IMG/VR virus record: IMGVR_UViG_2541047747_000001 | Source of the DNA: a virus | Lineage: Duplodnaviria > Heunggongvirae > Uroviricota > Caudoviricetes | Strand: one strand, 5' to 3' | Length of the DNA stretch: 46,204 nucleotides | Shown here: piece by piece, positions 1 to 46,204 of the stretch | Position numbering within the stretch: position 1 is the stretch's first letter | How the letters are laid out: each line of letters opens with the position of its first letter | Translations under genes and position numbers: made by a program | Notes under the pieces: generated by a model | Database searches by the model: none | Seen by the model: only the letters and a program-made list of their open reading frames with translations | What the model was told of the DNA's origin: nothing

Positions 1-207
1 TTTGGTTCATCGGTGCCGAATCATGCCGCCATTTACTGTGGTGACGGCGAGCTGCTGCACCATATTCCTGAACAACTGAGTAAACGGGAGAGGTATTCCA
101 AAAAATGGCAACGACGAACGCATTCTGTCTGGCGTCACCGCCACTGGCACGCATCTGCCTTCACGGGGATTTGCAACGATTTGGCCGCCGCCTCAGCCTG
201 TATGTGA
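1..207 (+). CDS. K: tail assembly protein K, 3' portion (continues the ORF that begins at 45582 across the junction)
   Basis: Translation FGSSVPNHAAIYCGDGELLHHIPEQLSKRERY... closely matches the lambda K C-terminus as recalled; same frame as the 45582 ORF. Confidence 0.85.
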   Translation, partial: FGSSVPNHAAIYCGDGELLHHIPEQLSKRERYSKKWQRRTHSVWRHRHWHASAFTGICNDLAAASACM

Positions 208-785
208 ACACGGCAGCGGAAGCCATCCGTGCCCTGTCGTTACAGGTGCCGGGCTTTCGCCGTCAGATGAACGAAGGCTGGTACCAGATACGTATTGCCG
301 GTGATGACACGGCACCGGAGGCGGTGTACGCCCGTCTTCACGAACAGCTGGGTGAGGGAACGGTCATCCACATTGTGCCGCGACTGGCCGGAGCCGGAAA
401 GGGCGGACTGCAGATTGTGCTGGGGGCGGCAGCCATCGTGGGCTCTTTCTTCACGGCCGGTGCCTCGATGGCGTTATGGGGTTCAGCCCTGGCAGCCGGT
501 GGTTTTTCTGCCACCACGATGCTGTTTTCACTGGGGGCCAGCATGATACTGGGCGGTGTGGCCCAGATGCTGGCCCCGAAGGCAAAAACACCGGATTACC
601 GCGTAACGGATAACGGCAGACAGAACACGTACTTTTCCTCGCTGGATAACATGATTGCCCAGGGGAACCCGATGCCGGTGCCTTACGGGGAAATGCTGGT
701 TGGCTCCCGCCGTATATCCCAGGACATCAGCACCCGTGATGAAGGCGGGGGCGGAAAGGTCGTGGTTATCGGGCGGCAGGGGTAA
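105..785 (+). CDS. I: tail assembly protein I
   Basis: 226 aa; N-terminus MATTNAFCLASPPLARICLHGDLQRFGRR and glycine-rich hydrophobic core resemble lambda gpI; overlaps K 3' end as in lambda. Confidence 0.85.
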   Translation: MATTNAFCLASPPLARICLHGDLQRFGRRLSLYVNTAAEAIRALSLQVPGFRRQMNEGWYQIRIAGDDTAPEAVYARLHEQLGEGTVIHIVPRLAGAGKGGLQIVLGAAAIVGSFFTAGASMALWGSALAAGGFSATTMLFSLGASMILGGVAQMLAPKAKTPDYRVTDNGRQNTYFSSLDNMIAQGNPMPVPYGEMLVGSRRISQDISTRDEGGGGKVVVIGRQG

Positions 786-1031
786 AAAGAATAAAAAAAT
801 CCCGCAGTGATCGCGGAGCTGCGGGGACAGACAAAGATTAGAGTTAAGGAGTTGTTTTTGTTACTCGGGCAAAAAACACTAACGCAGCGAAATTATACGC
901 GCCACAGTCAGTTTGTGAAAATGTGAAGATATTCAGAATTTTTATTCAGTCATGATACAGGCATCCTCCGGGGTGCCTGTTGTTTTTTGGGCATAAACAG
1001 ATTCAGACATCAGACAGGAGAGGGGGAGCGA

Positions 1032-4000
1032 GTGGGTAAAGGTGGCGGTAAGGCGCACACACCGCGCGAGGCGAAGGATAATCTCAAATCCACGCAGATG
1101 ATGAGTGTGATTGATGCGATTGGTGAGGGACCGATAGAAGGCCCGGTGAAGGGACTGCAGAGTATCCTGGTGAACAAAACCCCGCTGACGGACACGGACG
1201 GTAATCCCGTGATACACGGTGTGACCGCGGTCTGGCGTGCCGGGGAGCAGGAGCAGACACCACCGGAAGGCTTTGAGTCCTCCGGAGCTGAAACCGGACT
1301 GGGCGTGGAAGTGACGAAGGCAAAACCGGTGACGCGCACCATTACGTCCGCGAACATTGACCGCCTGCGGGTTACCTTCGGGGTGCAGTCACTGGTGCAG
1401 ACCACGTCAAAGGGCGACCGTAATCCTTCCTCTGTCCGGATTCTGATTCAGTTACAGCGTAATGGCCGCTGGGTGACGGAAAAGGATGTCACCATTAACG
1501 GCAAGACCACCTCGCAGTTCCTGGCCTCGGTGATTCTGGATAATCTGCCTCCCCGGCCCTTTAACATCCGGATGGTCAGGGAGACGGCGGACAGCACCAC
1601 GGACCAGCTGCAGAATAAGACGCTGTGGTCGTCATACACCGAAATCATCGATGTGAAACAGTGCTACCCGAACACGGCCATTGTGGGGCTGCAGGTGGAT
1701 GCGGAGCAGTTCGGCGGCCAGCAGATGACGGTGAACTACCATATCCGCGGTCGCATCATCCAGGTGCCGTCAAACTATGACCCGGAAAAACGCACGTACA
1801 GTGGTATCTGGGACGGCAGCCTGAAACCGGCATACAGCAACAACCCGGCCTGGTGTCTGTGGGACATGCTGACTCACCCGCGCTACGGCATGGGAAAACG
1901 TCTGGGGGCGGCGGATGTGGACAAGTGGGCGCTGTATGCCATCGGGCAGTACTGCGACCAGACGGTCCCGGATGGTTTCGGGGGGACCGAGCCGCGGATG
2001 ACCTTTAATGCGTACCTGGCACAACAGCGTAAGGCGTGGGACGTTCTCAGTGATTTCTGCTCTGCGATGCGCTGTATGCCGGTATGGAACGGCCAGACGC
2101 TGACGTTCGTTCAGGACCGTCCGTCGGATGTGGTGTGGCCGTACACCAACAGCGATGTGGTGGTGGATGATAACGGCGTGGGTTTCCGCTACAGCTTCAG
2201 TGCCCTGAAGGACCGGCACACGGCAGTGGAGGTGAATTACACCGACCCGCAGAACGGCTGGCAGACCTCCACGGAACTGGTGGAAGACCCGGAAGCCATA
2301 CTGCGCTACGGACGCAACCTGCTGAAGATGGACGCGTTCGGCTGTACCAGCCGCGGTCAGGCCCACCGTGCCGGGCTGTGGGTGATAAAGACCGAACTGC
2401 TGGAAACGCAGACGGTGGATTTCACGCTCGGGTCACAGGGGCTGCGTCACACACCCGGTGACATCATTGAAATCTGTGATAACGACTATGCCGTGACCAT
2501 GACCGGCGGACGTGTCCTGTCCATCGATGCCGCCAGCCGTACCCTGACGCTGGACCGGGAGGTGACACTGCCGGAGACCGGCACGGCCACTGTTAATCTG
2601 ATTAACGGCAGCGGTAAGCCGGCGAGCGTGGCCATCACCGCACACCCCGCGCCTGACCGGATACAGGTCAGCACCCTGCCGGATGGTGTGGAGACATACG
2701 GGGTGTGGGGACTCTCCCTGCCGTCACTGCGTCGTCGCCTGTTCCGCTGTGTCTCCATCCGGGAAAACACGGACGGCACGTTCGCCATCACGGCGGTGCA
2801 GCACGTACCGGAAAAAGAAGCCATTGTGGATAACGGGGCCAGCTTTGAGCCGCAGTCAGGCAGCCTGAACAGCGTTATCCCACCGGCAGTGCAGCACCTG
2901 ACGGTGGAGGTGAGTGCAGCTGACGGTCAGTATCTGGCACAGGCGAAATGGGACACGCCGCGGGTGGTGAAGGGTGTGCGCTTCAGTCTGCGTCTGACCA
3001 GCGGAAGCGGAGAAGACAGCCGTCTGGTGACCACTGCCATCACCGCAGACACGGAGCACCGTTTCAGCGGCCTGCCGCTCGGGGAATACACCCTGACGGT
3101 GCGGGCGATAAACAGCTACGGCCAGCAGGGTGAACCTGCCACCACCACCTTCCGGATTAACGCACCTGCAAAACCCGCCACCATTGAGCTGACGCCGGGG
3201 TATTTTCAGATAACGGCGGTACCGGTGCTGGCGGTGTATGACCCGACGGTGCAGTTTGAGTTCTGGTTTTCGGAAAAACGCATCACGAACACGGCACAGG
3301 TGGAAAAATCTGCCCGTTATCTGGGGACCGGCAGTCAGTGGACTGTCCAGGGCGATCGGATTAAGCCGGGGATGGATTTCTGGTTTTATGTGCGCAGTGT
3401 CAACCTGGTGGGCAAGTCTGCATTTGTGGAAGCCAGCGGGCAGGCCAGCAATGATGCAAAAGGGTATCTGGAATTTTTCCGTGGTCTGATAGATGAGACG
3501 CTGCTGGGGCAGGCACTGAAAGAGCGCATTGATGCTTCAGCGCTGCGTACGGAGGTCACGCAACTGGAAGAAGATATCCGTCAGCGGATGGACACGGATA
3601 TCGCAGAAGTGACCCGGAAAATCGGGAAGGCGGAAAACAGCCTCACGCAGCTGGTTGCGAAAAAGAATGAGGACCAGACACTGGCCATCGCGCAGGTGAG
3701 CCAGAAAGTGGACCGGGTGAGCAGTGAAATCTCACAGACTGTCAGCCAGGGGCAGTCAGAAAACGCCCGACAGATAGCACAGGTCCGCCAGTACGTGGAT
3801 AAAAAAGGGAGTGAAATTACCTCGACCACGGATAAAAAGCTGGGTGACCAGGCCGTGACCATACAGCAAATCCAGCGGGTTCAGTCAGACACGCGCAATG
3901 AGCTGAATGCCATGTATATGCTGAAGGTGCAGAAAACAAAAAACGGTATTCCCTATGTGGCCGGGATTGGTGCGGGGATTGAGGATGTTGATGGTCAGAC

Positions 4001-4724
4001 GCTGAGCAGTATTCTGCTGCAGGCTGACCGTATCGCGATGATTACCCCGGAGAATGGCAACACCACGCCGCTGTTTGTGGCGCAGGGGAATCAGCTGTTC
4101 ATGAACGACGTGTTCCTGAAGCGACTGTTTGCGGTGAGCATCACGTCATCCGGCAATCCTCCTACGTTTTCCCTGACGCCGGATGGCAGGCTGGCAGCCC
4201 GCAATGCGGATATCAGTGGAGCCATCACGGCGAATACCGGCACGCTCAATAATGTCACCATTAACGAGAACTGTGTCATCAGAGGGAAACTGTCTGCAAA
4301 CCAGATTGAAGGCGATCTCGTTAAAACAGTGGGTAAGGCTTTCCCCCGTGACTCCCGTGCACCGGAGAGGTGGCCATCAGGGACCATTACCGTCAGGGTT
4401 TATGACGATCAGCCGTTTGACCGGCAAATTGTTATTCCGGCGGTGGCATTCAGCGGTGCCAGACATGAGCGGGAGAATAACGATATTTATTCGTCATGCC
4501 GCCTGATAGTACGGAAAAACGGTGCTGAAATTTATAACCGTACCGCGCTGGATAATACGCTGGTTTACAGTGGTGTTATTGATATGCCTGCTGGTCGCGG
4601 CCACATGACGCTGGAGTTTTCTGTATCAGCATGGTGGGTAAATGGCTGGTATCCCACAGCAAGTATCAGCGATTTGCTGGTTGTTGTGATGAAGAAAGCC
4701 ACTGCAGGCATCACGATTAGCTGA
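1032..4724 (+). CDS. J: tail tip host specificity protein J (central tail fibre)
   Basis: Long ORF; [22 protein letters not shown]-terminus and many conserved blocks shared with lambda J; likely GTG start at 1032 after an AGGAG-like RBS; ORF track starts at 987. Confidence 0.9.
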
Positions 4725-4743
4725 ATTTTATAACCCCAATACG

Positions 4744-4770
4744 GGCGCCAGAAATGGCGCCTTTTTTATT
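4744..4770 (+). terminator. rho-independent terminator after J
   Basis: GGCGCC-agaaat-GGCGCC stem-loop followed by TTTTTTATT. Confidence 0.65.
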
Positions 4771-4791
4771 GCAGAAAAGCGAGAGGTAATT

Positions 4792-5391
4792 ATGCGTAAA
4801 TTATGTGCTGTTATTCTGTCCGCAGTAGTCTGGCTGGTTGCCGCTGGTACGCCAGCGAGCGCAGCAGAGCATCAGTCCACACTAAGCGCCGGGTATCTTC
4901 AGACCCACACTGATATGCCAGGCAGCGATAATCTGAACGGGATTAACGTGAAATACCGTTATGAGTTTACGGACGCGCTGGGGCTGATTACGTCCTTCAG
5001 TTATGCCAATGCTGAGGATGAGCAAAAAACGCACTACAGCGATACCCGCTGGCATGAAGATTCCGTGCGTAACCGCTGGTTCAGCGTGATGGCGGGGCCA
5101 TCTGTACGCGTGAATGAATGGTTCAGTGCTTATGCGATGGCAGGTGTGGCTTACAGCCGTGTGTCGACGTTCTCCGGGGATTATCTCCGCGTAACTGACA
5201 ACAAGGGGAAAACGCACGATGTGCTGACCGGAAGTGATGACGATCGCCACAGCAACACGTCTCTGGCGTGGGGGGCTGGCGTGCAGTTTAACCCGACCGA
5301 ATCCGTGGCCATTGACCTTGCTTATGAAGGTTCCGGCAGTGGTGACTGGCGCACTGACGGTTTCATCGTAGGTGTCGGTTATAAATTCTGA
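4792..5391 (+). CDS. lom: Lom-like outer membrane protein (Ail/Lom family)
   Basis: 199 aa with signal peptide; C-terminal YEGSGSGDWRTDGFIVGVGYKF matches lambda Lom as recalled. Confidence 0.85.
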   Translation: MRKLCAVILSAVVWLVAAGTPASAAEHQSTLSAGYLQTHTDMPGSDNLNGINVKYRYEFTDALGLITSFSYANAEDEQKTHYSDTRWHEDSVRNRWFSVMAGPSVRVNEWFSAYAMAGVAYSRVSTFSGDYLRVTDNKGKTHDVLTGSDDDRHSNTSLAWGAGVQFNPTESVAIDLAYEGSGSGDWRTDGFIVGVGYKF

Positions 5392-5417
5392 TTAGCCAGG
5401 TAACACAGTGTTATGAC

Positions 5418-5445
5418 AGCCCGCCGGTTCAGGCGGGCTTTTTTG
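5418..5445 (+). terminator. rho-independent terminator after lom
   Basis: AGCCCGCC-ggttca-GGCGGGCT stem-loop followed by TTTTTT. Confidence 0.65.
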
Positions 5446-5455
5446 TGGAGTGGAT

Positions 5456-8400
5456 ATGGCAGCAGTAAAAATCTCAGGTGTGCTGAAAGATGGTGCGGGA
5501 AAACCAATACAGAACTGCACTATTCAACTGAAGGCAAAGCGTAACAGCACCACGGTACTGGTGAACACGGTGGCTTCTGAAAATCCGGATGAAGCCGGAC
5601 GTTACAGCATGGATGTTGAGTATGGCCAGTACAGCGTCACCCTGCTGGTTGAAGGTTTTCCGCCTTCACATGCCGGGACCATTACCGTCTATGAAGGTTC
5701 CAGACCAGGTACGCTGAATGATTTTCTCGGTGCCATGACGGAAGATGATGTCATGCCGGAGGCACTGCGCCGCTTTGAGCAGATGGTGGAAGAGGTGTCA
5801 CGTAACGCCTCCGCGGTTGCACAGAATACGGCAGCCGCGAAAAAATCAGCCAGCGATGCCAGTGCATCAGCCAGCGAGGCGGCAACTCATGCAACCGATG
5901 CTGCAGCCTCAGCACGTGCCGCCAGCACGTCAGCCGGACAGGCCGCGTCGTCGGCTCAGTCAGCGTCTTCCAGCGCAGGAACGGCATCGACAAAGGCCCG
6001 TGAAGCAGCAAAAAGTGCTGCTGCTGCAGAGTCATCAAAAAGCGCGGCAGCTACCAGCGCCAGTGCCGCGAAAACGTCAGAAACGAATGCCGCAGCATCA
6101 CAAAAATCGGCAGCCACTTCTGCATCCACAGCGACCACGAAAGCGTCAGAAGCTGCCACCTCGGCACGGGGTGCGGCGGCCTCAAAAGAGGCAGCGAAAT
6201 CTTCAGAAACGAATGCATCATCAAGTGCCAGTAGTGCAGCTTCCTCGGCAACGGCGGCAGGAAATTCCGCGAAGGCGGCAAAAACGTCCGAGACGAACGC
6301 CAGGTCTTCTGAAACAGCAGCGGGACAGAGCGCCTCAGCTGCGGCAGGTTCAAAAACAGCGGCTGCATTATCTGCCAGTGCCGCGTCAACAAGTGCCGGG
6401 CAGGCCTCAGCCAGTGCCACCGCCGCCGGAAAATCGGCAGAAAGCGCCGCATCATCCGCTTCAACAGCCACAACGAAGGCTGGCAAAGCCACTGAGCAAG
6501 CCACTGCAGCAGCGAGGTCTGCTTCTGCAGCAAAAACCTCTGAAACAAATGCAAAGACTTCAGCAGACAATGCTGCTTCCTCTAAGGCGGCAGCCGCATC
6601 GTCAGCCAGTTCAGCGGCGTCATCGGCATCATCTGCGTCTGCTTCAAAAGATGAGGCGACCAGACAAGCGTCAGCAGCGAAAGGTAGTGCCACGACAGCA
6701 ACAACGAAAGCATCAGAGGCGGCAGGCAGTGCGACGGCGGCATCTCAGAGCAAAGTTGCTGCTGAATCCGCGGCAACGCGTGCCGAAACAGCGGCAAAAC
6801 GGGCAGAGGATATTGCATCCGCCGTGGGGCTTGAGGATGCGAGCACGACGAAAAAGGGGATAGTACAGCTCAGCAGTGCAACAAACAGCACCAGTGAAAA
6901 GCTGGCGGCAACGCCAAAGGCAGTTAAAACTGTTAAAGATAGTTCAGTTCAAAAAACTGGCGACACAATGGGAGGGCAGTTAAAAATCAGCACGATAAAT
7001 GCTCTTCGAATATTCAACCAAGCCTTTGGCCTTATTTTTAGGCGTTCCGAAGATTATCTTCATCTTATTCCGACTAATGAAGGGGAGGGGGAAAATGGAG
7101 ACATCGGTTCATTAAGACCATTCTCTATAAACTTAAGATCAGGGTTGGTGTCCATCGGTAATGGACTAAAAGTTGGTGGTAGTGTTACTGGTAATTTGAC
7201 CGGAAACGCAGATACTGCGACCAAGATCAAGACAGCACGTAAGATTGGGGGCGTGGCATTTGATGGATCGGCAGATATCAACTTGCCTGGAGTCAACGCT
7301 ACCGGTAATCAAAACACTACAGGTAATGCTGCGACCGCCACGAAACTTCAGGCAGCCAGAACGATTAACGGTGTGTCATTTGATGGTAGTGCAAATATCA
7401 CATTGACCCCTTCAAATATTGGGGCATTGGCATTAACTGGAGGGACTCTTTCAGGTGGTTTAACTGCTGCTGGTGAGGTTATTTCAAGGTCAGCAAATGG
7501 TCTGCGTATTGCCTATGGCAACTATGGATTCTTTATCCGAAATGATGGATCAAACACATATTTTATGTTGACAGATTCGGGTAACAGTCTTGGTACGCAC
7601 AATAGCTTAAGGCCGTTTATAATTAGTAACCATACTGGCAATGTTACAATTGCAACTAAATTAAACGCGAGTGGTGGTATCACTGGATCTTTATCGGGTA
7701 ATGCAAGCACAGCAACCAAATTGCAAACTGCAAGGACAATTAACGGCGTAAAATTTGACGGCTCGGCAAATATTGAAGCGTTTCCGCCAGGTGTTCCGCT
7801 GCCGTGGCCATCAGATACACCACCTGCAGGTTATGCGATCATGCAGGGGCAGACGTTTGATAAGGCAGCATATCCGAAACTGGCTATTGCCTATCCTTCA
7901 GGTGTTATTCCAGATATGCGCGGCTGGACAATCAAGGGCAAACCCGCCAGTGGCCGGGCCGTATTGTCTCAGGAACAGGACGGCATAAAATCGCACACCC
8001 ACAGCGCCAGCGCATCCAGTACGGATTTGGGGACGAAAACCACATCGTCGTTTGATTACGGCACTAAATCCACGAATAACACCGGGGCGCATACGCACAG
8101 TCTGAGTGGCTCTACGGGGTCTGCCGGTGTTCATACTCATGGTAATGGTATTCGTTGGCCAGGAGGCGGCGGTTCTGCGTTAGCATTTTATGATGGCGGT
8201 GGGTTCACTTATGTCCAGAATTCACAGTATCAAGTAAGCCCGGAGACTTCTTCCTATAGATCGTATTATCAACGTATTCAGACACAGTCAGCAGGTGCTC
8301 ATACCCACTCGCTGTCTGGTACTGCAGCAAGTTCTGGCGCACATGCACATACTGTAGGTATTGGTGCGCATACGCACTCCGTTGCGATTGGTTCACATGG

Positions 8401-8485
8401 ACACACCATCACCGTTAACGCTGCGGGTAACGCGGAAAACACCGTCAAAAACATCGCATTTAACTATATTGTGAGGCTTGCATAA
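5456..8485 (+). CDS. stf: side tail fibre protein Stf
   Basis: N-terminus [27 protein letters not shown] and C-terminus [18 protein letters not shown] match lambda Stf as recalled; long Ala/Ser-rich KTSETNA repeats; GGAG RBS before the ATG at 5456. Confidence 0.9.
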
Positions 8486-9069
8486 TGGCATTCAGAATGA
8501 GTGAACAAGCACGGACCATAAAAATTTATAATCTGCTGGCCGGAACTAATGAATTTATTGGTGAAGGTGACGCATATATTCCGCCTCATACAGGTCTGCC
8601 AGCAAACAGTACCGATATTGCACCACCAGATATTCCTGCTGGCTTTGTGGCTGTTTTCAACAGTGATGAGGCATCGTGGCATCTCGTTGAAGACCATCGG
8701 GGTAAAACGGTTTATGACGTAGCGTCAGGGGACGAGTTATTTATTTCTGAACTCGGTCCGTTACCGGAAAATGTTACCTGGTTATCGCCGGAAGGGGAGT
8801 TTCAGAAGTGGAACGGCACAGCCTGGGTGAAGGATACGGAAGCAGAAAAACTGTTCCGGATCCGGGAGGCGGAAGAAACAAAAAACAGCCTGATGCAGGT
8901 AGCCAGCGAGCATATTGCGCCGCTTCAGGATGCTGCAGATCTGGAAATTGCAACAGAGGAAGAAATCTCGTTGCTGGAAGCATGGAAAAAGTATCGGGTA
9001 TTGCTGAACCGTGTTGATACGTCAACTGCACCTGATATTGAGTGGCCTACGAACCCTGTCAGGGAGTAA
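8485..9069 (+). CDS. tfa: tail fibre assembly protein Tfa
   Basis: 194 aa, [42 protein letters not shown] nearly identical to lambda Tfa as recalled; start overlaps stf stop (TAATG). Confidence 0.9.
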
Positions 9070-9083
9070 TCATTGGGATTATG

Positions 9084-9116
9084 CCGCAGCACGTCTTAAG
9101 CAAGAACGTGCTGCGG
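9084..9116. terminator. perfect 11-bp inverted repeat between convergent tfa and dinI-like gene (possible bidirectional or factor-dependent terminator)
   Basis: CCGCAGCACGT-cttaagcaaga-ACGTGCTGCGG; no flanking U-tract on either strand. Confidence 0.4.
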
Positions 9117-9184
9117 TTGGATGGTGAACTTTCGATAGTGCGAGTATTGAATGATTTCCAGCCGTTACCGATTTTACGTGTTAA

Positions 9185-9433
9185 TTAGTGAACAAACCAC
9201 TCGTCAGCAGACTCCCAGGTATCTTTCAGAGTTTCCTGAACAAAAGTTTTAGCTGAATCTTTATCGGCGGTGCGCGTAACAGAAAGGCCATCGTTGCTGG
9301 TAGCTTTTACGATCACCTCTACATCGTCATAACGTTTACTGATGCGTCGGGTTAATTCTTCCTTTAACGCATCCACAGCACCGGTTGGCATTTTAGTCAT
9401 TTTTTCTTTGGCTATGCAGATTTCAATACGCAT
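9185..9433 (-). CDS. dinI: DinI-like DNA damage-inducible protein
   Basis: 82 aa; MRIEI...AVDAL..EL.RRI...[10 protein letters not shown] pattern typical of the DinI family; two LexA boxes directly upstream. Confidence 0.8.
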
Positions 9434-9448
9434 AAAAGTCCCTCTACA

Positions 9449-9492
9449 CTGTGTTTGTATACAGTATCATTTTTAACTGTATGGATAAACAG
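9449..9492 (-). promoter_or_regulatory. two LexA (SOS) boxes overlapping the dinI-like promoter
   Basis: CTGTgtttgtatACAG (9449-9464) and CTGTatggataaACAG (9477-9492) fit CTGT-N8-ACAG; minus-strand -35 TTGACA (rc of 9495-9500) with 17-bp spacer to TAAAAA. Confidence 0.75.
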
Positions 9493-9509
9493 TGTCAAGG
9501 GTGAGGGAA

Positions 9510-9790
9510 AGTGATTTTTTGGGGCATGCATGGGGCAAAAATATTTGTTGTGGGGCATTTTGGGGCATGATTGGGACACTTTGTTACATATGAACTTTGC
9601 CGATTTTTATATGACATGGAAATACAACGCTTTGATTCTTCTAAATAAAAAATATGCTCTTGGGCGTTCTTTAGTGATTTTTAAAAATTCCGTATCACGC
9701 AGTTAACATGACGGGTATTAAGGATTAACTTACTGATTTTAATAAGCCTCTGATGTCACTTTGGTGACTATGGGGCATCATTGGGACATA
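9510..9790. other. putative attP region with integrase arm-type repeats
   Basis: Four TGGGGCA repeats at 9520-9567 and an 18-bp direct repeat TGGGGCAT(G/C)ATTGGGACA at 9561-9578 and 9771-9788, next to the int 3' end; core crossover site not identified. Confidence 0.45.
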
Positions 9791-11038
9791 ATCTGTCAGC
9801 TTCTGATTCAGCATTGCGATCTGTTCTGCATTGCTGTCAGTCATCCATGCTCCGTATACATTGAATACCATCTGGGCACTTGCATGGCCCATCTGGCTGG
9901 CAATGAAGCTTGGGTTTGCTCCGGCAGATAATGACCAGCACGCATAAGTGTGTCGTGACTGGTATGCCTTTCGATGCCTGATCCCTGCACGCTTAATGGC
10001 TGTTTCCCATGAGTCACCTACAGAATCGACTTTGTAGACAAAACCTACCTGTTCGCTTTTTCTAACCACTTGAGGGTTAAACACGAAAGTACATTCATGG
10101 TTCACTGAACGTCCATATTCACGTAGTTGCACCTTGATGTTGTACTGCTTACCCAGTCTTGTCATTTCAGCCTGATTTTTCAGGACACTGATAGCGGGCT
10201 GGATAAGGTGCACAACCCTGTTTGTGCTTGCTTCAGTTTTCGGTAGAGTGAACTCACCAAGTTTCGTATAATTGCGCCTGATGGTAATTGTTCCTGCCTT
10301 CAGATCGATATCTTCCCAGGCCAGGGAGACCAGTTCACCGTGACGCATTCCTGTGTACACAGCCAATGACCACAGGTTTTTCGTCTGCTGATGTCGGCAA
10401 GCATCTATCAGGCGAATAAATTCGTCACGAGTTAGCGGATCTGGCTCTGCCCTGGCTCTTTTAAGAGGCTTAATTCCCTGGAAGGGATTTGCTTCTAAGT
10501 AACCGTGATCTGCAGCAAACTGAAACATTCCAGCGATTGTCGTCATGTAATAATTTACAGTAACGACGCTCCGTCCTTTTGCTGCTGCTTTGTTTTTCGT
10601 TGAATTCTGATACCCGGTCAGCAAATCTTTCCTGATATACAGCAATTCCTCTTTGGTTACCGATGACACCAGTCTACTGCCTCCAATTTTCGGAACCATC
10701 GTTCTTGCAACGGATTCATAGCGATTGAATGCATTTGCAGAGATTTCCATTCGTTTCAGATCCAGCCACTTTTCTTCAAGTTCCTTCACCGTAATTTCTT
10801 TTTTACTTACCCCAAAAGCCTGAAGGTTGGGGGAGTCAGGGAACTGTGCAGCATAATCAAAGCTTCCTGTGCGGATGGCAAAACATACTGATGTCCGCAG
10901 TTCCCCGGCGATCTTCCTGTTCTTGGCAGTGTCAGGGACACCAAGATTTTCCCTGACACGTTTACCTTTAAAATTAAACCAGATGCGTAATGTGCCGCCG
11001 TGGTTTTCGACGCCTGTTGGATATTTGACTTTATCCAT
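9725..11038 (-). CDS. int: tyrosine-type site-specific integrase with N-terminal arm-binding domain
   Basis: 437 aa; C-terminal catalytic region with R..HxxR..Y context (SRHTYACWSL, GHASAQMVFNVY); position next to xis and attP. Confidence 0.85.
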   Translation of the reverse strand: MDKVKYPTGVENHGGTLRIWFNFKGKRVRENLGVPDTAKNRKIAGELRTSVCFAIRTGSFDYAAQFPDSPNLQAFGVSKKEITVKELEEKWLDLKRMEISANAFNRYESVARTMVPKIGGSRLVSSVTKEELLYIRKDLLTGYQNSTKNKAAAKGRSVVTVNYYMTTIAGMFQFAADHGYLEANPFQGIKPLKRARAEPDPLTRDEFIRLIDACRHQQTKNLWSLAVYTGMRHGELVSLAWEDIDLKAGTITIRRNYTKLGEFTLPKTEASTNRVVHLIQPAISVLKNQAEMTRLGKQYNIKVQLREYGRSVNHECTFVFNPQVVRKSEQVGFVYKVDSVGDSWETAIKRAGIRHRKAYQSRHTYACWSLSAGANPSFIASQMGHASAQMVFNVYGAWMTDSNAEQIAMLNQKLTDYVPMMPHSHQSDIRGLLKSVS

Positions 11039-11093
11039 CGATACCTCCAGACGCCCAAGAGCGATACGAGCTTACATATTTCATGATATTAAA

Positions 11094-11330
11094 TCACCTG
11101 GGTTGTTTGTTTTTCATTGAGGCGACCCAGGCATCTATTGCTTTTCTGTTATACATACATTCACTGGAAGGCTTTGGATTACCGTCTGGTGATACGTGAA
11201 TATACTCTCTTCCAACCATCCAGCATTCTTTCCGGGCCCGAAGAATTGTGCCTGGTTTGAGCCCGGTAATTGCGATAAGAACGCTTTCACAAACCCATTC
11301 ATTGGGAGCCAGTTGAATCACATTGCCCAT
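11094..11330 (-). CDS. xis: excisionase-like small DNA-binding protein
   Basis: 78-aa ORF immediately upstream of int on the same strand; call is mainly positional. Confidence 0.55.
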   Translation of the reverse strand: MGNVIQLAPNEWVCESVLIAITGLKPGTILRARKECWMVGREYIHVSPDGNPKPSSECMYNRKAIDAWVASMKNKQPR

Positions 11331-11488
11331 GTATTACCTCACACAACACTCAGCCCACGGCAGTGGCACCACACTTCAAACATTCGCTTCACAACTTCAC
11401 GACAGTAGAAGCCGTCAACATCTCGCGTCAGGTCATAGCGATTGCCGTAACGCTGGTGGACCCATCGTTCAAATGCTTTATTCATTCT

Positions 11489-11767
11489 TTACTTCCTTTT
11501 TATGGCTCGTAATTTTTTCAGGTGCTTTTCCTGCTCAGTGTCCGCGAGAATTTTGCGGTACTCCTGGTGGTCAATATGTTCGAACAGGCAGTTTAACTCA
11601 CCAATGCGTACCCGCCCGGATCGTCCGTCCATCCGTCGAAAGAACACTGAGTGCTCAGTGATGCGAGTAATCACCACGGGGTATCCGGCTCTGTCCGTGT
11701 ATATCTGACCGCGTTGAATCAAAGCGAACATGTGGTTATCCCCATCGACAAATCGAGAACACAACAA
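11489..11767 (-). CDS. hypothetical protein (small early-left gene)
   Basis: 92-aa ORF co-oriented with neighbours; real start may be an internal Met. Confidence 0.4.
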   Translation of the reverse strand: MLCSRFVDGDNHMFALIQRGQIYTDRAGYPVVITRITEHSVFFRRMDGRSGRVRIGELNCLFEHIDHQEYRKILADTEQEKHLKKLRAIKRK

Positions 11768-11815
11768 ACGCTGCTGCGAATACCACCCCCAGAGTTACGA
11801 TTGCATCAGGCCAGC

Positions 11816-12328
11816 TCATTGATTCACCTCCTGCCTGTCGTCCGGCATTCGCTCACTACAGCTTATCCAACCATCCGGAGTTACCGGAGAGCTGGTTGAC
11901 GCTTCCGGGATTTTCCGAAAATTATTGGTTGACGAATCTTTATTTTCCCGAAAGTTTCCGGACTGAAGCATGGCTTCGCGGCAATCGTTCCAGCCTGTAG
12001 CGTATGCAGCCGCTTTGCTGCTGCCTTCAACTGGCGCATCCTGCCAATACATTTCTTCCGGCACTATCGGCGCTGGAGGGGCGGCAAATAGATATCCGCC
12101 AAAGTCAGGAAGCTCTCTAATGGCCTGTACGAATTTTTGTTTGCCTACGTCAACTCCTAATGGGTAATGAGCTATAATCTTTGCCACCGGCTCTGCTGCC
12201 AGTGATGCCAGCGCAATCCGTGCCAGCTCTTCCGCTTCTTCTGCTGGAAGCACAACGTTGCTACCCGGTCCGTATGTTTCGCGCCACTGCTTGATTGTCA
12301 GCAGTCGCTCTTTGGTTATAGTGGTCAT
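11816..12328 (-). CDS. hypothetical protein (possibly DUF551-like C-terminus)
   Basis: 170-aa ORF in the minus-strand early-left operon; C-terminal W.SC.ERMP motif. Confidence 0.5.
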   Translation of the reverse strand: MTTITKERLLTIKQWRETYGPGSNVVLPAEEAEELARIALASLAAEPVAKIIAHYPLGVDVGKQKFVQAIRELPDFGGYLFAAPPAPIVPEEMYWQDAPVEGSSKAAAYATGWNDCREAMLQSGNFRENKDSSTNNFRKIPEASTSSPVTPDGWISCSERMPDDRQEVNQ

Positions 12329-12338
12329 GTGTTACTCC

Positions 12339-12602
12339 TTAACCCGCAGTGCTTTCAACTGATGAGGGGAACAAAATCTTTTCATCAAACCCTGCATTCA
12401 TATCATGAACAGCAACACACCAATCCATCGACGAACGATTATCAAGAGCCTCCATGATTTCATCCATGCGGCGCAGGTCATACAGGTAAATGCTTTTATC
12501 GCCAATGGTGTAAAAACCAATTTTTTTCGGTGATGGACAGCGATCAAGAACGTCCTGTAATTCGCTCAACCATGCTTGTTCTTTTTTTGTCAAAGTTGCC
12601 AT
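12339..12602 (-). CDS. hypothetical protein
   Basis: Start at the internal Met (MATLTKKEQ) is coupled to the upstream gene stop (TGATATG); ORF track extends to 12635. Confidence 0.5.
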   Translation of the reverse strand: MATLTKKEQAWLSELQDVLDRCPSPKKIGFYTIGDKSIYLYDLRRMDEIMEALDNRSSMDWCVAVHDMNAGFDEKILFPSSVESTAG

Positions 12603-12603
12603 A

Positions 12604-13089
12604 TCACTCTCCTTTGATGCGAATGCCTGTTGCAATGCTGTTTATGATGCTGTCAGTGCATGGGGTAGAAAGCTGGGCATCTCCAGCAATTTTCATGACC
12701 TCAACATCTGCATATCGAATACCGAGGTGTATCAGACCGGCTATGCCTGACTTAAGCCGAGCATTTTCCATAAATAGAACTTTTGCCCGCTGTTTTTCTG
12801 CTTCAAGCTCAACGCGCAGCTTCCCTACCGTTAGCGCAATATCCTCGTTCTCCTGATCGCGGCTTTTGATGTATTGCAGGTTTCTTTCCCGTTCATCCAG
12901 CAGTGCCAGCACGGTTTCTGGTCCGGTCAGAAATTTGAAGGCGTTGAGCGCATCAATATCCACACCGTAATCTTTAAGTTCCTGTTCACTTAACAAGTCA
13001 TCATCAGCTGGCAACATTAACAGGCGTTCCATTGCTGGAATTGCACGTTCCGCCACCTCACGCAGTGCCTGGTAATTAATTTCGCTCAC
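12604..13089 (-). CDS. ead/Ea22-like family protein
   Basis: 161 aa, N-terminus MSEINYQALREVAERA typical of Ea22-like proteins of lambdoid phages; coiled-coil middle. Confidence 0.7.
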   Translation of the reverse strand: MSEINYQALREVAERAIPAMERLLMLPADDDLLSEQELKDYGVDIDALNAFKFLTGPETVLALLDERERNLQYIKSRDQENEDIALTVGKLRVELEAEKQRAKVLFMENARLKSGIAGLIHLGIRYADVEVMKIAGDAQLSTPCTDSIINSIATGIRIKGE

Positions 13090-13826
13090 TGGTTGCCTCC
13101 TTTGCGAAGCTGGGCAGCAAAGTCAACTAACCACTCAGTCATTTCAACCTTCCCTACCAGGTCTGAACCAGGGTACATACAGCAATCACTCTGCGCCGCT
13201 TTGAAATCCTTATACTCATATTCTTGGGCCACCAGATTTTTTGCAGCTTCTATAGCAGCATCCACCCCCTGCGCCAGGACTTCAGCCAGGAAAGCATCAG
13301 TGGTTGGCGTTTCAGGTATCTGTCTCCTCATCCGTTCTATTGCATGATTGAACCCGAAGTCTTCCGCGAGAGATACGTCATCCATATTGTCATTGTCATC
13401 TTCAATATCCCGTGATTCTGGAATTGCAGACTTTATTCCCGCATTCTCCGCTGCCAGCGCCGTGAAATTACCCTCCAGCTCTGCAATGCGCTGTTTTGCG
13501 GCATCAAGTTCAATCGATAATTTTTCCAACTGCTCTTTATGCTTCTTGTATTCCTGATATGCGTGCCAGGACTGACCTTTGCGCACACTATCAGTAATAT
13601 CAGTAATCTGTTCTGGTGTTAGAGTGGTCAGTGGCTGTGCTGGGAAAATCAGCACTTTCCCGGAATCCCAATCAAAACCAGCGTGAATTGACTGAACTTC
13701 AACTGAGGGTGTTGAACCAATGCTGCCAGGCGAATGAACAACGATCGTTACATCCATATCGCGACGATGGCTGTGGTTGTTGGACAAAATACGATTCACC
13801 AACTCAGAAAATTTGGAAAATTTCAT
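13086..13826 (-). CDS. hypothetical protein
   Basis: 246-aa ORF, stop coupled to the Ea22-like start. Confidence 0.55.
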   Translation of the reverse strand: MKFSKFSELVNRILSNNHSHRRDMDVTIVVHSPGSIGSTPSVEVQSIHAGFDWDSGKVLIFPAQPLTTLTPEQITDITDSVRKGQSWHAYQEYKKHKEQLEKLSIELDAAKQRIAELEGNFTALAAENAGIKSAIPESRDIEDDNDNMDDVSLAEDFGFNHAIERMRRQIPETPTTDAFLAEVLAQGVDAAIEAAKNLVAQEYEYKDFKAAQSDCCMYPGSDLVGKVEMTEWLVDFAAQLRKGGNQ

Positions 13827-14113
13827 GCTGATTCCCCTTTCTCTGCTCTCTCCTGTCGGAACATCACTATCATCAGGTCGCCTTTTGTCGCTATCCTGGC
13901 TGTTGTACCTGGTTCAATGCGGCTAAGCTCAAATGCGTCATAGAACGCTTCTAATGCCTTCTGGCGTAGTTCCTGTTTGCGCCGTTTTTTCCACTGTTTT
14001 AGGAAAATGGAACCCAGCCATCGCCATGTACGGGACATGATGTAAAGCCAACCGAGAAGTGCCAGGCCGACATTCAGGGCCGTTTCTATGGTTAGTTGTG
14101 AGTCAGTTGCCAT
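13823..14113 (-). CDS. hypothetical small membrane protein
   Basis: 96 aa with a hydrophobic segment LNVGLALLGWLYIM; coupled to the downstream gene. Confidence 0.45.
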   Translation of the reverse strand: MATDSQLTIETALNVGLALLGWLYIMSRTWRWLGSIFLKQWKKRRKQELRQKALEAFYDAFELSRIEPGTTARIATKGDLMIVMFRQERAEKGESA

Positions 14114-14351
14114 TTCTTACCTGTTTAAGTAACTGGTTGAACATAACACTTAGGGGATTGCTGTATCCAAACGGCAGATTGTTTACGCAGTACAGAATCA
14201 TTTTGTTTTTTTCTCCAGTTCGTACTATTAACCCATTCCACAATAACCGTGATAATTCATTACTGATAGAAGTTGCGCTTCTTCCAAGTGCGAGGGATAT
14301 ATCTTCTCTACTGCAATCTGGATTTTCCTGGATATACTCGATAACGGTCAT
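14103..14351 (-). CDS. small winged-helix DNA-binding protein (hypothetical)
   Basis: MTVIEYIQENPDCSREDISLALGRSATSISNELSRLLWNGLIVR has an HTH-like pattern; start chosen at internal Met to avoid overlapping the upstream gene. Confidence 0.45.
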   Translation of the reverse strand: MTVIEYIQENPDCSREDISLALGRSATSISNELSRLLWNGLIVRTGEKNKMILYCVNNLPFGYSNPLSVMFNQLLKQVRNGN

Positions 14352-14361
14352 GTGGTCCCTT

Positions 14362-14943
14362 TTACTTAATATCTGTTTCGGATTGCATGCCATGAGTATT
14401 CATTTCGTTAATAATTTCATCCAGAAGAATTTCAAGCCCTTCTCGACCCATATCTGAAAGAATGAAACCTTTATCAGGGGAAGTAGTGAGCATTTTCTGA
14501 TAAAGAAACAGCGCTCTTCCCATTCCTTCAGCTTCGCCGTATTTTTGAATTAAATTCCATTCAATATACTGTTGTAAGGCAAATCGAATGGGGCCGGGAT
14601 ATATCGTCATAAACCCATACATCCCGTTATATACCACGGCGTGTTCAGTTGTTCCGTGTTCATTCAGGATATCAATTGTGCCGTTCTTGTCTTCTTCTTC
14701 GTTGATGAATGTCGTCACATACAACCATCGCCACTGAGCAACCTTCATCTCAACCGGAAGTTTACCCAGTAATCCTGCTTCGTCGGCTTGCGCCAGACAC
14801 TGAAGGATACGTAAACCTCGCACATTAGGAGTATCGAATTCTCCGGCATCCAGACGACGTATGGCGTCGTGATAATCAATCGTCATACTGCCAGTTCGTA
14901 TACCATTGGCTGTTGCTTCAGCCTGGAATTCATCGTATTGCAT
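14362..14943 (-). CDS. hypothetical protein
   Basis: 193-aa ORF in the early-left operon. Confidence 0.55.
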   Translation of the reverse strand: MQYDEFQAEATANGIRTGSMTIDYHDAIRRLDAGEFDTPNVRGLRILQCLAQADEAGLLGKLPVEMKVAQWRWLYVTTFINEEEDKNGTIDILNEHGTTEHAVVYNGMYGFMTIYPGPIRFALQQYIEWNLIQKYGEAEGMGRALFLYQKMLTTSPDKGFILSDMGREGLEILLDEIINEMNTHGMQSETDIK

Positions 14944-14948
14944 GATAT

Positions 14949-15149
14949 TTATTCCTCATCTTCATCTTCATCTTCATCTTCATCTGCTGGTGCAATAACG
15001 TCATATCCTGCCTTTTCTGCAATAAACAGGAATGTTGAAAGAGTTCCTACAAGTTCATCGTCATGAACATGGCGAATGAATATTACTTTCCCGTTTTTGA
15101 TGGTCAGCAATACTCTGGTTTGTTCGTGTTCTGCTGTTTTCTGATGCAT
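14949..15149 (-). CDS. hypothetical small protein with acidic C-terminal tail
   Basis: 66 aa ending DEDEDEDEE, encoded by a GAA/GAT simple repeat at 14949-14990. Confidence 0.45.
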   Translation of the reverse strand: MHQKTAEHEQTRVLLTIKNGKVIFIRHVHDDELVGTLSTFLFIAEKAGYDVIAPADEDEDEDEDEE

Positions 15150-15343
15150 TATTATCTCCCGTATGCTTTACGCAGAAATAAGCAGGCAATATGCATGTAA
15201 TTTTCACCGTATTGTGCAATAAGGCAGGCGGTCTTGTGTGATGCCATATTCTTTATAAAAGTCACAATAAAGCCTCCTGTGGATTAAGGTTGTAATAATC
15301 CCCGGCGATAAAACCGCAATAAACGTTCAGGGCATATTTGTTG

Positions 15344-15709
15344 TTATTGCGCTAATTCTTTTTCGGCAGCAGCTTTTGTATACTCACATGCAAAACTCAG
15401 AATTTCGCTGCCGAGTGTTTTCGTTTCGTGATTACTGGACATATGTAATACCTGTGTTGCATGCAATAAATGATAAACATTTACCGCAAATGAATCAGGC
15501 TCCAGACAAATGCCTTCGTAATTATCTTGCTGTGAGGTTGTTTCTGTCATTGCTCCTGAAGTGCATGCGAGCCTGTTTTTGACAATTCTCTTTTCTCTAA
15601 TCACTATATCGGCAACATCTATTGCCTTTACAACCTCCGGGAGAAGTTCCGGGTTTGTATAATCAAAGTCATCAACATGGAGAACAGTTATGTTTTCGAA
15701 CTTTTTCAT
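15344..15709 (-). CDS. hypothetical protein
   Basis: 121-aa ORF co-oriented with the early-left genes. Confidence 0.5.
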   Translation of the reverse strand: MKKFENITVLHVDDFDYTNPELLPEVVKAIDVADIVIREKRIVKNRLACTSGAMTETTSQQDNYEGICLEPDSFAVNVYHLLHATQVLHMSSNHETKTLGSEILSFACEYTKAAAEKELAQ

Positions 15710-15837
15710 GGCTTCCTCAGCTGACTTATATGTTCTGCTATATAGCGAGTCTCAGAAGTGTTTTCATATTGAGACTGTTTCCGCAATGATTGATAAAAAT
15801 GTTCGCATGTACCTTGAAGGGCGAAGCGGCGATTATG

Positions 15838-16341
15838 TCACCATTGGTATTGGTTCTTCCGCAGAAGAGCTTCGCGAGATAAGGGGCAAACTTGTTGAGA
15901 TGCGTCATGGTGTTGCTGCTCCTCACTTTTTGGTTGCTCCGGAGGAGTAACCTCACCAGTTAACAGCCACATCGGATCGCAGCCAAGAATATTTGCCAGT
16001 GGGATAAGCATACTGATAGTTGGTTCATACTCTCCGCTCTCCCACTGGATGATAATTTCTTCATCGAGATCGAGCAGCCTGGCGAGTTCGGCGGTTGTTA
16101 AGCCGCAGGCTTCGCGTTGGGTGCGAAGACGGTTGTTGATTGCAGAATTTTTGTTCTGTAAAAGCATTGCTGACGATAGCTTTCTGGATATGCTATTTGT
16201 CATATCCCATGCCAGTCCTGCGCATGACTCTATATCGCTAGAGAGCGTAGCATCAGGTGTTGCTTTTGCTATTAGTGTAATGAGGCTGCCGAGGTTTTTC
16301 AGTTCTTCGAGACAGTCAAGAGTTGTAGCTTTATTGATCAT
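15838..16341 (-). CDS. XRE-family helix-turn-helix protein (first gene leftward of the cI-left operator region)
   Basis: 167 aa; central HTH LRTQREACGLTTAELARLLDLDEEIIIQWESGEY; preceded by operator-like repeats at 16347-16420. Confidence 0.6.
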   Translation of the reverse strand: MINKATTLDCLEELKNLGSLITLIAKATPDATLSSDIESCAGLAWDMTNSISRKLSSAMLLQNKNSAINNRLRTQREACGLTTAELARLLDLDEEIIIQWESGEYEPTISMLIPLANILGCDPMWLLTGEVTPPEQPKSEEQQHHDASQQVCPLSREALLRKNQYQW

Positions 16342-16346
16342 GAGAT

Positions 16347-16420
16347 GATACCTCAGTTACGAACTTTGTTTTATGGTAACTAAGGTATCAAGGTGTGGCA
16401 AGTGATTTTTGATACTTTGG
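16347..16420. promoter_or_regulatory. left operator-like repeat cluster (OL analogue)
   Basis: GATACCTCAGTTAC (16347-16360) and its inverted partner GGTAACTAAGGTATC (16375-16389), plus the 12-mer TTGATACTTTGG (16409-16420) that recurs to the right of cI. Confidence 0.5.
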
Positions 16421-16444
16421 TTTCTTTTTGTGTTTTGTGTCTGG

Positions 16445-17101
16445 TCAGAAAATATCCCACCTGGCATCAACCACAACACCTACTATTTCGCAATCATTGT
16501 CCATTTCTATGATTGGATATTGTGGATTAAGGGGCTTTAGAAACGCCTTTCCCATGTCAGAAATATATTTTTTGAATGTTGCTTCATTGGTAGATTTTTT
16601 TCTGGCGATGACGTAACACCCTGAAAAAACTTCTTTATCTGGGTTGACAAGGATCGACATTCCTTCAGGAAATGTTATTCCTACGGGCGAAGTCATTGAG
16701 TCTCCGTGCACTTCCAGCCAGAACCCCCTCTCACCAGCGTATTTTACAGAATGCCTCCAATTATCCTGATCATACATGTTGTAGTCATCACCAGAAGTTG
16801 CGAATAATCCTGCCTGAACCCAGTTAATTACAGGGTAAGAGTGTGCTGTGTCTCTCTGTGGGCAGCTCTTAACATTATTTTCCCAATGCTTATCTTTTTC
16901 ATCTCCGTTCTGAAGCCACTGCGGTGAACACCGCAGTGCAGCTGCAACTTTAAAAAGGGTGTCACCGTTGAAACTTTTTGTAAGGCCTTGCTCGGCTTTA
17001 CTGATTGCAACTCTGGTGATCCCAGCTTTTTTAGCCAACGCATCTTGTGTTAACCCAGCTTTTTGCCGTGCGTTGATGAGACGTTCACCTAAAGACTTCA
17101 T
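16445..17101 (-). CDS. cI: cI-type prophage repressor (HTH plus LexA-like S24 autopeptidase domain)
   Basis: N-terminal HTH MKSLGERLINARQKAGLTQDALAKKAGIT and C-terminal S24 domain with GDSM serine motif; GGAG RBS before the ATG at 17101; the ORF-track extension to 17176 is rejected. Confidence 0.85.
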   Translation of the reverse strand: MKSLGERLINARQKAGLTQDALAKKAGITRVAISKAEQGLTKSFNGDTLFKVAAALRCSPQWLQNGDEKDKHWENNVKSCPQRDTAHSYPVINWVQAGLFATSGDDYNMYDQDNWRHSVKYAGERGFWLEVHGDSMTSPVGITFPEGMSILVNPDKEVFSGCYVIARKKSTNEATFKKYISDMGKAFLKPLNPQYPIIEMDNDCEIVGVVVDARWDIF

Positions 17102-17123
17102 TTTTCTTCTCCTCTCATGGCTG

Positions 17124-17195
17124 TTGATACTAAAGTAACAGAATTTCTTGATACTTTGGATTCCTGTGGTTAACATCGTTGGATAACAAAGTATC
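17124..17195. promoter_or_regulatory. right operator-like repeat cluster (OR analogue) with candidate rightward promoter
   Basis: TTGATACTAAAGTAAC (17124-17139), TTGATACTTTGG (17148-17159), GGATAACAAAGTATC (17181-17195); -35 TTGATA, 17-bp spacer, -10 TAACAT at 17171-17176. Confidence 0.5.
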
Positions 17196-17492
17196 TGGTG
17201 TGAGACTAAAGAATGACCCTTTATGAAATATTAAAAATTCAATTTAAAACCAATGCCGCTATTGGTCGCAGGTTCCCAAAGAAAGGAAGGCCTCGTGGCA
17301 GTCAAGGTGTTGGAAAGTGGAAAACGCGAGGTGTTCCGGAGGATGTTGCCATTCTTTGTCATTTGGATCCGAGCATTCCATATACACACCCAAGCCTAGC
17401 GCACACGGAAGATGGGAAGTGATGGTGGTGATATGAGCGAAAAAATAACTATTAAATACGATGGGACAACCATTTCGATTGCCCCGATCACA

Positions 17493-17786
17493 TTAGCGTT
17501 CGCTGAGAAGTTGTTGGTAAGCCTTAAAGGATGCGAACTGCATTCTACCTTCGGCATTGATTCCAATGCCTTCGCTTGTACACCAAGCGATGAACTCGGC
17601 TGTATCCGCTTCAACTTTAATAACTCGTTGCCCGCCTCTTTCGACACGCTTAATCAATTTTTCAGCGTCGTGTTTCCACTCGGTGTAACTGTCGGAGAGC
17701 ACATCAGCATCAGTAAAAATATTTTTGAGCTCATGATACTGAATCGCATCGCGAAACCAGAATAAACCAACGGCCTGAACTTTCAT
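17493..17786 (-). CDS. hypothetical protein upstream of and co-oriented with cI
   Basis: 97-aa ORF with a strong RBS (AAAGGAGG, 6-nt spacer); no recognisable motif. Confidence 0.6.
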   Translation of the reverse strand: MKVQAVGLFWFRDAIQYHELKNIFTDADVLSDSYTEWKHDAEKLIKRVERGGQRVIKVEADTAEFIAWCTSEGIGINAEGRMQFASFKAYQQLLSER

Positions 17787-17899
17787 GTCGAACCTCCTTT
17801 GGTTCTTTTGTTTATAGGGATCAAAAGGATAACTGAAGGAAGGTTCGGCACCAATAAGTACGAATGTGCGGAATCTTAAAAGAATTTATCCGTAAGGAG

Positions 17900-18613
17900 A
17901 TGGCAGTGAACACCGTAATTTTTAACGGCAAAGCATCCATGACCAGCCTTGAAATCGCAGAGTTGGTGGGCAGCCAACACAAAGATGTTAAGCGCAGCAT
18001 TGAAAGGCTCATGGATAAGGGGATTATTCGAAGTGCGCCAATGGCGAATTTCGAAATAATCAACAACTTAGGATTAAAACGAAATGTAGGTGCTTACATC
18101 TTCGAAGGCGAACAAGGTAAGCGCGACAGCATCATTGTCGTCGCACAGCTCTGTCCTGAATTCACAGCTCGCCTGGTAGATCGCTGGCGCGAACTGGAAG
18201 AACAGATCCGTAAGCCAATGAGCGAAATCGAAATGGTTGCCGCGATGGCTCTTGAAGCCGTTCGCCAACAGAAACGGATCACTCAGGTGGAAGAAAAAGT
18301 CAGCCACGTTGCTGAAACAGTCGAGCAAATTAAAAAGGGCACTATTCGTGAGGGCTATGCCGGATATCGCCAACTGAAAGCAAAAACCGGTTTGTCAGAT
18401 GATAAATGCCGCAATCTGGTGAACGCCTATCAAATTCCTACAGACACACATGAGTTCATGACGCCGGACGGATTGTTGTCACGTCGCGCAATTGTTGCTG
18501 TGGAACCGTTTATGGCTGCTTTTTATCGGGTTATGGAGGAAGCAGAACCGCGAGGGACTCGCTGGTATCACCCGAAAATGGGGTTATTTCAGGTTATTGG
18601 TTGGCAGCGATGA
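17900..18613 (+). CDS. Rha-family phage regulatory protein (antirepressor-like)
   Basis: Start at MAVNTVIF after an AAGGAG RBS; N-terminal Rha-like domain (FNGKASMTSLEIAELVGSQHKDVKRSIERL). Confidence 0.7.
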   Translation: MAVNTVIFNGKASMTSLEIAELVGSQHKDVKRSIERLMDKGIIRSAPMANFEIINNLGLKRNVGAYIFEGEQGKRDSIIVVAQLCPEFTARLVDRWRELEEQIRKPMSEIEMVAAMALEAVRQQKRITQVEEKVSHVAETVEQIKKGTIREGYAGYRQLKAKTGLSDDKCRNLVNAYQIPTDTHEFMTPDGLLSRRAIVAVEPFMAAFYRVMEEAEPRGTRWYHPKMGLFQVIGWQR

Positions 18614-18635
18614 AAAAAGCCGGGAGTAACCCGGC
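18613..18635 (-). terminator. rho-independent terminator oriented for minus-strand transcription
   Basis: On the minus strand: GCCGGG-ttact-CCCGGC followed by TTTTTT; no U-tract in the plus orientation. Confidence 0.55.
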
Positions 18636-18720
18636 TCACTCAACATCAATAACGGGGAGCTGTTTCGCATAAAACGGCTCCGAAACATCCAAGAACAGTT
18701 CTAAAGATATCAGCAGCTAT

Positions 18721-19383
18721 ATGATCATTTCAAGACCAAATATTGATTCTGCAATTTCGGGACGTTACACTGTCTCCGCACCTTATAAAGCGGGTGCCGG
18801 GGGTCGCAGCCCGGAATTGCATACGGCGATATACGACGCGCCAGCGTCTTTTTTATCGTCCGCGCTCACGCACGCCAGAATTATGGTGGGCTGGGCAGGG
18901 GAGCCGAAAGGCTCGCCGGTTTCCGTATGCGCCGGTACTGCGAACCCTGTTCAGTCTGCCACCAGTGAGTTTCGCAGCTCCGGTGGTGGAAGTTATCCAT
19001 TGCATACGGAGGCTGCCATCATGGCTACAGTCCCAACTTCCCCATTCCTCAAAATTGAAGTTGTCAACGGCAAGGCCGTTATTTTCTCCCTGCATGTTGC
19101 CTGCCACTTTAAGCGCATGCACCAGAACATCGTCGACAAAATCGAGTATCTGAACTGCTCACGCGAGTTTTTTACCCGCAATTTCATACCGGGTACTTAT
19201 CACATCTACGGTGACTCCCTGCGTGGTTATTACATCACCCTTGATGGTCTGATGATGCTTCAGCTTGGGTTAAGTCTGCGCACAATGCGGTACTACGAGA
19301 GCTGTATTGAAGCATTCCATGAGGCTGAAACCGTCCAGGGTCACTCCGCGTTCCGTCGTAATCAACGGGAGGTGCACCTATGA
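18721..19383 (+). CDS. Rha-family protein with about 100-aa N-terminal extension (or structured leader plus Rha gene starting near 19021)
   Basis: Rha-like core FLKIEVVNGKAVIFSLHVACHFKRMHQNIVDKIEYL; N-terminal region contains a conserved 61-nt block and an in-frame terminator-like hairpin (18835-18854). Confidence 0.6.
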   Translation: MIISRPNIDSAISGRYTVSAPYKAGAGGRSPELHTAIYDAPASFLSSALTHARIMVGWAGEPKGSPVSVCAGTANPVQSATSEFRSSGGGSYPLHTEAAIMATVPTSPFLKIEVVNGKAVIFSLHVACHFKRMHQNIVDKIEYLNCSREFFTRNFIPGTYHIYGDSLRGYYITLDGLMMLQLGLSLRTMRYYESCIEAFHEAETVQGHSAFRRNQREVHL

Positions 19384-20231
19384 TCCGCCACCAGCATATT
19401 GATTCTGCAATTTCGGGACGTTACACTGTCTCTGCACCTTATAAAGCGGGTGCCGGGCGTGGAAACCCGAAATTCAATATAGAGCACAACCGCGCTCATG
19501 CGGTTTTTTCGTGTCATGAGCATCGTTACGCCCAAATTATGGTGGGGCGTGCAGGGCCAACTTCGGTTGGGCCGGGTTCTATGTTGACCGGTATTTCCAC
19601 CCCTGTACGTCTCACCACCTATATGGTCGTGGAAAGCCTTGGTGGTGAGTTCATTGAATTCAACATAGGGGCTGTCACCATGACTACTCTCCCAACCCAA
19701 TCTCACCCTGAAATCACGATTATCAATGGTCGCGTTGTCACCACATCTCTTGCAGTAGCTAATTACTTTACTAAACGGCATGAGCGGGTTTTAGATAGAA
19801 TTAGAAACCTCGAATGTTCCGCTGAATTTACTGAACACAATTTTGTGTTAAGTGAATACACCGACGCATCAGGCCGCAAACTACCTTGCTATCAAATCAC
19901 CCGCGATGGCTTCGCGTTCCTTGCCATGGGCTTCACTGGTAAACGTGCTGCCCGGTTCAAAGAGGCATACATCAACGCCTTTAACCTGATGGAGAAGAGT
20001 TTATCAGGTGCCGATACGTCTGATATGTCAGCTGTCGCACGAAACGCCAGAGGCGTATACCTGCATTTGCGTGAAATCCATCAAATCTGGACAAGCCAGC
20101 TTTATCCAATGCTTAAGGCCGTTGAATCTCCGCTGGCTAGCAAACTGTACGACCGTGTTGGTGATGCTGTTTTTGGCGCTGCACTTGTTGATTCCAGGCT
20201 GAATGGTTCTGACAAGGAGGTTCGCCCATGA
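19380..20231 (+). CDS. Rha-family protein, paralogue of 18721..19383, same N-terminal extension architecture
   Basis: Rha-like core ITIINGRVVTTSLAVANYFTKRHERVLDRIRNL...QITRDGFAFLAMGFTGKRAARFKEAYINAFN; ATG overlaps the upstream stop. Confidence 0.65.
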   Translation: MIRHQHIDSAISGRYTVSAPYKAGAGRGNPKFNIEHNRAHAVFSCHEHRYAQIMVGRAGPTSVGPGSMLTGISTPVRLTTYMVVESLGGEFIEFNIGAVTMTTLPTQSHPEITIINGRVVTTSLAVANYFTKRHERVLDRIRNLECSAEFTEHNFVLSEYTDASGRKLPCYQITRDGFAFLAMGFTGKRAARFKEAYINAFNLMEKSLSGADTSDMSAVARNARGVYLHLREIHQIWTSQLYPMLKAVESPLASKLYDRVGDAVFGAALVDSRLNGSDKEVRP

Positions 20232-20422
20232 TTAGTTACGAAATCATCATCTCCACTACGGAATACAGAAACGATGTATCAGTTCGCACGGATGTATCTG
20301 TCTGGCACCGTCGCTATAAATCCAGAAAAACAGCGGAACTGAAAGCGGCAGAGATGTGTGAAACCATCTCAATGAAAGGTAGCCCGGTTAAATACGTAAC
20401 TACGGCGGAGGTGCGTCCATGA
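20228..20422 (+). CDS. hypothetical small protein
   Basis: 64-aa ORF with start overlapping the upstream stop and stop overlapping the next start. Confidence 0.45.
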   Translation: MISYEIIISTTEYRNDVSVRTDVSVWHRRYKSRKTAELKAAEMCETISMKGSPVKYVTTAEVRP

Positions 20423-20643
20423 TCCGCCACATCGTTAATTCCCTGTATCACCGATACAACCGTTGCCCCCGAGTGGGGCAGTGGTTTACCACCAGCAACG
20501 GCCTCGTTCTGCGGGTTTGCCTGGTCAATGCAGAAAGTCAGAAGGTTGTCTGCCAGGTGCAGGGGCGTACTTATACCCTGAGTTACCCGCTGGTGGCGTT
20601 TCAGTCCGGAAAAATGTTTAAGCGTCTGGGAGGTGTCGTATGA
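20419..20643 (+). CDS. hypothetical small protein
   Basis: 74-aa ORF coupled on both sides (ATGA overlaps). Confidence 0.45.
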   Translation: MIRHIVNSLYHRYNRCPRVGQWFTTSNGLVLRVCLVNAESQKVVCQVQGRTYTLSYPLVAFQSGKMFKRLGGVV

Positions 20644-21566
20644 GTAGCAAGATCCTCGGTAATGTCTGGGATGCATGCGCAGCATATGGCGTCAAAGGTG
20701 CAAAACTGATGATTATGGCGCGCCTGGCTGATTATTCGAATGATGACGGGGTGTGCTACCCGGGTGTTGAAACCATATGTCGACAGCTTGGATTGGGAGA
20801 AAGTACAGTCAGAACGGCAATCTCCGAACTGGAGGCTGATGGCTGGCTGACGCGTCAGTCACGCCGCAAAGGTAACCGTAATACGTCCAATCTTTATCAT
20901 CTGAATGCTGATCGGCTTGAGCAGCTTGCCAGAACTGAGCGGGATAAGGTTGCAGAACTGAAACAGCAGCGCAGACTTTCAGTATTACGTGACCCTTCAG
21001 ATTCTGAACTTTCAAAATCTGAACCGTCAGAATCTGTATGTTCAGGCGTGTTTGAGCCTTCAGATTCTGGCAAAAATACGCGTTTGACCCTTCAGAATCT
21101 GACTCCAGATCCACAAGGTTTAAAACATGAACCACCAGTAAATTCAAAACATGAACCGCAAGATATTGGCGCATCCGCTGACGCGTCTGCACCAGCGCGT
21201 TCTGCCAGACAGGAATATTCACCGGAATTTGAACAGGCCTGGCAGGAATATCCCAAACGTGCTGGTGGCAATTCAAAATCTGCAGCCTTCAAAGCCTGGA
21301 AAGCCCGTATCAGGGAGGGAATAAAACCGGAGACCATGCTTGATGGCGTGAAGCGGTATGCCGCCTGGGTACGTGCTACAGGAAATACCGGCACACAGTT
21401 CGTGAAGCAGGCTGCGACGTTCTTTGGACCCGATCGTCACTTCGAAGATTACTGGCAACAGCCAGCCGCTCACGGAGGTGGGCGACAGCGACAGGTCGAT
21501 GTCCTGGCTGGCCTGGGAGCCATGTCTGACAAATTCGGTAAATCCAGTAACAAATTGACATTCTGA
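20640..21566 (+). CDS. replication initiation protein (lambda O-like position, N-terminal winged-helix domain)
   Basis: 308 aa; N-terminal HTH region; internal iteron array at the DNA level; followed by DnaC-like and DnaB-like genes. Confidence 0.7.
   Translation: MSSKILGNVWDACAAYGVKGAKLMIMARLADYSNDDGVCYPGVETICRQLGLGESTVRTAISELEADGWLTRQSRRKGNRNTSNLYHLNADRLEQLARTERDKVAELKQQRRLSVLRDPSDSELSKSEPSESVCSGVFEPSDSGKNTRLTLQNLTPDPQGLKHEPPVNSKHEPQDIGASADASAPARSARQEYSPEFEQAWQEYPKRAGGNSKSAAFKAWKARIREGIKPETMLDGVKRYAAWVRATGNTGTQFVKQAATFFGPDRHFEDYWQQPAAHGGGRQRQVDVLAGLGAMSDKFGKSSNKLTF
20994..21157. repeat. candidate replication origin: four near-palindromic iterons plus two direct repeats inside the initiator gene
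   Basis: TCAGATTCTG / TCAGAATCTG at 20997, 21027, 21060 and 21092 (spacing 30-33 bp) and AAAACATGAACC at 21122 and 21146. Confidence 0.6.
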
Positions 21567-21567
21567 G

Positions 21568-22476
21568 GTGACAGCGATGATGACGATTGACCAACGTGAG
21601 AAACAAACAAGACTACAGGCGCGAATGGATGATTTACGGGCAGAAATGGATGAGTTACGGGCAGAGATTGCATTTGCTCAGAAGGGCGAAAAGCCATGGC
21701 CTTATCGTTCCTGCCTGATGCGTGAAGGTCGCGGATATTGCGAAAAACACGGTAAATATCGTACGCATATACTGGTGTGGATCGATCGTAATGGCGAGGA
21801 CAGAGAAAAAATTTCATGCTGCCCTGACTGCTTGATCGCTGAGGCCAGTGATTTGACCATGGAACTGTCGTCCCTCAAGGCGGAAGAACTGACTGATAAC
21901 GCCGGAATTGCTCTGCGTTTTCGGGACTGCGAGTTTGATAATTATCTGGAGGTTAATCCTGACGCAGCCAGAAATCTTGCGGCCTGTCGCCGCTATGCGG
22001 AGAACTGGCCAGATATGCTGGAGAACGGTACCAGTCTTGTTATGACCGGCAGTTGCGGTACCGGGAAAAATCATCTGGCGGTATCAATGGCAAAACACAT
22101 CATCCGTAACTATCTGGCCAGTGTGGAGATCACCGACGTGATGCGCCTTACCCGGGCTGTGAAAAACTGCTGGCGGAATGACAGTGAAAAAACAGCGGAT
22201 GACGTCATTGAGCATTATGCGTCACTGGATTTGCTGATTGTCGACGAAGTCGGCGTTCAGTTTGGCAGTGCGGCTGAAATGGCCATTTTGCAGGAAATTA
22301 TCAATGCCCGGTATGAGGGTATTTTGCCAACTATCCTGATCAGCAACCTTTCACCGGAAGAATTGTGGGCGTTCATCAGTCCCCGGATTGCCGACAGAAT
22401 CACCGATGGCGGGCGCAACTGGTTGTCGTTTAACTGGCCCAGCTACCGTTCTCGTATCGGAGGTGTTGCCGCATGA
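21568..22476 (+). CDS. DnaC/IstB-like AAA+ helicase loader
   Basis: Walker A GSCGTGKNHLA and Walker B LLIVDEVG; N-terminal Cys-rich region. Confidence 0.75.
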   Translation: MTAMMTIDQREKQTRLQARMDDLRAEMDELRAEIAFAQKGEKPWPYRSCLMREGRGYCEKHGKYRTHILVWIDRNGEDREKISCCPDCLIAEASDLTMELSSLKAEELTDNAGIALRFRDCEFDNYLEVNPDAARNLAACRRYAENWPDMLENGTSLVMTGSCGTGKNHLAVSMAKHIIRNYLASVEITDVMRLTRAVKNCWRNDSEKTADDVIEHYASLDLLIVDEVGVQFGSAAEMAILQEIINARYEGILPTILISNLSPEELWAFISPRIADRITDGGRNWLSFNWPSYRSRIGGVAA

Positions 22477-23873
22477 CCAGCCAGAACACCCCGGCATGGC
22501 GTAACGATGACCTGGAAGGCGCTGTCATCGGTGCGTTCTTTCTGCGTGGGGCAGATCCTGAAGTGATGGATATTCTGGTCACACTACCTGCGGACGTTTT
22601 TTCTGTACGAGCGTATAGGGATATCTACACAGGCATCTGCAGACAGGCCCGTGTTTCAGGCGTGATTGACCCTGTGCTGTTGTGTAATGAGATGCCGGAA
22701 CTTGCCCCGGTGATTACTGATACCGGGCGCAAAACCTGGGTGAAGTCTTCACTGGAGCACTATGTTGCAGCGTTGCGGCGCAATGCCGCATTGCGCGATG
22801 CAGAAAAAACGCTGAATGAGGCGTTGCAGAAATTACGTGATGCGCATACCTGTGAAGCAGCTGAAGATGCCCTGAAGGATGCGCAGAACATGATGGCCTC
22901 ATTGTCGACGGAAAAGGGCATTATTCAGCCGGTACATATTGATGATGTGCTTCCGGAGGTGGTTGAGCGTGTTGAATGCCGGAATCAGGGACAGGAGAAA
23001 TCCAGAACGTTGATGACCGGTATTGATGAACTGGACGCAAAAACAGGCGGCATGGAGCCCGGCGACCTGGTATTTATTGCTGCTCGTCCTTCGATGGGTA
23101 AAACCGAACTGGCGCTGGATATCATCGACAAGGTGACTGAACAGGGGCACGGCGTTCTCCTGTTCACAATGGAAATGGCGAACATCCAGATTGGTGAACG
23201 CATGGTATCTGCGGCTGGAGGAATGCCGGTATCACGCCTGAAATCTGTCACTCACTTTGAAGACGAAGACTGGGCACGTTTCTCACAAGGAGTGGGGCGG
23301 ATGACCGGGCGCAATATCTGGATGGTGGACCAGGCGAACCTGACCATTGATGAGATATGCGCAACAACGAAACATCACCTGATTAAACATCCGGAAACGG
23401 CGCTGGTGGTGGTTGATTATCTCGGGCTGATAAAAACCCGAACCACGGGGCGTCATGACCTTGCCGTGGGTGAAATCTCAAAGGGGCTTAAAGGCCTGGC
23501 AAAATCCGGTGGTTTTCCGTTGATTGCGCTGAGCCAGCTCTCCCGCGGTGTGGAGTCCAGACCCAATAAACGCCCCATGAACTCAGACCTGAAAAATTCC
23601 GGAGAAATAGAGGCGGATGCAGACATCATTCTGATGCTTTACAGGGATGAAGTGTACAACCCGGATACGCAGGCCAGGGGCATCGCAGAAATCAATATCA
23701 CGAAACAACGTAACGGTTCTCTGGGGACGATTTATCGGCGTTTTTATAACGGACATTTTCTGCCTGTGGATCAGGAAAGCGCACAGGTTCTTTCCACCCC
23801 AATGCAACAGCCCCAGCCGCGCAGATACAGCAACAAACGAACTGACAGCAGTAAGATGGAGCGTTTCTTTTGA
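22473..23873 (+). CDS. replicative DNA helicase (DnaB family)
   Basis: 466 aa; Walker A context GDLVFIAARPSMGKTELALDI and DnaB-like C-terminal motifs. Confidence 0.85.
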   Translation: MTSQNTPAWRNDDLEGAVIGAFFLRGADPEVMDILVTLPADVFSVRAYRDIYTGICRQARVSGVIDPVLLCNEMPELAPVITDTGRKTWVKSSLEHYVAALRRNAALRDAEKTLNEALQKLRDAHTCEAAEDALKDAQNMMASLSTEKGIIQPVHIDDVLPEVVERVECRNQGQEKSRTLMTGIDELDAKTGGMEPGDLVFIAARPSMGKTELALDIIDKVTEQGHGVLLFTMEMANIQIGERMVSAAGGMPVSRLKSVTHFEDEDWARFSQGVGRMTGRNIWMVDQANLTIDEICATTKHHLIKHPETALVVVDYLGLIKTRTTGRHDLAVGEISKGLKGLAKSGGFPLIALSQLSRGVESRPNKRPMNSDLKNSGEIEADADIILMLYRDEVYNPDTQARGIAEINITKQRNGSLGTIYRRFYNGHFLPVDQESAQVLSTPMQQPQPRRYSNKRTDSSKMERFF

Positions 23874-24127
23874 ACAACCAGACAATGACTTTTACCCCTG
23901 AGCAATTACGTAAACAGGCACAGGAAATGTTGCGGCAGGCGGAACAACTGGAAAAAACAGGTGTAACAAAAGATGCCATTCGTCGGGATATGGTGCCAGC
24001 GCTCAGGGAACTGATGCAGGCAAAACACCGTGCACAAAAAGCAGTGGATGAGCTGGTGGATTGTGTGGCAGAGCTGGAAACCAGAGTTGGTAAGTTTGAA
24101 AAACTGGTGCAGGAGGTACTGCGCTGA
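23870..24127 (+). CDS. hypothetical coiled-coil protein
   Basis: 85-aa ORF coupled between the helicase and Q genes. Confidence 0.45.
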   Translation: MNNQTMTFTPEQLRKQAQEMLRQAEQLEKTGVTKDAIRRDMVPALRELMQAKHRAQKAVDELVDCVAELETRVGKFEKLVQEVLR

Positions 24128-24495
24128 TGCGTGATATGTACGAAGTTTTAGATCGTTGGGGGGCCTGGGCTGCAGCAGATAACAGTGGTGTGGACTGGCA
24201 GCCGATAGCAGCAGGCTTCAAGGGGCTTTTACCACACGGTAAAAAGTCACGTCTCCAGTGTGATGATGACGAAGGTATCATGATAGACGGTTGTGTGGCT
24301 CGGTTGCGAAAGTATAAACCCGAAGAGTATGAGTTGATCATTGCTCACTTTGTTATTGGTATCTCATTACGCGCTATTGCTAAAAAACGGAAATGTTCAG
24401 ATGGAACAATACGGAAAGAGATGCAAACAGCAATGGGGTTTATTGATGGCTGCTTGTCATTTTTCATTTACTACAATGACTTAAGTTCTATGTAA
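24127..24495 (+). CDS. Q: late-gene antitermination protein Q-like
   Basis: 122 aa; N-terminal VLDRWGAWAA and C-terminal HTH-like ISLRAIAKKRKCSDGTIRKEMQTA; lies upstream of the lysis module. Confidence 0.6.
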   Translation: MRDMYEVLDRWGAWAAADNSGVDWQPIAAGFKGLLPHGKKSRLQCDDDEGIMIDGCVARLRKYKPEEYELIIAHFVIGISLRAIAKKRKCSDGTIRKEMQTAMGFIDGCLSFFIYYNDLSSM

Positions 24496-24558
24496 AATCG
24501 TTCTACTTTCCCAACTTTTATGTGTATATAATACCAGGATAAAGTAACGGAGAATCTT

Positions 24559-25599
24559 GTGAACATTCAGGCAGTAGACATTTTTTGTGGTGCGGGGGGC
24601 TTAACTTTTGGGCTAAAAAAAGCCGGGATTGAGGTTTCTCATGGTATTGATATTGATGAATCCTGCCGTTTTGCTATTGAGAGCAATAATCCTTTAACGC
24701 AGTTCATTAATCAGTCAGTTACAGAACTGCAATCCTGCGATGTGTCTGCTATGTTCAAGGAAGGAAATATTAGATTGCTTGCTGGATGTGCTCCTTGCCA
24801 ACCGTTTTCCAAGTATCGTAATCCAAATAGCCGTAAAGACGATACAAAGTGGCGTTTGTTATATGAGTTTCAAAGGCTTGTAAGTGATGTAATGCCAGAG
24901 CTTGTGACGATGGAGAATGTTCCTCAACTTAGAAACCATAAGGTTTTTGAAGGGTTTGTTAGTGCATTAAAGACTCTTGGATATCATTTGTGGTACGACG
25001 TTGTAAGATGTTCTGAGTATGGCTTACCTCAAAATAGACGTAGATTAATTCTAATTGGTTCCCAATTGGGGCCGATCAGCCTTGATCAAAAAAAAGTTAG
25101 CCGTAAAGTTACTGTTAAGGATGCTATTGGTAGGTTGCCAAAAGTAGGGGCAGGTGAGAAGCTGGAAAGCGATCCCTTGCATCGTTCGCCTAAATTGATG
25201 GATATCAATCTTAAACGAATCATGCATTCTTTACCTGGTGGTACGTGGGATGACTGGCCTGAAGAAATTAGAGCAGACTGTCATAAAAAGAATTCAGGTG
25301 CTACCTATAAAAGCGTTTATGGACGGATGGTTTGGGACGATACTAGCCCTACGATAACTACCCAGTGTTATGGATATGGAAATGGACGATTTGGCCATCC
25401 TGAGCAAAATCGCGCCATAACTTTGCGTGAAGCTGCGATTTTGCAATCCTTTCCAATGGATTATAAATTCCTTGACAAGGAGACGCCTTTTTCATTCCAA
25501 AAATTGGGGACAATGATTGGAAATGCTGTTCCCCCTATAATTGGTCAGATAATAGGGGAAACATTTATCAGACATGTTGAGGGGATAAATACCCGTTAG
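24559..25599 (+). CDS. DNA (cytosine-5)-methyltransferase
   Basis: Motif I FCGAGG, motif IV PCQPFS, ENV and QNRRR motifs; GTG start with GGAG RBS. Confidence 0.85.
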   Translation: MNIQAVDIFCGAGGLTFGLKKAGIEVSHGIDIDESCRFAIESNNPLTQFINQSVTELQSCDVSAMFKEGNIRLLAGCAPCQPFSKYRNPNSRKDDTKWRLLYEFQRLVSDVMPELVTMENVPQLRNHKVFEGFVSALKTLGYHLWYDVVRCSEYGLPQNRRRLILIGSQLGPISLDQKKVSRKVTVKDAIGRLPKVGAGEKLESDPLHRSPKLMDINLKRIMHSLPGGTWDDWPEEIRADCHKKNSGATYKSVYGRMVWDDTSPTITTQCYGYGNGRFGHPEQNRAITLREAAILQSFPMDYKFLDKETPFSFQKLGTMIGNAVPPIIGQIIGETFIRHVEGINTR

Positions 25600-26257
25600 A
25601 GGTAATATAATTTTCTGTTGAGTTGATTAATAAACGCAAATATAGATCAATTCTTTCTGACCTCGATTTGACTTCTTCTAAAGGGTCTATTTGACCTTTT
25701 TTAGAAAAGCTGGTACTTCCATGTGCCAGCTCATTTCTGATATCTTTAAGTAAATCTAAGTCAACACCATTTCTACACTCTGGTGAGTTTGCAACAGTTA
25801 TTCCGTAAGCTTGTGTTATTTTGTGCAATACAGACTTGCAAACATTACCATTGAATTCTTTACGTATGTTTAATGAGGCTGAAATGATCCTTTTAGATAT
25901 ATCGGAACCAATTTTTTGATAAAGAGATTTTCCCGATTCATTATCTGAAATGATACGGTGCAAGATATTTACTTGGAATTTCTCCCTGAGTGATGCGTAA
26001 TTTACTTCATTATCTTGCAAATGGTCATAAATTGACTCAATGCATCCTCTGGCAGTGTTTTCAACCTGATTGTACAGCATCATGTGCACGGATGATTTTA
26101 AAATGTTAACCCTAAGGGTATTTGATTCTATTTCATCTTTATGCGTTTGCTGATCTAACTGCTGAGTCTGAGCCTCTAAAGATGACGCAAGAGAAAGCAA
26201 TTCCATAATATCTCTTGCTCTTTCTTCGTATTCATCTCTTAAATCAATCAAACTCAT
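25568..26257 (-). CDS. HEPN-domain protein (putative RNase effector), second gene of DUF262-HEPN cassette
   Basis: 229 aa; C-terminal R-x4-H motif RNELAHG; start 2 bp after the DUF262 gene stop; 3' end overlaps the convergent C5-methyltransferase by 32 bp. Confidence 0.65.
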   Translation of the reverse strand: MSLIDLRDEYEERARDIMELLSLASSLEAQTQQLDQQTHKDEIESNTLRVNILKSSVHMMLYNQVENTARGCIESIYDHLQDNEVNYASLREKFQVNILHRIISDNESGKSLYQKIGSDISKRIISASLNIRKEFNGNVCKSVLHKITQAYGITVANSPECRNGVDLDLLKDIRNELAHGSTSFSKKGQIDPLEEVKSRSERIDLYLRLLINSTENYITSNGYLSPQHV

Positions 26258-26259
26258 AG

Positions 26260-27417
26260 TTACATTCCTAATAATTTATCTTTGACATAAAATATTCTGT
26301 TTTTGAGTTGGCTGGTGTTGTTGGCACTATCAGCAGTAACTATGGTTTCAAATTCCTCCCCAAACAGCCAGTCTCCTACAGGAATAACCGGAGCCTGTAG
26401 ATGTGGATTGGCTTTTAAGGCAAGAGCAGTTCCCACTGCTATGGCTTCGTATCTAGCACGGGGGGTGGTTTTGCTTGTTGGTGTCTTTTTAAACCCCATA
26501 GGGAAATGAGCATCTACAAAAGCAAGCATGCTTTCAAAATCATGTTTAAATTTGTCTACATCTTGTTGTGTGACCCTTTCGGCCTGAACATTAAGATAAT
26601 TGTCAATAAAAGGAGCGACATAACCCTTATAATTTTCTAAATCATTTAAGTATGCAAAAAATCTCAAAACTAACTCACGATGATCGCCATTCGAACGTTT
26701 CCGATCTGATAATGGAGCTAGACTAGCGAAAAGTGGATTTGTTGAGCAAGGAGTCACAACATCCCTATAGAAAATTGAAGTGGCCGCATCTGAACCATGT
26801 CTAACCTCCATCGCTTCCAGTCTCTTAACACCTGAATTTATTCTTTCGAATAAATCTCTTCTATGCTGCTCCTCAACATCACCTTTCAATTCAATAAATC
26901 TTAGTGATGCCCTTAAAAATCGCCTCTGGCGGCTAGCCAAAAGATCTGAAAATTTGAAGCCCTCTAAACTTTTGAGTTCTTTTAAGTCTTTCAATTCAAA
27001 CTGATTGTTCCAAAAGTAGTAAATTGAGCGAATCCTTTGTGAACCGTCAATAATTTCTACACGACCATCCAACTCAGGATCTTCATTAAATACGTCGGAG
27101 ATGTAGAGGTACGGGATTGGAAAATCTAATAATATACTTTCGATGAATCGAGAGGCTGTTTTGATATCCCATTTGTAATCGCGTTGATAATCAGGAATAA
27201 AAAGTTCGTTTTTGTCAGTTTCAAGATTATTGCCATACTTTTGTACAATTAATTCAACGGTCCATTCACGTACGTTGTATCCAATATTTCTCTGAGCAAG
27301 CCTAATCTCGTTGTCGGCAGAAGTGACCAAGGCTGCAATTTCAGCTTTTTTTCTATTTTTCGCGTTTTCATCTTGAATCTGAGCAAGCTCTTCTTTGAGT
27401 TCTTTGAGTGTGGTCAT
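26260..27417 (-). CDS. DUF262 (ParB-like nuclease/NTPase fold) domain protein
   Basis: 385 aa; signature blocks FIPDYQRDYKWD and IIDGSQR; AAGGAA RBS before the start. Confidence 0.7.
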   Translation of the reverse strand: MTTLKELKEELAQIQDENAKNRKKAEIAALVTSADNEIRLAQRNIGYNVREWTVELIVQKYGNNLETDKNELFIPDYQRDYKWDIKTASRFIESILLDFPIPYLYISDVFNEDPELDGRVEIIDGSQRIRSIYYFWNNQFELKDLKELKSLEGFKFSDLLASRQRRFLRASLRFIELKGDVEEQHRRDLFERINSGVKRLEAMEVRHGSDAATSIFYRDVVTPCSTNPLFASLAPLSDRKRSNGDHRELVLRFFAYLNDLENYKGYVAPFIDNYLNVQAERVTQQDVDKFKHDFESMLAFVDAHFPMGFKKTPTSKTTPRARYEAIAVGTALALKANPHLQAPVIPVGDWLFGEEFETIVTADSANNTSQLKNRIFYVKDKLLGM

Positions 27418-27527
27418 ATCACTGTTCCTTTAATTGGAGTTGGAAATAGATTGTAAGAAAACTATAACGCGTACGCAAAAAATATTATATCGTGTTAAGA
27501 GTGGTTACTACGCCACACAGCTTAAAC

Positions 27528-27547
27528 CCGCCGCCAGGCGGTTTTTT
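27528..27547 (+). terminator. rho-independent terminator in the divergent intergenic region
   Basis: CCGCC-gcca-GGCGG followed by TTTTTT; candidate promoter TTGGAA-17-TATAAC about 70 bp upstream. Confidence 0.5.
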
Positions 27548-27670
27548 GTGTCCGAAAAACGGCGCAGTACGTTAAACGTGCTGGTGGTTGCGAATACCTG
27601 TCTTTCAGCTTGCTGGCTTTTTCGACAAGAGTTATTGGTGTGTCACGTTAACCGGAAAAGGGAAAAAGAC

Positions 27671-27868
27671 ATGCTAAAACAGCAGGATATGACAGAAACC
27701 GCCAGAGTAGTGTTTAATGAATTAAGCGTTACCGAACCGGCGACAGTCGGGGAGATAGCGCAGAATACTTACCTTTCACGCGAACGCTGCCAGTTAATAC
27801 TGACCCAGCTGGTTATGGCGGGTCTGGCAGACTATCAGTTCGGTTGTTACAGACGCCTTCCGCAGTGA
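27671..27868 (+). CDS. small winged-helix DNA-binding protein (hypothetical)
   Basis: 66 aa; stop codon lies inside a terminator hairpin (GCCTTC-cgcagt-GAAGGC + TTTTTT, 27855-27880); the 144-aa ORF-track version would read through the terminator at 27528. Confidence 0.5.
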   Translation: MLKQQDMTETARVVFNELSVTEPATVGEIAQNTYLSRERCQLILTQLVMAGLADYQFGCYRRLPQ

Positions 27869-28018
27869 AGGCTTTTTTATTTGTGGTAAATGGGCGGCTG
27901 GTGGGTGTTAGGGGCACCCACCAGCCATCTGCTCATGCGTTGGGTTCACAAGCAAACCTCAGGCCCACTGCTTTGCGCAAAAGCAGAATGAGCCTATCAG
28001 AGACAGGCTTAATGATCC

Positions 28019-29068
28019 ATGCTTAATACTGTAAAAATATCCAGTTGTGAGTTAATCAACGCCGACTGCCTGGAATTTATCCGGTCGTTACCCGAAAATT
28101 CTGTTGACCTGATAGTCACGGACCCGCCGTACTTTAAAGTGAAGCCTGAGGGCTGGGATAACCAGTGGAAGGGCGACGATGATTACCTGAAGTGGCTGGA
28201 CCAGTGTCTGGCGCAGTTCTGGCGGGTGCTGAAACCTGCCGGAAGTCTTTACCTGTTCTGTGGTCATCGCCTGGCATCTGATATCGAAATCATGATGCGT
28301 GAACGCTTCAGTGTGCTGAACCATATTATCTGGGCGAAGCCGTCCGGACGCTGGAACGGATGCAACAAGGAAAGCCTGCGGGCGTATTTCCCCGCCACAG
28401 AGCGCATTCTGTTCGCGGAACATTATCAGGGGCCGTATCGTCCGAAAGATGCCGGGTATGCGGCGAAGGGCAGTGCACTGAAACAGCATGTGATGGCCCC
28501 GCTGATTTCTTACTTTCGTGATGCGCGCGCGGCCCTGGGGATAACGGCAAAACAGATTGCAGATGTCACAGGAAAGAAAAACATGGTGTCGCACTGGTTC
28601 AGTGCCAGTCAGTGGCAGCTACCGAACGAAAGCGATTATCTGAAATTACAGTCGCTGTTTGCCCGGGTGGCAGAAGAGAAACATCAGCGCGGTGAACTGG
28701 AAAAGCCCCACCACCAGCTGGTGGATACGTATACGTCACTGAACCGGCAGTATGTGGAGCTGCAGAGTGAATATAAGCATCTGCGGCGGTATTTTGGTGT
28801 GACGGCGCAGGTGCCGTACACGGATGTATGGACACATAAACCGGTGCAGTTCTATCCCGGGAAACATCCGTGCGAAAAACCGGCAGAAATGCTGCAGCAG
28901 ATAATCAGCGCAAGCAGTCGTCCGGGTGACCTGGTTGCAGATTTTTTTATGGGCTCAGGTTCAACGGTAAAAGCGGCACTGGCGCTCGGGCGTCGTGCGA
29001 TTGGCGTTGAACTGGAGACCGGACGTTTTGAGCAGACAGTCAGGGAAGTTCAGGATTTAATCGTTTGA
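28019..29068 (+). CDS. DNA N6-adenine methyltransferase (DPPY motif)
   Basis: 349 aa; motif IV LIVTDPPY and SAM-binding region FFMGSGST. Confidence 0.8.
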   Translation: MLNTVKISSCELINADCLEFIRSLPENSVDLIVTDPPYFKVKPEGWDNQWKGDDDYLKWLDQCLAQFWRVLKPAGSLYLFCGHRLASDIEIMMRERFSVLNHIIWAKPSGRWNGCNKESLRAYFPATERILFAEHYQGPYRPKDAGYAAKGSALKQHVMAPLISYFRDARAALGITAKQIADVTGKKNMVSHWFSASQWQLPNESDYLKLQSLFARVAEEKHQRGELEKPHHQLVDTYTSLNRQYVELQSEYKHLRRYFGVTAQVPYTDVWTHKPVQFYPGKHPCEKPAEMLQQIISASSRPGDLVADFFMGSGSTVKAALALGRRAIGVELETGRFEQTVREVQDLIV

Positions 29069-29117
29069 AACGGATGAGATTGCAGAATTAATTACGCACC
29101 ATTATTATTCTGCTCCC

Positions 29118-29193
29118 GGCCCTTTAGCTCAGTGGTGAGAGCGAGCGACTCATAATCGCCAGGTCGCTGGTTCAAATCCAGCAAGGGCCACCA
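29118..29193 (+). tRNA. tRNA with CAT anticodon (Ile2/lysidine type, ileX-like, or Met)
   Basis: Manual fold: 7-bp acceptor stem GGCCCTT/AAGGGCC, D-stem GCTC/GAGC, anticodon loop CTCATAA, T-loop TTCAAAT, encoded CCA. Confidence 0.85.
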
Positions 29194-29200
29194 TCACATA

Positions 29201-29277
29201 CCGCCATTAGCTCATCAGGAAAGAGCGCCAGCCTTCGAAGCTGGTTGCGCGGAGTTCGGGTCCCCGAAGGCGGTCCA
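29201..29277 (+). tRNA. tRNA-Arg (anticodon TCG)
   Basis: Manual fold: anticodon stem CCAGC/GCTGG, loop CTTCGAA, encoded CCA; one mismatch each in acceptor and T stems. Confidence 0.65.
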
Positions 29278-29290
29278 TTATCTGTATCCT

Positions 29291-29367
29291 GCGTTGTTAG
29301 CTCAGCCGGACAGAGCAATTGCCTTCTAAGCAATCGGTCACTGGTTCGAATCCAGTACAACGCGCCA
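29291..29367 (+). tRNA. tRNA-Arg (anticodon TCT)
   Basis: Manual fold: perfect acceptor stem GCGTTGT/ACAACGC, anticodon loop CTTCTAA, T-loop TTCGAAT, encoded CCA. Confidence 0.85.
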
Positions 29368-29382
29368 CACTTATTTTCCCTG

Positions 29383-29407
29383 GCTCGCTTTTGCGGGCTT
29401 TTTTTTA
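29383..29407 (+). terminator. rho-independent terminator after the tRNA cluster
   Basis: GCTCGC-tttt-GCGGGC followed by a T8 run. Confidence 0.6.
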
Positions 29408-29606
29408 AATGTCTCACAATTCAGGCGGTTGACTGTTGTCTGGTTTGCGGGGAGTTTGTTAAAAGAAACTGGCATGGTGAATCCCCCTGTGCGGAGGGGC
29501 AATCAGCGAGTAGGTATATGGGATAATCGCGGATTCAGGTGCTGGTACTGAATTCACCGGGAGGCACCCGGCACCATGCAGTTGACTGAAACCATGTATA
29601 CTCTCA

Positions 29607-29636
29607 GGCCCCACGCACATGTGTTGGGGCCTTTTT
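29607..29636 (+). terminator. rho-independent terminator upstream of the lysis genes
   Basis: GGCCCCA...TGGGGCC stem followed by TTTTT; an oppositely oriented hairpin with A8 follows at about 29641-29670. Confidence 0.55.
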
Positions 29637-29807
29637 ACATGCAAAAAAAAGCCCGCATATGGATACGGGCGGCAAGGAACAAAAAACGTGAAGTGATCTA
29701 TTCAGCCAGTGGATAATACCCTGACGTTACCATATTGCGCAATCGCGCATTCTTTCTTTTTCGCTCCCCTTATAACTACGCCATCCGTTCGCTGCGGAGG
29801 TGAGGCT

Positions 29808-30023
29808 ATGAAATCCATGGATAAAATTTCAACGGGCATTGCCTACGGCACCTCCGCAGGCAGTGCTGGCTACTGGTTTTTACAGTGGCTTGATCAGGTC
29901 AGTCCGTCACAGTGGGCTGCGATTGGTGTACTGGGGAGTCTGGTTCTGGGCTTCCTGACATATCTGACTAACCTGTATTTCAAAATCAGAGAGGACCGTC
30001 GTAAGGCTGCGCGGGGAGAGTAA
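29808..30023 (+). CDS. S: class II holin/antiholin with dual start (phage 21 S-like pinholin)
   Basis: 71 aa [28 protein letters not shown]... matches S21 as recalled; M1-K-S-M4 dual start; GGAGG RBS. Confidence 0.85.
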
Positions 30024-30027
30024 TTCA

Positions 30028-30378
30028 ATGATTCAAAACTATGAACTGATTGTGAAAGGGATCCGCAATTTTGAGAATAAAGTTACGGTAACTTTAGCGT
30101 TACGGGACAAAAAACGCTTTGACGGTGAAATTTTTGACCTGGACATCTCGCTGGACCGTGTTGAAGGTGCCGCGCTGGGGTTTTATGAGGCAGCAGCCAG
30201 AAGGAGCATCAGACAGGTCTTCCTGGATGTTGCTGCCGGGTTATGTGAAGGGGATGAGCAGTCGCCGGAAAAGCGCCCCGTAATTTTAGAGGCGCAGAAT
30301 GTGTGGATAACCTACAAAGGAAAGCTACCAGGAAGAATTACTGGTTCTCTGAAGACTCCTCCGGAATCACAACCTTAA
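30028..30378 (+). CDS. hypothetical protein between holin and endolysin
   Basis: 116-aa ORF starting 5 bp after the holin stop; no recognisable motif. Confidence 0.5.
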   Translation: MIQNYELIVKGIRNFENKVTVTLALRDKKRFDGEIFDLDISLDRVEGAALGFYEAAARRSIRQVFLDVAAGLCEGDEQSPEKRPVILEAQNVWITYKGKLPGRITGSLKTPPESQP

Positions 30379-30441
30379 GTCACTGACCAGAACAGATAAA
30401 CCTGTCCGTGGGCAGAAACCGATAAATCCTGATAAATATCC

Positions 30442-30975
30442 ATGAACGCAAAAATCAGATACGGCCTGTCGGCTGCCGTTCTGGCACTGATTGCCGTCGG
30501 TGCGCCCGCGCCTGATATTCTCGACCAGTTTCTGGATGAAAAAGAAGGTAACCACACAACGGCATACCGCGATGGTTCCGGCATCTGGACCATCTGCCGT
30601 GGTGCCATCATGGTGGATGGCAAACCTGTCGTTCCGGGCATGAAGTTGTCGAAGGAAAAATGCGACCAGGTTAACGCCATTGAGCGTGATAAAGCGCTGG
30701 CGTGGGTGGAGAAAAACATCAGAGTGCCGCTGACCGAACCCCAGAAAGCGGGGATCGCGTCATTCTGTCCGTACAACATTGGCCCCGGTAAGTGTTTCCC
30801 GTCGACGTTTTATAAGCGGCTGAATGCCGGTGATCGTAAGGGGGCATGCGAAGCGATTCGCTGGTGGATTAAGGATGGTGGGCGCGATTGCCGCATACGT
30901 TCAAATAACTGCTATGGGCAAGTTATTCGTCGTGACCAGGAAAGCGCATTAGCCTGTTGGGGGATAGAGCAGTGA
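30442..30975 (+). CDS. R: SAR endolysin (T4-type lysozyme fold with N-terminal signal-anchor-release segment)
   Basis: N-terminal hydrophobic segment [16 protein letters not shown] then E-x8-D-x5-T triad context ([16 protein letters not shown]). Confidence 0.85.
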
Positions 30976-31439
30976 GCAGAGTCGCCGCGATTATTTATGC
31001 TCTGGTTATCTGCACCATCGTCTGCCTGTCGTGGGCGGTCAATCATTACCGTGATAACGCCATTGCCTACAAAGAACAGCGTGATAAAAAAGTCAGTGAG
31101 CTGAAGCAGGCGAACGCCACCATCGCTGACATGCAGCAGCGTCAGCGTGATGTTGCTGCGCTCGATGCAAAATACTCGAGGGAATTAGCCGATGCGAGAG
31201 CTGAAAATGAAACTCTGCGTGCTGATGTTGCCGCTGGTCGTAAGCGCCTGCGGATCAACGCCACCTGCTCCGGTACCGTGCGTGAAGCCACCGGCACCTC
31301 CGGCGTGGATAATGCAACCGGCCCCCGACTGGCAGACACCGCTGAACGGGATTATTTCACTCTCAGAGAGCGGTTGATGCTGATGCAGAAGCAGCTGGAA
31401 GTGGCGCAGGAATATATCCGCACTCAGTGCCTGAAATAA
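30957..31439 (+). CDS. Rz: i-spanin Rz
   Basis: N-terminal [32 protein letters not shown] and coiled coil match lambda Rz; true start may be the GTG at about 30972 overlapping the endolysin stop. Confidence 0.85.
31192..31377 (+). CDS. Rz1: o-spanin Rz1 (lipoprotein) embedded in the +1 frame of Rz
   Basis: Lipobox LPLVVSAC and proline-rich [27 protein letters not shown] match lambda Rz1. Confidence 0.8.
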
Positions 31440-31947
31440 GTTTTGCTGATGCGCGGTATTGTCGCCGTATTCCTGCATTAACAGAGACCGCAGCCCGACA
31501 GGGAGACTCCTCTGCGCGAGTGTGCGGGAATAATCAAAAACGATGCACACCGGGTTTTTACCGCGTTTATGGTTCGCGGGTTTGTCTCTCATGCTCGCCA
31601 GTCCTGTGCGGGGGTGGAAGAAACAGGACACTTACACAGATTCTTGTGGGCACGATGCTATGCCTTTCTGGATTATCCCGATGCCATTCATGCAAGGCGT
31701 TGTATCAGACGTTCGTCAGAGCTGTCAGGCTGACGGGTCCTCCCGGTGGGGTGGCCTGCCACGGGGCGGGAGCGTCGCGGAAAAAGACTAGTTTTTGCAT
31801 TTCCATGGCGGCGGCAGCATGTTTGGTAATTTATTGATAATTAAAAGTTATTTCTCTTTTCACCTGTACAATATTTTTTTCTCCCTGTCATTAGATCAGT
31901 TTGCAATTAATTGAAATATATAAATAAACTTTATTTTCACCTGCCAG

Positions 31948-32487
31948 ATGGAGTTGCTTATGTCAAATGTGAGCGGGATCGGTGATGCTTATTACTGGAG
32001 TGTTTTTAAAATCGCCGAGGCCTTTGGGCTTCACCGGGACACAGTAAAAAAACGGCTCCTCGCGGCCAACACTCCTGTGGCTGCGACTGTCAGGGGGAAC
32101 CCCGTTTACGCCCTGCAGCATGTCGGGCCCGCCCTGTTTAGTGTGAAGCATGAGGCAGCAGACTCTGTTCATGATCCATCCCGTATGGAGCCGAAAGAGA
32201 GAAAGGACTGGTACCAGTCTGAAAATGAAAGGATCAAGCTGGAAAAGGAGCAGCGAAAACTCATCCCAGTTGATGAAGTAGTCATCGTCTATTCGTCCAT
32301 GAGAAAGGCTGTCGTCCAGGTTCTGGAGACAATTCCGGATGTTCTTGAACGCGATTGCGCCCTGACTCCTCAGGCCGTCGGCGTTGTACAGCAGGCCATT
32401 GATGACCTGCGATACACTCTTCAGGAAAAATCCTACGAGGCTTGTGCTGCTGAATTAATTCCTGATGAGGAAGGAGAGAGTCTCTAG
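31948..32487 (+). CDS. terminase small subunit (Nu1-like)
   Basis: N-terminal HTH-like segment AYYWSVFKIAEAFGLHRDTVKKRL; directly upstream of the large terminase; start may be the second Met at 31960. Confidence 0.7.
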   Translation: MELLMSNVSGIGDAYYWSVFKIAEAFGLHRDTVKKRLLAANTPVAATVRGNPVYALQHVGPALFSVKHEAADSVHDPSRMEPKERKDWYQSENERIKLEKEQRKLIPVDEVVIVYSSMRKAVVQVLETIPDVLERDCALTPQAVGVVQQAIDDLRYTLQEKSYEACAAELIPDEEGESL

Positions 32488-32495
32488 GAGGAATA

Positions 32496-34595
32496 ATGGG
32501 TTTTTCATCAGCCCGAAATTTGGGAAGGGACATATCGGCAGGATTTTCCCCACCACGTCGCATGCCGATTTCGGAGGCTGTTAAAAAATTCATGCGTGTT
32601 CCCAAGGGGGCTGGTAACTCGGTGCCATGGGATCCTGAACTGACACCCTACATCATTGAGCCCATGAACTGCCTGGCATCGCGTGAATACGATGCGGTGA
32701 TTTTTGTTGGTCCTGCGCGAACAGGGAAGACCATTGGTCTGATCGATGGATGGATTGTCTATACCATCGTTTGCGATCCTTCGGACATGCTCGTTGTGCA
32801 GATGACCGAAGATAAGGCCCGCGAGCATTCTAAAAAGCGCCTCGACAGAACGTTCAGAAGCAGTGCGGCGGTAAAGAAAAGAATGAGTCCACGTCGTAAC
32901 GACAATAATGTCCATGATAAGACGTTCAGGGATGGCTCGTTCCTTAAAATTGGTTGGCCCTCGGTCAACATTATGTCGTCGTCGGATTACCGGTTTGTCG
33001 CCTTAACCGATTACGACCGTTTTCCGGAGAATATCGACAGCGAGGGTGATGGTTTTTCCCTGGCCTCAAAACGTACCACCACATTTATGTCCGCCGGGAT
33101 GACTCTGGTGGAAAGCTCGCCGGGACGTGACATCTGCGACAGCAAATTGCGACGTAAGTCGCCTCATGAAGCGCCACCGACGACTGGTATTCTTTCCCTT
33201 TACAATCGTGGTGACCGCCGCCGCTGGTACTGGCCATGTCCGCACTGCGGTGAATATTTTCAGCCAGCTATGGATGCCATGACCGGCTACCGTAATGAAC
33301 CGGATCCCTTTAAAGCTAGTGAGGCGGCGTATCTACTTTGCCCGCACTGCAGCGGCATTATCACTGCGGAGAAAAAGCGTGAGCTCAATAGTGCAGGAGT
33401 CTGGTTGCGTGAAGGTCAGGTCATTGATCGTAACGGCAACGTTTCCGGTGAACCGCGCCGCTCCCGTATCGCCAGTTTCTGGATGGAAGGGCCAGCTGCT
33501 GCGTATCAGACCTGGGCGCAACTGGTTTACAAATTACTGACTGCAGAACAGGAGTATGAAGCGACAGGAAGCGAAGAAACACTCAGGGCGGTTATCAACA
33601 CCGACTGGGGATTGCCTTATCTTCCTCGTGCCAGCATGGAGCAACGAAAAAGTGAACTGCTTGAGCAGCGGGCAGAGCCAGTTCCTTCCCGCAGTGTTCC
33701 GGATGGCGTTAATTTCCTTGTGGCGACAGTGGATGTGCAGGCGGGACGTCATCGCCGTTTTGTGGTTCAGGTAACGGGCTATGGCAGCCGTGGCGAACGC
33801 TGGATTATTGATCGTTACAACATCACGCAGTCATTGCGCAGTGACTGCGACGGGGAGAGCCAGCGAATTGATCCGGCCAGCTATCCGGAAGACTGGGATG
33901 TCCTGCTGACGGATGTTTTTCATAAAAGCTGGCCGCTGGCCTCCGATCCTTCTCAACAAATGCGACTGATGGCAATGGCGGTGGACTCCGGCGGTGAAGA
34001 CGGGGTCACTGATAATGCCTATAAATTCTGGCGTCGTTGCCGTCGTGATGGCCTTGGTAAACGTATTTACCTGTTTAAGGGCGACAGCATCCGGCGCGCA
34101 AAACTGATCAGCCGTACATTCCCTGATAACACCGGACGAACGGGCCGCCGGGCGCAGGCCGCAGGTGATGTGCCGCTCTGGCTTCTTCAGACGGATGCCC
34201 TGAAAGACCGGGTGAATAACGCGTTATGGCGTGACTCGCCAGGTCCAGGCTATGTGCATTTCCCTGACTGGCTGGGGAGCTGGTTTTACGACGAACTGAC
34301 GTATGAAGAGCGGAGCAGTGACGGGAAATGGAGTAAGCCGGGTCGCGGTGCCAACGAAGCTTTTGACCTGATGGTGTATGCCGAGGCGCTGGTCATTCTG
34401 CATGGATACGAAAAGATCCGCTGGCCGGATGCACCGGAGTGGGCGAGCCGGGAAACCTGGCTGGAGTGTGTCCCGGACAGTACCGAACCGTCACCCTCAC
34501 CGGAACCGGTATCCACGCCTGTTAAAAAACAAAAACGGAAGAAAACAGTAACTGACGATGTTAACCCCTGGCTGACTTCCGGAGGATGGTTATGA
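32496..34595 (+). CDS. terminase large subunit (lambda gpA family)
   Basis: 699 aa; Walker A-like VGPARTGKT; GGAGG RBS. Confidence 0.85.
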   Translation: MGFSSARNLGRDISAGFSPPRRMPISEAVKKFMRVPKGAGNSVPWDPELTPYIIEPMNCLASREYDAVIFVGPARTGKTIGLIDGWIVYTIVCDPSDMLVVQMTEDKAREHSKKRLDRTFRSSAAVKKRMSPRRNDNNVHDKTFRDGSFLKIGWPSVNIMSSSDYRFVALTDYDRFPENIDSEGDGFSLASKRTTTFMSAGMTLVESSPGRDICDSKLRRKSPHEAPPTTGILSLYNRGDRRRWYWPCPHCGEYFQPAMDAMTGYRNEPDPFKASEAAYLLCPHCSGIITAEKKRELNSAGVWLREGQVIDRNGNVSGEPRRSRIASFWMEGPAAAYQTWAQLVYKLLTAEQEYEATGSEETLRAVINTDWGLPYLPRASMEQRKSELLEQRAEPVPSRSVPDGVNFLVATVDVQAGRHRRFVVQVTGYGSRGERWIIDRYNITQSLRSDCDGESQRIDPASYPEDWDVLLTDVFHKSWPLASDPSQQMRLMAMAVDSGGEDGVTDNAYKFWRRCRRDGLGKRIYLFKGDSIRRAKLISRTFPDNTGRTGRRAQAAGDVPLWLLQTDALKDRVNNALWRDSPGPGYVHFPDWLGSWFYDELTYEERSSDGKWSKPGRGANEAFDLMVYAEALVILHGYEKIRWPDAPEWASRETWLECVPDSTEPSPSPEPVSTPVKKQKRKKTVTDDVNPWLTSGGWL

Positions 34596-34804
34596 ACCAG
34601 AATGATATCGAAGCCATGATTCAGCGTTATACGGAAGCTGAAATGGCGGTGCTGGACGGAAAATCCGTCACCTTTAATGGTCAGCAGATGACCATGGAAA
34701 ACTTATCTGAGATCCGGCAGGGACGGCAGGAGTGGGAGCGCCGCCTTGCGGCTCTGATTACACGACGACGGGGGCATCCCGGGTACCGGCTGGCGAGGTT
34801 CTGA
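34586..34804 (+). CDS. W: head-tail joining protein gpW-like
   Basis: About 70 aa ending RRRGHPGY, similar to the lambda W C-terminus; start probably the second ATG at 34592. Confidence 0.7.
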   Translation: MVMNQNDIEAMIQRYTEAEMAVLDGKSVTFNGQQMTMENLSEIRQGRQEWERRLAALITRRRGHPGYRLARF

Positions 34805-36312
34805 TGGCAATTCTTGATGATGTGATTGGCGTTTTTTCACCAGGATGGAAAGCGGCAAGGCTGCGTTCCCGTGCGGTGATCCAGGCTTATGAGGCCGTAA
34901 AAACGACGCGGACACACAAAGCCCGGCGGGAGAACCGAACTGCCGACCAGTTAAGCCAGTACGGGGCCGTGTCGTTACGTGAGCAGGCCCGTTACCTTGA
35001 TAACAACCACGATCTGGTTATTGGTGTATTTGACAAGCTGGAAGAACGGGTGGTGGGGAAAAACGGGATTATTGTCGAGCCACATCCGGTATTACGCAAT
35101 GGGGCCATTGCCCGTGATCTGGCAGCGGAGATTCGCACCCGATGGAGTGAATGGTCTGTCAGCCCGGAAGTCACCGGGCAGTTTACCCGTCCGATGCTGG
35201 AACGTCTGATGCTGCGTACCTGGCTGCGCGATGGTGAGGTGTTTGCCCAGATGGTTTCCGGGCGCATAAACAGCCTGACGCCTTCTGCCGGTGTTCATTT
35301 CTGGCTGGAGGCGCTCGAGCCAGACTTTATTCCCATGACCAGTGATGAGAGCAACAGGCTGAATCAGGGCGTGTTTGTTGATGACTGGGGGCGTCCCGAA
35401 AAATATCTGGTGTATAAAAGTCGTCCTGTATCCGGACGGCAGATGGAAACCAAAGAAGTGGATGCAGAGCGAATGCTGCATCTTAAATTTGTTCGCCGTC
35501 TGCACCAGATGCGCGGGACGTCTTTATTGTCCGGTGTGCTGATCCGCCTCAGTGCCCTGAAAGAGTATGAAGATTCTGAGCTGACTGCAGCAAGGATCGC
35601 CGCTGCTCTGGGGATGTACATCCGCAAAGGCGACGGGCAGAGCTATGAACCGGATGGTAATGGCAGCAAGGATAAGGAACGCGAGCTTACCATTCAGCCA
35701 GGCATTATTTACGACGATCTGAAACCCGGCGAAGAAATCGGAATGGTGAAGTCGGATCGCCCCAATCCTAACCTTGAAACTTTTCGTAATGGTCAGTTGC
35801 GTGCCGTGGCGGCGGGCAGTCGTCTGAGTTTTTCCAGTACAGCGCGCAACTATAACGGCACTTACAGCGCCCAGCGTCAGGAGCTGGTTGAATCTACTGA
35901 TGGCTACCTGATCCTGCAGGACTGGTTTATTGGTGCCGTCACCCGCCCGATGTATCGTGCCTGGCTGAAACAGGCTGTGGCATCCGGTGTTATCAGGCTA
36001 CCCCGCGATCTTGACCGTTCTTCACTGTATACCGCGGTGTATTCCGGACCAGTGATGCCGTGGATTGACCCTGTTAAGGAGGCTGAGGCCTGGAAAATCC
36101 AGATTCGTGGTGGAGCGGCGACAGAATCAGATTGGGTACGTGCTGGTGGTCGTAATCCGGATGATGTCAAACGTCGGCGCAAGGCCGAAATTGATGAAAA
36201 CCGCAAGCTGGATCTGGTATTTGATACCGATCCGGCCAGTGATAAAGGAGGCAGCAGTGCCGCAACGAAACGACAGGAGCCGCAGCACACCGACGACCAG
36301 TCCGAAGAATAA
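34804..36312 (+). CDS. portal protein (lambda gpB family)
   Basis: About 500 aa following W; start ATG overlaps the W stop (TGATG); ORF track extends upstream to 34732. Confidence 0.8.
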   Translation: MAILDDVIGVFSPGWKAARLRSRAVIQAYEAVKTTRTHKARRENRTADQLSQYGAVSLREQARYLDNNHDLVIGVFDKLEERVVGKNGIIVEPHPVLRNGAIARDLAAEIRTRWSEWSVSPEVTGQFTRPMLERLMLRTWLRDGEVFAQMVSGRINSLTPSAGVHFWLEALEPDFIPMTSDESNRLNQGVFVDDWGRPEKYLVYKSRPVSGRQMETKEVDAERMLHLKFVRRLHQMRGTSLLSGVLIRLSALKEYEDSELTAARIAAALGMYIRKGDGQSYEPDGNGSKDKERELTIQPGIIYDDLKPGEEIGMVKSDRPNPNLETFRNGQLRAVAAGSRLSFSSTARNYNGTYSAQRQELVESTDGYLILQDWFIGAVTRPMYRAWLKQAVASGVIRLPRDLDRSSLYTAVYSGPVMPWIDPVKEAEAWKIQIRGGAATESDWVRAGGRNPDDVKRRRKAEIDENRKLDLVFDTDPASDKGGSSAATKRQEPQHTDDQSEE

Positions 36313-36325
36313 TTCCTGGTTCAGG

Positions 36326-38284
36326 ATGCAGGCTGGTCACCAGAGTGACGCGGATATTTATATTTATGACGAGATTGGTTTCTGGGGTGTTACAGCGAAG
36401 CAGTTTATCAGTGATCTGAATGCACTGGGCGATATCACCCACATTAATCTCCATATCAATTCACCGGGTGGCGATGTCTTTGAAGGCATAGCCATTTTTA
36501 ATGCGCTGAAAACACATGGTGCGTCCATTACCGTTTATGTCGACGGTGTGGCGGCGTCAATGGCGTCGGTCATTGCGATGGTGGGAAACCCGGTCATTAT
36601 GCCGGAAAACACCTTCATGATGATTCATAAACCATTTGGCTTTACGGGCGGTGATGCGGAGGACATGCGCACCTATGCCGACCTGCTCGATAAGGTTGAG
36701 GCGGTTCTGTTACCCGCTTATGCACAGAAAACCGGGAAAACCACCGATGAAATTGCTGCCATGCTGGCGGATGAGACCTGGATGTCCGGTGCCGAATGTC
36801 TGGCACATGGATTTGCTGATCAGGTGACGCCAGCCGTTAAGGCAATGGCATGTATTCAGTCAAAACGTACAGAGGAATTTAAAAAGATGCCGGAATCCAT
36901 TCGAAACATGATTACTCCGCCACGCAACAGTGCTCCACGCGTACAGGATGATGAACCTGCAGCCTCCCGGACGCCAGTGCAGGCAGCAGCACCCGTGGTG
37001 GATGAAAACAGTATCCGTGCGCAGGTACTGGCAGAGCAAAAAGCGCGTGTAAACGGTATTAATGATCTGTTTGCCATGTTTGGCGGGCGTTATCAGACGC
37101 TGCAGGCTCAGTGTCTTGCCGATCCTGAATGTTCGCTGGAGCAGGCCCGCGAAAAGCTGTTGAACGAGATGGGGCGCGAGTCCACGCCATCCAATAAAAA
37201 TACACCGGCTCATATTTATGCCGGTAACGGTAATTTTGTGGGGGACGGGATCCGCCAGGCGCTGATGGCGCGTGCCGGATTTGAAAAAACCGAACGTGAT
37301 AATGTCTACAACGGGATGACCCTGCGTGAATATGCCCGTATGTCACTGACTGAACGGGGTATTGGGGTTTCCAGTTATAACCCGATGCAGATGGTCGGTG
37401 CGGCGTTCACACACAGTACGTCTGACTTCGGTAATATTCTGCTGGATGTTGCGAACAAAGCCATTCTGCAGGGCTGGGAAGATGCTCCTGAAACCTATGA
37501 ACAGTGGACGCGGAAAGGTCAGTTGTCTGATTTTAAAATTGCCCATCGTGTGGGTATGGGGGGCTTCAGTGCTCTGCGTCAGGTGCGTGAAGGGGCGGAA
37601 TATAAATACGTCACCACCGGAGATAAACAGGCCACTATTGCACTGGCGACCTATGGCGAGCTGTTCAGTATCACCCGTCAGGCCATTATCAATGATGATC
37701 TGAATATGCTGACCGATGTCCCGATGAAACTGGGCCGTGCGGCGAAATCCACTATTGCCGATCTGGTTTATGCCATTCTGACGTCTAACCCGAAAATCTC
37801 CACAGATAATGTAAGTCTGTTCGATAAAGCGAAACATGCAAACGTACTGGAGAGCGCTGCAATGGACGTGGCATCGCTGGATAAAGCCCGCCAGTTGATG
37901 CGCGTTCAGAAAGAGGGGGAGCGTCATCTGAATATTCGTCCTGCGTTCGTACTGGTACCGACGGCGATGGAGTCTGTTGCTAACCAGGTCATTCGCTCCT
38001 CAAGTGTCAAGGGGGCTGACATTAACGCCGGTATTATTAACCCGGTGAAAGATTTTGCGACCGTTATTGCAGAGCCTCGTCTTGATGATAACAGCCAGAC
38101 CACCTTCTACCTGGCTGCGTCAAAAGGCTCCGATACGATTGAAGTGGCTTATCTCAACGGTGTGGATACGCCATATATTGATCAGATGGAGGGCTTCAGT
38201 GTGGATGGCGTGACAACGAAAGTGCGTATTGACGCCGGTGTCGCGCCAGTTGATCACCGCGGTCTGGTGAAATGTACGGCGTAA
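36326..38284 (+). CDS. head maturation protease (ClpP-like) fused to major capsid protein domain
   Basis: N-terminal ClpP-like region (HINSPGGDVFEGIAIFNALK...ASMASVIAMVG) then a long C-terminal capsid-like region; start at the first Met after the portal stop, upstream in-frame Mets exist. Confidence 0.7.
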   Translation: MQAGHQSDADIYIYDEIGFWGVTAKQFISDLNALGDITHINLHINSPGGDVFEGIAIFNALKTHGASITVYVDGVAASMASVIAMVGNPVIMPENTFMMIHKPFGFTGGDAEDMRTYADLLDKVEAVLLPAYAQKTGKTTDEIAAMLADETWMSGAECLAHGFADQVTPAVKAMACIQSKRTEEFKKMPESIRNMITPPRNSAPRVQDDEPAASRTPVQAAAPVVDENSIRAQVLAEQKARVNGINDLFAMFGGRYQTLQAQCLADPECSLEQAREKLLNEMGRESTPSNKNTPAHIYAGNGNFVGDGIRQALMARAGFEKTERDNVYNGMTLREYARMSLTERGIGVSSYNPMQMVGAAFTHSTSDFGNILLDVANKAILQGWEDAPETYEQWTRKGQLSDFKIAHRVGMGGFSALRQVREGAEYKYVTTGDKQATIALATYGELFSITRQAIINDDLNMLTDVPMKLGRAAKSTIADLVYAILTSNPKISTDNVSLFDKAKHANVLESAAMDVASLDKARQLMRVQKEGERHLNIRPAFVLVPTAMESVANQVIRSSSVKGADINAGIINPVKDFATVIAEPRLDDNSQTTFYLAASKGSDTIEVAYLNGVDTPYIDQMEGFSVDGVTTKVRIDAGVAPVDHRGLVKCTA

Positions 38285-38370
38285 ACGTCGCAGATAACAA
38301 CTCTGATGGCCCGTAAGGGCTTTTTTTGTACCTGAAATCAGCCCCTGAACGGGGCTGTGCGGAGACAGTT

Positions 38371-38694
38371 ATGGCAAAGAATTTTGTAGAAGAAGGAAAA
38401 ACGGTGGCGATTGTTGCCAGTGCAGCCATCAGCAGCGGAGATCTGGTGCAGGTGGGTGATGTTTTTGCGGTGGCGCTGACCGATATTCCACAGGGTGAAA
38501 CAGGCGACGGCATGACCGAAGGTGTGTTTATGCTGCCTAAGCTGAAAACGGATGATATGAAAACGGGTAAGAAGGTTTATCTGAAGTCCGGAAAAGTTCA
38601 GCTGACTAACAGCGGCTCTGATCCGCTGGTCGGGGTTGTCTGGGCAGATGCCGGAACCAGTGCAGAAGAAGTGCCGGTAAAACTCAATGTCTGA
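38371..38694 (+). CDS. putative head decoration or capsid-associated protein
   Basis: 108 aa from MAKNFVEEGK after a GGAGA RBS; positional call after the capsid gene. Confidence 0.45.
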   Translation: MAKNFVEEGKTVAIVASAAISSGDLVQVGDVFAVALTDIPQGETGDGMTEGVFMLPKLKTDDMKTGKKVYLKSGKVQLTNSGSDPLVGVVWADAGTSAEEVPVKLNV

Positions 38695-38962
38695 TCCCTT
38701 TTCCCGGCTGGCAGCGCGTATGGATGCGATCACGGTCAGAAAGATGGGAAAGACAGCCTCGATTAATGATGTCGATATGACTGTGATCCCGGGAGAAACA
38801 CTGGCAGAGCTGAATGCTCTGTCCGGACCTGCGGTCTCTCTGGTGGTGTTTTCTTCGGGATACCGCCCACGGCGCGGGGATCGCGTTGTTTATGACGGAC
38901 AACAATGGACGGTCACACGGCATGAACGCTTTAACGGTAAACCAATGATCTTTATTGAGTAA
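38687..38962 (+). CDS. putative head completion / head-tail adaptor protein
   Basis: 91-aa ORF between capsid and tail genes; positional call. Confidence 0.45.
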   Translation: MSDPFSRLAARMDAITVRKMGKTASINDVDMTVIPGETLAELNALSGPAVSLVVFSSGYRPRRGDRVVYDGQQWTVTRHERFNGKPMIFIE

Positions 38963-38973
38963 AGAGGTGTGGG

Positions 38974-39564
38974 ATGAAGGGGCTTGAGAATGCCATCCGC
39001 AATCTGAACAGCCTTGATACCCGTATGGTGCCACAGGCCAGCGCATGGGCGATAAACCGTGTGGCACAGAAAGCGGTCTCGGTTGCCACCCGGAAGGTTG
39101 CCGGGAATACCGTTGCGGGAGATAACCAGGTGAAAGGGATCCCCCTGAAACTGGTACGTCAGCGTGTCCGGGTGTTTAAAGCCAGTCCGTCAGGAAAAAT
39201 GACGGCCAGGATCCGCGTTAACCGGGGCAATCTGCCCGCCATCAAACTGAACACAACACGGCGGCGTGCTGGTGAAGGACTGAGAGTGGGAAAATACTTT
39301 TTCCGGGGGGCATTTGTTCAGCAACTGGCGAATGGCCGCTGGCATGTTCTGAGGCGTCTTCCTGAAGCGCGTTTTGCAACAGGGCATGACCATCAGGGCA
39401 GGCCAAGAAAAAATCGTCTTCCTGTGGAGGTAGTGAAAATCCCGCTGTCCGGACCGCTGACACAGGCATTTGAAGATGCCCGCGACCGCATCATTGCTGC
39501 GGAAATGCCGAAACAGCTGGGGTATGCACTGAAACAACAACTGAGATTATGGCTGACCCGATGA
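38974..39564 (+). CDS. Z: minor tail protein Z-like
   Basis: FVQQLANGRWHVLRR...VVKIPLSGPL...LGYALKQQLR matches lambda gpZ blocks as recalled. Confidence 0.75.
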   Translation: MKGLENAIRNLNSLDTRMVPQASAWAINRVAQKAVSVATRKVAGNTVAGDNQVKGIPLKLVRQRVRVFKASPSGKMTARIRVNRGNLPAIKLNTTRRRAGEGLRVGKYFFRGAFVQQLANGRWHVLRRLPEARFATGHDHQGRPRKNRLPVEVVKIPLSGPLTQAFEDARDRIIAAEMPKQLGYALKQQLRLWLTR

Positions 39565-39962
39565 ACCGACATACACAAATCCGCCAGGTCGTACTGGCAC
39601 GCCTTCGGGAACAGTGTGGAGACAGCGCCACGTTTTTTGACGGGCTTCCGGCATTTATTGATGCGCAGGAACTGCCTGCCGTGGCGGTGTGGCTGAGTGA
39701 TGCTCAGTACACCGGAAAAATGACGGATGAAGATGACTGGCAGGCTGTTCTGCATATTGCTGTCTTCATCCGGGCACAGGCACCGGATTCAGAGCTGGAT
39801 ATGTGGATGGAGAGCACCATTTTCCCGGCCCTGAATGATGTACCGGCACTTTCCGGACTCATCGACACCCTGATCCCACTCGGTTTTAACTATCAACGTG
39901 ATAATGAGATGGCCACCTGGGCGATGGCGGAAATCACGTACCAGATCACGTACACGAATTAA
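39549..39962 (+). CDS. U: tail terminator protein U-like
   Basis: ATFFDGLPAFIDAQELPAVAVWLSDAQYTG...PDSELDMWMES matches lambda gpU blocks as recalled. Confidence 0.8.
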   Translation: MADPMNRHTQIRQVVLARLREQCGDSATFFDGLPAFIDAQELPAVAVWLSDAQYTGKMTDEDDWQAVLHIAVFIRAQAPDSELDMWMESTIFPALNDVPALSGLIDTLIPLGFNYQRDNEMATWAMAEITYQITYTN

Positions 39963-39972
39963 GGAGGTGGCA

Positions 39973-40716
39973 ATGACCACACCAAATCCACTGGCAAAGA
40001 CGAAAGGTGCGGGGACGACGTTCTGGATGTATACCGGCAACGGCGACGCATTTGCGAACCCTTTGTCGGACACTGACTGGCTGCGTCTTGCGATGGTGAA
40101 GGATCTGCAACCTGGCGAAATGACCGCTGATGCAGAAGATGATACTTATCTCGATGATGAAGATGCAGACTGGAAAACGACAACCCAGGGGCAGAAATCA
40201 GTCGGTGATACTTCGGCGACGCTGGCCTGGCGTCCGGGTGACAGCGGGCAGAAAAAACTGGTTCAGTTGTTCGACTCCGGTGAAGTCTGCGCGTTTCGTA
40301 TCAAATATCCCAACGGTACTGTTGATGTTTTCCGTGGCTGGCTGAGTTCACTGGGTAAAACCATTGCCTCAAAAGACGTGATGACCCGCACTGTGAAAAT
40401 CAGCGGTGTGGGGCGTCCGTATCTGGCAGAGGAAGGCACTGAAACAGTGAGCGTTACCGGGCTGACGGTGGCACCGGCATCTGCCAGTGTAAAAGTGGGA
40501 GCAACCACCACGCTGACCTTTACAGTAAAACCTGACGGAGCCAGTGACAAAGCGATCAGTGTGCATTCGTCAGATCCACAGACTGCCACGGTGACCCTGA
40601 ACGGGCTTGTAGCCACGGTGAAAGGCGTGAAGCAGGGCAGTGTCAGCATTGTGGGCATGACCGCTGACGGGAATTTTGTGGCTGTGGCTGCGGTGACTGT
40701 CAGCGCCGCAGGTTAA
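39973..40716 (+). CDS. V: major tail protein V (with C-terminal Ig-like domain)
   Basis: AAGGAGG RBS; KGAGTTFWMYTGNGDAFANPLSDTDW and YLDDEDADW blocks match lambda gpV. Confidence 0.9.
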   Translation: MTTPNPLAKTKGAGTTFWMYTGNGDAFANPLSDTDWLRLAMVKDLQPGEMTADAEDDTYLDDEDADWKTTTQGQKSVGDTSATLAWRPGDSGQKKLVQLFDSGEVCAFRIKYPNGTVDVFRGWLSSLGKTIASKDVMTRTVKISGVGRPYLAEEGTETVSVTGLTVAPASASVKVGATTTLTFTVKPDGASDKAISVHSSDPQTATVTLNGLVATVKGVKQGSVSIVGMTADGNFVAVAAVTVSAAG

Positions 40717-40736
40717 CAGGACGATACTTATCATTT

Positions 40737-40760
40737 GCCCCGGTTATCCGGGGCTTTTTT
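40737..40760 (+). terminator. rho-independent terminator after V
   Basis: GCCCCGG-ttat-CCGGGGC followed by TTTTTT. Confidence 0.65.
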
Positions 40761-40773
40761 GCAGGTGGAGAAC

Positions 40774-41163
40774 ATGATGTTTCTGAAACAGGGCACGTTT
40801 AATTATGAAAAACAGTCCGTGGTGCTCAGTGAGCTGTCCGGGCTGCAGAGAATTGAATATCTGGCGTTTGTTCAGCAGCGAACGGCAAAGTTTGATGCCG
40901 GTGAGGGAGAACTGCCGGAGGCTGAACGACAGATTGCTTTTCTGCGGATGGGGATGGATATCAATGCCTGGCTGGTTTCCCGCTCACTGTGGAATGCGGA
41001 TCAGTCTAAGGATGTAGAGACGCTTTGCGCATCCGTTATTACAACATGGTCGTATGATGCCCTGGGTGCGGGGGCGGAGATGGTTCTGTCGCTGAGCGGT
41101 ATGGGGGCCATTGATAATGCCGGGGATGATGAGCATGAGGCGCTGACGCCGGAAAAGTCCTGA
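40774..41163 (+). CDS. G: tail assembly chaperone G
   Basis: MMFLKQGTFNYEKQSVVLSELSGLQRIEYLA resembles lambda gpG; followed by the T frame in -1. Confidence 0.8.
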   Translation: MMFLKQGTFNYEKQSVVLSELSGLQRIEYLAFVQQRTAKFDAGEGELPEAERQIAFLRMGMDINAWLVSRSLWNADQSKDVETLCASVITTWSYDALGAGAEMVLSLSGMGAIDNAGDDEHEALTPEKS

Positions 41164-41171
41164 CGCGGGAA

Positions 41172-41501
41172 ATGCAGTTTGTCATGCGGCTTGCCCGGGA
41201 GTTCCGGCGGGCAGACTGGCGGCGGATGCTGTCGGAAATGTCGGCCACTGAGCTTGGTGAGTGGGGCGATTATTTCCGGATGCAGAGCTTCAGTGATGTG
41301 TGGATGGATGCGCAGTTTGCCTCGCTGAAGGCATTGATCGTGAGAATGGTGTCCGGCAGCAGTGATGCTGCGGTGGCTGATTTCAGCCTTTTACCGGAAG
41401 AGAACGGGATACCGGAGCGAACGGACGAAGAACTGATGCATCTTGGGGAAGGTATTTCCGGAGGTGTGCGTTATGGACCAGATAGCCAACCTGGTCATTG
41501 A
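41172..41501 (+). CDS. T: tail assembly protein T segment (expressed as a G-T fusion by -1 programmed frameshift)
   Basis: ORF in the -1 frame relative to G, open from the end of G; candidate slippery site GGAAAAG at 41151-41157. Confidence 0.65.
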   Translation: MQFVMRLAREFRRADWRRMLSEMSATELGEWGDYFRMQSFSDVWMDAQFASLKALIVRMVSGSSDAAVADFSLLPEENGIPERTDEELMHLGEGISGGVRYGPDSQPGH

Positions 41502-44500
41502 TTTGGGGATTGATGCGGCAGAGTTTAAAAATGAAATTCCCCGTATCAAAAACCTTCTGAATGGTGCAGCCAGCGATGCAGAACGGTCTTCTGCCCGTAT
41601 GCAGCGTTTTATGGAGCGTCAGACTCAGGCCGCCCGGCAGACAACGCAGGCGGCTTCTTCGGCTGCAACAGCCGCATCCGTTCATGCGCAGACGGTGGAG
41701 AAGAACGCACAGGCTCATGAACGCATGGCCCGTGAGGTGGAGAAAACCCGCCAGCGCATGGAGGCACTGAGCCAGAAAATGCGCGAGGAACAGGCGCAGG
41801 CCATGGCTCTGGCGGAGGCTCAGGATAAAGCGGCTGCTGCGTTTTATCGTCAGATTGACAGTGTGAAACAGGCCAGTGCGGGGCTGCAGGAATTACAGCG
41901 TATTCAGCAGCAGATCCGACAGGCCAGAAACAGTGGCGGGATTGGTCAGCAGGATTATCTGGCGCTGATTTCTGAGGTTACTGCGAAAACCCGTGTTCTT
42001 ACACAGGCTGAGGAAGAGGCTACCCGACAGAAAGTGGCGTTTATCCGTCAGCTTAAAGAGCAGGCAACCCGCCAGAATCTTTCTTCTTCTGAGTTGCTTC
42101 GTGCTAAGGCTGCCCAGCTGGGGGTAAGCAGTGCTGCAGAAGTGTATATCCGCAAAATGGAGCAGGCAGGAAAAGCCACGCATTCGCTGGGGCTGAAAAG
42201 TGCAGCGGCCCGTCAGGAGATAGGCGTTCTGATAGGTGAACTGGCCCGCGGAAATTTAGGTGCGCTGAGGGGATCCGGAATAACGCTGGCTAACCGTGCC
42301 GGGTGGATAGACACATTGATGTCACCGAAAGGCATGATGCTTGGCGGGGTTATTGGCGGTATTGCCGCGGCTGTCTATGGCCTGGGTAAAGCCTGGTATG
42401 ACGGTCAGAAGGAGGGGGAAGAATTTAACCGCCAGCTGTCGCTGACGGGGCATTATGCCGGAGTCACTGCCGGGCAGCTGTGGACGCTCAGTCGTGCTAT
42501 TTCCGGGAATGGTATCACGCAACATGCTGCAGCCGGTGCGCTGGCTCAGGTGGTGGGGAGTGGTGCATTTCGTGGAAACGATATCGGTATGGTGGCGAGA
42601 GCTGCCGCACAGATGGAGCGATCGGTTGGCCAGTCGGTCAGCGATACCATAAATCAGTTTAAGCGGCTGAAGGATGATCCTGTAAATGCCGCGAAGTCTC
42701 TGGACAATGAGCTGCATTTTCTTACTGCCACTCAGCTTGAGCAGATACGCGTCCTTGGAGAGCAGGGGCGGTCCAGTGATGCGGCACGGATAGCCATGTC
42801 TGCACTGGCAGAGGAAACCGGTCGGCGTACTGCGGATATTGATAATAACCTCAATGCGCTGGGCAGTACGCTGCAAACTTTGTCTGACTGGTGGAAGCAG
42901 TTCTGGGATGCGGCCATGAATATTGGTCGTGAAGATTCGCTGGATGCGCAGATTGCCACTTTGCAGGAGAAAGTGTCGCGGGCGAAAAGACTCCCCTGGA
43001 CGGCATCATCTTCTCAGGTTGAATACGATCAGCAGCGTCTTAACGATCTTCAGGAGAAAAAACGCCAGAAGGATTTGCAGGATGCAAAAGAGCAGGCAGA
43101 GCGGAATTATCAGGAGCAACAGAAACGCCGTAATGCTGAAAATGCTGCACTGAACCGGATGAATGAAACGGAAGCTGCACGACATCAGCGTGAAATTGCG
43201 CGTATTAATGCCATGCAGTACGCCGATCAGGCTGTCAGGGATGCTGCGATACAACGTGAAAATGAACGTTACGAGAAAGCCCTGGCATCCGGTAAGAAAA
43301 AAACACGCGAAACCCGTAATGATGAGGCCACCCGGTTATTGCTGCAGTACAGCCAGCAACAGGCACAGGTGGAAGGACAGATTGCTGCTGCAAGACAGTC
43401 AGCAGGCATTGCCACTGACAGGATGACAGAAGCGCATAAACAGCTTCTGGCTCTGCAGCAGCGCATCAGCGATCTGGACGGGAAAAAACTGACGGCAGAT
43501 GAAAAGAGTGTGCTGGCCCGTAAAGATGAACTGATTCAGGCACTGACGCTGCTGGATGTAAAACAGCAGGAGCTTCAGAAACAGACGGCACTCAACGATC
43601 TGAAGAAAAAAACAATTCAGCTGACCAGTCAACTGGCTGAAGAAGAGCGCGCTCAGCGTCAGCAACATGACCTGGATATCGCCACGGTGGGTATGGGTGA
43701 TCAGCAGCGGCAGCGATATCAGGTACAACTGAGTCTTCGCCAGAAATACCAGCAACAGCTGGAGCAGTTGAGGCGGGATAGTGAGCAGAAAGGGACATAT
43801 AACACGGATGACTACAGAAAGGCCGAGCAGGCGCTGACGGAGAGCCTGAACCGACAACTGAATGAGAATCACCGTTACTGGCAACAGCTTGAAATTGCTC
43901 AGGGTAACTGGAAAAACGGTGCTATGCGGGCGTTTCAGAATTTCACGGCAGATGCGGATAATGCGGCAGGCACTGCTGAGCAGATGCTTACAGCGGCATT
44001 TAACAGTGCAGGTAATGCACTGGCAACGTTCTGTACTACCGGAAAACTGAACTTCAAATCTTTTACCGCCTCGCTCCTTTCTGATCTGGCAAAAATCATG
44101 GCTCAGATGTCCATGATGCAGGCAGTTAAGGGGATTGGTTCGGCGTTTGGCTGGGGGAGTGCAGCAACTGCCAGTGTGACGCCCAATGCTGATGGTGGTG
44201 TTTATCAGTCTGCTGATTTGAGTCGCTACAGTGGCACGGTGGTTAATCGTCCGACGTTTTTTGCTTTTGCAAAAGGTGCAGGTGTGATGGGGGAAGCTGG
44301 GCCTGAAGCCATTCTGCCTCTGCGTCGTGGTGCTGACGGTAAGCTGGGGGTTGTGGCGGATATTGGTGGTTCAGGTATGGCGATGTTTGCCCCGCAGTAC
44401 AACATCGAGATCAATAACGATGGCACGAACGGGCAGATAGGTCCGGCTGCCCTGAAGGTGGTTTATGATCTCGGGAAAAAAGCAGCAGCGGACTTTATGC

Positions 44501-44547
44501 AACAGCAGTCCCGTGATGGTGGTCTGTTCTCCGGAGGTGGACGATGA
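41473..44547 (+). CDS. H: tail tape measure protein H
   Basis: About 1020 aa, coiled-coil rich with C-terminal Gly-rich region; GGAGG RBS before the ATG at 41473. Confidence 0.85.
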   Translation: MDQIANLVIDLGIDAAEFKNEIPRIKNLLNGAASDAERSSARMQRFMERQTQAARQTTQAASSAATAASVHAQTVEKNAQAHERMAREVEKTRQRMEALSQKMREEQAQAMALAEAQDKAAAAFYRQIDSVKQASAGLQELQRIQQQIRQARNSGGIGQQDYLALISEVTAKTRVLTQAEEEATRQKVAFIRQLKEQATRQNLSSSELLRAKAAQLGVSSAAEVYIRKMEQAGKATHSLGLKSAAARQEIGVLIGELARGNLGALRGSGITLANRAGWIDTLMSPKGMMLGGVIGGIAAAVYGLGKAWYDGQKEGEEFNRQLSLTGHYAGVTAGQLWTLSRAISGNGITQHAAAGALAQVVGSGAFRGNDIGMVARAAAQMERSVGQSVSDTINQFKRLKDDPVNAAKSLDNELHFLTATQLEQIRVLGEQGRSSDAARIAMSALAEETGRRTADIDNNLNALGSTLQTLSDWWKQFWDAAMNIGREDSLDAQIATLQEKVSRAKRLPWTASSSQVEYDQQRLNDLQEKKRQKDLQDAKEQAERNYQEQQKRRNAENAALNRMNETEAARHQREIARINAMQYADQAVRDAAIQRENERYEKALASGKKKTRETRNDEATRLLLQYSQQQAQVEGQIAAARQSAGIATDRMTEAHKQLLALQQRISDLDGKKLTADEKSVLARKDELIQALTLLDVKQQELQKQTALNDLKKKTIQLTSQLAEEERAQRQQHDLDIATVGMGDQQRQRYQVQLSLRQKYQQQLEQLRRDSEQKGTYNTDDYRKAEQALTESLNRQLNENHRYWQQLEIAQGNWKNGAMRAFQNFTADADNAAGTAEQMLTAAFNSAGNALATFCTTGKLNFKSFTASLLSDLAKIMAQMSMMQAVKGIGSAFGWGSAATASVTPNADGGVYQSADLSRYSGTVVNRPTFFAFAKGAGVMGEAGPEAILPLRRGADGKLGVVADIGGSGMAMFAPQYNIEINNDGTNGQIGPAALKVVYDLGKKAAADFMQQQSRDGGLFSGGGR

Positions 44548-44873
44548 AAACCTTCCGCTGGAAAGTGAAACCCGGGATGGATGTGACATCGGCTCCTTCC
44601 GTCAGGGAGGTGCGCTTTGGTGATGGCTATTCCCAGCGTGCGCCTGCCGGGCTGAACGCTGACCTGAAAACGTACAGCGTGACGCTGTCTGTCTCCCGTG
44701 AGGAGGCCACGGCGCTGGAGTCGTTTCTGGCTGAGCACGGGGGCTGGAAGGCCTTTCTGTGGACGCCGCCTTATGGCTACCGGCAGATAAAGGTGACCTG
44801 CGCAAAATGGTCGTCGCGGGTCAGTATGTTGCGTGTTGAGTTCAGCGCAGAGTTTGAACAGGTGGTGAACTGA
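44544..44873 (+). CDS. M: minor tail protein M
   Basis: 109 aa MKTFRWKVKPGMDVTSAPSVREVRFGDGYSQRAPAGLNA, near-identical to lambda gpM as recalled. Confidence 0.9.
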   Translation: MKTFRWKVKPGMDVTSAPSVREVRFGDGYSQRAPAGLNADLKTYSVTLSVSREEATALESFLAEHGGWKAFLWTPPYGYRQIKVTCAKWSSRVSMLRVEFSAEFEQVVN

Positions 44874-45571
44874 TGCAGGATATCCGACAGGAAACACTGA
44901 ATGAATGCACCCGTGCGGAGCAGTCTGCCAGCGTGGTACTCTGGGAAATCGACCTGACGGTACAGGGCGGTGAGCGGTATTTTTTCTGTAATGAGCTGAA
45001 TGAAAAAGGGGAGCCGGTCACCTGGCAGGGGCGTAAGTATGAGGCATACCCGATTGACGGCAGCGGCTTTGAGATGAACGGCCGGGGCAGCAGTGCCCGC
45101 CCGTCGCTGACGGTGTCCAATCTGTTTGGCCTTGTCACCGGGATGGCGGAGGACCTGCAGAGTCTGGTGGGGGCCACGGTGGTCCGCCGCCGGGTGTATG
45201 CCCGTTTTCTGGATGCGGTGAATTTCGTTGCGGGCAATCCGGAGGCGGACCCGGAGCAGGAGCTGAGTGACCGCTGGGTGGTGGAGCAGATGTCGCAGCT
45301 GACAGCCATGACGGCCTCGTTTGTGCTGGCCACACCGACCGAGACGGACGGGGCGCTGTTTCCCGGTCGCATCATGCTGGCGAACACCTGTATGTGGACC
45401 TACCGCTCTGATGAGTGTGGTTACACGGGCGGGGCAGTGGCGGATGAGTTCGATAAACCCACCACGGATATCCGTAAGGACAGATGCAGCAAGTGCATGC
45501 GCGGGTGTGAACTGCGCAGGAATGTCGGCAATTTTGGCGGTTTCCTTTCCATTAATAAACTTTCGCAGTAA
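44873..45571 (+). CDS. L: tail tip protein L
   Basis: 232 aa MQDIRQETLNECTRAEQSASVVLWEIDL...NVGNFGGFLSINKLSQ, matches lambda gpL. Confidence 0.9.
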   Translation: MQDIRQETLNECTRAEQSASVVLWEIDLTVQGGERYFFCNELNEKGEPVTWQGRKYEAYPIDGSGFEMNGRGSSARPSLTVSNLFGLVTGMAEDLQSLVGATVVRRRVYARFLDAVNFVAGNPEADPEQELSDRWVVEQMSQLTAMTASFVLATPTETDGALFPGRIMLANTCMWTYRSDECGYTGGAVADEFDKPTTDIRKDRCSKCMRGCELRRNVGNFGGFLSINKLSQ

Positions 45572-45581
45572 ATCCCGGTTT

Positions 45582-46204
45582 ATGACACAGACTGAATCAG
45601 CGATTCTGGCGCATGCCCGGCGGTGTGCGCCTGCGGAGTCGTGCGGCTTCGTGATAAGCACGCCGGAGGGGGAGCGGTATATCCCTTGTGTGAATATTTC
45701 CGCAGAGCCGGAGGCGTATTTTCGTATCGCACCGGAAGACTGGCTGCGGGCAGAGATGCAGGGGGAGATTGTGGCACTGGTCCACAGTCATCCCGGTGGG
45801 CTGCCCTGGCTGAGCGAGGCTGACCGGCGGCTGCAGATAAAAAGCGCACTGCCCTGGTGGCTGGTCTGCCGGGGTGACATTCACAAATTCCGCTGTGTGC
45901 CACATCTGACGGGACGGCGCTTTGAGCACGGGGTGACGGACTGTTACACGCTGTTCCGGGATGCTTATCATCTGGCGGGGACTGAGATGCCGGATTTTCA
46001 TCGCGAGGATGACTGGTGGCGTCACGGTCAGAATCTCTATCTGGATAATCTGGAGGCCACAGGGCTGTATCAGGTGCCGTTGTCAGCGGCGCAGCCGGGC
46101 GATGTGCTGCTGTGCTGTTTTGGTTCATCGGTGCCGAATCATGCCGCCATTTACTGTGGTGACGGCGAGCTGCTGCACCATATTCCTGAACAACTGAGTA
46201 AACG
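45582..46204 (+). CDS. K: tail assembly protein K (JAB/MPN plus NlpC/P60-type), 5' portion running to the window end
   Basis: ATG at 45582; ESAILAHARRCAPAESCGF...HSHPGG...CYTLFRDAYH matches lambda gpK; frame continues through the terminal repeat. Confidence 0.85.
   Translation, partial: MTQTESAILAHARRCAPAESCGFVISTPEGERYIPCVNISAEPEAYFRIAPEDWLRAEMQGEIVALVHSHPGGLPWLSEADRRLQIKSALPWWLVCRGDIHKFRCVPHLTGRRFEHGVTDCYTLFRDAYHLAGTEMPDFHREDDWWRHGQNLYLDNLEATGLYQVPLSAAQPGDVLLCCFGSSVPNHAAIYCGDGELLHHIPEQLSK
46119..46204. repeat. terminal direct repeat identical to window positions 1-86 (circular junction or assembly overlap)
   Basis: Direct comparison of first and last lines: tttggttcatcggtgccgaatcatgccgcc... 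is present at both ends, in frame with gene K. Confidence 0.9.

Follow-up and report, generated by a model that had tools for sequence, protein, structure and literature searches.

A viral contig that very probably represents the complete, circularly closed genome of a lambda-like temperate phage of E. coli

The window, which is the whole stretch of 46,204 bp analysed here, opens within the tail tip assembly gene K. Open reading frames and the annotation of 99-100% identical prophages place the tail-tip and fibre genes downstream on the plus strand (204-9069): I (about 204-785), J (987/1032-4724), lom (4792-5391), a side tail fibre gene (5450/5456-8485) and tfa (8485-9069). A DinI-like gene on the minus strand (9185-9433) is the last gene on the P-arm side of the phage attachment site attP. 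Immediately to the right of this unsplit site, the minus strand encodes a tyrosine integrase, Int (9725-11038, Pfam Arm-DNA-bind_2 and Phage_integrase), and an excisionase, Xis (11094-11330, Pfam DUF1233 excisionase).

The early, immunity and replication region (11331-24495, mixed strands) was delineated from open reading frames and the annotation of the 99.98% identical prophage of E. coli GABEEC132. This set includes a LexA-family repressor (about 16445-17101, minus strand), a cro-like gene (17213-17422), O-like, DnaC-like and DnaB-like replication genes (20640-23873) and the antiterminator Q (24127-24495), as well as ead/Ea22-like genes and Rha/ash antirepressor modules. The adjacent cargo region (24559-29068, both strands) was assigned with Pfam. 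It encodes a C5-cytosine methyltransferase (24559-25599, plus strand), a HEPN nuclease (25568-26257, minus strand), a DUF262/GmrSD_N protein (26260-27417, minus strand) that matches NsnA (5.6e-46) and PD-T4-2_A (4.3e-27) in PADLOC, and an N6/N4 methyltransferase (28019-29068, plus strand). Three plus-strand tRNA genes with CAT, TCG and TCT anticodons (29118-29367) were detected by ARAGORN and Rfam and are listed as Ile, Arg and Arg in RefSeq.

The remaining genes are on the plus strand. Open reading frames and prophage annotation delimit a lysis cassette with a holin, a YdfR-like gene, a lysozyme and Rz/Rz1 (29808-31439). Packaging, head and tail genes (31948-45571) were identified by Pfam and from the near-identical prophages. 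They comprise a small terminase (31948-32487, DUF1441, 1.7e-44), a large terminase of the gpA type (32496-34595, GpA_ATPase 4.9e-81 and GpA_nuclease 1.8e-86), a portal (34732/34804-36312, Phage_portal_2, 6.4e-82), a ClpP-protease/major-capsid fusion (about 36257-38284) and head-tail and tail genes Z/U/V/G/T/H/M/L that extend up to 45571.

A cos site lies upstream of the small terminase gene and the gpA-type terminase (31730-31780, plus strand). It consists of a cosQ-like ACGGGTCC..CCGGTG block followed by cosN, so that the cosQ-like element is on the other side of cosN from the terminase genes. The predicted top-strand nick falls between 31763 and 31764 and would leave a 12-nt cohesive end GGGCGGGAGCGT (31764-31775); both positions are based on homology and on how the records of relatives were deposited. 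The linear record of phage Tritos and the record of cdtI start with GGGCGGGAGCGT and end with CTGCCACG. In an alignment to the ends of lambda (NC_001416), the cohesive end is identical at 9 of 12 positions, and the flanking ACG and CGCGG on its two sides are identical. The virion termini would thus be expected at this lambda-type cos, where a gpA-type terminase would cut concatemers into linear virion DNA with 12-nt cohesive (5') ends.

The ends of the window lie elsewhere, inside the coding sequence of K and away from cos. Positions 1-86 and 46119-46204 are identical at 86 of 86 bases on the plus strand, and this is the longest exact prefix that is also a suffix of the window. The pair (spacing 46118) is the only long-range direct repeat of this kind in the window, and an exact repeat of 86 bp is too long to be a coincidence within 46 kb. 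The overlap covers K codons 180-208, with the first base of codon 180 at 46119 (frame offset 0). With one of the copies left out, an uninterrupted reading frame starts at the ATG at 45582, extends through the 5' part of the gene (45582-46118), crosses the join and continues through the 3' part (1-207) to the stop codon at 205-207. The 247-aa product matches Prok-JAB (4.6e-16) and NlpC/P60 (9.2e-13) in Pfam, and its counterpart in the GABEEC132 and MEC2025-PR prophages is a 744-bp gene annotated 'C40 family peptidase'.

Closed E. coli genomes read through the join. The GABEEC132 chromosome follows the window from 9696 to 46204 at 99.98% identity and runs on into window positions 1-5351, with the 86 bp present once (37937-38022 of the extracted locus). 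In MEC2025-PR, a 16.4-kb block at 99.78% identity crosses the K join, again with a single copy, and two IMG/VR contigs likewise cross it with the 86 bp in single copy. The initial annotation had reported the end identity and had proposed that K is continuous, in frame, across the junction; the base-by-base comparison confirms the former, and the intact frame, the closed genomes and the two viral contigs bear out the latter. Standard de Bruijn k-mer sizes are odd, so 86 is not one of them, although it could be k-1 for k=87. The overlap length does not itself reveal the assembler.

A three-way alignment with attL and attR of strain 774 located the att core, CACGCAGTTAA (9696-9706, plus strand), 11 bp that are identical in attP, attL and attR. 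Joining the host flanks from this alignment rebuilds the yecE reading frame. An imperfect mimic of yecE runs on from the core to 9718. Strand exchange probably takes place within the segment CAGTTAA (9700-9706). Position 9699 is polymorphic (G/A), with G in attR and A in attL. attP has the attR-type G together with a P' arm of the attL type, a combination that an excision product or the native phage form would be expected to show. Candidate arm-type Int sites of the pattern TGGGRCAY occur in the P arm (9520, 9551, 9561, 9572) and in the P' arm (9771, 9782). Six of the nine matches in the whole window fall within these 270 bp (9520-9789), all on one strand, where about 0.046 would be expected (Poisson P ~1e-11). 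With candidate sites on both sides of the core, attP appears to be complete.

In the window the P arm (9060-9718) runs directly into the P' arm (9696 onward), whereas in lysogens they form the attL and attR that flank a 42-48 kb prophage, about 46 kb apart, inside host yecE. An exact look-up of Int returned only long chromosomal contigs in which int adjoins yecE. Across 20,395 complete E. coli records, no case of contiguous arms was found (at least 80% coverage of 8400-11100). A 33-nt attP pattern had no match in 185,579 representative genomes, among which E. coli is one genome. A 46-nt attP junction had no exact match in the scanned copy of IMG/VR, which evidently lacks the window's own contig, and an independent metagenome contig carries the same unsplit attP. 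yecE is a recognised insertion site of Stx phages (PMC9751135). The integration module is of the yecE-integrating phiP27 type, for which this insertion site is already known. Its Int, via the arm-binding domain, would recombine attP with attB inside yecE, with exchange within CAGTTAA.

We conclude that the window very probably represents one complete genome of a temperate, lambda-like E. coli phage in the form of a closed circle, with 46,118 unique bp and 86 redundant ones. The circle would have been opened at an arbitrary point within K, so that the 86 end bases are the same sequence reported twice. Such an overlap is the usual signature of an assembler that closes a cycle; in viral catalogues it counts as a 'direct terminal repeat' and hence as the mark of a complete genome. 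The window corresponds to a viral-catalogue contig, the 46,204-bp record IMG_VR_158 of ENA set ERZ26120531. Because the 86 bp are single copy in closed genomes and the virion ends are expected elsewhere, at cos, the overlap is an artefact of circular assembly and not a physical feature or terminal repeat of the phage DNA. The sequence is in a non-integrated configuration, with attP unsplit next to int and xis and cos unsplit as well. Since both sites are unsplit, the DNA that was sequenced appears to have included joined cos ends or circles excised by Int and Xis. Joined cos ends could come from annealed or ligated virion DNA, from concatemers or from replicative circles.

This agrees with the earlier proposals that attP is intact next to int rather than split into attL and attR, that the window is a phage or circular replicative form (or a circularised assembly) and not an integrated prophage, and that it is devoid of host flanks. 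When rotated to start at the att core, the window is collinear with the intact integrated prophage of MEC2025-PR and, in that prophage order, fits wholly between its attL and attR. The circular closure is deduced from the assembly rather than from reads, and the type of molecule can likewise only be suggested. The sequence alone does not discriminate between cos-joined virion DNA, replicating or excised circles and a collapsed tandem lysogen.

It is unlikely that the circle arose through the collapse of bacterial or metagenomic sequence during assembly rather than from a free phage molecule. The source could be a tandem double lysogen (attL-prophage-attP-prophage-attR) or a culture of lysogens in which a few cells had been induced spontaneously; in either case attP-spanning reads would close the cycle. 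The phage is integrated in yecE at 99.8-100% identity in several human E. coli isolates, and cos is contiguous in lysogens, so few such reads would suffice; nothing in the sequence itself sets a collapse apart from free phage. On the other hand, the contig carries no host-linked sequence, tandem lysogens are at best rare given their absence from the 20,395 complete E. coli records, and the 33-nt attP pattern is missing from the representative genomes (E. coli n=1). A chimera assembled in silico from two related prophages of one sample, joined via shared tail-gene sequence, is very improbable. It would account for the closest match differing by part, with GABEEC132 (99.98%) for 9696-46204 and MEC2025-PR (100%) for 1-9718, and co-resident prophages do share lambdoid tail genes; GABEEC132 carries two with an identical J protein. 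However, the genes follow the same order throughout as in a real intact prophage, closed genomes are continuous across both cos and the K join, attP is explained by attL and attR of real lysogens taken together, and the pattern of differences is that of ordinary lambdoid mosaicism.

The repeated contig ends formally match those of phages with T7- or T5-type packaging, and the window could on that basis be read as a packaged linear genome with a genuine 86-bp direct terminal repeat. We regard this as extremely improbable and reject membership in that group: the repeat lies inside the K frame, so that each end would carry a truncated gene, the 86 bp occur once in closed chromosomes, and a gpA-type terminase accompanies a lambda-type cosQ/cosN 14 kb away, where the linear records of relatives begin and end. 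A prophage still joined to its host flanks is just as improbable. The only host-like sequence found in the window is the 23-bp imperfect yecE mimic (9696-9718), and this reading is refuted by the alignment of attP with attL and attR and by the mapping of the whole window between attL and attR of integrated copies such as MEC2025-PR. It is highly improbable as well that the circle persists in the host as a genuine extrachromosomal form, with the yecE phage kept as a stable episome or pseudolysogen; the gene products annotated in near-identical prophages include no plasmid partition or plasmid-type replication functions.

The end overlap is an ordinary signature of assembly, and sequenced E. coli genomes already contain this phage as a prophage. 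Its value is mainly in bookkeeping, and it reveals no new biology of phage genome ends. The contig can serve as a complete phage genome, with a length of 46,118 bp instead of 46,204 and with K to be annotated across the join. To compare it with lambda-like phages, the circle can be opened at cos (31764), and to compare it with prophages, at the att core (9696). Near-identical prophages in human isolates now identify E. coli as the host and yecE as the integration site.

The yecE prophages of E. coli MEC2025-PR (NZ_CM195848.1), GABEEC132 (NZ_CP157262.1) and E02 (NZ_CM143911.1) are essentially the same phage. They share the gene order, att core, cos and cargo of the window and, unlike it, are in the integrated permutation, attL to attR in yecE. 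The MEC2025-PR prophage, identical to the window over 1-9718, is 94.7% identical to it in the terminase-head segment. The tail-fibre end of the GABEEC132 prophage abuts potB, and about 760 kb separate it from the matching fibre/attR arm, which is adjacent to yecD. Two prophage arms are similarly separated in E02.

The Stx2e phage phiP27 (AJ298298 / NC_003356), whose record was deposited in prophage order, has the same integration module. Its Int is identical at 416 of 437 residues (95%), and its annotated 11-bp attL and attR, CACGCAGTTAA, are identical to the window core. Parts of the early region within window 9696-24173 show about 93% identity, but the phiP27 match covers only 37% of window 1-25000, and phiP27 is absent from the best matches listed for the late half. 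No stx genes are among the window's products as annotated in the near-identical prophages. The packaging, head and tail module is shared with the Escherichia phages Tritos (OV696610), cdtI (NC_009514), HannyBb and mEp460, at 94-97% identity over about 14 kb. The cos of the window is also that of Tritos and cdtI, whereas the early regions of all four phages differ, and their matches cover 62-66% of 25001-46204, beginning at or beyond about 31764.

Lambda (NC_001416) shares the lambdoid architecture, the gpA-type large terminase, the portal family, a K with JAB and NlpC/P60 domains followed by I and J, and the cosQ-cosN layout. The window differs in its DUF1441 small terminase, which takes the place of Nu1, in the ClpP-protease/major-capsid fusion of its head and in replication by DnaB/DnaC-like genes. 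The integrase and att site differ as well, with yecE used here in place of the lambda site. With the assembly-derived 'direct terminal repeat' that serves as a completeness flag in IMG/VR, the window shares exact end identity and an arbitrary opening point, and there is no difference of substance between the two.

The first 86 bases of the window are identical to its last 86, and 86 bp is the longest exact match of prefix to suffix. In a repeat scan of the window this was the only long-range direct repeat pair of such kind, with a spacing of 46,118; because the copies are identical, the non-redundant genome comprises 46,118 bp. When one copy is dropped and the ends are joined, the tail-tip gene K (45582-46118 and 1-207) forms a single open frame of 247 amino acids, from an ATG at 45582 to a stop at 205-207, and codon 180 begins exactly at 46119. 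The initial annotation was thus correct in equating 46119-46204 with 1-86 and in placing K in frame and continuous across the junction. The K protein combines Prok-JAB and NlpC/P60 domains, an architecture like that of lambda tail-tip protein K, and is labeled 'C40 family peptidase' in near-identical prophages.

The attP region was compared with 5,426 complete E. coli genomes (20,395 records). The host gene yecE (DUF72) always adjoins the int/xis side, right of 9696, and the left, dinI side (9060-9718) neighbors yecD and the 5' end of yecE in lysogens. The two sides were contiguous in none of the 20,395 records (coverage of at least 80% of 8400-11100), and in strain 774 the attL and attR junctions lie ~42.5 kb apart. 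A three-way alignment identified an identical 11-bp core, CACGCAGTTAA (9696-9706), beyond which the phage carries an imperfect yecE copy reaching 9718 (whole copy 9696-9718, 23 bp). When the host flanks at attL and attR are brought together, the yecE reading frame is restored without interruption. The depositors of the Stx2e phage phiP27, whose integrase is identical to that of the window at 416/437 positions, assigned these same 11 bp to attL and attR; yecE is a recognized insertion site of Stx phages (PMC9751135). The window Int has arm-binding and catalytic domains, and a DUF1233 excisionase adjoins int. Six of the nine TGGGRCAY matches in the window fall on the same strand within 9520-9789, four in the P arm and two in the P' arm (expected ~0.05; Poisson P ~1e-11). 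These candidate arm sites, assigned by motif, cluster around the core in the arrangement expected of a complete attP. The same unsplit attP occurs, at 96% identity, on ERZ1035037 NODE-2290, an independent contig of metagenomic origin.

Comparison of window 9696-9706 with L011, L012, L013 and L018-L025 revealed a polymorphism at the fourth core base. Many lysogens have CACACAGTTAA, with the host allele A, at attL and CACGCAGTTAA at attR, and the window attP carries G. Strand exchange is therefore placed right of position 4, within the 7 bp CAGTTAA (9700-9706), and the window attP is composed exactly of the left part of attR, CAGTTAA and the right part of attL. The host allele is synonymous in yecE (TGC to TGT, Cys). 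In window 9696-9743 and at attL of L002, L011 and L013, the yecE frame stays open into phage DNA through the 23-bp imperfect copy, and RefSeq annotates a 771-bp DUF72 CDS whose start lies within the prophage, overlapping int at its 3' end; the disrupted gene may thus receive a substitute N-terminus from the phage. In some strains (L001, NZ_CP069528.1, 1-3048; L022) the attL-side yecE remnant is itself cut short by a second element with genes for a serine recombinase, a Dit-like baseplate protein and a tape measure protein, so two different prophages lie side by side in yecE.

The records of two related phages, Tritos (deposited as linear) and cdtI, start with GGGCGGGAGCGTCGCGG and finish with CTGCCACG. 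This junction corresponds to 31763/31764 in the window, 184 bp upstream of the small terminase gene. In an alignment with the true lambda ends (NC_001416), the cosQ block ACGGGTCC..CCGGTG is conserved, the nick-flanking bases are identical (ACG before, CGCGG after), and the cohesive ends share 9/12 bases (GGGCGGGAGCGT and GGGCGGCGACCT). The large terminase is of gpA type, with ATPase and endonuclease domains, and the portal belongs to the lambda family. Given the cos homology and this terminase, the virion chromosome is predicted to be a linear molecule whose 12-nt cohesive ends lie at 31764-31775, the nick positions following from homology. The window's own ends, in mid-K, are arbitrary.

Since attP and cos are both unsplit and the ends overlap within a gene, the window represents the genome in circularly permuted form. 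An overlap of this sort arises when a closed cycle is set out as linear sequence; viral catalogues such as IMG/VR take such end repeats as a sign of a complete, circular genome. The window corresponds to a 46,204-bp record, IMG_VR_158, of ENA set ERZ26120531. The overlap length of 86, being even, is not a standard odd assembler k. An integrated prophage has attP split and cos contiguous, and linear virion DNA has cos split and attP contiguous. Reads closing both therefore point to one of several sources: cos ends that had annealed or been ligated, concatemers or circular replicative forms, circles released by excision, lysogen DNA mixed with phage DNA, or a tandem lysogen. On sequence grounds, we consider it highly probable that the window is a complete phage genome in non-integrated form, closed as a circular assembly. 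The initial reading of a phage or circular form, or a circularized assembly, with attP intact beside int, is supported: the core is unsplit with arm motifs on both sides, which lysogens hold apart, cos is likewise unsplit, K is continuous and host DNA is absent.

Within this reading, DNA from a lysogen or tandem lysogen would also close both sites, and such an origin, instead of free phage, seems unlikely. An integrated prophage with host flanks is far less probable still. Rotated to prophage order (9696-46118 plus 1-9718; 46,141 bp), the window is collinear from attL to attR with the MEC2025-PR prophage (NZ_CM195848.1), in blocks of 99.98%, 94.7% (terminase-head segment) and 99.78%. That prophage has yecN and the yecE remnant as neighbors at one end and yecD and aspS at the other; the whole rotated window fits between its att sites, in agreement with the earlier statement that host flanks are absent. 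A physical 86-bp terminal repeat would also give identical ends. A chimeric circle would combine two related prophages by way of tail-gene sequence common to both. Four independent sequences show that the join in K is natural. In the closed GABEEC132 chromosome (NZ_CP157262.1), L011 1513-38022 matches window 9696-46204 at 99.98% and 37937-43287 continues as window 1-5351; the 86 bp are single-copy there because the alignments overlap by exactly 86 bp. One 16.4-kb block (99.78%) of the intact MEC2025-PR prophage crosses the join, and two IMG/VR contigs, L008 (99.8-100%) and L009 (97.5-98.9%), run through it uninterrupted. Both the terminal repeat and the chimera are accordingly very improbable, and the closed, non-integrated genome is preferred. 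Circular end overlaps are routine, and the finding is correct and ordinary.

In GABEEC132, the int-to-J part at yecE leads into another tail fibre followed by potB, and the corresponding fibre/dinI/attR arm, on the other strand and ~760 kb distant, adjoins yecD. The J protein is identical at both places (WP_000514735.1). The arrangement looks like a large chromosomal inversion through recombination between two lambdoid prophages, and this split prophage could not excise to yield the window. The arms are similarly apart in E02 (NZ_CM143911.1).

Two methyltransferases, one of C5-cytosine type (24559-25599) and one of N6/N4 type (28019-29068), bracket a reverse-strand pair located between Q and the tRNAs. 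The pair consists of a DUF262/GmrSD_N protein (26260-27417; PADLOC NsnA 5.6e-46, PD-T4-2_A 4.3e-27) and a HEPN_MAE_28990 nuclease (25568-26257) with no good PADLOC model match. This arrangement (24559-29068) resembles an anti-phage defence cassette of PD-T4-2/Nsn type carried by a prophage. Three tRNAs follow (29118-29367). The first is Met (CAT) according to ARAGORN and tRNA-Ile in RefSeq for the identical gene, the latter presumably reflecting a lysidine-modified reading; the two Arg tRNAs (TCG, TCT) serve rare codons. An STnc100 sRNA match (139 bits) comes directly after (29443-29642). Two tandem copies of an isrK sRNA and C4 antisense RNA unit (18778-18966 and 19434-19622; Rfam, all above gathering score) coincide with direct repeat D2 (114 nt, 81% identity) and sit inside the ash/Rha antirepressor genes; they form a duplicated antisense immunity module in the style of P1/P7. 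One A present in both GABEEC132 and MEC2025-PR is missing from the window at 18613, where the first Rha-family gene has its stop codon; this may reflect either a difference in homopolymer length or an error in sequencing. The N-terminal part of the side tail fibre gene contains a degenerate 33-nt (11-codon) repeat in six copies (5834-6559). A strong, full-length Rfam 'IS009' match (8828-9026, 220 bits) lies within the tail fibre assembly gene tfa; it probably reflects a family built from conserved prophage tfa sequence and not a separate RNA gene.

The gene set is that of a complete lambdoid genome: int/xis, an early region, a LexA-type repressor and cro; Rha/ash antirepressor modules and O/DnaC/DnaB-like replication genes; Q, two methyltransferases, the DUF262 and HEPN pair and three tRNAs; lysis genes, cos, terminase, portal and a protease-capsid fusion; and tail genes Z-U-V-G-T-H-M-L-K-I-J, lom, tail fibre, tfa and dinI. 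The phage is mosaic and built from known modules, joining a phiP27-type int/att and early region to packaging, head and tail genes of the Tritos/cdtI/mEp460 type, and as a whole it is already known as a yecE prophage, at 99.8-100% identity, in several human E. coli isolates.

Follow-up and report, generated by a model that had tools for sequence, protein, structure and literature searches.

An AT-rich shaft cassette in a mosaic lambdoid side tail fiber gene and its near-identical counterpart in SSU5-like phage-plasmids

The stf locus and its layout

The window analyzed here, the whole 46,204-nucleotide stretch of Caudoviricetes DNA in IMG/VR record IMGVR_UViG_2541047747_000001, carries a lambdoid tail module in which the gene order J-lom-stf-tfa is kept. 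The gene for the side tail fiber, stf, is a single open reading frame at 5450..8485 (+) encoding 1011 amino acids; RefSeq places its start at the ATG at 5456, and its product is already in RefSeq as WP_021522531.1, from a 100% identical genome. Upstream lies lom (4792..5391), whose product matches the Ail_Lom profile (E=1e-128), and downstream lies tfa (8485..9069, +), encoding the tail fiber assembly chaperone (PF02413, Caudo_TAP, E=2e-44). Tfa is 94% identical to lambda Tfa and 98% identical to that of allele L002, of the phage 204576 type. Beyond stf-tfa, the next genes encode a DinI-like protein and a tyrosine integrase.

Pfam matches on Stf comprise phage_tail_N, Gp34_trimer, Collar, and Phage_fiber. 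The N-terminal tail-attachment domain (aa 5-137; 5462..5860, +) matches PF08400 with E=4e-68, Stf residues 5-97 match the tail fiber protein of PDB entry 9e7m, and the domain is at least 89% identical in 60 of 60 full-length IMG/VR relatives. It is followed by an Ala/Ser-rich region of KTSETNA-type repeats (5861..6907, +), recognizable by its direct repeats and by homology to lambda and L002, with a three-copy repeat at 6071, 6281, and 6533. The AT-rich block comes next, and beyond it stand a tail-collar domain (aa 781-828; 7790-7933, +; PF07484), a His-rich needle in which Pfam finds Phage_fiber HxH repeats, and a tip; Stf residues 746-1011 match PDB entry 2xgf, which covers gp37 785-1026, with E=1e-79. 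Judged by homology and gene order, the PF08400 anchor, the J-lom-stf-tfa arrangement, and the gp37-like C terminus identify a lambda-type side tail fiber.

Lambda (Ur-lambda) has the same locus, the same anchor, an Ala/Ser-rich rod, a gp37-like collar, a His-rich needle, and one conserved motif in common with this Stf. The earlier note had the flanks of the central segment tracking lambda closely, which is true in part: DNA identity over the N-terminal part (5450-6366) is 84%, a moderate value only, whereas the Ala/Ser-rich region carries ~305 bp (about 100 aa of repeats) more than in lambda, and the C-terminal domain shares 65% protein identity, with another tip insert and with two needle repeats deleted. 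Lambdoid alleles other than lambda are much closer to the stf flanks. Where lambda has a helical segment of 143 aa (aa 386-528, SPALTGTPTAPT...LNELAAALG), Stf here has a cassette of ~285 aa built of β-prism domains and repeats.

Composition and shaft domains of the AT-rich block

An AT-rich central segment at 6900-7800 had been read from the sequence, and a sliding-window GC plot bears it out as a sharp block, as do the breakpoints given below. GC across stf is non-uniform, running at 0.57-0.64 in 200-bp windows over 5800-6900, 0.39-0.46 over 6900-7800, and 0.54-0.55 over 7800-8200. By tract, GC and GC3 are 0.571 and 0.467 over 5450-6907 and 0.429 and 0.335 over 6908-7725, and GC is 0.518 over 7726-7953. 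The segment 6908-7725 differs from the remainder of stf by Fisher's test both at all positions (p=2.7e-9) and at third codon positions (p=3.3e-4). The dip is not extreme for the window as a whole, where 17% of 873-bp windows have a GC of 0.44 or less.

A dip of this kind could arise with no exchange at all, as the composition of a vertically inherited, Asn/Thr/Ile/Gly-rich shaft beside an Ala/Ser-rich rod. GC2 falls from 0.78 in the Ala/Ser region to 0.51 in the block, and composition thereby accounts for a large part of the raw GC step; the dip also recurs at the central cassette in all alleles of the family, every cassette (0.43-0.51) being AT-richer than its own Ala/Ser flank (0.58-0.62). 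The significant drop in GC3, however, means that amino-acid composition is not the sole cause, and vertical inheritance is contradicted by the near-identity of the block, with abrupt edges, to a gene of an unrelated replicon and by the unrelated cassettes that sit between the same junctions in other alleles, both described below. We regard this explanation as extremely improbable. GC content is uninformative about the direction of transfer, as in either host the cassette is richer in AT than the sequence flanking it.

The domain content of the block is that of a fiber shaft. The tract 6908-7725 (hereafter T2) comprises a predicted β-prism domain, two repeats, a second predicted β-prism domain, and the first half of a third repeat. 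β-prism (triangular) domain 1 (aa 504-580; 6959..7189, +) is related to T4 fibers by BLASTP only, with 55% identity to gp37 570-638 and 32% to gp34 1039-1114. β-prism domain 2 (aa 663-745; 7436..7684, +) accounts for the PF21446 (Gp34_trimer) match, which spans residues 129-232 of the block with E=1.5e-27 and passes the gathering threshold (96.8 bits against a cutoff of 27). This gp34 P4-like domain is 47% identical to gp34 1014-1112, and its PDB sequence matches (4uxe, 5nxf, and 9x3r) all cover gp34 997-1121, a range overlapping the P4 β-prism that in gp34 is flanked by triple β-helix (Granell 2017, PMC5537660). Mu S 268-350 (5yvq; E=1e-25) is a further close match, identical to it at most positions of the alignment, and the two β-prism domains are 42% identical to each other.

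Between and after these domains, a regular-expression search finds the repeat A[TS]K[IL]xxARxIxGVxFDGSA[ND]I three times, at aa 590-610 (7217-7279) and 630-650 (7337-7399), which make up fiber repeats 1 and 2 (7217..7399, +), and at aa 755-775 (fiber repeat 3, 7712..7774, +). A search for direct repeats in the DNA missed the three peptide repeats, and the repeat pair comparable in DNA is only ~63% identical. The description of the segment as T-even-like repeats fits its two globular domains, which match T4, and not the repeats themselves: GVxFDGS is absent from T4 gp34 and gp37 by regular expression and by BLASTP of the repeat segments, and it occurs in fibers of P1/P7, the phage-plasmids, 9g/JenK1, Goslar, and cyanophage P-TIM68. 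The second peptide quoted with that description also deviates slightly from the actual sequence. PF03406 (Phage_fiber_2), precomputed for close relatives, gives no score on the block even at E≤10, and our search for the motifs MDETNR and GAGENS found no relevant literature.

An AF2 model of the monomer of this obligate trimer (mean pLDDT 72) places five-strand sheets in the β-prism domains and β-hairpins in fiber repeats 1 and 2. Its top Foldseek matches are 5yvq and 4uxe/4uxg at TM-scores of 0.24-0.27; with a monomeric model and scores this low, the fold assignment rests mainly on sequence homology. An intertwined trimer is expected to give such low TM-scores. The block is closest to fiber segments of the phage-plasmids, P1/P7 S, and Mu S, with P7 Sv′ 70% identical over 68% of it. 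T4 spreads the corresponding parts over separate proteins, gp34 (P4 region; PDB 4UXE and 5NXF) and gp37 (tip; PDB 2XGF), that are joined in the single gene stf. By these homologies, the block is predicted to be internal shaft architecture and not a tip.

Nearest relatives and tract edges along stf

Along stf, the nearest relative changes abruptly, with near-identity inside a tract and low identity outside it, and the gene reads at the nucleotide level as a chain of at least four tracts, whose edges fall on mismatch maps at 6908, 7725-7730, and 7946-7954. The "parents" named for them are nearest database relatives rather than demonstrated ancestors. Tract T1 (5450-6907), which takes in the N-terminal anchor and the Ala/Ser-rich repeats, is 95-100% identical to lambdoid alleles (L037 and L048) over most of 6063-6860. 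T2 (6908..7725, +) is 97.8% identical, with 18 mismatches in 818 bp, to the tail fiber gene of ~108-kb Cyrano/CMS-2020a (SSU5-like) phage-plasmids (L085 and L086). T3 (7726..7953, +), which encodes the collar domain preceded by the distal half of repeat 3, is P2-like: it differs from the fiber gene of vB_EcoM-613R2 (L087) by 3 mismatches in 224 bp (98.7% identity) and is ~97% identical to that of Peduovirus P24A7b (L088), against only 70-84% for lambdoid alleles. P2-like H genes are accordingly 97-99% identical to this tract, and the collar here, compared with lambda, has a P2-like source. T4 (7954..8485, +), with the gp37-type needle and tip, returns to the phage 204576 type, showing 3 mismatches in 531 bp (99.4% identity) to L002; from 7955 through tfa (to 9069), the DNA matches lambdoid phage 204576 at 99-100% identity.

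The edges of T2 are sharp. Identity to the phage-plasmid fiber gene is 65% over 6812-6911, 96-99% over 6912-7711, and 69% over 7712-7811, and mismatch positions set the edges at 6908 and 7725. In comparisons with lambda, phage 204576, and PhiR30_1, similarity stops at 6927-6928; it returns at 7778 for lambda and at 7802 for phage 204576 and PhiR30_1. On the left, the lambdoid similarity (ending at 6928) and the phage-plasmid near-identity (starting at 6908) therefore overlap in 21 bp (6908..6928, +), the codons for ATPKAVK, a stretch common to lambdoid stf genes and the phage-plasmid fiber gene. On the right, the T2/T3 crossover (~7725-7730) falls within fiber repeat 3, and the third crossover lies within the conserved collar-to-needle stretch.

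The phage-plasmid comparison in detail covers two loci, in records NZ_CP070135.1 and NZ_CP146657.1, to which 6012-7824 of the window aligns contiguously; L085, in its tail region, shows 95-96% identity with phages CMS-2020a and Cyrano and 78% with SSU5. The likeness extends to the Ala/Ser rod (76-94% identity), whereas the phage-plasmid fiber has another N-terminal anchor and is without the collar, the gp37 needle, and a lambda-type tfa. Against 50,697 phage records, megablast and blastn gave no near match to the block, the best being 70-75% patches to P1, P7, Mu, P2, and Cyrano, and T2 was not found in any sequenced lambdoid phage among those records. The near-identical lineage surfaced in the plasmid collection alone. 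At 2.2% divergence, neither plasmid examined is the actual donor. The proposal that the central segment was exchanged horizontally is strongly supported by 97.8% identity over 818 bp between flanks that drop abruptly to 65-69%. Of 5426 complete E. coli genomes, 423 (8%) carry the same allele in full, which rules out an assembly artefact of this stf allele; E. coli genomes with a match number 5178.

Receptor contact, cassette assortment, and route of exchange

The earlier note took the block for a receptor-binding module. It is the part of Stf most divergent from lambda, and fiber genes are usually swapped for host range. Some tailspike β-prism "triangular" domains can bind sugars. P3/P4 have been compared with tailspike triangular domains (Granell 2017, PMC5537660). 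Position and homology, however, do not support the claim. The block covers aa 487-759 of 1011 and is not distal, with a complete gp37-type collar, needle, and tip (aa 778-1011) following it, and the regions homologous to it in T4 gp34, T4 gp37 (570-638), and Mu S (268-350) belong to shafts. In the phage-plasmid fiber, too, the block is followed by ~450-560 aa more, with 4-8 further repeats, another globular domain, and a quite different, unrelated C terminus. The C terminus of lambda Stf is the gp37-like, OmpC-binding part (PMC7291167), and lambda chimeras have been retargeted by replacing sequence downstream of R393 or S528 (PMC11338833). We consider a receptor-binding, host-range role for the block improbable.

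The predicted receptor-contact region is instead a variable insert in the tip (aa 898-947; 8141..8290, +). The tip is homologous to T4 gp37 785-1026 over the C-terminal 234 aa of Stf apart from this insert, which gives no alignment with lambda, PhiR30_1, or T4 gp37 and is 92-98% identical in five alleles with other central cassettes. Host-range prediction for this phage should accordingly look to 8141-8290 plus tfa, and the case corrects a tempting misannotation: the most divergent, AT-rich part of a fiber need not be its receptor-binding part.

Assortment of cassettes among alleles points the same way. We extracted junctions by anchor BLAST, a motif regular expression having missed many alleles, and took allele identities from per-segment queries, as whole-protein BLAST HSPs were gapped across modules and uninformative. 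In the 21 alleles with both junction anchors, there are 8 cassette types of 182-416 aa; eight or nine unrelated cassettes occupy the space between the same junctions. The tip of the Stf studied here is paired with three further cassette types, and at least two tips accompany the 416-aa cassette. The cassette thus appears to assort independently of the tip insert, which argues against its co-variation with receptor specificity.

We propose, and hold it to be very probable, that the block is a spacer (shaft) cassette of a modular, trimeric fiber, that it entered stf through homologous recombination at short linker motifs that are conserved, and that it came from the fiber gene of an SSU5-like (Cyrano/CMS-2020a-type) phage-plasmid or is common to both. 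The left crossover falls in the 21 bp that encode ATPKAVK and are common to all partners, the T2/T3 crossover inside the repeated fiber motif, and the third in the collar-to-needle stretch. The cassette would set the length, stiffness, and knob pattern of the fiber between rod and tip, while receptor choice would lie with the gp37-like tip, above all its insert, and Tfa would help the tip to fold. Relaxed, phage-recombinase-assisted homologous recombination between elements residing together in a single E. coli cell is the most likely route of exchange. Experiments have demonstrated that Red mediates recombination between lambda stf-tfa and diverged copies in prophages (PMC3945230).

Exchange could also be the work of a site-specific DNA invertase acting on a Cin/Gin/Min-type invertible segment, as in P1, Mu, P7, and p15B. 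The closest phage protein matches do include P7 Sv′ and P1 S segments of invertible C-segments, and invertases have been named as probable drivers of old stf transfers (De Paepe 2014). The region 5300-9800 nevertheless holds no inverted repeats of at least 16 nt, which argues against an inversion system there, no invertase ORF lies near stf-tfa, and the crossovers fall in shared-sequence stretches, as homologous exchange predicts. This route is therefore very improbable. Mu (S), P1/P7 (S), and P2 (H) share with stf motifs, domains, and an evolutionary mode in which fiber segments are shuffled between unrelated phages, but these phages are myoviruses, and their variable part sits within an invertible segment in P1, Mu, and P7.

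A wider and rather doubtful extension of exchange at conserved linkers is that one pool of shaft cassettes, swapped at a few fixed linkers, serves the lambdoid prophages, P2-like phages, and SSU5-like phage-plasmids of E. coli, with the shaft tuning host range indirectly. The linkers of such a putative pool may be ATPKAVK, the GNAxTATKLQ repeat, and PxPWPSD. The shaft might act through the length of the fiber or its reach across capsule and O-antigen, or the β-prism knobs might bind glycans weakly from the side; for these knobs, a lateral sugar-binding or host-range role may be envisaged. If the shaft does tune host range, carriage of the allele by 8% of E. coli would reflect selection on the cassette rather than hitch-hiking.

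Mosaic tail fiber genes have been textbook material since 1992, and the mosaicism of this stf is of the ordinary, well-documented kind, with little new biology. The classic cases are those of Haggard-Ljungquist 1992 and Sandmeier 1992 and 1994, as cited in PMC3945230. What stf adds is a worked example of nucleotide-level crossovers in a four-parent fiber gene, one partner being a phage-plasmid. In lambda, the two stf junctions correspond to residues K385/R393 and S528. Fusion at R393 or S528 has yielded lambda STF chimeras that are functional and have new specificities (PMC11338833), so that the natural junctions coincide with the fusion points chosen by engineers.

Composition and mosaic structure of the side tail fibre gene

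The side tail fibre gene, stf, is a single ORF on the plus strand (5450..8485, 1011 aa) that contains the whole AT-rich central block. Upstream lie a J-type tail-tip gene (987..4724) and an Ail/Lom gene (4792..5391; PF06316, E=1e-128), and downstream lies a tail-fibre assembly gene, tfa (8485..9069; PF02413, E=2e-44), the J-lom-stf-tfa order of the lambda annotation. Pfam places phage_tail_N at Stf aa 5-137, Gp34_trimer at aa 623-725 and Collar at aa 781-828, with HxH-type Phage_fiber repeats C-terminal to the Collar. E. coli GABEEC132 carries a 100% identical copy, and the RefSeq protein, WP_021522531.1 ("prophage tail fiber N-terminal domain-containing protein"), starts 6 bases inside the ORF start. 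The whole allele (98.8-100% identity) occurs in 423 of 5426 complete E. coli genomes, and many fragments of it are present in the large protein database.

As the earlier note had claimed, the central segment at 6900-7800 is AT-rich: GC in 200-bp windows is 0.57-0.64 in the Ala/Ser-rich part, drops to 0.39-0.46 across 6900-7800 and is 0.54-0.55 beyond. Amino-acid composition accounts for much of this raw step, since GC2 is 0.78 in the Ala/Ser region, but GC3 falls as well (0.335 at 6908-7725 versus 0.467 upstream), and Fisher tests of 6908-7725 against the remainder of stf gave p=3.3e-4 for third positions and p=2.7e-9 for all positions.

Similarity to lambda stf, phage 204576 and PhiR30_1 ends at 6927-6928 and restarts at 7778 (lambda) or 7802 (phage 204576 and PhiR30_1), with identity lost within a few bases at both ends of the block in ungapped alignments. 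The length between these two points is ~430 bp in lambda and ~1260 bp in the other two phages. Among phage records the block was absent at high identity, with only 70-75% patches to P1, P7, Mu, P2 and Cyrano fibres. In PLSDB we found it within a 1140-1254-aa tail-fibre gene adjoining a J-like gene on NZ_CP070135.1 (108 kb, non-mobilizable, rep_cluster_488) and NZ_CP146657.1 (an IncC/rep_cluster_488 cointegrate); the comparison rests on these two loci, and the block has roughly two dozen more PLSDB matches at or above 90%. The tail region of both plasmids shares 95-96% identity with Escherichia phages CMS-2020a and Cyrano and 78% with Salmonella phage SSU5; both are SSU5-like phage-plasmids.

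The phage-plasmids align with the window over 6012-7824, at very uneven identity. The Ala/Ser rod is at 76-94% and 6812-6911 at 65%; each 100-bp bin between 6912 and 7711 then stands at 96-99%, before 7712-7811 falls back to 69%. A mismatch map sets the edges of this tract, T2, at 6908 and 7725, with 18 mismatches in 818 bp (2.2%) inside and approximately one per three bases outside. The tract coincides exactly with the AT-rich segment (GC 0.429). This near-identity, ending at sharp edges, upholds the horizontal exchange that the earlier note had proposed. The 21 bases at 6908-6928, which code for ATPKAVK and are common to lambdoid and phage-plasmid genes, mark the left crossover.

Past 7725, the closest match switches two further times, and by sequence stf can be resolved into at least four tracts, whose "parents" are closest database relatives rather than demonstrated ancestors. 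T1 (5450-6907), the anchor and Ala/Ser rod, is lambdoid, with 95-100% identity to two IMG/VR alleles across most of 6063-6860. T2 (6908-7725), the central cassette, matches the SSU5-like phage-plasmid fibre. T3 (7726-7953; GC 0.518), the end of repeat 3 and the collar, is P2-like: 7730-7953 differs from the P2-like myophage vB_EcoM-613R2 at 3 of 224 bp, and the collar tract, 97-99% identical to P2-like fibre genes overall, is at ~97% to Peduovirus P24A7b and only 70-84% to lambdoid stf alleles. It would represent a third donor lineage within the gene. T4 (7955-9069), comprising needle, tip and tfa, follows lambdoid phage 204576, with 3 mismatches in 531 bp over 7955-8485 and near-identity extending across tfa to 9069.

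The tract boundaries fall in short stretches shared between partners, namely the ATPKAVK codons, the 5' half of a repeated fibre motif and a conserved collar-to-needle stretch; no inverted repeats or invertase were found near stf. Lambda stf-tfa is known to recombine with diverged prophage copies through Red-beta/Rad52-like "relaxed" homologous recombination, and ~100-bp exchanges within genes are frequent (PMC3945230). By this route, T2 probably passed into, or out of, the lambdoid gene in a cell holding both elements; in lambdoid and phage-plasmid genes alike, the cassette has a higher AT content than the sequence on either side. Tail-fibre mosaicism among lambda, P2, P1, Mu and T4 has been on record since 1989-1994, according to works cited in PMC3945230 (refs 71-74 therein), and the present stf is a cleanly resolved further case.

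Architecture of the central cassette

T2 and the rest of repeat 3 encode, in order, globular domain 1 (Stf aa ~504-580), peptide repeats 1 and 2 (aa 590-610 and 630-650), a short TPSNIGAL helix, globular domain 2 (aa ~663-745) and repeat 3 (aa 755-775). The two domains are 42% identical to each other. Domain 2 matches residues 268-350 of Mu fibre protein S (5yvq; E=1e-25, the printed alignment showing identity at most aligned positions) and T4 gp34 997-1121 in full-length numbering (9x3r), with 47% identity to gp34 1014-1112 by BLASTP. In the gp34 crystal structure, triple β-helix occupies residues 1014-1047 and 1105-1128, punctuated by the β-prism "triangular" domains P3 and P4 (PMC5537660); comparison of the matched range with this structure indicates that domain 2 corresponds to the P4 shaft knob. 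For domain 1, the T4 matches are gp37 570-638 (55% identity), a stretch midway along the distal half-fibre, and gp34 1039-1114 (32% identity).

In an AF2 monomer (mean pLDDT 72), there are two five-stranded sheets, and the three repeats form hairpins. The best matches of this model in the PDB by Foldseek are again 5yvq and 4uxe/4uxg/5nxf; the global TM-scores are low, as a single chain from an intertwined trimer should give. The peptide repeats quoted in the earlier note are present in three copies, although the second had been slightly misquoted. They were not found in T4 gp34 or gp37; they recur widely in the fibres of phage-plasmids, P1/P7, 9g/JenK1, Goslar and cyanophage P-TIM68. Some relatives have only half of the block, which is thus sub-modular: P0027 keeps 92% identity across aa 507-661 and diverges beyond.

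Cassette, tip and receptor choice

The block had also been proposed to be a receptor-binding module, a role that its internal position, upstream of a gp37-type tip, and its independent assortment argue against. Stf aa 746-1011 align to the crystal structure of the T4 gp37 receptor-binding tip (2xgf; E=1e-79), failing only at aa ~900-947. The C-terminal part of lambda Stf comprises collar, needle and OmpC-binding domain (PMC7291167), and can, according to Montag 1989 as cited there, stand in functionally for the receptor-recognising part of gp37. In lambda numbering, the junctions lie directly after K385 (MDETNR being 388-393) and at S528 (GAGENS, 523-528). Joining foreign fibre ends to the lambda STF at R393 or S528 allowed Brödel et al. 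2024 to redirect lambda particles to LPS, K1, K5 and KL106 surfaces (PMC11338833), suggesting that the part upstream of S528 serves as scaffold.

Both junction anchors are present in 19 of 60 full-length Stf relatives with the N-terminal domain from IMG/VR and in phage 204576, giving 21 alleles with that of the window. These contain eight unrelated cassette types of 182-416 aa, with lambda providing a ninth. The cassette GC dip is family-wide (21/21; 0.43-0.51 versus 0.58-0.62 upstream), the window's own allele being the lowest. Five alleles bearing three other cassette types have the window's tip insert (aa 898-947) at 92-98% identity, and the 416-aa cassette is paired with this tip and at least one other; cassette and tip therefore assort independently. 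Judging from homology, position and assortment, the basis of every functional statement here, T2 would alter shaft length and knob pattern, not receptor choice.

The tip insert (8141-8290) is a second, smaller replaced block within the gp37-like needle. It cannot be aligned to lambda, PhiR30_1 or T4 gp37, and is the likelier candidate host-range determinant. Also at odds with a receptor-binding role for T2, the phage-plasmid fibre continues beyond this tract with 4-8 more repeats, a further globular domain and a C-terminus that is unrelated. The fibre gene of NZ_CP146657.1 (4540-8304), located on the cointegrate, which is typed conjugative, carries an expandable array of near-identical 40-aa repeats, two copies more than that of NZ_CP070135.1.

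Further features of the rod and prophage

Relative to lambda stf, the rod contains ~305 bp of additional Ala/Ser-rich (KTSETNA-type) repeats at 6367-6671, and rod repeat number differs among stf alleles. An alternative-frame ORF (5745..6863, +, 372 aa) and an antisense ORF (5956..6693, -, 245 aa) fall within the Ala/Ser-rich region, where lambda has the annotated antisense "orf206b", and are probably by-products of its GCN-rich repeat composition.

The prophage as a whole is a hybrid of a lambda-like tail module and an integrase and early region (9700-31000) with ~92% identity to phiP27 and PhiR49_2. Three tRNA genes (Met-CAT, Arg-TCG, Arg-TCT; 29118-29367) lie directly upstream of the lysis genes, at the position of stx in Stx phages, with no stx-sized ORF after them. 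At 25568..27417 (-), two neighbouring genes for a HEPN protein (PF18737) and a GmrSD_N/DUF262 protein (PF03235) resemble an anti-phage defence cassette carried by the prophage; an N6/N4 DNA methylase gene (28019..29068) lies next to them.

Follow-up and report, generated by a model that had tools for sequence, protein, structure and literature searches.

A candidate mobile dinI-like cassette of a lambdoid phage with two predicted LexA boxes on one promoter

A small gene for a DinI-like protein is located on the minus strand of a lambdoid phage genome, and two sequences resembling LexA boxes lie in front of it. This locus raises the question whether the gene is an SOS-controlled unit of its own and what such a unit would do to RecA and to the induction of the prophage. 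The window, which here means the whole analysed stretch of DNA with a length of 46,204 nt, belongs to a lambdoid, phiP27/mEp460-like E. coli phage that is related to phiP27 and PhiR49_2. The gene and its flanks are positioned at the junction between tail fibre and attachment site, with the tail-fibre assembly gene on one side and attP/int on the other. The following features define this neighbourhood and the immunity repressor:

5450..8485, plus strand: side tail fibre gene
8485..9069, plus strand: tfa, the tail-fibre assembly gene, with a Caudo_TAP domain
9084..9116, minus strand: 33-nt hairpin CCGCAGCACGT-TCTTGCTTAAG-ACGTGCTGCGG (fold z -2.7) in the gap between the convergent dinI-like and tfa genes
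9185..9433, minus strand: dinI-like coding sequence, 82 amino acids plus stop, Pfam DinI
9725..11038, minus strand: int
11094..11330, minus strand: xis
16445..17176, minus strand: CI-like immunity repressor with HTH and Peptidase_S24 domains

The analysis described below suggests that the region 9084-9499 is very probably a self-contained, horizontally mobile dinI unit on the minus strand, which would be repressed by LexA, opened in the SOS response and able to alter the output of RecA*.

The identity of the product was addressed by profile and structure-based comparisons. The 82-aa protein matches Pfam DinI (PF06183) over profile positions 1-63 of 63 with 70.9 bits (cutoff 24.2, E 1e-19), and E. 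coli DinI (PDB 1GHH and 7YWA, the latter being the RecA-DinI cryo-EM entry) could be aligned over the full length (E 3.7e-13, residues 1-81 against 1-79) with an identity of 49%. This full-length homology bears out the earlier note, which had called the gene DinI-like. The determinants of DinI for RecA binding are a pocket formed by L13, L21, W71, W77 and F78 and an acidic patch consisting of E24, E69 and D76 (PMC9926225). Five of these eight residues (L21, E24, W71, W77 and F78) are identical in the window protein and the remaining ones show conservative exchanges, with L13 replaced by M (M15), E69 by D and D76 by E. The protein belongs to a subfamily of 81-82 aa with two insertions of 2 residues each that neither the chromosomal DinI nor the 77-aa proteins of the Gifsy type possess. 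Judged by these alignments, the product is a DinI paralogue and a predicted member of the RecA-filament-binding family. As a separate observation, the dinI-like genes of the BP-4795 type (locus L094 at 248-493, and L104) have decayed LexA boxes and encode proteins with a W to R exchange in the ETWES motif, at the equivalent of the pocket residue W71; the same exchange occurs in SEN34 (L102), where the box is intact.

The promoter is located directly upstream of the dinI-like gene and is read in the direction opposite to that of the tail genes. Perfect matches to CTGTNNNNNNNNACAG (CTGT-N8-ACAG) occur exactly twice in the whole window, at 9449-9464 and at 9477-9492, as the earlier note had stated, with a centre-to-centre distance of 28 nt. 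Shuffled versions of the window contained on average 0.49 matches; at least two matches anywhere were found in 8 of 100 shuffles, never 28 nt apart. Read on the minus strand from 9498 to 9433, the sequence is TTGACA(9498-9493)-CTGTTTATCCATACAG-TTAAAAATGATA-CTGTATACAAACACAG-TGTAGAGGGACTTTT-ATG(9433). The boxes were scored with a heterology-index-like (HI-like) matrix built from about 24 E. coli LexA sites, with the dinI site as the only one checked against sequence (K-12). The elements are:

9493..9498, minus strand: -35 hexamer TTGACA, consensus, from the sequence and the promoter scan
9477..9492: predicted LexA box 1, CTGTTTATCCATACAG; 20-mer CACTGTTTATCCATACAGTT at 9475-9494, HI-like score 5.70
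9469..9475, minus strand: -10 region TAAAAAT, read as AAAAAT by the promoter scan and as TAAAAA in the earlier note
9449..9464: predicted LexA box 2, CTGTATACAAACACAG; 20-mer TACTGTATACAAACACAGTG at 9447-9466, HI-like score 6.21
9440..9444, minus strand: Shine-Dalgarno-like GAGGG, 6 nt upstream of the ATG, read directly from the sequence

The scan identified TTGACA, an 18-nt spacer and AAAAAT with 10 of 12 matches as the top site in the region 8400-11500. The -10 element matches at four of six positions and is not preceded by a TG extension. The consensus -35 that had been proposed before was therefore found again, and the 17-bp spacer proposed along with it is possible, leading to TAAAAA without the conserved final T, whereas the scan prefers 18 nt; both spacings are possible and the difference is a minor point. 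A strong promoter is plausible. Box 1 occupies the entire spacer between -35 and -10. Box 2 spans the predicted transcription start at about 9460-9462 together with the early 5' UTR and leaves 15 nt to the ATG, so that the overlap of both boxes with a minus-strand promoter upstream of the gene could be confirmed. A promoter-like site on the plus strand (9443-9470, 9/12 matches) was set aside, since no plausible gene follows downstream.

Both boxes conform to the gamma-proteobacterial CTG-N10-CAG type of palindrome that resembles TACTGTATATATATACAGTA. With the same matrix the known E. coli boxes yielded 4.8 (recA), 5.2 (sulA), 5.1 (dinI), 6.8 (lexA box 1) and 7.3 (uvrA), and on this scale the two boxes of the window lie among genuine E. 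coli SOS boxes. Of all 20-mers in the window they take the second and third place, the next unrelated site having a score of 11.1, and the best score in 30 shuffles was 6.85.

The top HI-like score in the window, 4.32, belongs to a third LexA-like site, TACTGTAAAAATATCCAGTT at 28027-28046, which overlaps codons 3-9 of an N6/N4 DNA methylase gene (28019..29068, plus strand). The site is identical in phiP27 and in a Stx2 phage, but the overall identity of these is already about 90-93%. No sigma-70-like promoter was found near this site, and two terminator-like hairpins are situated directly upstream of it. The methylase gene may be SOS-controlled. Further to the left, a cargo island (24559-27417) comprises a C5 cytosine DNA methylase gene (24559..25599, plus strand) and two genes on the minus strand, of which 25568..26257 encodes a HEPN MAE_28990-like protein and 26260..27417 a GmrSD_N/DUF262 protein; the latter two may constitute a phage-borne defence pair. 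Directly rightward of the immunity region, three successive genes (17864-20231, plus strand) encode Rha and/or Ash domains.

Conservation of the operators was analysed in a promoter set of 94 loci with at least 100 nt of upstream sequence, which were reduced to 51 distinct upstream sequences (IMG/VR, phage records and genomes). A scan of genome contigs with the single protein delivered 4 close loci; the cross-species diversity was drawn from the phage records and IMG/VR. The tail-adjacent type with proteins of 81-86 aa (type-A) is represented by 43 distinct promoters, of which 36 contain two CTG-N10-CAG boxes, 6 one box and 1 none; most of the compared promoters are close relatives with limited statistical power, and the weight lies on the few diverged lineages. 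In the layout that is kept, TTGACA directly adjoins box 1, after which come an A/T-rich -10 and box 2. This order is retained in lineages with about 60-64% protein identity (P-EibC; L172-L176), in which the box interiors (e.g. CTGTATGTATAACCAG and CTGTATATCCAACCAG), the -10 and the 5' UTR are all different.

The spacing of the boxes varies among the homologues from 24 to 29 bp, mostly 28, and this variation argues for independent operators and not for a fixed cooperative pair. Box 1 reads CTGG...ACAG in ASU11 and Stx1 phages and is lost in the BP-4795 lineage; in locus L104 both boxes are lost. A single box is found in the Klebsiella P18-100 type and in 7/7 promoters of the 77-aa Gifsy type. 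Since the chromosomal dinI of E. coli has one box, located over the -10 and the start site, box 2 would be the counterpart of the ancestral dinI operator and box 1 an addition.

Comparison at the DNA level revealed discrete ends of the unit. A megablast search against 50,697 phage records matched 138 records, and in nearly all of them the similarity stops at query positions 399-403, corresponding to window 9498-9502 at the -35. Using blastn against the fetched loci, the upstream break was located at 9498-9501, whereas the downstream one falls either on 9083-9085 or on the stop codon (9181-9190). The hairpin, which is separated from the coding sequence by 68 nt, accompanies the cassette: its stem consists of 11 bp and 3 further pairs, its last base is 9084, and in many loci the homology ends exactly at 9083-9085. 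Neither strand contains a U-tract at 9084-9116 and the terminator scan makes no call there. The hairpin is a probable terminator or 3'-end stabiliser, termination being uncertain because of the missing U-tract. The neighbours differ from phage to phage. In mEp460 an Rci-type integrase gene overlaps the promoter, which is already annotated in this record; in other loci, including those of Stx phages, genes for the effectors NleG or NleC adjoin the cassette, and eaaC, other tail fibre genes and other integrases were found as well. Because the DNA similarity breaks at about 9499 and at 9084, we regard 9084-9499 as a mobile cassette of promoter, gene and hairpin, that is, as a predicted moron. Its own promoter, the discrete boundaries and the different neighbours across phages are in line with the term moron, which had been used for the locus before. 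A role of the boxes as int or attP elements was rejected, because the break in homology lies immediately ahead of the -35 and the boxes accompany dinI beside unrelated integrases or none.

The cassette is widespread. The 316-nt segment containing gene and promoter is present in 1,790 of 5,426 complete E. coli genomes (33%) in up to seven places per genome, where the copies are annotated as 'DinI-like family protein', and the cassette occurs in about 130 phage records. A solo copy of the hairpin (window 9084-9123) is located at 2860-2899 of L086, a locus of the E. coli ECMA0423 chromosome, about 800 nt from a dinI-like copy; the 33-nt hairpin may itself be an element that recurs at junctions of lambdoid prophages. 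The 'stem_loop' annotated in P-EibC is a different hairpin from that of the cassette.

We also considered the 3' region as a source of RNA. In Klebsiella the 3'-UTR-derived sRNA DinR acts on ftsZ (PMC10907235). A similar sRNA is not supported for the window: the duplex energy with the translation-initiation region of E. coli ftsZ was no better than that of shuffled sequences, which were at least as good in 93% of cases for the 104-nt 3' region and in 37% for the unstructured 60 nt. A search of the 3' region on the dinI strand against Rfam resulted in no above-threshold match, and the hairpin is without the U-tail that is usual for Hfq sRNAs. On the other strand, Rfam IS009 (RF02111) matches at 8828-9026 (plus strand) with 220 bits (gathering score 117); this match lies wholly within tfa, and what the family describes is probably a piece of a prophage tfa gene and not an independent sRNA.

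On the int side of the dinI-like gene a gap of 225 nt contains four TGCCCCA repeats. These are located within 48 nt on the minus strand (9520-9567), between the dinI promoter and the stop codon of int, and a fifth copy is present at 9771-9777 (minus strand) in the 3' end of int. Int probably binds to these repeats as arm-type sites of attP, and the dinI-like promoter would adjoin this probable attP. Comparable repeats lie upstream of dinI in ASU11, Stx1_499, BP-4795 and P-EibC.

The arrangement of the promoter suggests the following mode of action. A sigma-70 promoter with a consensus -35 would be under the control of two LexA operators that act independently, the first located in the spacer and the second at the start site. 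In the lysogen, the LexA protein of the host, and not the repressor of the phage, would bind to both operators and occlude RNA polymerase, independently of CI. After DNA damage the RecA*-driven cleavage of LexA would open the promoter. Two good operators on one promoter would probably keep expression tight and restrict it to a relatively late stage or to a strong SOS response. [quoted passage not shown] Most likely this would happen by competition with slow substrates such as the CI protein of the phage itself and UmuD, with a higher or delayed threshold for prophage induction and SOS mutagenesis as the predicted consequence. Alternatively, RecA* might be prolonged and the gene might act as a commitment device. 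We favour the function as a brake over that of a commitment device, especially where several copies add up.

The repressor of the phage fits to an influence of RecA. The CI-like protein contains an Ala-Gly site (VQAGLF) as well as GDSM and FKK motifs, from which we infer RecA*-stimulated self-cleavage of the lambda CI/LexA type. LexA, UmuD and lambda-type CI proteins use a common RecA groove. According to cryo-EM data, DinI and lambda CI occupy the same groove elements of the RecA filament, and both stabilising and inhibitory effects of DinI on RecA have been described (PMC9926225; Yasuda 1998/2001 and Lusetti 2004, cited second-hand). Because the repressor belongs to the self-cleaving, RecA-dependent type, it is plausible that the DinI-like product alters prophage induction; the sign of this effect cannot be deduced from the sequence. 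Non-polar deletions of dinI in the Gifsy prophages caused no significant change of induction (PMC3121763).

These deletions also bear on the possibility that the gene is a case of lysogenic conversion for the benefit of the host, a reading that we hold to be somewhat unlikely. The additional DinI would then limit UmuD processing, SOS mutagenesis and hyper-recombination, or aid survival under quinolones, with no meaningful effect on induction. The missing induction phenotype in Gifsy agrees with this, as do the moron architecture, the cargo genes that accompany it in Stx phages (NleC and NleG, for instance) and the presence of the cassette in 33% of the complete E. coli genomes; in addition, one of the loci that a genome-association study connects with emerging quinolone resistance is a prophage DinI-like gene (bioRxiv 10.1101/2023.06.20.545734). 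However, the host already owns a LexA-controlled dinI, and a benefit for the host would be compatible with a changed RecA* output as the main explanation and does not exclude it.

The same LexA-controlled cassette could also act with the opposite sign: near-stoichiometric DinI would stabilise RecA filaments, prolong RecA* and promote CI cleavage and induction in a positive feedback. DinI lengthens and stabilises RecA filaments in cryo-EM and EM analyses and is said to assist filament formation early in SOS (PMC9926225), the RecA-contact residues are retained in the phage protein, and a phage would profit from reliable induction under severe damage, for which a tight and late double operator would be a suitable commitment device. 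Against this, DinI located on the groove elements of CI is expected to compete at high dose, up to 7 copies per genome would provide high doses and favour inhibition, and the Gifsy dinI deletions left induction unchanged. We therefore judge this reading to be unlikely and retain the competition of the product with CI and UmuD as the preferred one.

It is very unlikely that the boxes are chance matches or non-functional relics in front of a gene that is constitutive, silent or transcribed by read-through only. The loss of one or both boxes in some lineages (BP-4795, L104) would be in line with decay, but two perfect palindromes coincide precisely with the spacer between -35 and -10 and with the start site, their HI-like scores equal those of real SOS boxes, the layout recurs in 36 of the 43 distinct promoters across diverged lineages, and homologous phage dinI promoters have been demonstrated to be LexA-dependent (PMC3121763, PMC8072944).

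A DinI-like protein that is an antirepressor or part of one, as in Gifsy operons or in Tum of phage 186, whose C-terminal half is DinI-like, so that the boxes would control induction directly, is extremely improbable: small ORFs do follow just downstream of dinI in the Gifsy-type loci examined, but in the window 68 nt separate the coding sequence from the hairpin, beyond which lies the convergent tfa, with no ORF on the dinI strand before hairpin and tfa other than 8925..9092 (55 aa), antisense within tfa, the protein has the length of DinI with no extra domain, the location is outside the nin region, and a self-cleaving S24 repressor needs no antirepressor. Gifsy, Fels-2, PSP3 and 186 combine a LexA-controlled dinI gene with a physically linked antirepressor (PMC3121763); a Gifsy-like antirepressor operon was rejected here owing to the missing second gene and the self-cleaving repressor.

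If the cassette changes the RecA* output, a gene that a third of the complete E. coli genomes and many Stx phages carry, in up to seven copies, would help to set how readily prophages are induced after antibiotics or other DNA damage. This would have a bearing on Stx release and SOS mutagenesis. In a more far-reaching and quite doubtful version of the idea, the tail-adjacent DinI paralogues of polylysogens would form a shared, dose-additive brake on RecA* that fires together late in a strong SOS response, sets a common induction threshold for CI prophages including Stx phages and influences toxin release; gain or loss of the cassette or decay of its operators (BP-4795) would then correspond to cheating. 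A limitation of induction by phage dinI was the subject of earlier speculation in a paper on Stx phages (PMC8456039). In the published work we found no phenotype yet for LexA-controlled phage dinI genes.

LexA control of phage dinI is already known from phiKO2, from the Gifsy phages, where it is experimental, and from OS31. Our literature search found no paper on the double operator or on LexA control of the tail-adjacent type of E. coli. The double operator and the exact boundaries of the cassette are only modestly new details, and the stand-alone layout is a modest variation. The cassette contains a very common and already annotated gene and offers a clean, testable example of a double operator, not a new concept.

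[quoted passage not shown] As in the window, the gene follows directly after the tail genes in opposite orientation, converges with them on a shared hairpin or terminator and is preceded by a TTGACA -35, a LexA site over the start site, a Shine-Dalgarno sequence and the ATG. The record annotates the LexA site, the -10/-35 signals and a 'putative bidirectional' terminator, and a paper on Serratia phages states, with reference to Casjens 2004, that this dinI is LexA-regulated (PMC7556043). Unlike the window, phiKO2 has one annotated box and a half-site only in the spacer, shares the promoter divergently with a umuD-like gene, possesses a canonical U-tract terminator, encodes a more distant protein and is itself a linear plasmid prophage. 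The Serratia phage vB_SspS_OS31 also contains a tail-adjacent, oppositely oriented DinI-like gene (p60), which has a near-consensus LexA box 14 bp upstream (PMC7556043); in contrast to the window, the box is single and the gene is translationally coupled to a second small ORF.

The prophages Gifsy-1, -2 and -3 of Salmonella encode DinI paralogues with a LexA box overlapping the promoter. These homologues head LexA-controlled operons that include antirepressors (PMC3121763) and are induced 4.6-23-fold by nalidixic acid (PMC8072944). They differ from the window in belonging to the 77-aa subfamily (42-44% identity), which lacks the two 2-residue insertions, in a single box 19 nt from the ATG and in the location in the nin region. 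The Gifsy dinI is the first gene of a dinI-antirepressor-irsA operon, in which the antirepressor as second gene drives induction, whereas the cassette of the window is monocistronic; likewise, the repressor of the Gifsy type is non-cleavable and depends on the antirepressor, whereas the window encodes an S24 repressor with AG, GDSM and FKK motifs.

The chromosomal dinI of E. coli (b1061) belongs to the same family and has a LexA box at the position of -10 and start site; its 5' UTR and Shine-Dalgarno sequence are similar to those of some phage variants. Its promoter has a single box and consists of TTGTCA and TATAAA at a distance of 17 nt; the gene ends with a canonical terminator. Compared with it, the gene of the window is distinguished by the consensus -35, the extra operator in the spacer, the 2-aa insertions and its mobility. 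The position of box 2 matches that of the single box in both chromosomal dinI and phiKO2 dinI, and LexA ChIP data for the chromosomal dinI of Klebsiella provide a precedent in a homologue. Two good LexA boxes on one promoter, as in the window, are a feature of the lexA, recN and colicin gene promoters, with a spacing of about 21 bp in lexA and overlapping boxes in colicin promoters as against 28 bp in the window and 24-29 bp in its homologues; such pairs are associated with tight repression and with delayed or high-threshold induction.

Follow-up and report, generated by a model that had tools for sequence, protein, structure and literature searches.

The DNA analyzed here, a stretch of 46,204 nt referred to below as the window, is a lambdoid phage genome in vegetative gene order. 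Genes for a side tail fiber and a tail-fiber assembly protein are followed by a DinI-like gene and, beyond a gap of 290 bp, by int and the adjoining xis (Table 1). The closest phage records, those of PhiR49_2 and phiP27, share with the window its integration module and a portion of its early region. Xis is a DUF1233 protein and the likely directionality factor of the system; its alignment with the counterpart in Salmonella phage SP-016 is clearly conserved. A search of positions 9000-11500 for Rfam families and tRNA genes found none within the phage attachment site (attP).

Other features were noted in the same neighborhood. The middle ~400 residues of the side tail fiber protein are almost all Ala, Ser, and Thr. 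Between the tail-fiber assembly and DinI-like genes, positions 9084-9115 (+) partially match the 3' end of the Rfam family CssrB, with 36 bits against a gathering score of 76. Two LexA-box matches (CTGT-N8-ACAG; 9449-9464 and 9477-9492) overlap a sigma-70-like promoter (9498-9469, minus strand) standing ahead of the DinI-like gene, which therefore looks SOS-regulated. On the minus strand, RNA from 9440-9501 is predicted to form a hairpin (-23.4 kcal/mol, z = -3.7), followed by ACUUUUAU. Seen from int, this hairpin lies just past attP, the place of the lambda sib retroregulator, so that read-through RNA from int would contain it only in the unintegrated phage.

Table 1. Genes and proposed attachment-site elements of the integration region (positions in the window)
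Feature	Position	Strand	Basis, occurrence, or context
Side tail fiber gene	5450-8485	+	Position in gene order
Tail-fiber assembly protein gene	8485-9069	+	Position in gene order
DinI-like gene	9185-9433	-	Position in gene order
Distal P-arm pair, TGGGGCA at 9520 and 9531, 11 bp apart	9520-9537	+	Also in phiP27 and VT2-Sakai
Single extra P-arm site TGGGGCA, 10 bp upstream of the proximal pair	9551-9557	+	Layout recurs in IMG/VR
Proximal P-arm pair, TGGGGCA TGAT TGGGACA	9561-9578	+	In nearly every relative
Two GAAnTTY-like elements ~10 bp apart (GAACTTT, GATTTTT), beside the proximal pair	9592-9608	+	AAnTT columns conserved among 27 aligned representatives
IHF-like site in the P arm, AATCAAAGCGTTG	9625-9637	-	Consensus match (perfect to WATCAANNNNTTR)
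27-bp block between P arm and core, GCTCYTGGRCGWTCTTYRNYRATTWT	9656-9682	+	Conserved in five attPs picked by Int homology alone
Core: C half-site ATCACG 9694-9699, overlap CAGTTAA 9700-9706, C' half-site CATGAC 9707-9712	9694-9712	+	Predicted from the family consensus
int, tyrosine integrase with N-terminal arm-binding domain	9725-11038	-	Pfam PF12167 and PF00589
IHF-like site H' in the P' arm, AATCAGTAAGTTA, overlapping the int stop and final codons	9726-9738	-	Consensus match (to WATCARNNNNTTR)
P' arm pair, TGGGGCA TCAT TGGGACA, int codons 417-423	9771-9788	+	Kept in homologues
xis, excisionase (DUF1233)	11094-11330	-	Pfam PF06806 at 1e-32; adjoins int

Heptamer repeats and the crossover in yecE

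The original prediction drew attention to four copies of TGGGGCA in 50 bp and to an 18-bp repeat, one copy of which lies in the last codons of int; all of this is correct. The heptamer begins at 9520, 9531, 9551, and 9561 (48 bp in all), with a fifth copy at 9771, and the 18-mer TGGGGCATSATTGGGACA is found exactly at 9561-9578 and 9771-9788. The second occurrence corresponds to codons 417-423 of 437 (Y-V-P-M-M-P-H), 14 codons ahead of the stop. When the word is relaxed to TGGGRCA, TGGGACA at 9572 and 9782 is added, giving seven copies between 9520 and 9788. All seven lie on the + strand; successive copies start 11, 20, 10, and 11 bp apart on the left, and the two on the right are 11 bp apart. 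The two copies at 9520-9537 thus make a third pair with the 11-bp spacing. No one-mismatch heptamers were found on either strand of 9440-9860.

Over the entire window the relaxed word shows no excess, with 14 copies against 15.7 expected. Seven of these 14 lie inside 269 bp, where 0.09 is expected (Poisson P ~1e-11, or ~4e-7 once multiplied by every window position). The paired form TGGGRCA-N4-TGGGRCA occurs three times against an expectation of 0.10, and none of 100 shuffles gave three.

Aligning 9430-9800 to host genomes, as had been proposed for finding the core and the host target, located both: they are nucleotides 86-96 of yecE. Matches were present in 772 of 5,426 complete E. coli genomes, none of which contained 9430-9800 unbroken. 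The matches form an attR set that covers 9430-9718 and an attL set that begins at 9696, and in ~300 E. coli genomes the junctions adjoin yecE. The O104:H4 strain has two junctions 48 kb apart, of which the dinI-side one is flanked by yecD and a 5' stub of yecE and the int-side one by the remainder of yecE, yecN, and cmoA. When attP, the O104:H4 attL and attR, and the empty yecE of K-12 were aligned, 11 bp, CACGCAGTTAA, were common to all, at 9696-9706. This crossover falls between the two repeat clusters and not elsewhere; from the middle of the overlap assigned below, the heptamer centers lie at -180, -169, -149, -139, and -128 on one side and at +71 and +82 on the other.

To the right of the 11-bp core, attP and yecE are only partly similar (CATGACGGGTAT versus AGTGGCGGGCAT), which is why the BLAST match ran on to 9718. 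The phage sequence at 9707-9718 imitates yecE, with TRHV in the phage where yecE has ARHF, and in lysogens RefSeq calls a 256-residue DUF72 protein that begins inside the prophage (L005, 778-1548). The phiP27 record carries the same 11 bases at both ends, annotated as attL and attR, and the PhiR49_2 record stops at window position 9697. Integration of Stx phages in yecE, with a 21-bp att, has been published (PMC8112680).

The aligned junctions place strand exchange within 9696-9706. In attB, a 9-bp inverted repeat, GCCCTCCAC/GTGGCGGGC, surrounds GCAGTTAAA. Among the retrieved sequences, several core classes are set at a constant distance from the conserved block. They comprise GTCACG-CAGTTAA-AGTGGC (the yecE junctions), GTCACG-CGCGTAA-CGTGAC (a perfect inverted repeat), TTCATG-GTTTCAA-YATGTC (the wrbA type), CTCATG-TGATGGG-SATGCA, ATCACA-TCCTTTC-AATGAT, and TWCATA-TTATAAA-AATGTA, and the family consensus is TCAYG-N7-CRTGA. 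Exchange most likely takes place in the 7-bp overlap CAGTTAA (9700-9706), which is predicted from this consensus, the data themselves bounding the crossover only to 11 bp. The identity between attP and attB shares its right end with the predicted overlap, and the same is true of the wrbA class.

The probable arm word across the integrase family and inside int

A translated search of the phage collection returned ~160 records with Int 60-80% identical. We examined the attPs of VT2-Sakai (Int 67% identical), Stx2d phage 112808 (76%), Salmonella phage SP-016 (63%), and phiP27 (95%). Each of these has a TGGGRCA pair in the last codons of int and 3-4 further copies 120-190 bp past the core. Phages with Int only 63-76% identical, at least one of them with another target (VT2-Sakai, wrbA-type core), thus carry the same 11-bp-spaced pairs at the same distances on both sides. 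The five reconstructed attPs, when aligned, are mostly diverged apart from a few islands, namely the arm pairs, the block GCTCYTGGRCGWTCTT..GATTTT, the core frame, and a YTGA element in the P' arm.

An independent sample of P arms was obtained by searching IMG/VR with the conserved block alone, so that the motif itself was not used. All 104 distinct P arms with enough upstream DNA have TGGGRCA at -92 to -95 and at -81 to -84 from the block. The word is nearly always paired and its strand is constant, with total copies ranging from 2 to 6 and distal P-arm copies from 0 to 4. The five-site layout of the window (-136, -125, -105, -95, and -84 from the block) recurs in IMG/VR contigs L175, L231, L248, and L280. 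Among 27 representatives <85% identical, the proximal pair is the stretch of highest information. No consistent covariation was seen between the A/G position of the heptamer in the proximal P pair and that in the P' pair, so this position is simply degenerate.

The pair in the P' arm is also coding sequence, and we therefore compared DNA and peptide in 76 Int homologues (45-89% identical, one genome per Enterobacterales species). Exact TGYCCCA-N4-TGYCCCA stands in the same place and the same frame in ~70 of the 76, and two further homologues keep the pair downstream of a frameshift in int. Within the pair, the information at third-codon positions is 2.0, 2.0, 1.7, 2.0, and 2.0 bits in 48 representatives <90% identical; the third positions of the 30 upstream codons average 0.55 bits. 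The codon ahead of the first half-site may encode F, Y, N, S, D, C, or T, and its last base is always T (NNT). M, V, or L is always encoded by NTG in this region and H or Q by CAN, and the proline codon never departs from CCA in the first half-site or from CCC in the second. Past the pair, the Int tail is unconserved and 5-14 residues long. Since synonymous positions are frozen and residues vary, the selected unit is the DNA heptamer and not the peptide. H' and the P' pair, which are the whole P' arm, lie within the last 22 codons of int; the stretch thus has two codes, of which the DNA motif is the conserved one.

Some exceptions to the word are changed in both half-sites. A clade of Rahnella, Hafnia, and Yersinia has TGCCCCG in both P' half-sites, one change being synonymous (CCA to CCG) and the matching one not (CAx to CGx), and a Proteus locus has TGTCCCC in both. 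These matched changes are suggestive of concerted change, and are too few to weigh heavily. A scan of IMG/VR for CGGGGCA pairs gave mostly chance matches in GC-rich phages, and searching with an integrase of the TGCCCCG clade led to prophage contigs that end at int and lack the P arm. For this clade, a pattern made of the block and a guessed core had no matches, and a three-copy CGGGGCA pattern had 20, none of them in contigs with a TGCCCCG-clade integrase.

In the Rahnella/Yersinia clade, the integrases, like others 68% identical to them (L147, L150, L158, L416, L419), adjoin the same host gene end (…DWQDHI(L/M)NKP.WA.*), downstream of int, and in these the prophage appears to supply replacement last codons for that host gene. 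Unrelated IMG/VR contigs (L300, ~14080-14140; L365, ~130-165; L370, ~7350-7500; L341, ~1808-1850) contain arrays of CGGGGCA/CGGGACA with an 11-bp period, some apparently within reading frames, which may be iterons for replication or belong to other elements as arm sites.

The integrase and candidate accessory elements of attP

Int matches PF12167 at residues 7-70 (1e-23) and carries the catalytic domain PF00589 (3e-18), and its AlphaFold model has three strands and one helix in residues 1-80. No solved structure of a close relative was found, the structural matches being distant ones to the catalytic domain. A comparison of domain identities over 73 loci was biased, as the loci had been found with arm-binding-domain peptides, and an alignment of five phage integrases was used instead. 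In it, 43 of 56 columns are invariant in residues 5-60, versus 43 of 115 in core-binding residues 81-195, making the arm-binding domain the most conserved part of Int. A conserved arm-binding domain beside a variable core-binding region fits an invariant arm word with varied cores.

By our own assignment of the residues, R232, K267, R362, H385, and Y395 are invariant and Y359 occupies the place of the first histidine. The IntBPP-1 subgroup is described as having a DUF3596/PF12167 N-terminal domain and a weakly conserved first histidine in the RKHRH pentad, and Stx2a-phage and Gifsy-2 integrases have been named as putative members (PMC8138268). The Int of the window shows both features, the PF12167 domain and Y359 in place of that histidine.

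Between arms and core, the consensus-matched IHF-like sites recur among relatives. Of 14 distinct intact attPs, 12 have an H'-like site (at most 1 mismatch) +25/+26 from the overlap, and most have a P-arm IHF-like site (0-1 mismatch) at -75 or ~-65. The GAAnTTY-like elements beside the proximal pair are, judging from their conservation, possibly an accessory-protein site, perhaps for Xis. The 27-bp block is kept down to an Int identity of 63% and in at least one attP with another core, and this second conserved element leaves a lambda-style model of attP incomplete. Xis is the obvious candidate partner for both the GAAnTTY elements and the block. The block was also considered as an IHF or Fis site, to which no convincing match was seen by eye.

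Interpretation and relation to known attachment sites

We consider it likely that 9520-9788 is the complete attP of a lambdoid phage integrating in E. coli yecE, with the heptamers as the arm sites of Int. That TGGGRCA is the Int arm site is very probable by analogy with lambda and given its presence on both arms. The original prediction had called the repeats probable integrase arm-binding sites; this gains support from heptamers that flank the core at lambda-like arm positions, stay fixed in relatives with other cores, and are constrained at the DNA level, together with an Int that has an arm-binding domain, and from these we infer binding. As expected of a lambda-type system, Int has an N-terminal arm-binding domain besides its core-binding and catalytic domains, a repeated word unlike the core word (TCAYG) lies on both sides of the crossover within ~50-180 bp, and inverted half-sites surround a predicted overlap of 7 bp, inside the expected 6-8 bp, that is identical in attP and attB. 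As in yecE phages of the phiP27 type, the integrase is of the same type and the core is identical to yecE 86-96.

The proposed mechanism is modeled on the Int/IHF/Xis architecture of lambda attP (PMC4880445). The PF12167 N-terminal domain of Int would bind the seven heptamers (P, the long arm, has five and P', the short one, two), and the central and C-terminal domains of the same molecules would bind the core, so that Int would bridge arm and core sites. IHF at the two predicted sites would bend the arms back onto the core. Recombination in CAGTTAA would then yield attL (the 3' part of yecE, O, P', and int) and attR (P, O, and the 5' stub of yecE), and Xis acting on the P arm would drive excision.

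Four other readings were weighed. It is conceivable, if unlikely, that the attP of this integrase family is built unlike that of lambda, with direct-repeat arm sites mostly in pairs 11 bp apart, onto which arm-binding domains might load as cooperative pairs, the P' arm in int, and a block that is perhaps bound by an accessory factor. Int at P' could then also affect int itself, perhaps by keeping it from being transcribed, in concert with the 9440-9501 hairpin.

Somewhat less probable still is that the heptamers bind the DUF1233 Xis or another directionality factor, with the Int arm sites elsewhere, for example in the block. In its favor, Xis filaments typically form on tandem direct repeats with helical spacing, Xis is conserved in the family along with the repeats, and the block looks like the heptamer with one G removed. 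Against this, the heptamers stand on both arms, at ~-130 to -180 and +70 to +80, which are arm-type positions, and the most conserved part of Int, its arm-binding domain, matches the most conserved DNA word. The Xis sites of lambda and its relatives are confined to the P arm near the core (PMC4880445).

We regard as very improbable that the P-arm repeats are operators or iterons for a neighbor such as the SOS-controlled dinI-like gene and that the copy in int is kept for a peptide, (A/V)P-x-(M/V)P(H/Q). The dinI-like promoter does have its -35 hexamer 22 bp from the start of the first heptamer, and the peptide AP.MP is widely conserved; yet the distance of the repeats is fixed to the core and not to the neighboring gene, and the P arm of VT2-Sakai, which adjoins an unrelated gene without dinI, still has four copies. 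Nor would a peptide explain a coding copy whose synonymous positions are frozen as the flanking residues change, or the TGCCCCG that reached both copies in Rahnella, Hafnia, and Yersinia by one synonymous and one nonsynonymous change.

The chances are slight in the extreme that the repeats reflect a real + strand gene, the 58-codon open frame 9530-9706 that spans the P arm and whose equivalent the phiP27 record annotates as hypothetical protein L58, or a mere cluster by chance: the frame is open in only 7 of 26 diverged relatives, with indels that are not multiples of three, and it ends in the core, so that integration would break it, and a chance cluster is excluded by the statistics and by family-wide conservation. 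ORFs called across the P arm, such as this one and L58, are probably not genes.

Returning to the reading as a lambda-style attP with TGGGRCA arm sites, the kind of element and its mechanism are textbook, the yecE core is already annotated for phiP27, and current understanding is not overturned. In the searchable literature, which leaves older subscription papers outside reach, we found no account of the arm word, core rule, or conserved block of this integrase family. Queries there combining "arm-type" with 933W, wrbA, or Stx, or TGGGGCA with "arm-type", returned no paper, and the accessible portion of the Phi24B recombination paper defines no arm-type words for the family. Members of this family include the integrases of major Stx phages (at wrbA, 933W/VT2-Sakai; at yecE, phiP27 together with many Stx1/Stx2 phages) and those of Gifsy-2-like Salmonella phages. 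The attP map (TGGGRCA, TCAYG-N7-CRTGA, the IHF-like positions, and the conserved block) opens to direct testing the question of which sites lysogeny and induction-linked excision require, and also bears on how targets change with fixed arms and on integration vectors made from these integrases. In annotation, prophage ends can be placed precisely by a TCAYG-N7-CRTGA core that has a TGGGRCA pair at ~70 bp.

Among relatives, phiP27 (Stx2e, AJ298298, in yecE) is the nearest known system, with Int 95% identical, an identical core CACGCAGTTAA, and the same arm pairs and block. It differs in having four exact P-arm heptamers versus five here, TGGGACA in both P' half-sites, a P arm annotated as L58 with no arm sites annotated, and no dinI beside the P arm. 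VT2-Sakai/933W-type Stx2 phages and Salmonella Gifsy-2-like phages, with Int 63-76% identical, have the pairs on both arms at the same distances and the same block, but differ in core and overlap and hence in host target, the VT2-Sakai core being CATG-GTTTCAA-CATG.

The lambda attP comprises the arm-type sites P1, P2, and P'1-P'3, the IHF sites H1, H2, and H', X1-X2, and the core C-O-C'. All the sites here are in one orientation, mostly in pairs 11 bp apart, unlike those of lambda, where the P2 arm site is inverted. Further differences are the arm word TGGGRCA, seven sites (5 + 2) here against five (2 + 3) in lambda, a PF12167 arm domain, a P' arm wholly within the int frame, and a target inside a host reading frame, that of yecE. 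The two attachment sites also have features in common: the integrase is heterobivalent, P is the long arm and is distant from int, P' is short and next to int (PMC4880445), the arm words are unrelated to the core word, IHF-type sites (here consensus matches) lie between arms and core, a 7-bp overlap (here predicted) is bordered by inverted core sites, and xis stands beside int.

Follow-up and report, generated by a model that had tools for sequence, protein, structure and literature searches.

The interval 16342–17899 is very probably the immunity (lysis–lysogeny) switch of a phiP27-type lambdoid prophage, with an optional accessory cassette located just downstream of cro. The window, i.e., the whole stretch of 46,204 nucleotides that was analysed, has a prophage at yecE in E. 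coli as its setting. From 16300 to 17419 (the end of an HTH gene, cI, OR, and most of cro), its nucleotide sequence is 95% identical to that of phage phiP27. The homology stops at about 17419 and, according to the sequence comparison, restarts at the RBS of the first Rha gene, the counterpart of phiP27 L14. The first-pass annotation had described the immunity region as atypical. Our results led to a different assessment: the switch itself has an ordinary lambda-style layout, and E. coli, Klebsiella, and Photorhabdus all retain this classic tripartite lambdoid arrangement.

Two genes frame the interval. The first gene of the leftward (PL) operon lies at 15838–16341 on the minus strand and encodes a 167-aa protein of the HTH_3 family (Pfam E = 3.8e-11; phrog_4739), which also matches the ‘CII-like regulator’ family phrog_4836 and is annotated in RefSeq as an HTH protein. 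On the right, the first Rha/antirepressor-like gene (17900–18613, plus strand; Pfam Phage_pRha, E = 3.4e-8; phrog_63, ‘anti-repressor Ant’) marks the boundary of the slot occupied by the cassette.

Repressor, predicted operators, and candidate early promoters

The cI gene (16445–17101, minus strand), preceded by a conventional leader with an RBS, encodes a repressor of 218 residues that is 97.7% identical to phiP27 L11 and belongs to phrog_4 (‘transcriptional repressor’). Its N-terminal part carries the HTH DNA-binding domain typical of the LexA/lambda-cI-type S24 phage repressors (HTH_3, E = 1.7e-14, residues 10–63). The C-terminal part matched the full Peptidase_S24 model (E = 3.2e-22), and contains all elements of the autopeptidase domain, i.e., an Ala–Gly site and a Ser/Lys dyad. 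These were read from the sequence as Ala97–Gly98, Ser135 within a GDSM motif, and Lys177/178. The protein is thus predicted to be an SOS-cleavable repressor.

The suggestion of OL and OR analogues had initially been based on a 12-mer, TTGATACTTTGG, found on both sides of cI, together with related GATAC...GTAAC elements. We confirmed that the 12-mer occurs exactly twice, at 16409–16420 and 17148–17159. Allowing up to two mismatches yielded six matches as compared with 3.9 expected, and our own arithmetic indicated that dozens of 12-mer pairs should arise by chance in a 46-kb sequence. The count was not above chance, and the exact repeat was set aside as evidence by itself. The true repeat signal, as read from the sequence, is a set of six 14-bp GATAC-N4-GTATC-like sites around cI. 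The predicted OL (16347–16424) contains L1 (16347–16360, GATACCTCAGTTAC), L2 (16376–16389, GTAACTAAGGTATC), and L3 (16411–16424, GATACTTTGGTTTC). The predicted OR (17126–17195) contains R1 (17126–17139, GATACTAAAGTAAC), R2 (17150–17163, GATACTTTGGATTC), and R3 (17182–17195, GATAACAAAGTATC), with centre-to-centre spacings of 24 and 32 bp. The pattern GATACNNNNGWWWC, which was derived after the sites had been seen and draws its independent support from clustering and from conservation in relatives, matched five times in the window, always inside the OL and OR intergenic regions, where 0.46 matches were expected (none of 100 shuffles reached five).

Comparison with related prophages pointed in the same direction. 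In six E. coli relatives, L1 and L2 were invariant and L3 nearly so, with variation in the flanking bases; the half-sites and the promoter hexamers were kept, while the spacers varied. The three-site OR layout with its 24- and 32-bp spacing was also found in Klebsiella and Photorhabdus. The half-sites are altered to GAAAC/GAAAG in Providencia, and the HTH region of the repressor differs there too. A concerted change of operators and repressor is suggestive rather than established, coming from this one lineage. Each flank of cI carries three imperfect palindromes, and these overlap the candidate divergent early promoters, as in tripartite OL/OR regions. This clustering, conservation, and overlap with the PL and PR hexamers support the original view of the repeats as OL and OR analogues, and we regard them as predicted operators.

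Three candidate promoters accompany these sites, their functions being consensus-level predictions. The PL candidate (16373–16401, minus strand) was returned by the consensus scan, with a –35 hexamer TTGCCA (16401–16396), a 17-nt spacer, and a –10 hexamer TACCAT (16378–16373), both hexamers being invariant in the relatives. L2 overlaps its –10 hexamer and spacer. The same scan returned the PR candidate (17148–17176, plus strand), composed of TTGATA (17148–17153), a 17-nt spacer, and TAACAT (17171–17176). R2 overlaps its –35 hexamer, and R3 spans about +1 to +12. The PR hexamers are conserved among the E. coli relatives around a variable spacer, and counterparts of the form TTGATA/TTGAAA-17-TACTAT/TAGATT/TATGAT were found in three other genera. 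A tentative PRM (17127–17154, minus strand) was read directly from the sequence, with GTATCA (17154–17149) and TAGTAT (17132–17127) separated by 16 nt. It was not flagged by the promoter consensus scan. It overlaps R2 and R1, and the Klebsiella and Photorhabdus sequences show an equivalent arrangement.

This layout suggests how the switch may operate. Dimers of cI would bind the six 14-bp GATAC-N4-GTATC pseudo-palindromes. At OR, occupation of R2 and R3 would cover the –35 hexamer and the start site of PR, and R1 would overlap the likely –10 hexamer of PRM. At OL, L2 would cover the –10 hexamer and spacer of PL, with L1 placed just downstream of the start site. When active, PR would drive the 69-aa Cro described below, whose binding to the same operators would presumably shut off cI synthesis.

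A probable divergent Cro

The 69-aa ORF (17213–17422, plus strand; phrog_4749) follows the TTGATA-17-TAACAT promoter candidate. Based on its predicted fold and its position, we assign it as a divergent all-alpha Cro, without placing it in PF14549 or PF15943. Its phiP27 homologue, L12, had already been typed as ‘Cro12’ by Smith et al. 2012 (PMC3430580). The first-pass annotation had reported no recognisable cro in this region, which held for sequence profiles, as these miss the ORF; it did not hold for position, fold, YdaS-type equivalents in the same slot, and the Cro12 typing. A sensitive profile search had been proposed for both small proteins of the region. It gave no Pfam or NCBIfam match for the 69-aa protein (E ≤ 1 or 0.1) or for the 97-aa protein discussed below, leaving a weak transitive YdaS link for the former. 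The PHROG family is annotated as unknown function, and a family profile run against PDB sequences returned matches at chance level only.

The AF2 model of the 69-aa protein had a pLDDT of 91, obtained from a shallow alignment (Neff about 2). Its three closest structural neighbours are Cro proteins of solved structure (N15, Xfaso-1, and P22), at 10–17% identity, and the model displays the same all-alpha HTH fold. In BFVD, the best named matches were YdaS proteins, with TM values of 0.62–0.65 and modest statistics. The transitive link came from hhalign, which connected the 69-aa family at 81% probability (E = 1.2e-5) with a protein from a cro slot whose own match to PF15943 falls below threshold. 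A segment of the form x-W-x-x-R/K-G-(V/I)-P is common to the 69-aa protein and the YdaS-like proteins.

The genomic evidence is consistent with this assignment. In four genera, the gene invariably opens the rightward operon and points away from the S24 repressor gene, and it is under purifying selection, seen as codon-position bias. In heteroimmune prophages carrying the same 97-aa cassette, this slot is occupied by a Pfam-positive YdaS/P22_Cro gene. The last 33 nt of cro (17390–17422, plus strand) form a mosaic junction, as they match at 100% identity the 3′-terminal part of the YdaS-type cro genes found in heteroimmune E. coli prophages.

In the model, helix 2 and the presumed recognition helix are joined by a conserved 9-residue basic loop, FPKKGRPRG, of which Pro22, Gly25, and Arg28 are invariant. 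Sequence profiles probably overlook this Cro because the loop stands in for the tight turn of the helix-turn-helix. Residues 19–24 differ in the Providencia lineage, whose operator half-sites differ too.

The accessory cassette between cro and Rha

Between cro and the Rha gene lies a 97-aa gene on the minus strand (17493–17786; phrog_4753; WP_000867909.1 in RefSeq). As the first-pass annotation had noted, it has a strong RBS (AAGGAGG, 6 nt before the ATG). Substitutions distributed over the codon positions as [18,8,54] indicated coding selection in this frame. The protein belongs to a family of ~100-aa proteins with 1127 cluster representatives at E ≤ 1e-3, i.e., more than 1000 clusters as defined at 50% identity.

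Searches for a function returned little. The 97-aa protein had no significant match in Pfam, NCBIfam, PADLOC, or the PDB; 116 diverse family members gave no match in Pfam, NCBIfam, or PADLOC; ten longer or fused members matched nothing in Pfam; and the family profile produced chance-level matches to PDB sequences. No DNA-binding or protease-related motif was detected by the Pfam and PDB profile searches. Among known anti-phage defence and toxin–antitoxin proteins, the sole trace was a Phd match with E = 0.055, below the cutoff. The AF2 model, built from a shallow alignment of 14 sequences, was poor (pLDDT 59). A search of a paper library with the RefSeq and GenBank accessions of the 69-aa protein, the 97-aa protein, and cI found no papers.

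The gene appears to be equipped as a self-contained, moron-like unit of roughly 400 bp (about 17460–17860) on the repressor strand, with a promoter-like motif, an RBS, and a hairpin. The promoter-like motif (17826–17854, minus strand) consists of TTGGTG (17854–17849), a 17-nt spacer, and TATCCT (17831–17826). This TTGGTG-17-TATCCT/GATACT block, with its weak –35, is kept upstream of the gene in four genera despite different neighbouring genes. Scanning the window with the operator pattern revealed no cI operator near it. The 3′ hairpin (17463–17485, minus strand) is terminator-like with an imperfect U tract. Folding gives –16.9 kcal/mol for the minus-strand RNA (z = –4.6) as compared with –7.0 for the plus strand. 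G–C/G–U changes preserve the hairpin in Klebsiella, Salmonella, Pectobacterium, and a second E. coli variant. Because the –35 hexamer is weak and the hairpin has no clean U tract, the autonomy of the cassette is tentative, and its transcription might continue across cro, in antisense orientation, and into cI.

Two further elements were seen near the start of the gene. An inverted repeat around the start (17786–17800 with 17836–17850) is conserved, without clear covariation. A plus-strand hairpin at 17790–17805 was considered as a tR1-like terminator and found unlikely, as it is not conserved in the other genera.

The distribution of the cassette separates it from the core switch. In a prophage with an identical cI protein (WP_000838344.1) and a near-identical cro, the cassette is absent, cro abuts Rha, and there is no reverse-strand gene. 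An unrelated 223-aa reverse-strand gene (L13) fills the same slot in phiP27, and other relatives also carry unrelated genes there. Conversely, an identical 97-aa protein is encoded in heteroimmune prophages, where its neighbours are a YdaS-type cro and another repressor. The cassette thus shows the presence and absence between genes adjacent in sister phages that characterizes morons. Since prophages with an identical cI protein lack the 97-aa gene, it does not belong to the core switch. The comparison indicates a real, optional accessory add-on, in agreement with the accessory gene suggested by the first-pass annotation, and the cassette would be dispensable for the switch.

The position of the gene is more constant than its presence. 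In every prophage context examined, it was convergent with a cro-type gene and on the repressor strand. Only in Thiomonas was it separated from cro, by one small gene; elsewhere the two were direct neighbours. These contexts comprised E. coli (two immunity types), Klebsiella, Salmonella, Pectobacterium, Thiomonas, and a metagenomic prophage. The placement recurs in beta- and gammaproteobacterial prophages at only 28–35% protein identity. Such positional conservation exceeds the expectation for a random moron and hints at a link to the switch. Transcription from PR would have to cross the cassette antisense to reach the Rha/antirepressor and replication genes, and its convergent placement may damp rightward read-through. 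Other members of the family stand alone in non-phage chromosomal neighbourhoods, which argues against a purely phage-specific role.

Alternative readings of the two small genes

The 69-aa ORF might not be a functional Cro at all. Control would then be absent or come from another HTH protein, e.g., the 167-aa product of the PL operon, and the switch would be atypical. This reading draws on the failure of all Pfam and NCBIfam HTH models, on the unassigned PHROG family, on the 9-residue loop that replaces a canonical turn between helices 2 and 3 of the AF2 model, and on the second clear HTH_3 protein encoded immediately to the left of OL. However, the three best structural neighbours are solved Cro proteins, the gene holds the cro position in four genera, and Pfam-positive YdaS/P22_Cro genes take the same slot beside the same downstream cassette. 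The differences in residues 19–24 and in the operator half-sites of Providencia and the literature typing of the phiP27 homologue (PMC3430580) also speak for Cro, and we consider this alternative very unlikely. An overlapping gene pair in the cassette slot was considered as well, in which the PR strand opposite the 97-aa gene would encode a second protein (17433–17765, 110 aa). The antisense frame contains no stop over the full length of the 97-aa gene in E. coli, Klebsiella, Salmonella, and Pectobacterium. Each time it opens shortly downstream of cro, at an ATG or GTG that follows a Shine–Dalgarno-like sequence; the Pectobacterium copy was annotated by a gene caller. Stops in this register arise only from TTA, CTA, and TCA codons, so a gene with few Leu and Ser codons would leave the frame open fairly often by chance. 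The antisense peptide is just 41–52% identical where the sense protein is 75–80% identical, the substitutions follow the third positions of the 97-aa frame, and the conserved N-terminal stretch of the antisense ORF coincides with the RNA hairpin. We set the antisense ORF aside as an improbable gene and find such a pair very unlikely.

The 97-aa protein raises a different issue. It could take part in the lysis–lysogeny decision by stabilising or antagonising Cro, cI, or the antirepressors, or the gene could act through PRE-like leftward transcription running antisense through cro towards cI. Its convergence with cro on the repressor strand across heteroimmune switches and distant hosts would fit such a role, some read-through into cro antisense is conceivable from a 3′ hairpin with no clean U tract, and phiP27-type phages have no identifiable cII, cIII, or N (PMC3430580). 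Nevertheless, prophages with an identical cI and a near-identical cro have no such gene, unrelated genes occupy the slot in other relatives, and family members also stand alone in non-phage chromosomes. No DNA-binding or protease-related motif was detected, and there is no cI operator near the promoter motif. Taken together, we consider participation in the decision unlikely. A broader form of the idea, which we hold to be less likely still, is that this new and widespread family has repeatedly been placed convergent with cro because it is part of the decision, through protein action or PRE-like transcription opposing PR. If true, the 97-aa gene would be the missing functional counterpart of cII/cIII in phiP27-type phages. 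Our preferred reading is that of an accessory cassette; our best guess is that the 97-aa gene is expressed from the prophage and provides an accessory benefit such as exclusion, defence, or an effect on host physiology.

These results delimit one more lambdoid immunity type, with the operator consensus GATAC-N4-GTATC, which is useful for annotating the ~200 E. coli genomes that carry the region in the searched collection, as well as relatives among the Stx phages. They also bring out a Cro family that is invisible to Pfam and NCBIfam and annotated everywhere as “hypothetical”; the longer basic loop predicted where other Cro proteins have the HTH turn would be a small structural variation. The 97-aa family is large and uncharacterised, with a strikingly constant place by cro in heteroimmune prophages, and may be of use for studies of prophage accessory genes or switch modifiers.

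Comparison with known systems

The immunity region of the Stx2e phage phiP27 was reportedly treated by Recktenwald and Schmidt in 2002. Its L10–L14 segment is the closest known system, sharing the yecE integration site, the operators, and the promoters with the prophage analysed here. The two differ in the C-terminal tail of Cro and in the gene between cro and the first Rha/Ant gene, which is L13 in phiP27 and the 97-aa gene here. phiP27 has no identified N, cII, or cIII (PMC3430580).

In comparison with lambda and P22, the common elements are an S24-type, predicted SOS-cleavable repressor, a tripartite operator region on either side of it in overlap with the early promoters, and a small divergent first gene with a predicted Cro fold. 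In contrast, the operators are 14 bp long (GATAC-N4-GTATC) and spaced by 24 and 32 bp, there are no rexAB-like genes after cI, the first leftward gene encodes an HTH protein instead of N, there is no cII to the right of cro, and cI has a conventional leader with an RBS. The all-alpha Cro proteins (P22, 1rzs; N15, 2hin; Xfaso-1, 3bd1; YdaS/P22_Cro, PF15943 and PF14549) occupy the same genomic slot. The 69-aa protein differs from them in its low identity to the solved Cro proteins (10–17%), in leaving the Pfam models unmatched, and in the basic loop that replaces the tight HTH turn.

Tree et al. 2014 deals with the PR′ moron site, and not with the slot between cro and Rha (PMC4104026).

The cassette can also be set beside prophage morons such as lambda rexAB and sieB. 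The moron concept is said to be that of Juhala et al. 2000. The 97-aa protein resembles no known exclusion or defence protein, and its cassette is not beside cI but right of cro, converging with PR. Like prophage morons, the cassette is small, brings along a promoter-like element, an RBS, and a hairpin, sits between two genes that adjoin each other in sister prophages, and is common to heteroimmune phages.

Immunity Region and Its Relatives

The window comes from an E. coli chromosome and contains a lambdoid prophage integrated at yecE. Over 17100–18000, E. coli strain FAH and several further isolates from humans matched it at 100% identity. The RefSeq annotation of FAH lists integrase, excisionase, early-left genes, an HTH protein, a “LexA family protein”, two “hypothetical proteins”, Rha-family genes, replication genes, Q, lysis genes, and head genes. 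The interval 16300–17419 showed 95% identity with the Stx2e phage phiP27 and 87% with several Stx1a and Stx2a phages, in which the equivalent genes are labelled repressor CI and hypothetical protein. The immunity region is a typical representative of the known lambdoid phiP27 type. The first-pass annotation had called it atypical, which was not borne out: the predicted operators follow the classic tripartite lambdoid OL/OR layout.

The repressor gene cI (16445–17101, minus strand) encodes 218 residues with HTH_3 (E 1.7e-14) and Peptidase_S24 (E 3.2e-22) domains. Owing to its Ala97–Gly98, Ser135, and Lys177/178 residues, cI is predicted to be an SOS-cleavable repressor.

Operators and Promoters

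The 12-mer TTGATACTTTGG was present on both sides of cI, at 16409–16420 and 17148–17159. With up to two mismatches it occurred 6 times in the window (3.9 expected), and an exact pair in 46 kb is unremarkable. More informative are six related 14-bp pseudo-palindromes, with L1 (16347–16360), L2 (16376–16389), and L3 (16411–16424) in OL, left of cI, and R1 (17126–17139), R2 (17150–17163), and R3 (17182–17195) in OR. Written with the better half first, they read TGATAC-N4-(GTAAC, GATTC, TTATC, GTTAC, GTTAC or GTTTC); like the lambda operators, each combines a strong and a weak half-site. The pattern GATACNNNNGWWWC, defined post hoc from the sites themselves, matched 5 times in the window, always in the OL/OR intergenic regions (0.46 expected; five reached in 0 of 100 shuffles). 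As it was derived after the sites had been seen, it is the clustering of the sites and their conservation that give independent support.

Across six E. coli relatives (87–99% identical), the half-sites and promoter hexamers were kept and the intervening bases varied; R3 of a Stx2a phage is a perfect GATAC-TTAA-GTATC. Klebsiella and Photorhabdus prophages, compared as carriers of a homologue (67–70% identical) of the 69-aa protein discussed below, had three matching sites with identical 24- and 32-bp spacing and the same –35/–10 arrangement. Their repressor helix-turn-helix, VTRVAISKAE(Q/L)GLTK, was also conserved. In Providencia, the repressor HTH region is VSRVTISKIELGDSQ and the half-sites are GAAAC/GAAAG. 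This is the single lineage where repressor and operators appear to differ together, as expected of cognate pairs. The conservation suggests that the repeats are genuine operators, and their earlier reading as OL and OR analogues gained support from the tripartite layout, the clustering, and the relatives.

A consensus scan yielded candidates for the early promoters PR (17148–17176, plus strand, TTGATA-17-TAACAT) and PL (16401–16373, minus strand, TTGCCA-17-TACCAT). At candidate PR, R2 overlaps the –35 hexamer and R3 spans positions of about +1 to +12. At candidate PL, the –10 hexamer and spacer are overlapped by L2, and L1 lies just past the start. Both R1 and L3 are ~51 bp upstream of the respective predicted start. 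For repressor maintenance, we infer a weak PRM candidate (17154–17127, minus strand, GTATCA-16-TAGTAT) overlapping R2 and R1.

The 69-aa Protein as Cro

The 69-aa ORF (17213–17422, plus strand) was confirmed. Its product had no Pfam or NCBIfam match and fell into phrog_4749, of unknown function. The AlphaFold model, built on 35 homologues, was all-alpha (pLDDT 91), with helices at 3–11, 14–20, 30–39, 43–51, and 60–68. Its best named matches among viral predicted structures were YdaS proteins (TM 0.62–0.65). The family profile aligned with the cro-slot protein of a Thiomonas prophage (hhalign 81%, E 1.2e-5), which itself matched Pfam YdaS_toxin below threshold. Among relatives, third codon positions took most substitutions (e.g., 3, 4, and 25 by position). 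In E. coli, Klebsiella, Providencia, and Photorhabdus, the gene was always the first rightward one, ~105–115 nt from a divergent HTH + S24 repressor. Heteroimmune E. coli prophages carried a Pfam-positive YdaS/P22_Cro gene in the same slot, beside the same downstream cassette. Both cro types share their final 33 nt exactly, a stretch that marks a mosaic junction. The phiP27 cro was assigned to type “Cro12” by Smith et al. (2012; PMC3430580), whose degenerate primers encode MTLYEI and GKQSEV, the sequences at either end of phiP27 L12.

In the 69-aa protein, helix 2 and the presumed recognition helix are joined by a conserved, basic, nine-residue loop (FPKKGRPRG, with Pro22, Gly25, and Arg28 invariant), at a point where canonical HTH proteins make a tight turn. 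This replacement is the likely reason why profile searches miss the protein. The profile test for PF14549 and PF15943 was negative, so we did not file it in either family. The region had been described as holding no recognisable cro. A search for a conventional one found none by sequence profile, but by its modelled fold, its position, and the prior literature, we class the 69-aa protein as a Cro.

The 97-aa Gene and Its Cassette

The 97-aa ORF (17493–17786, minus strand), its AAGGAGG ribosome-binding site, and the first Rha gene (17900–18613, plus strand) were all present as described. Judged from its sequence, the 97-aa ORF is genuinely protein-coding. Comparison between genera gave 18, 8, and 54 substitutions by codon position, at 75–80% protein identity. 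An exhaustive profile search gave 1127 cluster representatives (E ≤ 1e-3), mostly stand-alone proteins of ~100 aa with a few tandem fusions; W10, D26, W37, G52, W68–C69, and R81 were near-invariant. Pfam, NCBIfam, and PADLOC matched 0 of 116 members, and PDB sequences included no relative. The structure model was poor, and the fold search with it uninformative.

The gene lay on the repressor strand in prophages of E. coli (two immunity types), Klebsiella, Salmonella, Pectobacterium, and Thiomonas and in a metagenomic prophage, and was convergent with a gene of cro type (a member of phrog_35 or of another DNA-binding PHROG). The two were directly adjacent, save for a single small gene between them in Thiomonas, and replication or antirepressor genes lay on the other side of the 97-aa gene. 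The uncharacterised family and its conserved place beside cro are of mild interest.

The 97-aa gene is optional. In prophages with an identical cI protein, cro abuts Rha with nothing between. The phiP27 slot holds an unrelated 223-aa reverse-strand gene, L13 (4655–5326 of the phiP27 locus, minus strand), without a Pfam or PHROG match; other relatives have forward-strand genes there. Reverse-strand accessory genes may have a hotspot in this interval between cro and Rha. By eye, the L13 translation shows one hydrophobic, membrane-like segment.

The cassette (~17460–17860, minus strand) comprises a promoter-like block, the strong RBS, and a 3′ hairpin, and it appears to fit the moron concept. The block (17854–17826, minus strand, TTGGTG-17-TATCCT or GATACT) was conserved in four genera, and a scan of the window with the GATACNNNNGWWWC pattern found no cI operator near it. 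The hairpin (17463–17485, minus strand) scored –16.9 kcal/mol (z –4.6) on the gene's own RNA versus –7.0 on the opposite strand, and was kept in other genera via G–C/G–U changes.

An ORF antisense to the 97-aa gene (17433–17765, plus strand) starts 11 nt past the cro stop codon. It was stop-free in 4 of 4 genera and called as a gene in Pectobacterium. Its codon register coincides exactly with that of the 97-aa gene and its peptide is only 41–52% identical, and we consider it probably a register artefact. A 15-nt inverted repeat (17786–17800 with 17836–17850), conserved in four genera, brackets the 97-aa RBS/start codon and promoter-like spacer. Its consensus fold reached –23 kcal/mol on the PR-strand RNA versus –14 on the sense RNA, with little covariation.

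Proposed Regulation

From anatomy, conservation, predicted fold, and cassette polymorphism, we infer binding, promoter activity, and expression as follows. In the lysogen, cI dimers on R2/R3 and L1/L2 would block PR and PL, and R1 would serve PRM autoregulation. SOS-induced self-cleavage of cI would free PR. Cro would then be made and bind the same sites, turning down cI synthesis. Beyond cro, PR transcription would cross the cassette in antisense and run on into the Rha/antirepressor and replication genes. The 97-aa unit probably has its own, independent transcription from the prophage strand and provides an accessory function. Its conserved convergence with cro leaves some room for a role in the switch itself, which we regard as unlikely; some family members occur in non-phage chromosomal neighbourhoods, next to redox-related genes.

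The first gene of the PL operon (15838–16341, minus strand) encodes a 167-aa HTH_3 protein matching the PHROG ‘CII-like regulator’ (E 1.3e-40). Since no N, cII, or cIII has been identified in phiP27-type phages (PMC3430580), it may be a second switch regulator. The gene after it (15344–15709, minus strand) encodes a conserved 121-aa protein of unknown function.

Other Features of the Window

A full-length IS009 RNA match (8828–9026, plus strand, 220 bits) lies in the host yecN–yecE region, just outside the prophage attachment site. Downstream of Q, two DNA methyltransferase genes flank reverse-strand genes for a HEPN-like nuclease (MAE_28990/MAE_18760 family) and a DUF262 protein (about 25570–27419, inferred from 28470–30319 of the related locus L013). 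The group looks like a defence island within the prophage. Three tRNA genes (Ile, Arg, Arg in RefSeq; 29118–29364, plus strand) and an STnc100 sRNA match (29443–29642, plus strand, 139 bits) lie upstream of the lysis genes, an arrangement typical of PR′ regions in lambdoid and Stx-type prophages.

An isrK-like RNA with a C4 antisense RNA after it occurs in two tandem copies (18778–18966 and 19434–19622, plus strand), all above Rfam gathering scores, upstream of or inside the ‘ash family protein’ ORF and the third Rha gene. These ORFs have repeated ‘IDSAISGRYTVSAPYKAGAG’ N-termini, which are probably the same RNA genes read as protein. Such an arrangement resembles a duplicated P1 immI-like (c4-icd-ant) or Gifsy isrK antirepressor control module.

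Follow-up and report, generated by a model that had tools for sequence, protein, structure and literature searches.

The leaders of two consecutive Rha-type genes in a lambdoid prophage very probably constitute two tandem RNA-immunity cassettes of the kind represented by P1 ImmI, P4 CI and Gifsy-1 isrK, each gating a gene for a Rha/Bro regulator. Both lie on the plus strand of the window (the whole stretch of 46,204 nucleotides that was analysed, IMG/VR record IMGVR_UViG_2541047747_000001, Caudoviricetes), and both have the same order of elements: a promoter-like block, a 77-nt IsrK RNA extending to a predicted intrinsic terminator, a gap of about 25 nt, an 88-nt C4 RNA, and the Shine-Dalgarno sequence and ATG of the Rha gene. 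The finding is real but belongs to a type of system already described, and it leaves the known paradigm unchanged; it extends the mechanism of P1, P4 and Gifsy-1 to tandem arrays in lambdoid prophages, the modules of which carry different codes. It matters mainly for annotation, in that leaders labelled as protein hold two small-RNA genes per cassette, which, by analogy with the studied relatives, in all likelihood determine if a Rha/Bro-type regulator is produced. RefSeq labels the leaders 'ash family protein' or one long Rha CDS, with no RNA genes annotated in the stretch examined. The plus-strand features are as follows.

18721-19383, plus strand: long ORF of module 1, 220 aa, RefSeq 'ash family protein', an eta-like frame
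18740-18801, plus strand: copy 1 of the conserved block, with the putative PisrK-1 promoter and the first 24 nt of IsrK-1 including hairpin 1
18743-18748 and 18766-18771, plus strand: putative PisrK-1 as read from the sequence, -35 TTGATT, 17-nt spacer, -10 TACACT
18778-18854, plus strand: IsrK-1 small RNA, equivalent of P4 seqA and P1 a1-b1 (Rfam RF01394, a1/b1 covariation with C4)
18778-18797 and 18798-18813, plus strand: hairpins 1 and 2 of IsrK-1, the loop of hairpin 2 holding a1 (UCGCAG, 18804-18809)
18819-18826, plus strand: b1 of IsrK-1, GCAUACGG
18835-18854, plus strand: predicted IsrK-1 terminator, stem 18835-18848 followed by U6
18879-18966, plus strand: C4-1 antisense RNA, a 17-bp outer stem with two inner hairpins and a CCACC tail after the outer stem (Rfam RF01695, minimum-free-energy fold, stem covariation)
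18883-18885, plus strand: conserved AUG of C4-1
18921-18931 and 18938-18944, plus strand: b' (loop of C4-1 hairpin 2) and a' (linker, CUGCGAA)
18971-19012, plus strand: predicted downstream targets of C4-1 (duplex energies, covariation with a' and b')
18971-18977, plus strand: a2 of module 1, UUCGCAG, duplex -10.5 kcal/mol
19001-19011, plus strand: b2 of module 1, UGCAUACGGAG, duplex -16.7 kcal/mol, overlapping the Rha Shine-Dalgarno sequence GGAGG (19008-19012)
19021-19383, plus strand: nested Rha/Bro-family ORF 1, 120 aa, predicted controlled gene of module 1 (Pfam Phage_pRha)
19380-20231, plus strand: long ORF of module 2, 283 aa, an eta-like frame
19396-19457, plus strand: copy 2 of the conserved block, with the putative PisrK-2 promoter and the 5' end of IsrK-2
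19399-19404 and 19422-19427, plus strand: -35 and -10 of putative PisrK-2
19434-19510, plus strand: IsrK-2 small RNA (Rfam RF01394, terminator scan, covariation)
19460-19465 and 19475-19482, plus strand: a1 (GUGGAA) and b1 (CAAUAUAG) of IsrK-2
19488 to about 19510-19511, plus strand: predicted IsrK-2 terminator, stem 19488-19505 followed by U6 (terminator scan)
19535-19622, plus strand: C4-2 antisense RNA (Rfam RF01695, minimum-free-energy fold)
19539-19541, plus strand: conserved AUG of C4-2
19577-19587 and 19594-19600, plus strand: b' (UUCUAUGUUGA) and a' (UUUCCAC) of C4-2
19629-19671, plus strand: predicted downstream targets of C4-2 (duplex energies)
19629-19635, plus strand: a2 of module 2, GUGGAAA, duplex -9.1 kcal/mol
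19660-19670, plus strand: b2 of module 2, UCAACAUAGGG, duplex -12.1 kcal/mol, overlapping the Shine-Dalgarno sequence AGGGG (19667-19671)
19680-20231, plus strand: nested Rha/Bro-family ORF 2, 183 aa, predicted controlled gene of module 2

Predicted small RNAs and the conserved block

Each leader matches two RNA families over the full length of their models: IsrK-1 and IsrK-2 score 57.0 and 61.6 bits with RF01394 (threshold 50, a modest margin for both; model positions 1-77 of 77), and C4-1 and C4-2 score 80.4 and 82.4 bits with RF01695 (threshold 45; model positions 1-87 of 87). The c4-a1b1 motif (RF03163) stayed below its gathering score of 46.7 bits, at 23.8 and 18.5 bits, its sub-threshold matches overlapping the start of isrK at positions that are covered by the isrK model instead. 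The architecture of the leaders is seen again in 200 modules at 160 IMG/VR loci, a set gathered by translated search with the same two leaders, consisting of fairly close relatives (at least 73% identity) and possibly under-sampling copies with a disrupted frame. Because of this recurrence, together with full-length matches above the gathering score to two families, the leader pattern is judged to exceed chance.

The T-tailed hairpins noticed in the original prediction, which have the same relative position in the two leaders but different stem sequences, were recovered at 18835-18854 and 19488-19511 by a terminator scan that gave 10 terminator-like sites versus 4.0 +/- 2.0 in shuffled sequences. 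They are the predicted intrinsic terminators of the IsrK RNAs, identified by the scan and the Rfam alignment; the two stems are out of alignment register with each other, which precludes a single consensus structure. Further downstream, the minimum-free-energy fold reproduces the long outer stem of C4 enclosing two hairpins, and the CCACC after the outer stem is invariant, which is compatible with processing of the mature RNA.

The near-identical block, earlier given as 61 nt, measures 62 nt with the single mismatch that had been described. Its left edge at 18740 is sharp, the preceding 40 nt of the two leaders being only 30% identical; to its right, identity is 85% over the next 40 nt, and farther along it is 50-65% across the remaining leader and 40-62% across the ORFs of the two modules, so that the reported divergence of the flanks stands at values slightly lower than the 60-65% first given. 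It is quite unlikely that the block is a mere functionless trace of recent duplication or gene conversion, an explanation that concerns the block only and is compatible with the cassettes proposed here. Identity does fall sharply on either side of it, and recombination has clearly reshuffled the cassettes (the a and b types assort, there are mismatched sets, and one junction sequence is repeated at 19368-19391 and 20407-20430), but across 91 unique leaders, which cover every specificity type, most positions of the block are at least 95% conserved, and it contains hairpin 1 of IsrK as well as -35 and -10 hexamers correctly spaced from the 5' end of isrK, the Rfam model starting at 18778, 6 nt past the putative -10. 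The putative PisrK has 8 of 12 consensus matches and is under the threshold of the promoter scan, hence unlisted there, but is well placed and highly conserved. Read in this way, the block is a predicted promoter plus 5' hairpin conserved throughout the family, and no peculiarity of the present duplication. It may also serve as a recombination hotspot, which would add to the functional constraint, not replace it. A LexA box (CTGT-N8-ACAG), sought by eye in the conserved block, was not found.

Loops, targets and specificity types

Two segments left unpaired in the C4 fold, b' and a', are complementary to b1 and a1 within IsrK and to b2 and a2 beyond C4. Covariance analysis of homologous leaders, which had been proposed along with the original prediction, revealed very strong covariation among the C4 loops, the IsrK sites and the downstream sites (about 99% paired versus about 40% in controls, in 22-31 distinct leaders). 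In 31 distinct leaders, the RNA helices taken together with a1-a' and b1-b' are 99.8% paired versus 37-45% when slid, and their covariation score of 0.437 (0.163 in shuffles) is reached by none of 500 shuffles; both sides have changed at four of the six a1-a' pairs and at seven of the eight b1-b' pairs. For a'-a2 and b'-b2, 99.2% of cells pair and the score is 0.646 versus 0.187, with changes on both sides at 4/7 and 7/11 pairs, respectively; a'-a2 was scored on an ungapped sub-alignment because a 3-nt insertion in module-2-like rows shifts the register of the full alignment, and a2 pairing of the module-2 type is based on the duplex calculation. Within C4 itself, the outer stem is 99.8% paired with both-side changes at four pairs, hairpin 1 has such changes at four of five pairs, and hairpin 2 is invariant. 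About six a-types and nine b-types can be distinguished, in at least 21 combinations of b' and a'.

The two modules of the window differ in both codes; therefore each C4 should control its own gene only. Cognate pairing energies are -8.9 to -10.5 kcal/mol for a and -12.1 to -16.7 kcal/mol for b, and cross-module pairings are weaker at -2.9 to -7.9 kcal/mol, all of these being element-by-element duplexes, as folding the whole inner C4 against the targets opened the hairpins and was uninformative.

The mechanism proposed for the cassettes is transferred from P1, P4 and Gifsy-1. The internal promoter would be constitutive in the lysogen, and the majority of transcripts would end at the IsrK terminator; those that read through would be processed to yield stable C4, just as mature C4 is freed from a longer transcript through processing (by RNase P) in P1 and P4. 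C4, encoded on the same strand as its target, would thereby become trans-acting and would pair with a2 and b2, so that translation of Rha is blocked, transcription is terminated prematurely, or both. IsrK, which has the same targets in the form of a1 and b1, may bind the a'/b' region and shift the balance towards expression, as in Gifsy-1.

A purely cis-acting attenuator in each leader, operating through alternative terminator and antiterminator folds with neither a trans-acting RNA nor a code, is unlikely. It is consistent with a terminator between promoter and gene and with the ability of a1/b1 to pair with a'/b' in cis, which in Gifsy-1 forms the translationally silent 'structure A' (PMC4825925), but there are two copies of each target (a1/b1 and a2/b2), both of which covary with the C4 loops; only one of 22 pairs of modules from the same array is identical in both a' and b', as expected if cross-talk in trans matters; and IsrK, c4 and CI have been shown to act in trans in those relatives that have been studied. 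The homologous leaders compared here amount to a natural set of matched loop/target triplets that could be used to study or engineer non-cross-reacting RNA regulators.

The first controlled gene belongs to PHROG families 995, 821, 518 and 373 (transcriptional regulator, Rha-like, anti-repressor) and the second to PHROG 821, 995, 518, 373 and 63 (Pfam Phage_pRha, E = 2.4e-30). Going by these family names, the proteins are putative antirepressors of the CI-like repressor of the prophage (16445-17176). Tandem modules were found in about 90 of 5,426 E. coli genomes, and related modules or parts of them were matched in 1,316 of the 5,426 complete E. coli genomes, at up to six places per genome. Among the matches are Stx-converting phages, in which control of putative antirepressors bears on prophage induction. 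E. coli SCU-387 (NZ_CP051688) is a lysogen that carries the present prophage at 99.9% identity.

The open frame through the leaders

About 100 codons precede the internal Shine-Dalgarno sequences and in-phase ATGs (19021 and 19680) and the Rha domains (Pfam, residues 123-203 and 121-206), in agreement with the N-terminal extensions first described, so that each long ORF (18721-19383 and 19380-20231) has the nested layout of P4 eta and kil; that of module 1 contains the internal putative promoter, IsrK-1, C4-1 and the nested Rha ORF. Such a leader-spanning frame may act like eta: with both transcription and translation coming in from upstream, ribosomes would cross the promoter, terminator and C4, and the gene would escape the RNA lock. 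Because no Shine-Dalgarno sequence is found ahead of the ATG at 18721, eta-like translation of module 1 is doubtful in the present context. In module 2, the ATG forms an ATGA overlap with the stop codon of ORF 1, and the Shine-Dalgarno sequence GGGAGGTG lies ahead of it; module 2 is therefore a predicted eta-like frame coupled to the upstream gene, which ribosomes would enter through the ATGA overlap. The ATGA junction is present at 18 of 19 distinct tandem junctions, and an in-phase ATG with a Shine-Dalgarno sequence and an ATGA overlap is found upstream of the block in most left contexts.

It is very unlikely that the leaders are plain coding sequence for an N-terminal 'Ash' domain fused to Rha, with only incidental matches to RNA families. 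Pfam Phage_ASH does match both extensions (E = 3e-16 and 1e-8), the PGAP label is 'ash family protein', 115 of 116 unique leader variants have the frame open (stop-triplet sites by frame number 0/12/13 and 0/9/11, with zero in phase), and in many contexts an in-phase ATG with a Shine-Dalgarno sequence lies just upstream. The leader nevertheless has no codon-position bias, its variable columns being distributed 48/49/47, whereas the adjacent Rha ORF 1 has a clear third-position bias (36/28/73) in groups with at least 80% ORF identity; for Rha ORF 2 the figures are 16/16/41. In addition, the variable positions are exactly those that covary as RNA-RNA pairs, the frame contains the conserved promoter-like block and a plus-strand intrinsic terminator, the Rfam matches are full-length and above threshold, and in relatives of Gifsy-1 the nucleotide sequence of orf45, not the peptide, is reported to be conserved.

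Ordinary codon-level conservation without maintained hairpins, which had been named as what would speak against RNA control, is thus the opposite of what was found. Because it lacks codon-level conservation, the '100-aa extension' appears not to be a conserved protein domain in the usual sense. Translation through the leader frame is likely, as the original prediction allowed, with the frame apparently kept open under selection as in P4 eta and kil, but a conserved folded domain is not. The AUG at the 5' end of C4 is in phase with the ATG of Rha in all 116 leaders where it was located, at about +106, comparable to the orf45 AUG of Gifsy-1 at +107.

More tentatively, tandem arrays may be ordered multiple locks, with private two-part codes and an ATGA cascade, a possible arrangement with the corollary that the widely annotated 'Ash family protein' (PF10554) would be mainly the product of translating an RNA-immunity region, selected for its frame and not its peptide. 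The codes would have diversified in such a way that co-resident prophages and satellites avoid cross-reaction, and an upstream lock, once opened, would carry ribosomes through the promoter, terminator and C4 of the next module and past the lock there, producing the long 'Ash-Rha' form and making the cascade a built-in one.

Comparison with P4, P1/P7, Gifsy-1 and P22

In satellite P4, according to PMC10111431 (from whose summary the work of Sabbattini 1995 and Forti 1999 is taken), a constitutive promoter, seqA and CI all lie within the eta gene, and Kil is a shortened form of Eta; for Eta to be translated, transcription must start at an upstream promoter, and this translation occurs via coupling and prevents termination. 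The same source describes the detection of relatives of CI and seqA by the Rfam C4 and isrK models. The present locus resembles P4 in having a long ORF of the Bro network that contains an internal (here putative) promoter, a seqA-like RNA (Rfam isrK) and a CI-like RNA (Rfam C4), that starts upstream of the internal promoter, that is predicted, for module 2, to be coupled to the preceding gene, and in which a shorter product is nested; in both, the frame stays open although the peptide is unconstrained, and targets lie on both sides of the RNA. It differs in that the lambdoid prophage has a LexA-type CI protein repressor, whereas the sole immunity factor of P4 is an RNA; the nested gene encodes a Rha-domain protein instead of Kil; b2 directly covers the Shine-Dalgarno sequence, more as in P1; the predicted end of IsrK is an intrinsic terminator, in contrast to the Rho-dependent timm of P4; and two or three cassettes stand in tandem.

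The ImmI operon of P1 and P7 is described as having the order a1 b1 - c4 - a2 b2 - icd - ant (Citron & Schuster 1990, via PMC2864571 and PMC12197685), with c4 blocking the ribosome-binding site of ant and underlying heteroimmunity, as related in PMC12197685. Shared with the present cassettes are the C4 family, the identical order of elements on one strand, loop complementarity that covers the ribosome-binding site, an antirepressor-type controlled gene, and differences in specificity through compensatory changes of loop and target, as between heteroimmune P1 and P7; the P1-like phage D6 also matches the isrK consensus. Unlike P1, the cassettes have no icd between C4 and the regulator, the controlled gene is of the Rha/Bro family where P1 has Ant, the upstream element is a separate small RNA with a predicted terminator, and an open frame in phase with the gene spans the entire leader.

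A parallel that likewise comes from a lambdoid prophage is the isrK-orf45-anrP locus of Salmonella Gifsy-1, where PisrK is followed by an IsrK terminator that is leaky, STnc1160 is released by processing, and a translated orf45 is coupled to the antirepressor-like gene anrP (Hershko-Shalev 2016, PMC4825925). Lysogens of Gifsy-1 transcribe IsrK and STnc1160 at high levels (10.1101/787010). Pairing in Gifsy-1 is proven by the compensatory mutations G28/C162 and G31/C159 (PMC4825925); mapped by position and not by alignment, with an accuracy of a few nucleotides, they fall at or beside a1 and a' of the present locus. Binding of Hfq by IsrK and its trans-activation of the read-through mRNA are shown for Gifsy-1 only (PMC4825925). 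The two loci have in common the isrK family, an intrinsic terminator (leaky in Gifsy-1, predicted here), the position of STnc1160 and C4, an antirepressor-like gene downstream, and an AUG that opens a frame of about 45 codons across C4. Orf45 has its own stop codon, whereas here the equivalent 46-47 codons run in phase into the Rha ORF; two cassettes with differing codes are present here; and an antQ-type output belongs to Gifsy-1, none being known for the present locus. Outputs differ among the relatives as well: P1 blocks translation, P4 relies on Rho-dependent termination, and in Gifsy-1 IsrK mediates activation.

The antisense or attenuator control suggested in the original prediction had two models, P1 c4-ant and P22 sar-ant. 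The former is borne out by C4 and isrK/a1b1 in both leaders and by loop-target covariation; the latter is not, C4 being encoded on the strand of its own target with no minus-strand unit inside the leaders. The likeness to sar-ant consists in a small RNA that limits translation of an antirepressor gene, but the sar transcript comes from the opposite strand and spans the start of ant, whereas here a same-strand regulator would act by loop-target pairing. Repression by a short opposite-strand RNA across the ribosome-binding site was suggested by that analogy and by a nearby minus-strand pair of promoter and terminator (18733-18610), and is extremely improbable: the pair lies upstream of the block and overlaps neither Rha ribosome-binding site, the promoter and terminator scans gave no minus-strand promoter-like or terminator-like site within 18740-19700, and the matches to both Rfam families are on the plus strand.

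That minus-strand pair, which stands apart from the plus-strand cassettes, comprises the following.

18610-18697, minus strand: candidate small RNA of about 88 nt (terminator scan, fold)
18704-18733, minus strand: promoter-like site of the candidate, TTGAAA, 18-nt spacer, TGaTATCTT (9 of 12 matches, TG present)

The promoter-like site is back to back with the putative promoter of module 1. The terminator seen earlier upstream of the block was found again in the terminator scan (stem 18637-18617, then TTTTTT), and the candidate would end there, at a site overlapping the stop codon of the first Rha gene. The candidate had no match in Rfam. An a'-like segment within it, AUGCGAAAC, was considered as a partner of the module 1 a2 and rejected, the 8-bp match being close to chance and an L075-type variant having no matching change. 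The predicted fold of the candidate has an energy of -31.1 kcal/mol (z = -3.1), and the promoter and terminator are kept in diverged variants whose inner hairpin sequence differs, the -35, the spacing and the extended -10 being retained in variants of the L075 and L081 types.

IsrK and C4 RNAs in the two leaders

The window, a lambdoid prophage of E. coli, is 99.9% identical to a prophage of strain SCU-387, and at least 80% of the region 18600-20300 is present in about 90 of 5,426 complete genomes. Downstream of the first Rha-type gene lie two long ORFs, each with a leader (modules 1 and 2) ahead of a nested Rha ORF. Four full-length matches above the curated Rfam thresholds, all on the plus strand, fall within these leaders, and each cassette tested as a member of both the isrK and the C4 family:

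16445-17176, minus strand: LexA-type CI-like repressor (Peptidase_S24 and HTH)
between this repressor and the first Rha-type gene: two small ORFs
17900-18613: first Rha-type gene
18721-19383, plus strand: module-1 long ORF (Rha ORF from ATG 19021)
18778-18854, plus strand: isrK (RF01394), module 1, 57.0 bits (threshold 50)
18879-18966, plus strand: C4 antisense RNA (RF01695), module 1, 80.4 bits (threshold 45)
19380-20231, plus strand: module-2 long ORF (Rha ORF from ATG 19680)
19434-19510, plus strand: isrK (RF01394), module 2, 61.6 bits (threshold 50)
19535-19622, plus strand: C4 antisense RNA (RF01695), module 2, 82.4 bits (threshold 45)
after 20231: two small ORFs, then replication genes

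The antirepressor function of the Rha/Bro proteins is putative and taken from family names. In the isrK model, the T-tailed hairpins of the original prediction form the 3' terminator; both (18835-18854 and 19488-19511, with T6) appear in the terminator scan, as does the predicted minus-strand terminator (18637-18617). The suggested analogy with P22 sar fails because no opposite-strand unit overlaps either Rha ribosome-binding site.

The repeat reported between the leaders is confirmed: 18740-18801 and 19396-19457 differ at one of 62 nt. Its left edge is sharp (18740) and its 3' end lies 24 nt into IsrK; past this end the first 40 nt are 85% identical, the remaining leader 50-65% and the ORFs 40-62%. 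This block is not peculiar to the window's pair: across 91 unique leaders of every specificity type, conservation reaches at least 95% at the majority of its positions. Within it, upstream of IsrK, TTGATT-17 nt-TACACT is read as the isrK promoter, the -10 element ending 6 nt before the isrK model begins; the site matches 8 of 12 consensus positions and was not listed by the promoter scan.

The 18610-18733 region also holds a candidate minus-strand sRNA of about 88 nt, which has no Rfam match. Its promoter-like site (TTGAAA, 18-nt spacer, TGaTATCTT; 18733-18704) stands back to back with the putative module-1 promoter. The RNA would end at an intrinsic terminator (18637-18617 plus U6) that overlaps the first Rha gene's stop codon, and its predicted fold has -31.1 kcal/mol (z = -3.1). 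Promoter and terminator are kept in diverged variants, in which the inner hairpin sequence differs. The position recalls that of the lambda oop RNA. Further Rfam matches in the window, all on the plus strand, are IS009 (220 bits), three tRNA genes and STnc100 (139 bits), at 8828-9026, 29118-29364 and 29443-29642.

Pairing elements and their covariation

C4 folds as a 17-bp outer stem around two hairpins; its unpaired parts are the hairpin-2 loop (b') and the linker that follows this hairpin on the 3' side (a'). Each has complementary sites within IsrK (a1, b1) and downstream of C4 (a2, b2):

b' (C4 loop): module 1 UUUCCGUAUGC; module 2 UUCUAUGUUGA
b1 (in IsrK): module 1 GCAUACGG, 18819-18826; module 2 CAAUAUAG, 19475-19482, pairing via a G.U
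b2 (downstream, over the Rha Shine-Dalgarno): module 1 GCAUACGGAGG, about 19002-19012; module 2 UCAACAUAGGG, 19660-19670
a' (C4 linker): module 1 CUGCGAA; module 2 UUUCCAC
a1 (IsrK hairpin-2 loop): module 1 UCGCAG, 18804-18809; module 2 GUGGAA, 19460-19465
a2 (just 3' of C4): module 1 UUCGCAG, 18971-18977; module 2 GUGGAAA, 19629-19635

Predicted duplexes have -8.9 to -16.7 kcal/mol for cognate partners versus -2.9 to -7.9 kcal/mol across modules. Between a2 and b2 is a small hairpin (18986-19000; 19642-19659) whose sequence varies by type with the pairing kept (GUGGAAGUUAUCCAU, GUGAAGGUAAUUCAC and GAGUUCUUUGAAUUC in two leader alignments).

With the two leaders as queries, two translated IMG/VR searches yielded 160 loci holding 200 modules and 89 unique 300-nt leaders, a set of fairly close relatives found with these same leaders. 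The b' and a' types combine in at least 21 ways in this set, and each loop change is mirrored in both its targets. In 31 distinct leaders, the cis helices together with a1-a' and b1-b' are 99.8% paired, versus 37-45% with the partners slid, and both sides have changed in 4 of 6 a1-a' pairs and 7 of 8 b1-b' pairs. In the 22 leaders without a 3-nt insertion, a'-a2 and b'-b2 are 99.2% paired, with changes on both sides in 4 of 7 and 7 of 11 pairs, respectively. The covariation score is 0.437 for the first set of helices versus 0.163 in shuffles (none of 500 reaching it) and 0.646 versus 0.187 for the second; the shuffles overstate significance because the sequences are related, a problem that affects neither the slid controls nor the number of distinct pair types (up to four per position). 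Often b1 is a copy of b2 weakened by G.U.

The a and b types assort, and a few mismatched sets look like recombination intermediates. One locus (L133:549-850) combines b1 of UCAAUAUAG type with b' and b2 of UCACCAAAG type, and another (L110:2403-2700) combines b' GUUCUAUGUUGA with b2 of UCACCAAAG type; these two are probably recombination intermediates or decayed modules.

The leader reading frame

The predicted N-terminal extension of about 100 aa does match Pfam Phage_ASH and its frame is open, but it lacks codon periodicity and therefore any ordinary protein-level constraint. Among close relatives, variable columns by codon position number 48/49/47 in the leader versus 36/28/73 in the Rha ORF for the module-1 group, and 6/5/6 versus 16/16/41 for the module-2 group. 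Yet 115 of 116 unique leaders keep the frame of the Rha ATG open: this frame has no stop-triplet sites in either module type, whereas the other two frames have 12 and 13 (module-1 type) or 9 and 11 (module-2 type), nearly all polymorphic. The two results pull in different directions.

Further features agree with the open frame. In all leaders in which it was located, an AUG at the C4 5' end (18883, 19539) shares the frame of the Rha ATG, which follows 138 or 141 nt later. Most of 30 distinct left contexts have a further in-phase ATG 13-19 nt upstream of the block, which often overlaps the preceding gene as ATGA and follows a strong Shine-Dalgarno. Of 19 distinct tandem junctions, 18 have the start of the downstream long ORF on the upstream Rha stop codon (19380-19383 in the window).

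Each cassette matches the eta/kil layout of satellite phage P4. As PMC10111431 describes P4 (citing Forti et al. 1999), eta contains seqA, CI and an internal promoter that is constitutive; its truncated in-frame product is Kil; and full-length Eta, translated only from an upstream promoter by coupling to the preceding gene, prevents immunity-specific termination by its translation. An open frame over free peptide sequence is the pattern described there. It also fits orf45 of the Gifsy-1 isrK locus, which starts at +107, whose translation is required for anrP expression (PMC4825925), and whose nucleotide sequence is conserved while its peptide sequence is not (PMC12197685); the window's equivalent continues in phase into the Rha ORF, uninterrupted by a stop codon.

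RefSeq names ORF 18721-19383 'ash family protein'. This name and Pfam PF10554 ('Ash protein family') match the translated isrK promoter, IsrK terminator and C4 RNA (18721-19020; 19380-19679), and the family may for the most part represent the translation of an RNA-immunity region, not a folded domain.

Proposed regulation and tandem arrays

All functional statements for the window are carried over from P1, P4 and Gifsy-1. In the lysogen, constitutive activity of the internal promoter is probable; Gifsy-1 lysogens transcribe IsrK and STnc1160 at high levels in every condition tested (10.1101/787010). Most transcripts would stop at the IsrK terminator, and read-through RNA would be processed to C4, which would bind a2/b2 and close the Rha ribosome-binding site, as in P1 (PMC12197685); C4 may also trigger termination, the P4 mode (PMC10111431). 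IsrK, bearing the same target sequences, could bind the a'/b' region; in Gifsy-1 the outcome is activation of translation, with pairs G28/C162 and G31/C159 proven (PMC4825925), which map at or beside the window's a1 and a'. Ribosomes entering from upstream would bypass the lock. A related leader occurs in a P4-like satellite context (NZ_CM132940 3021918-3027162: integrase, 'ash family' leader, Icd-like gene, DUF4222, primase); it precedes an Icd-like gene, as in P1, and not a Rha gene.

Within the 3.3 kb fetched, 28 of the 160 loci have two blocks and 8 have three, usually spaced by 656 nt. The 22 module pairs compared within arrays (16 distinct arrangements) include only one that is identical in a' and b', two with a common a' and two with a common b'; modules of one array, the window's included, are therefore normally predicted not to cross-react. 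No paper was found on tandem arrays or the breadth of a/b codes in lambdoid prophages, which is weak evidence given that older phage literature lay mostly outside the search. The cassettes belong to a known kind, to which the tandem arrangement, a different code for each module and inter-module coupling add a modest new twist. One locus (L146:205-1803) has three cassettes in a row, each differing from the other two in both a' and b', and seven other IMG/VR loci also have three. A junction sequence, GGAGGTGC(A/G)(C/T)C(T/C)ATGATCCGCCAC, is repeated at 19368-19391 and 20407-20430 and looks like a boundary for cassette insertion or shuffling; the module-2 long ORF and a 74-aa ORF (20419-20643) have a common Shine-Dalgarno and first four codons (MIRH).
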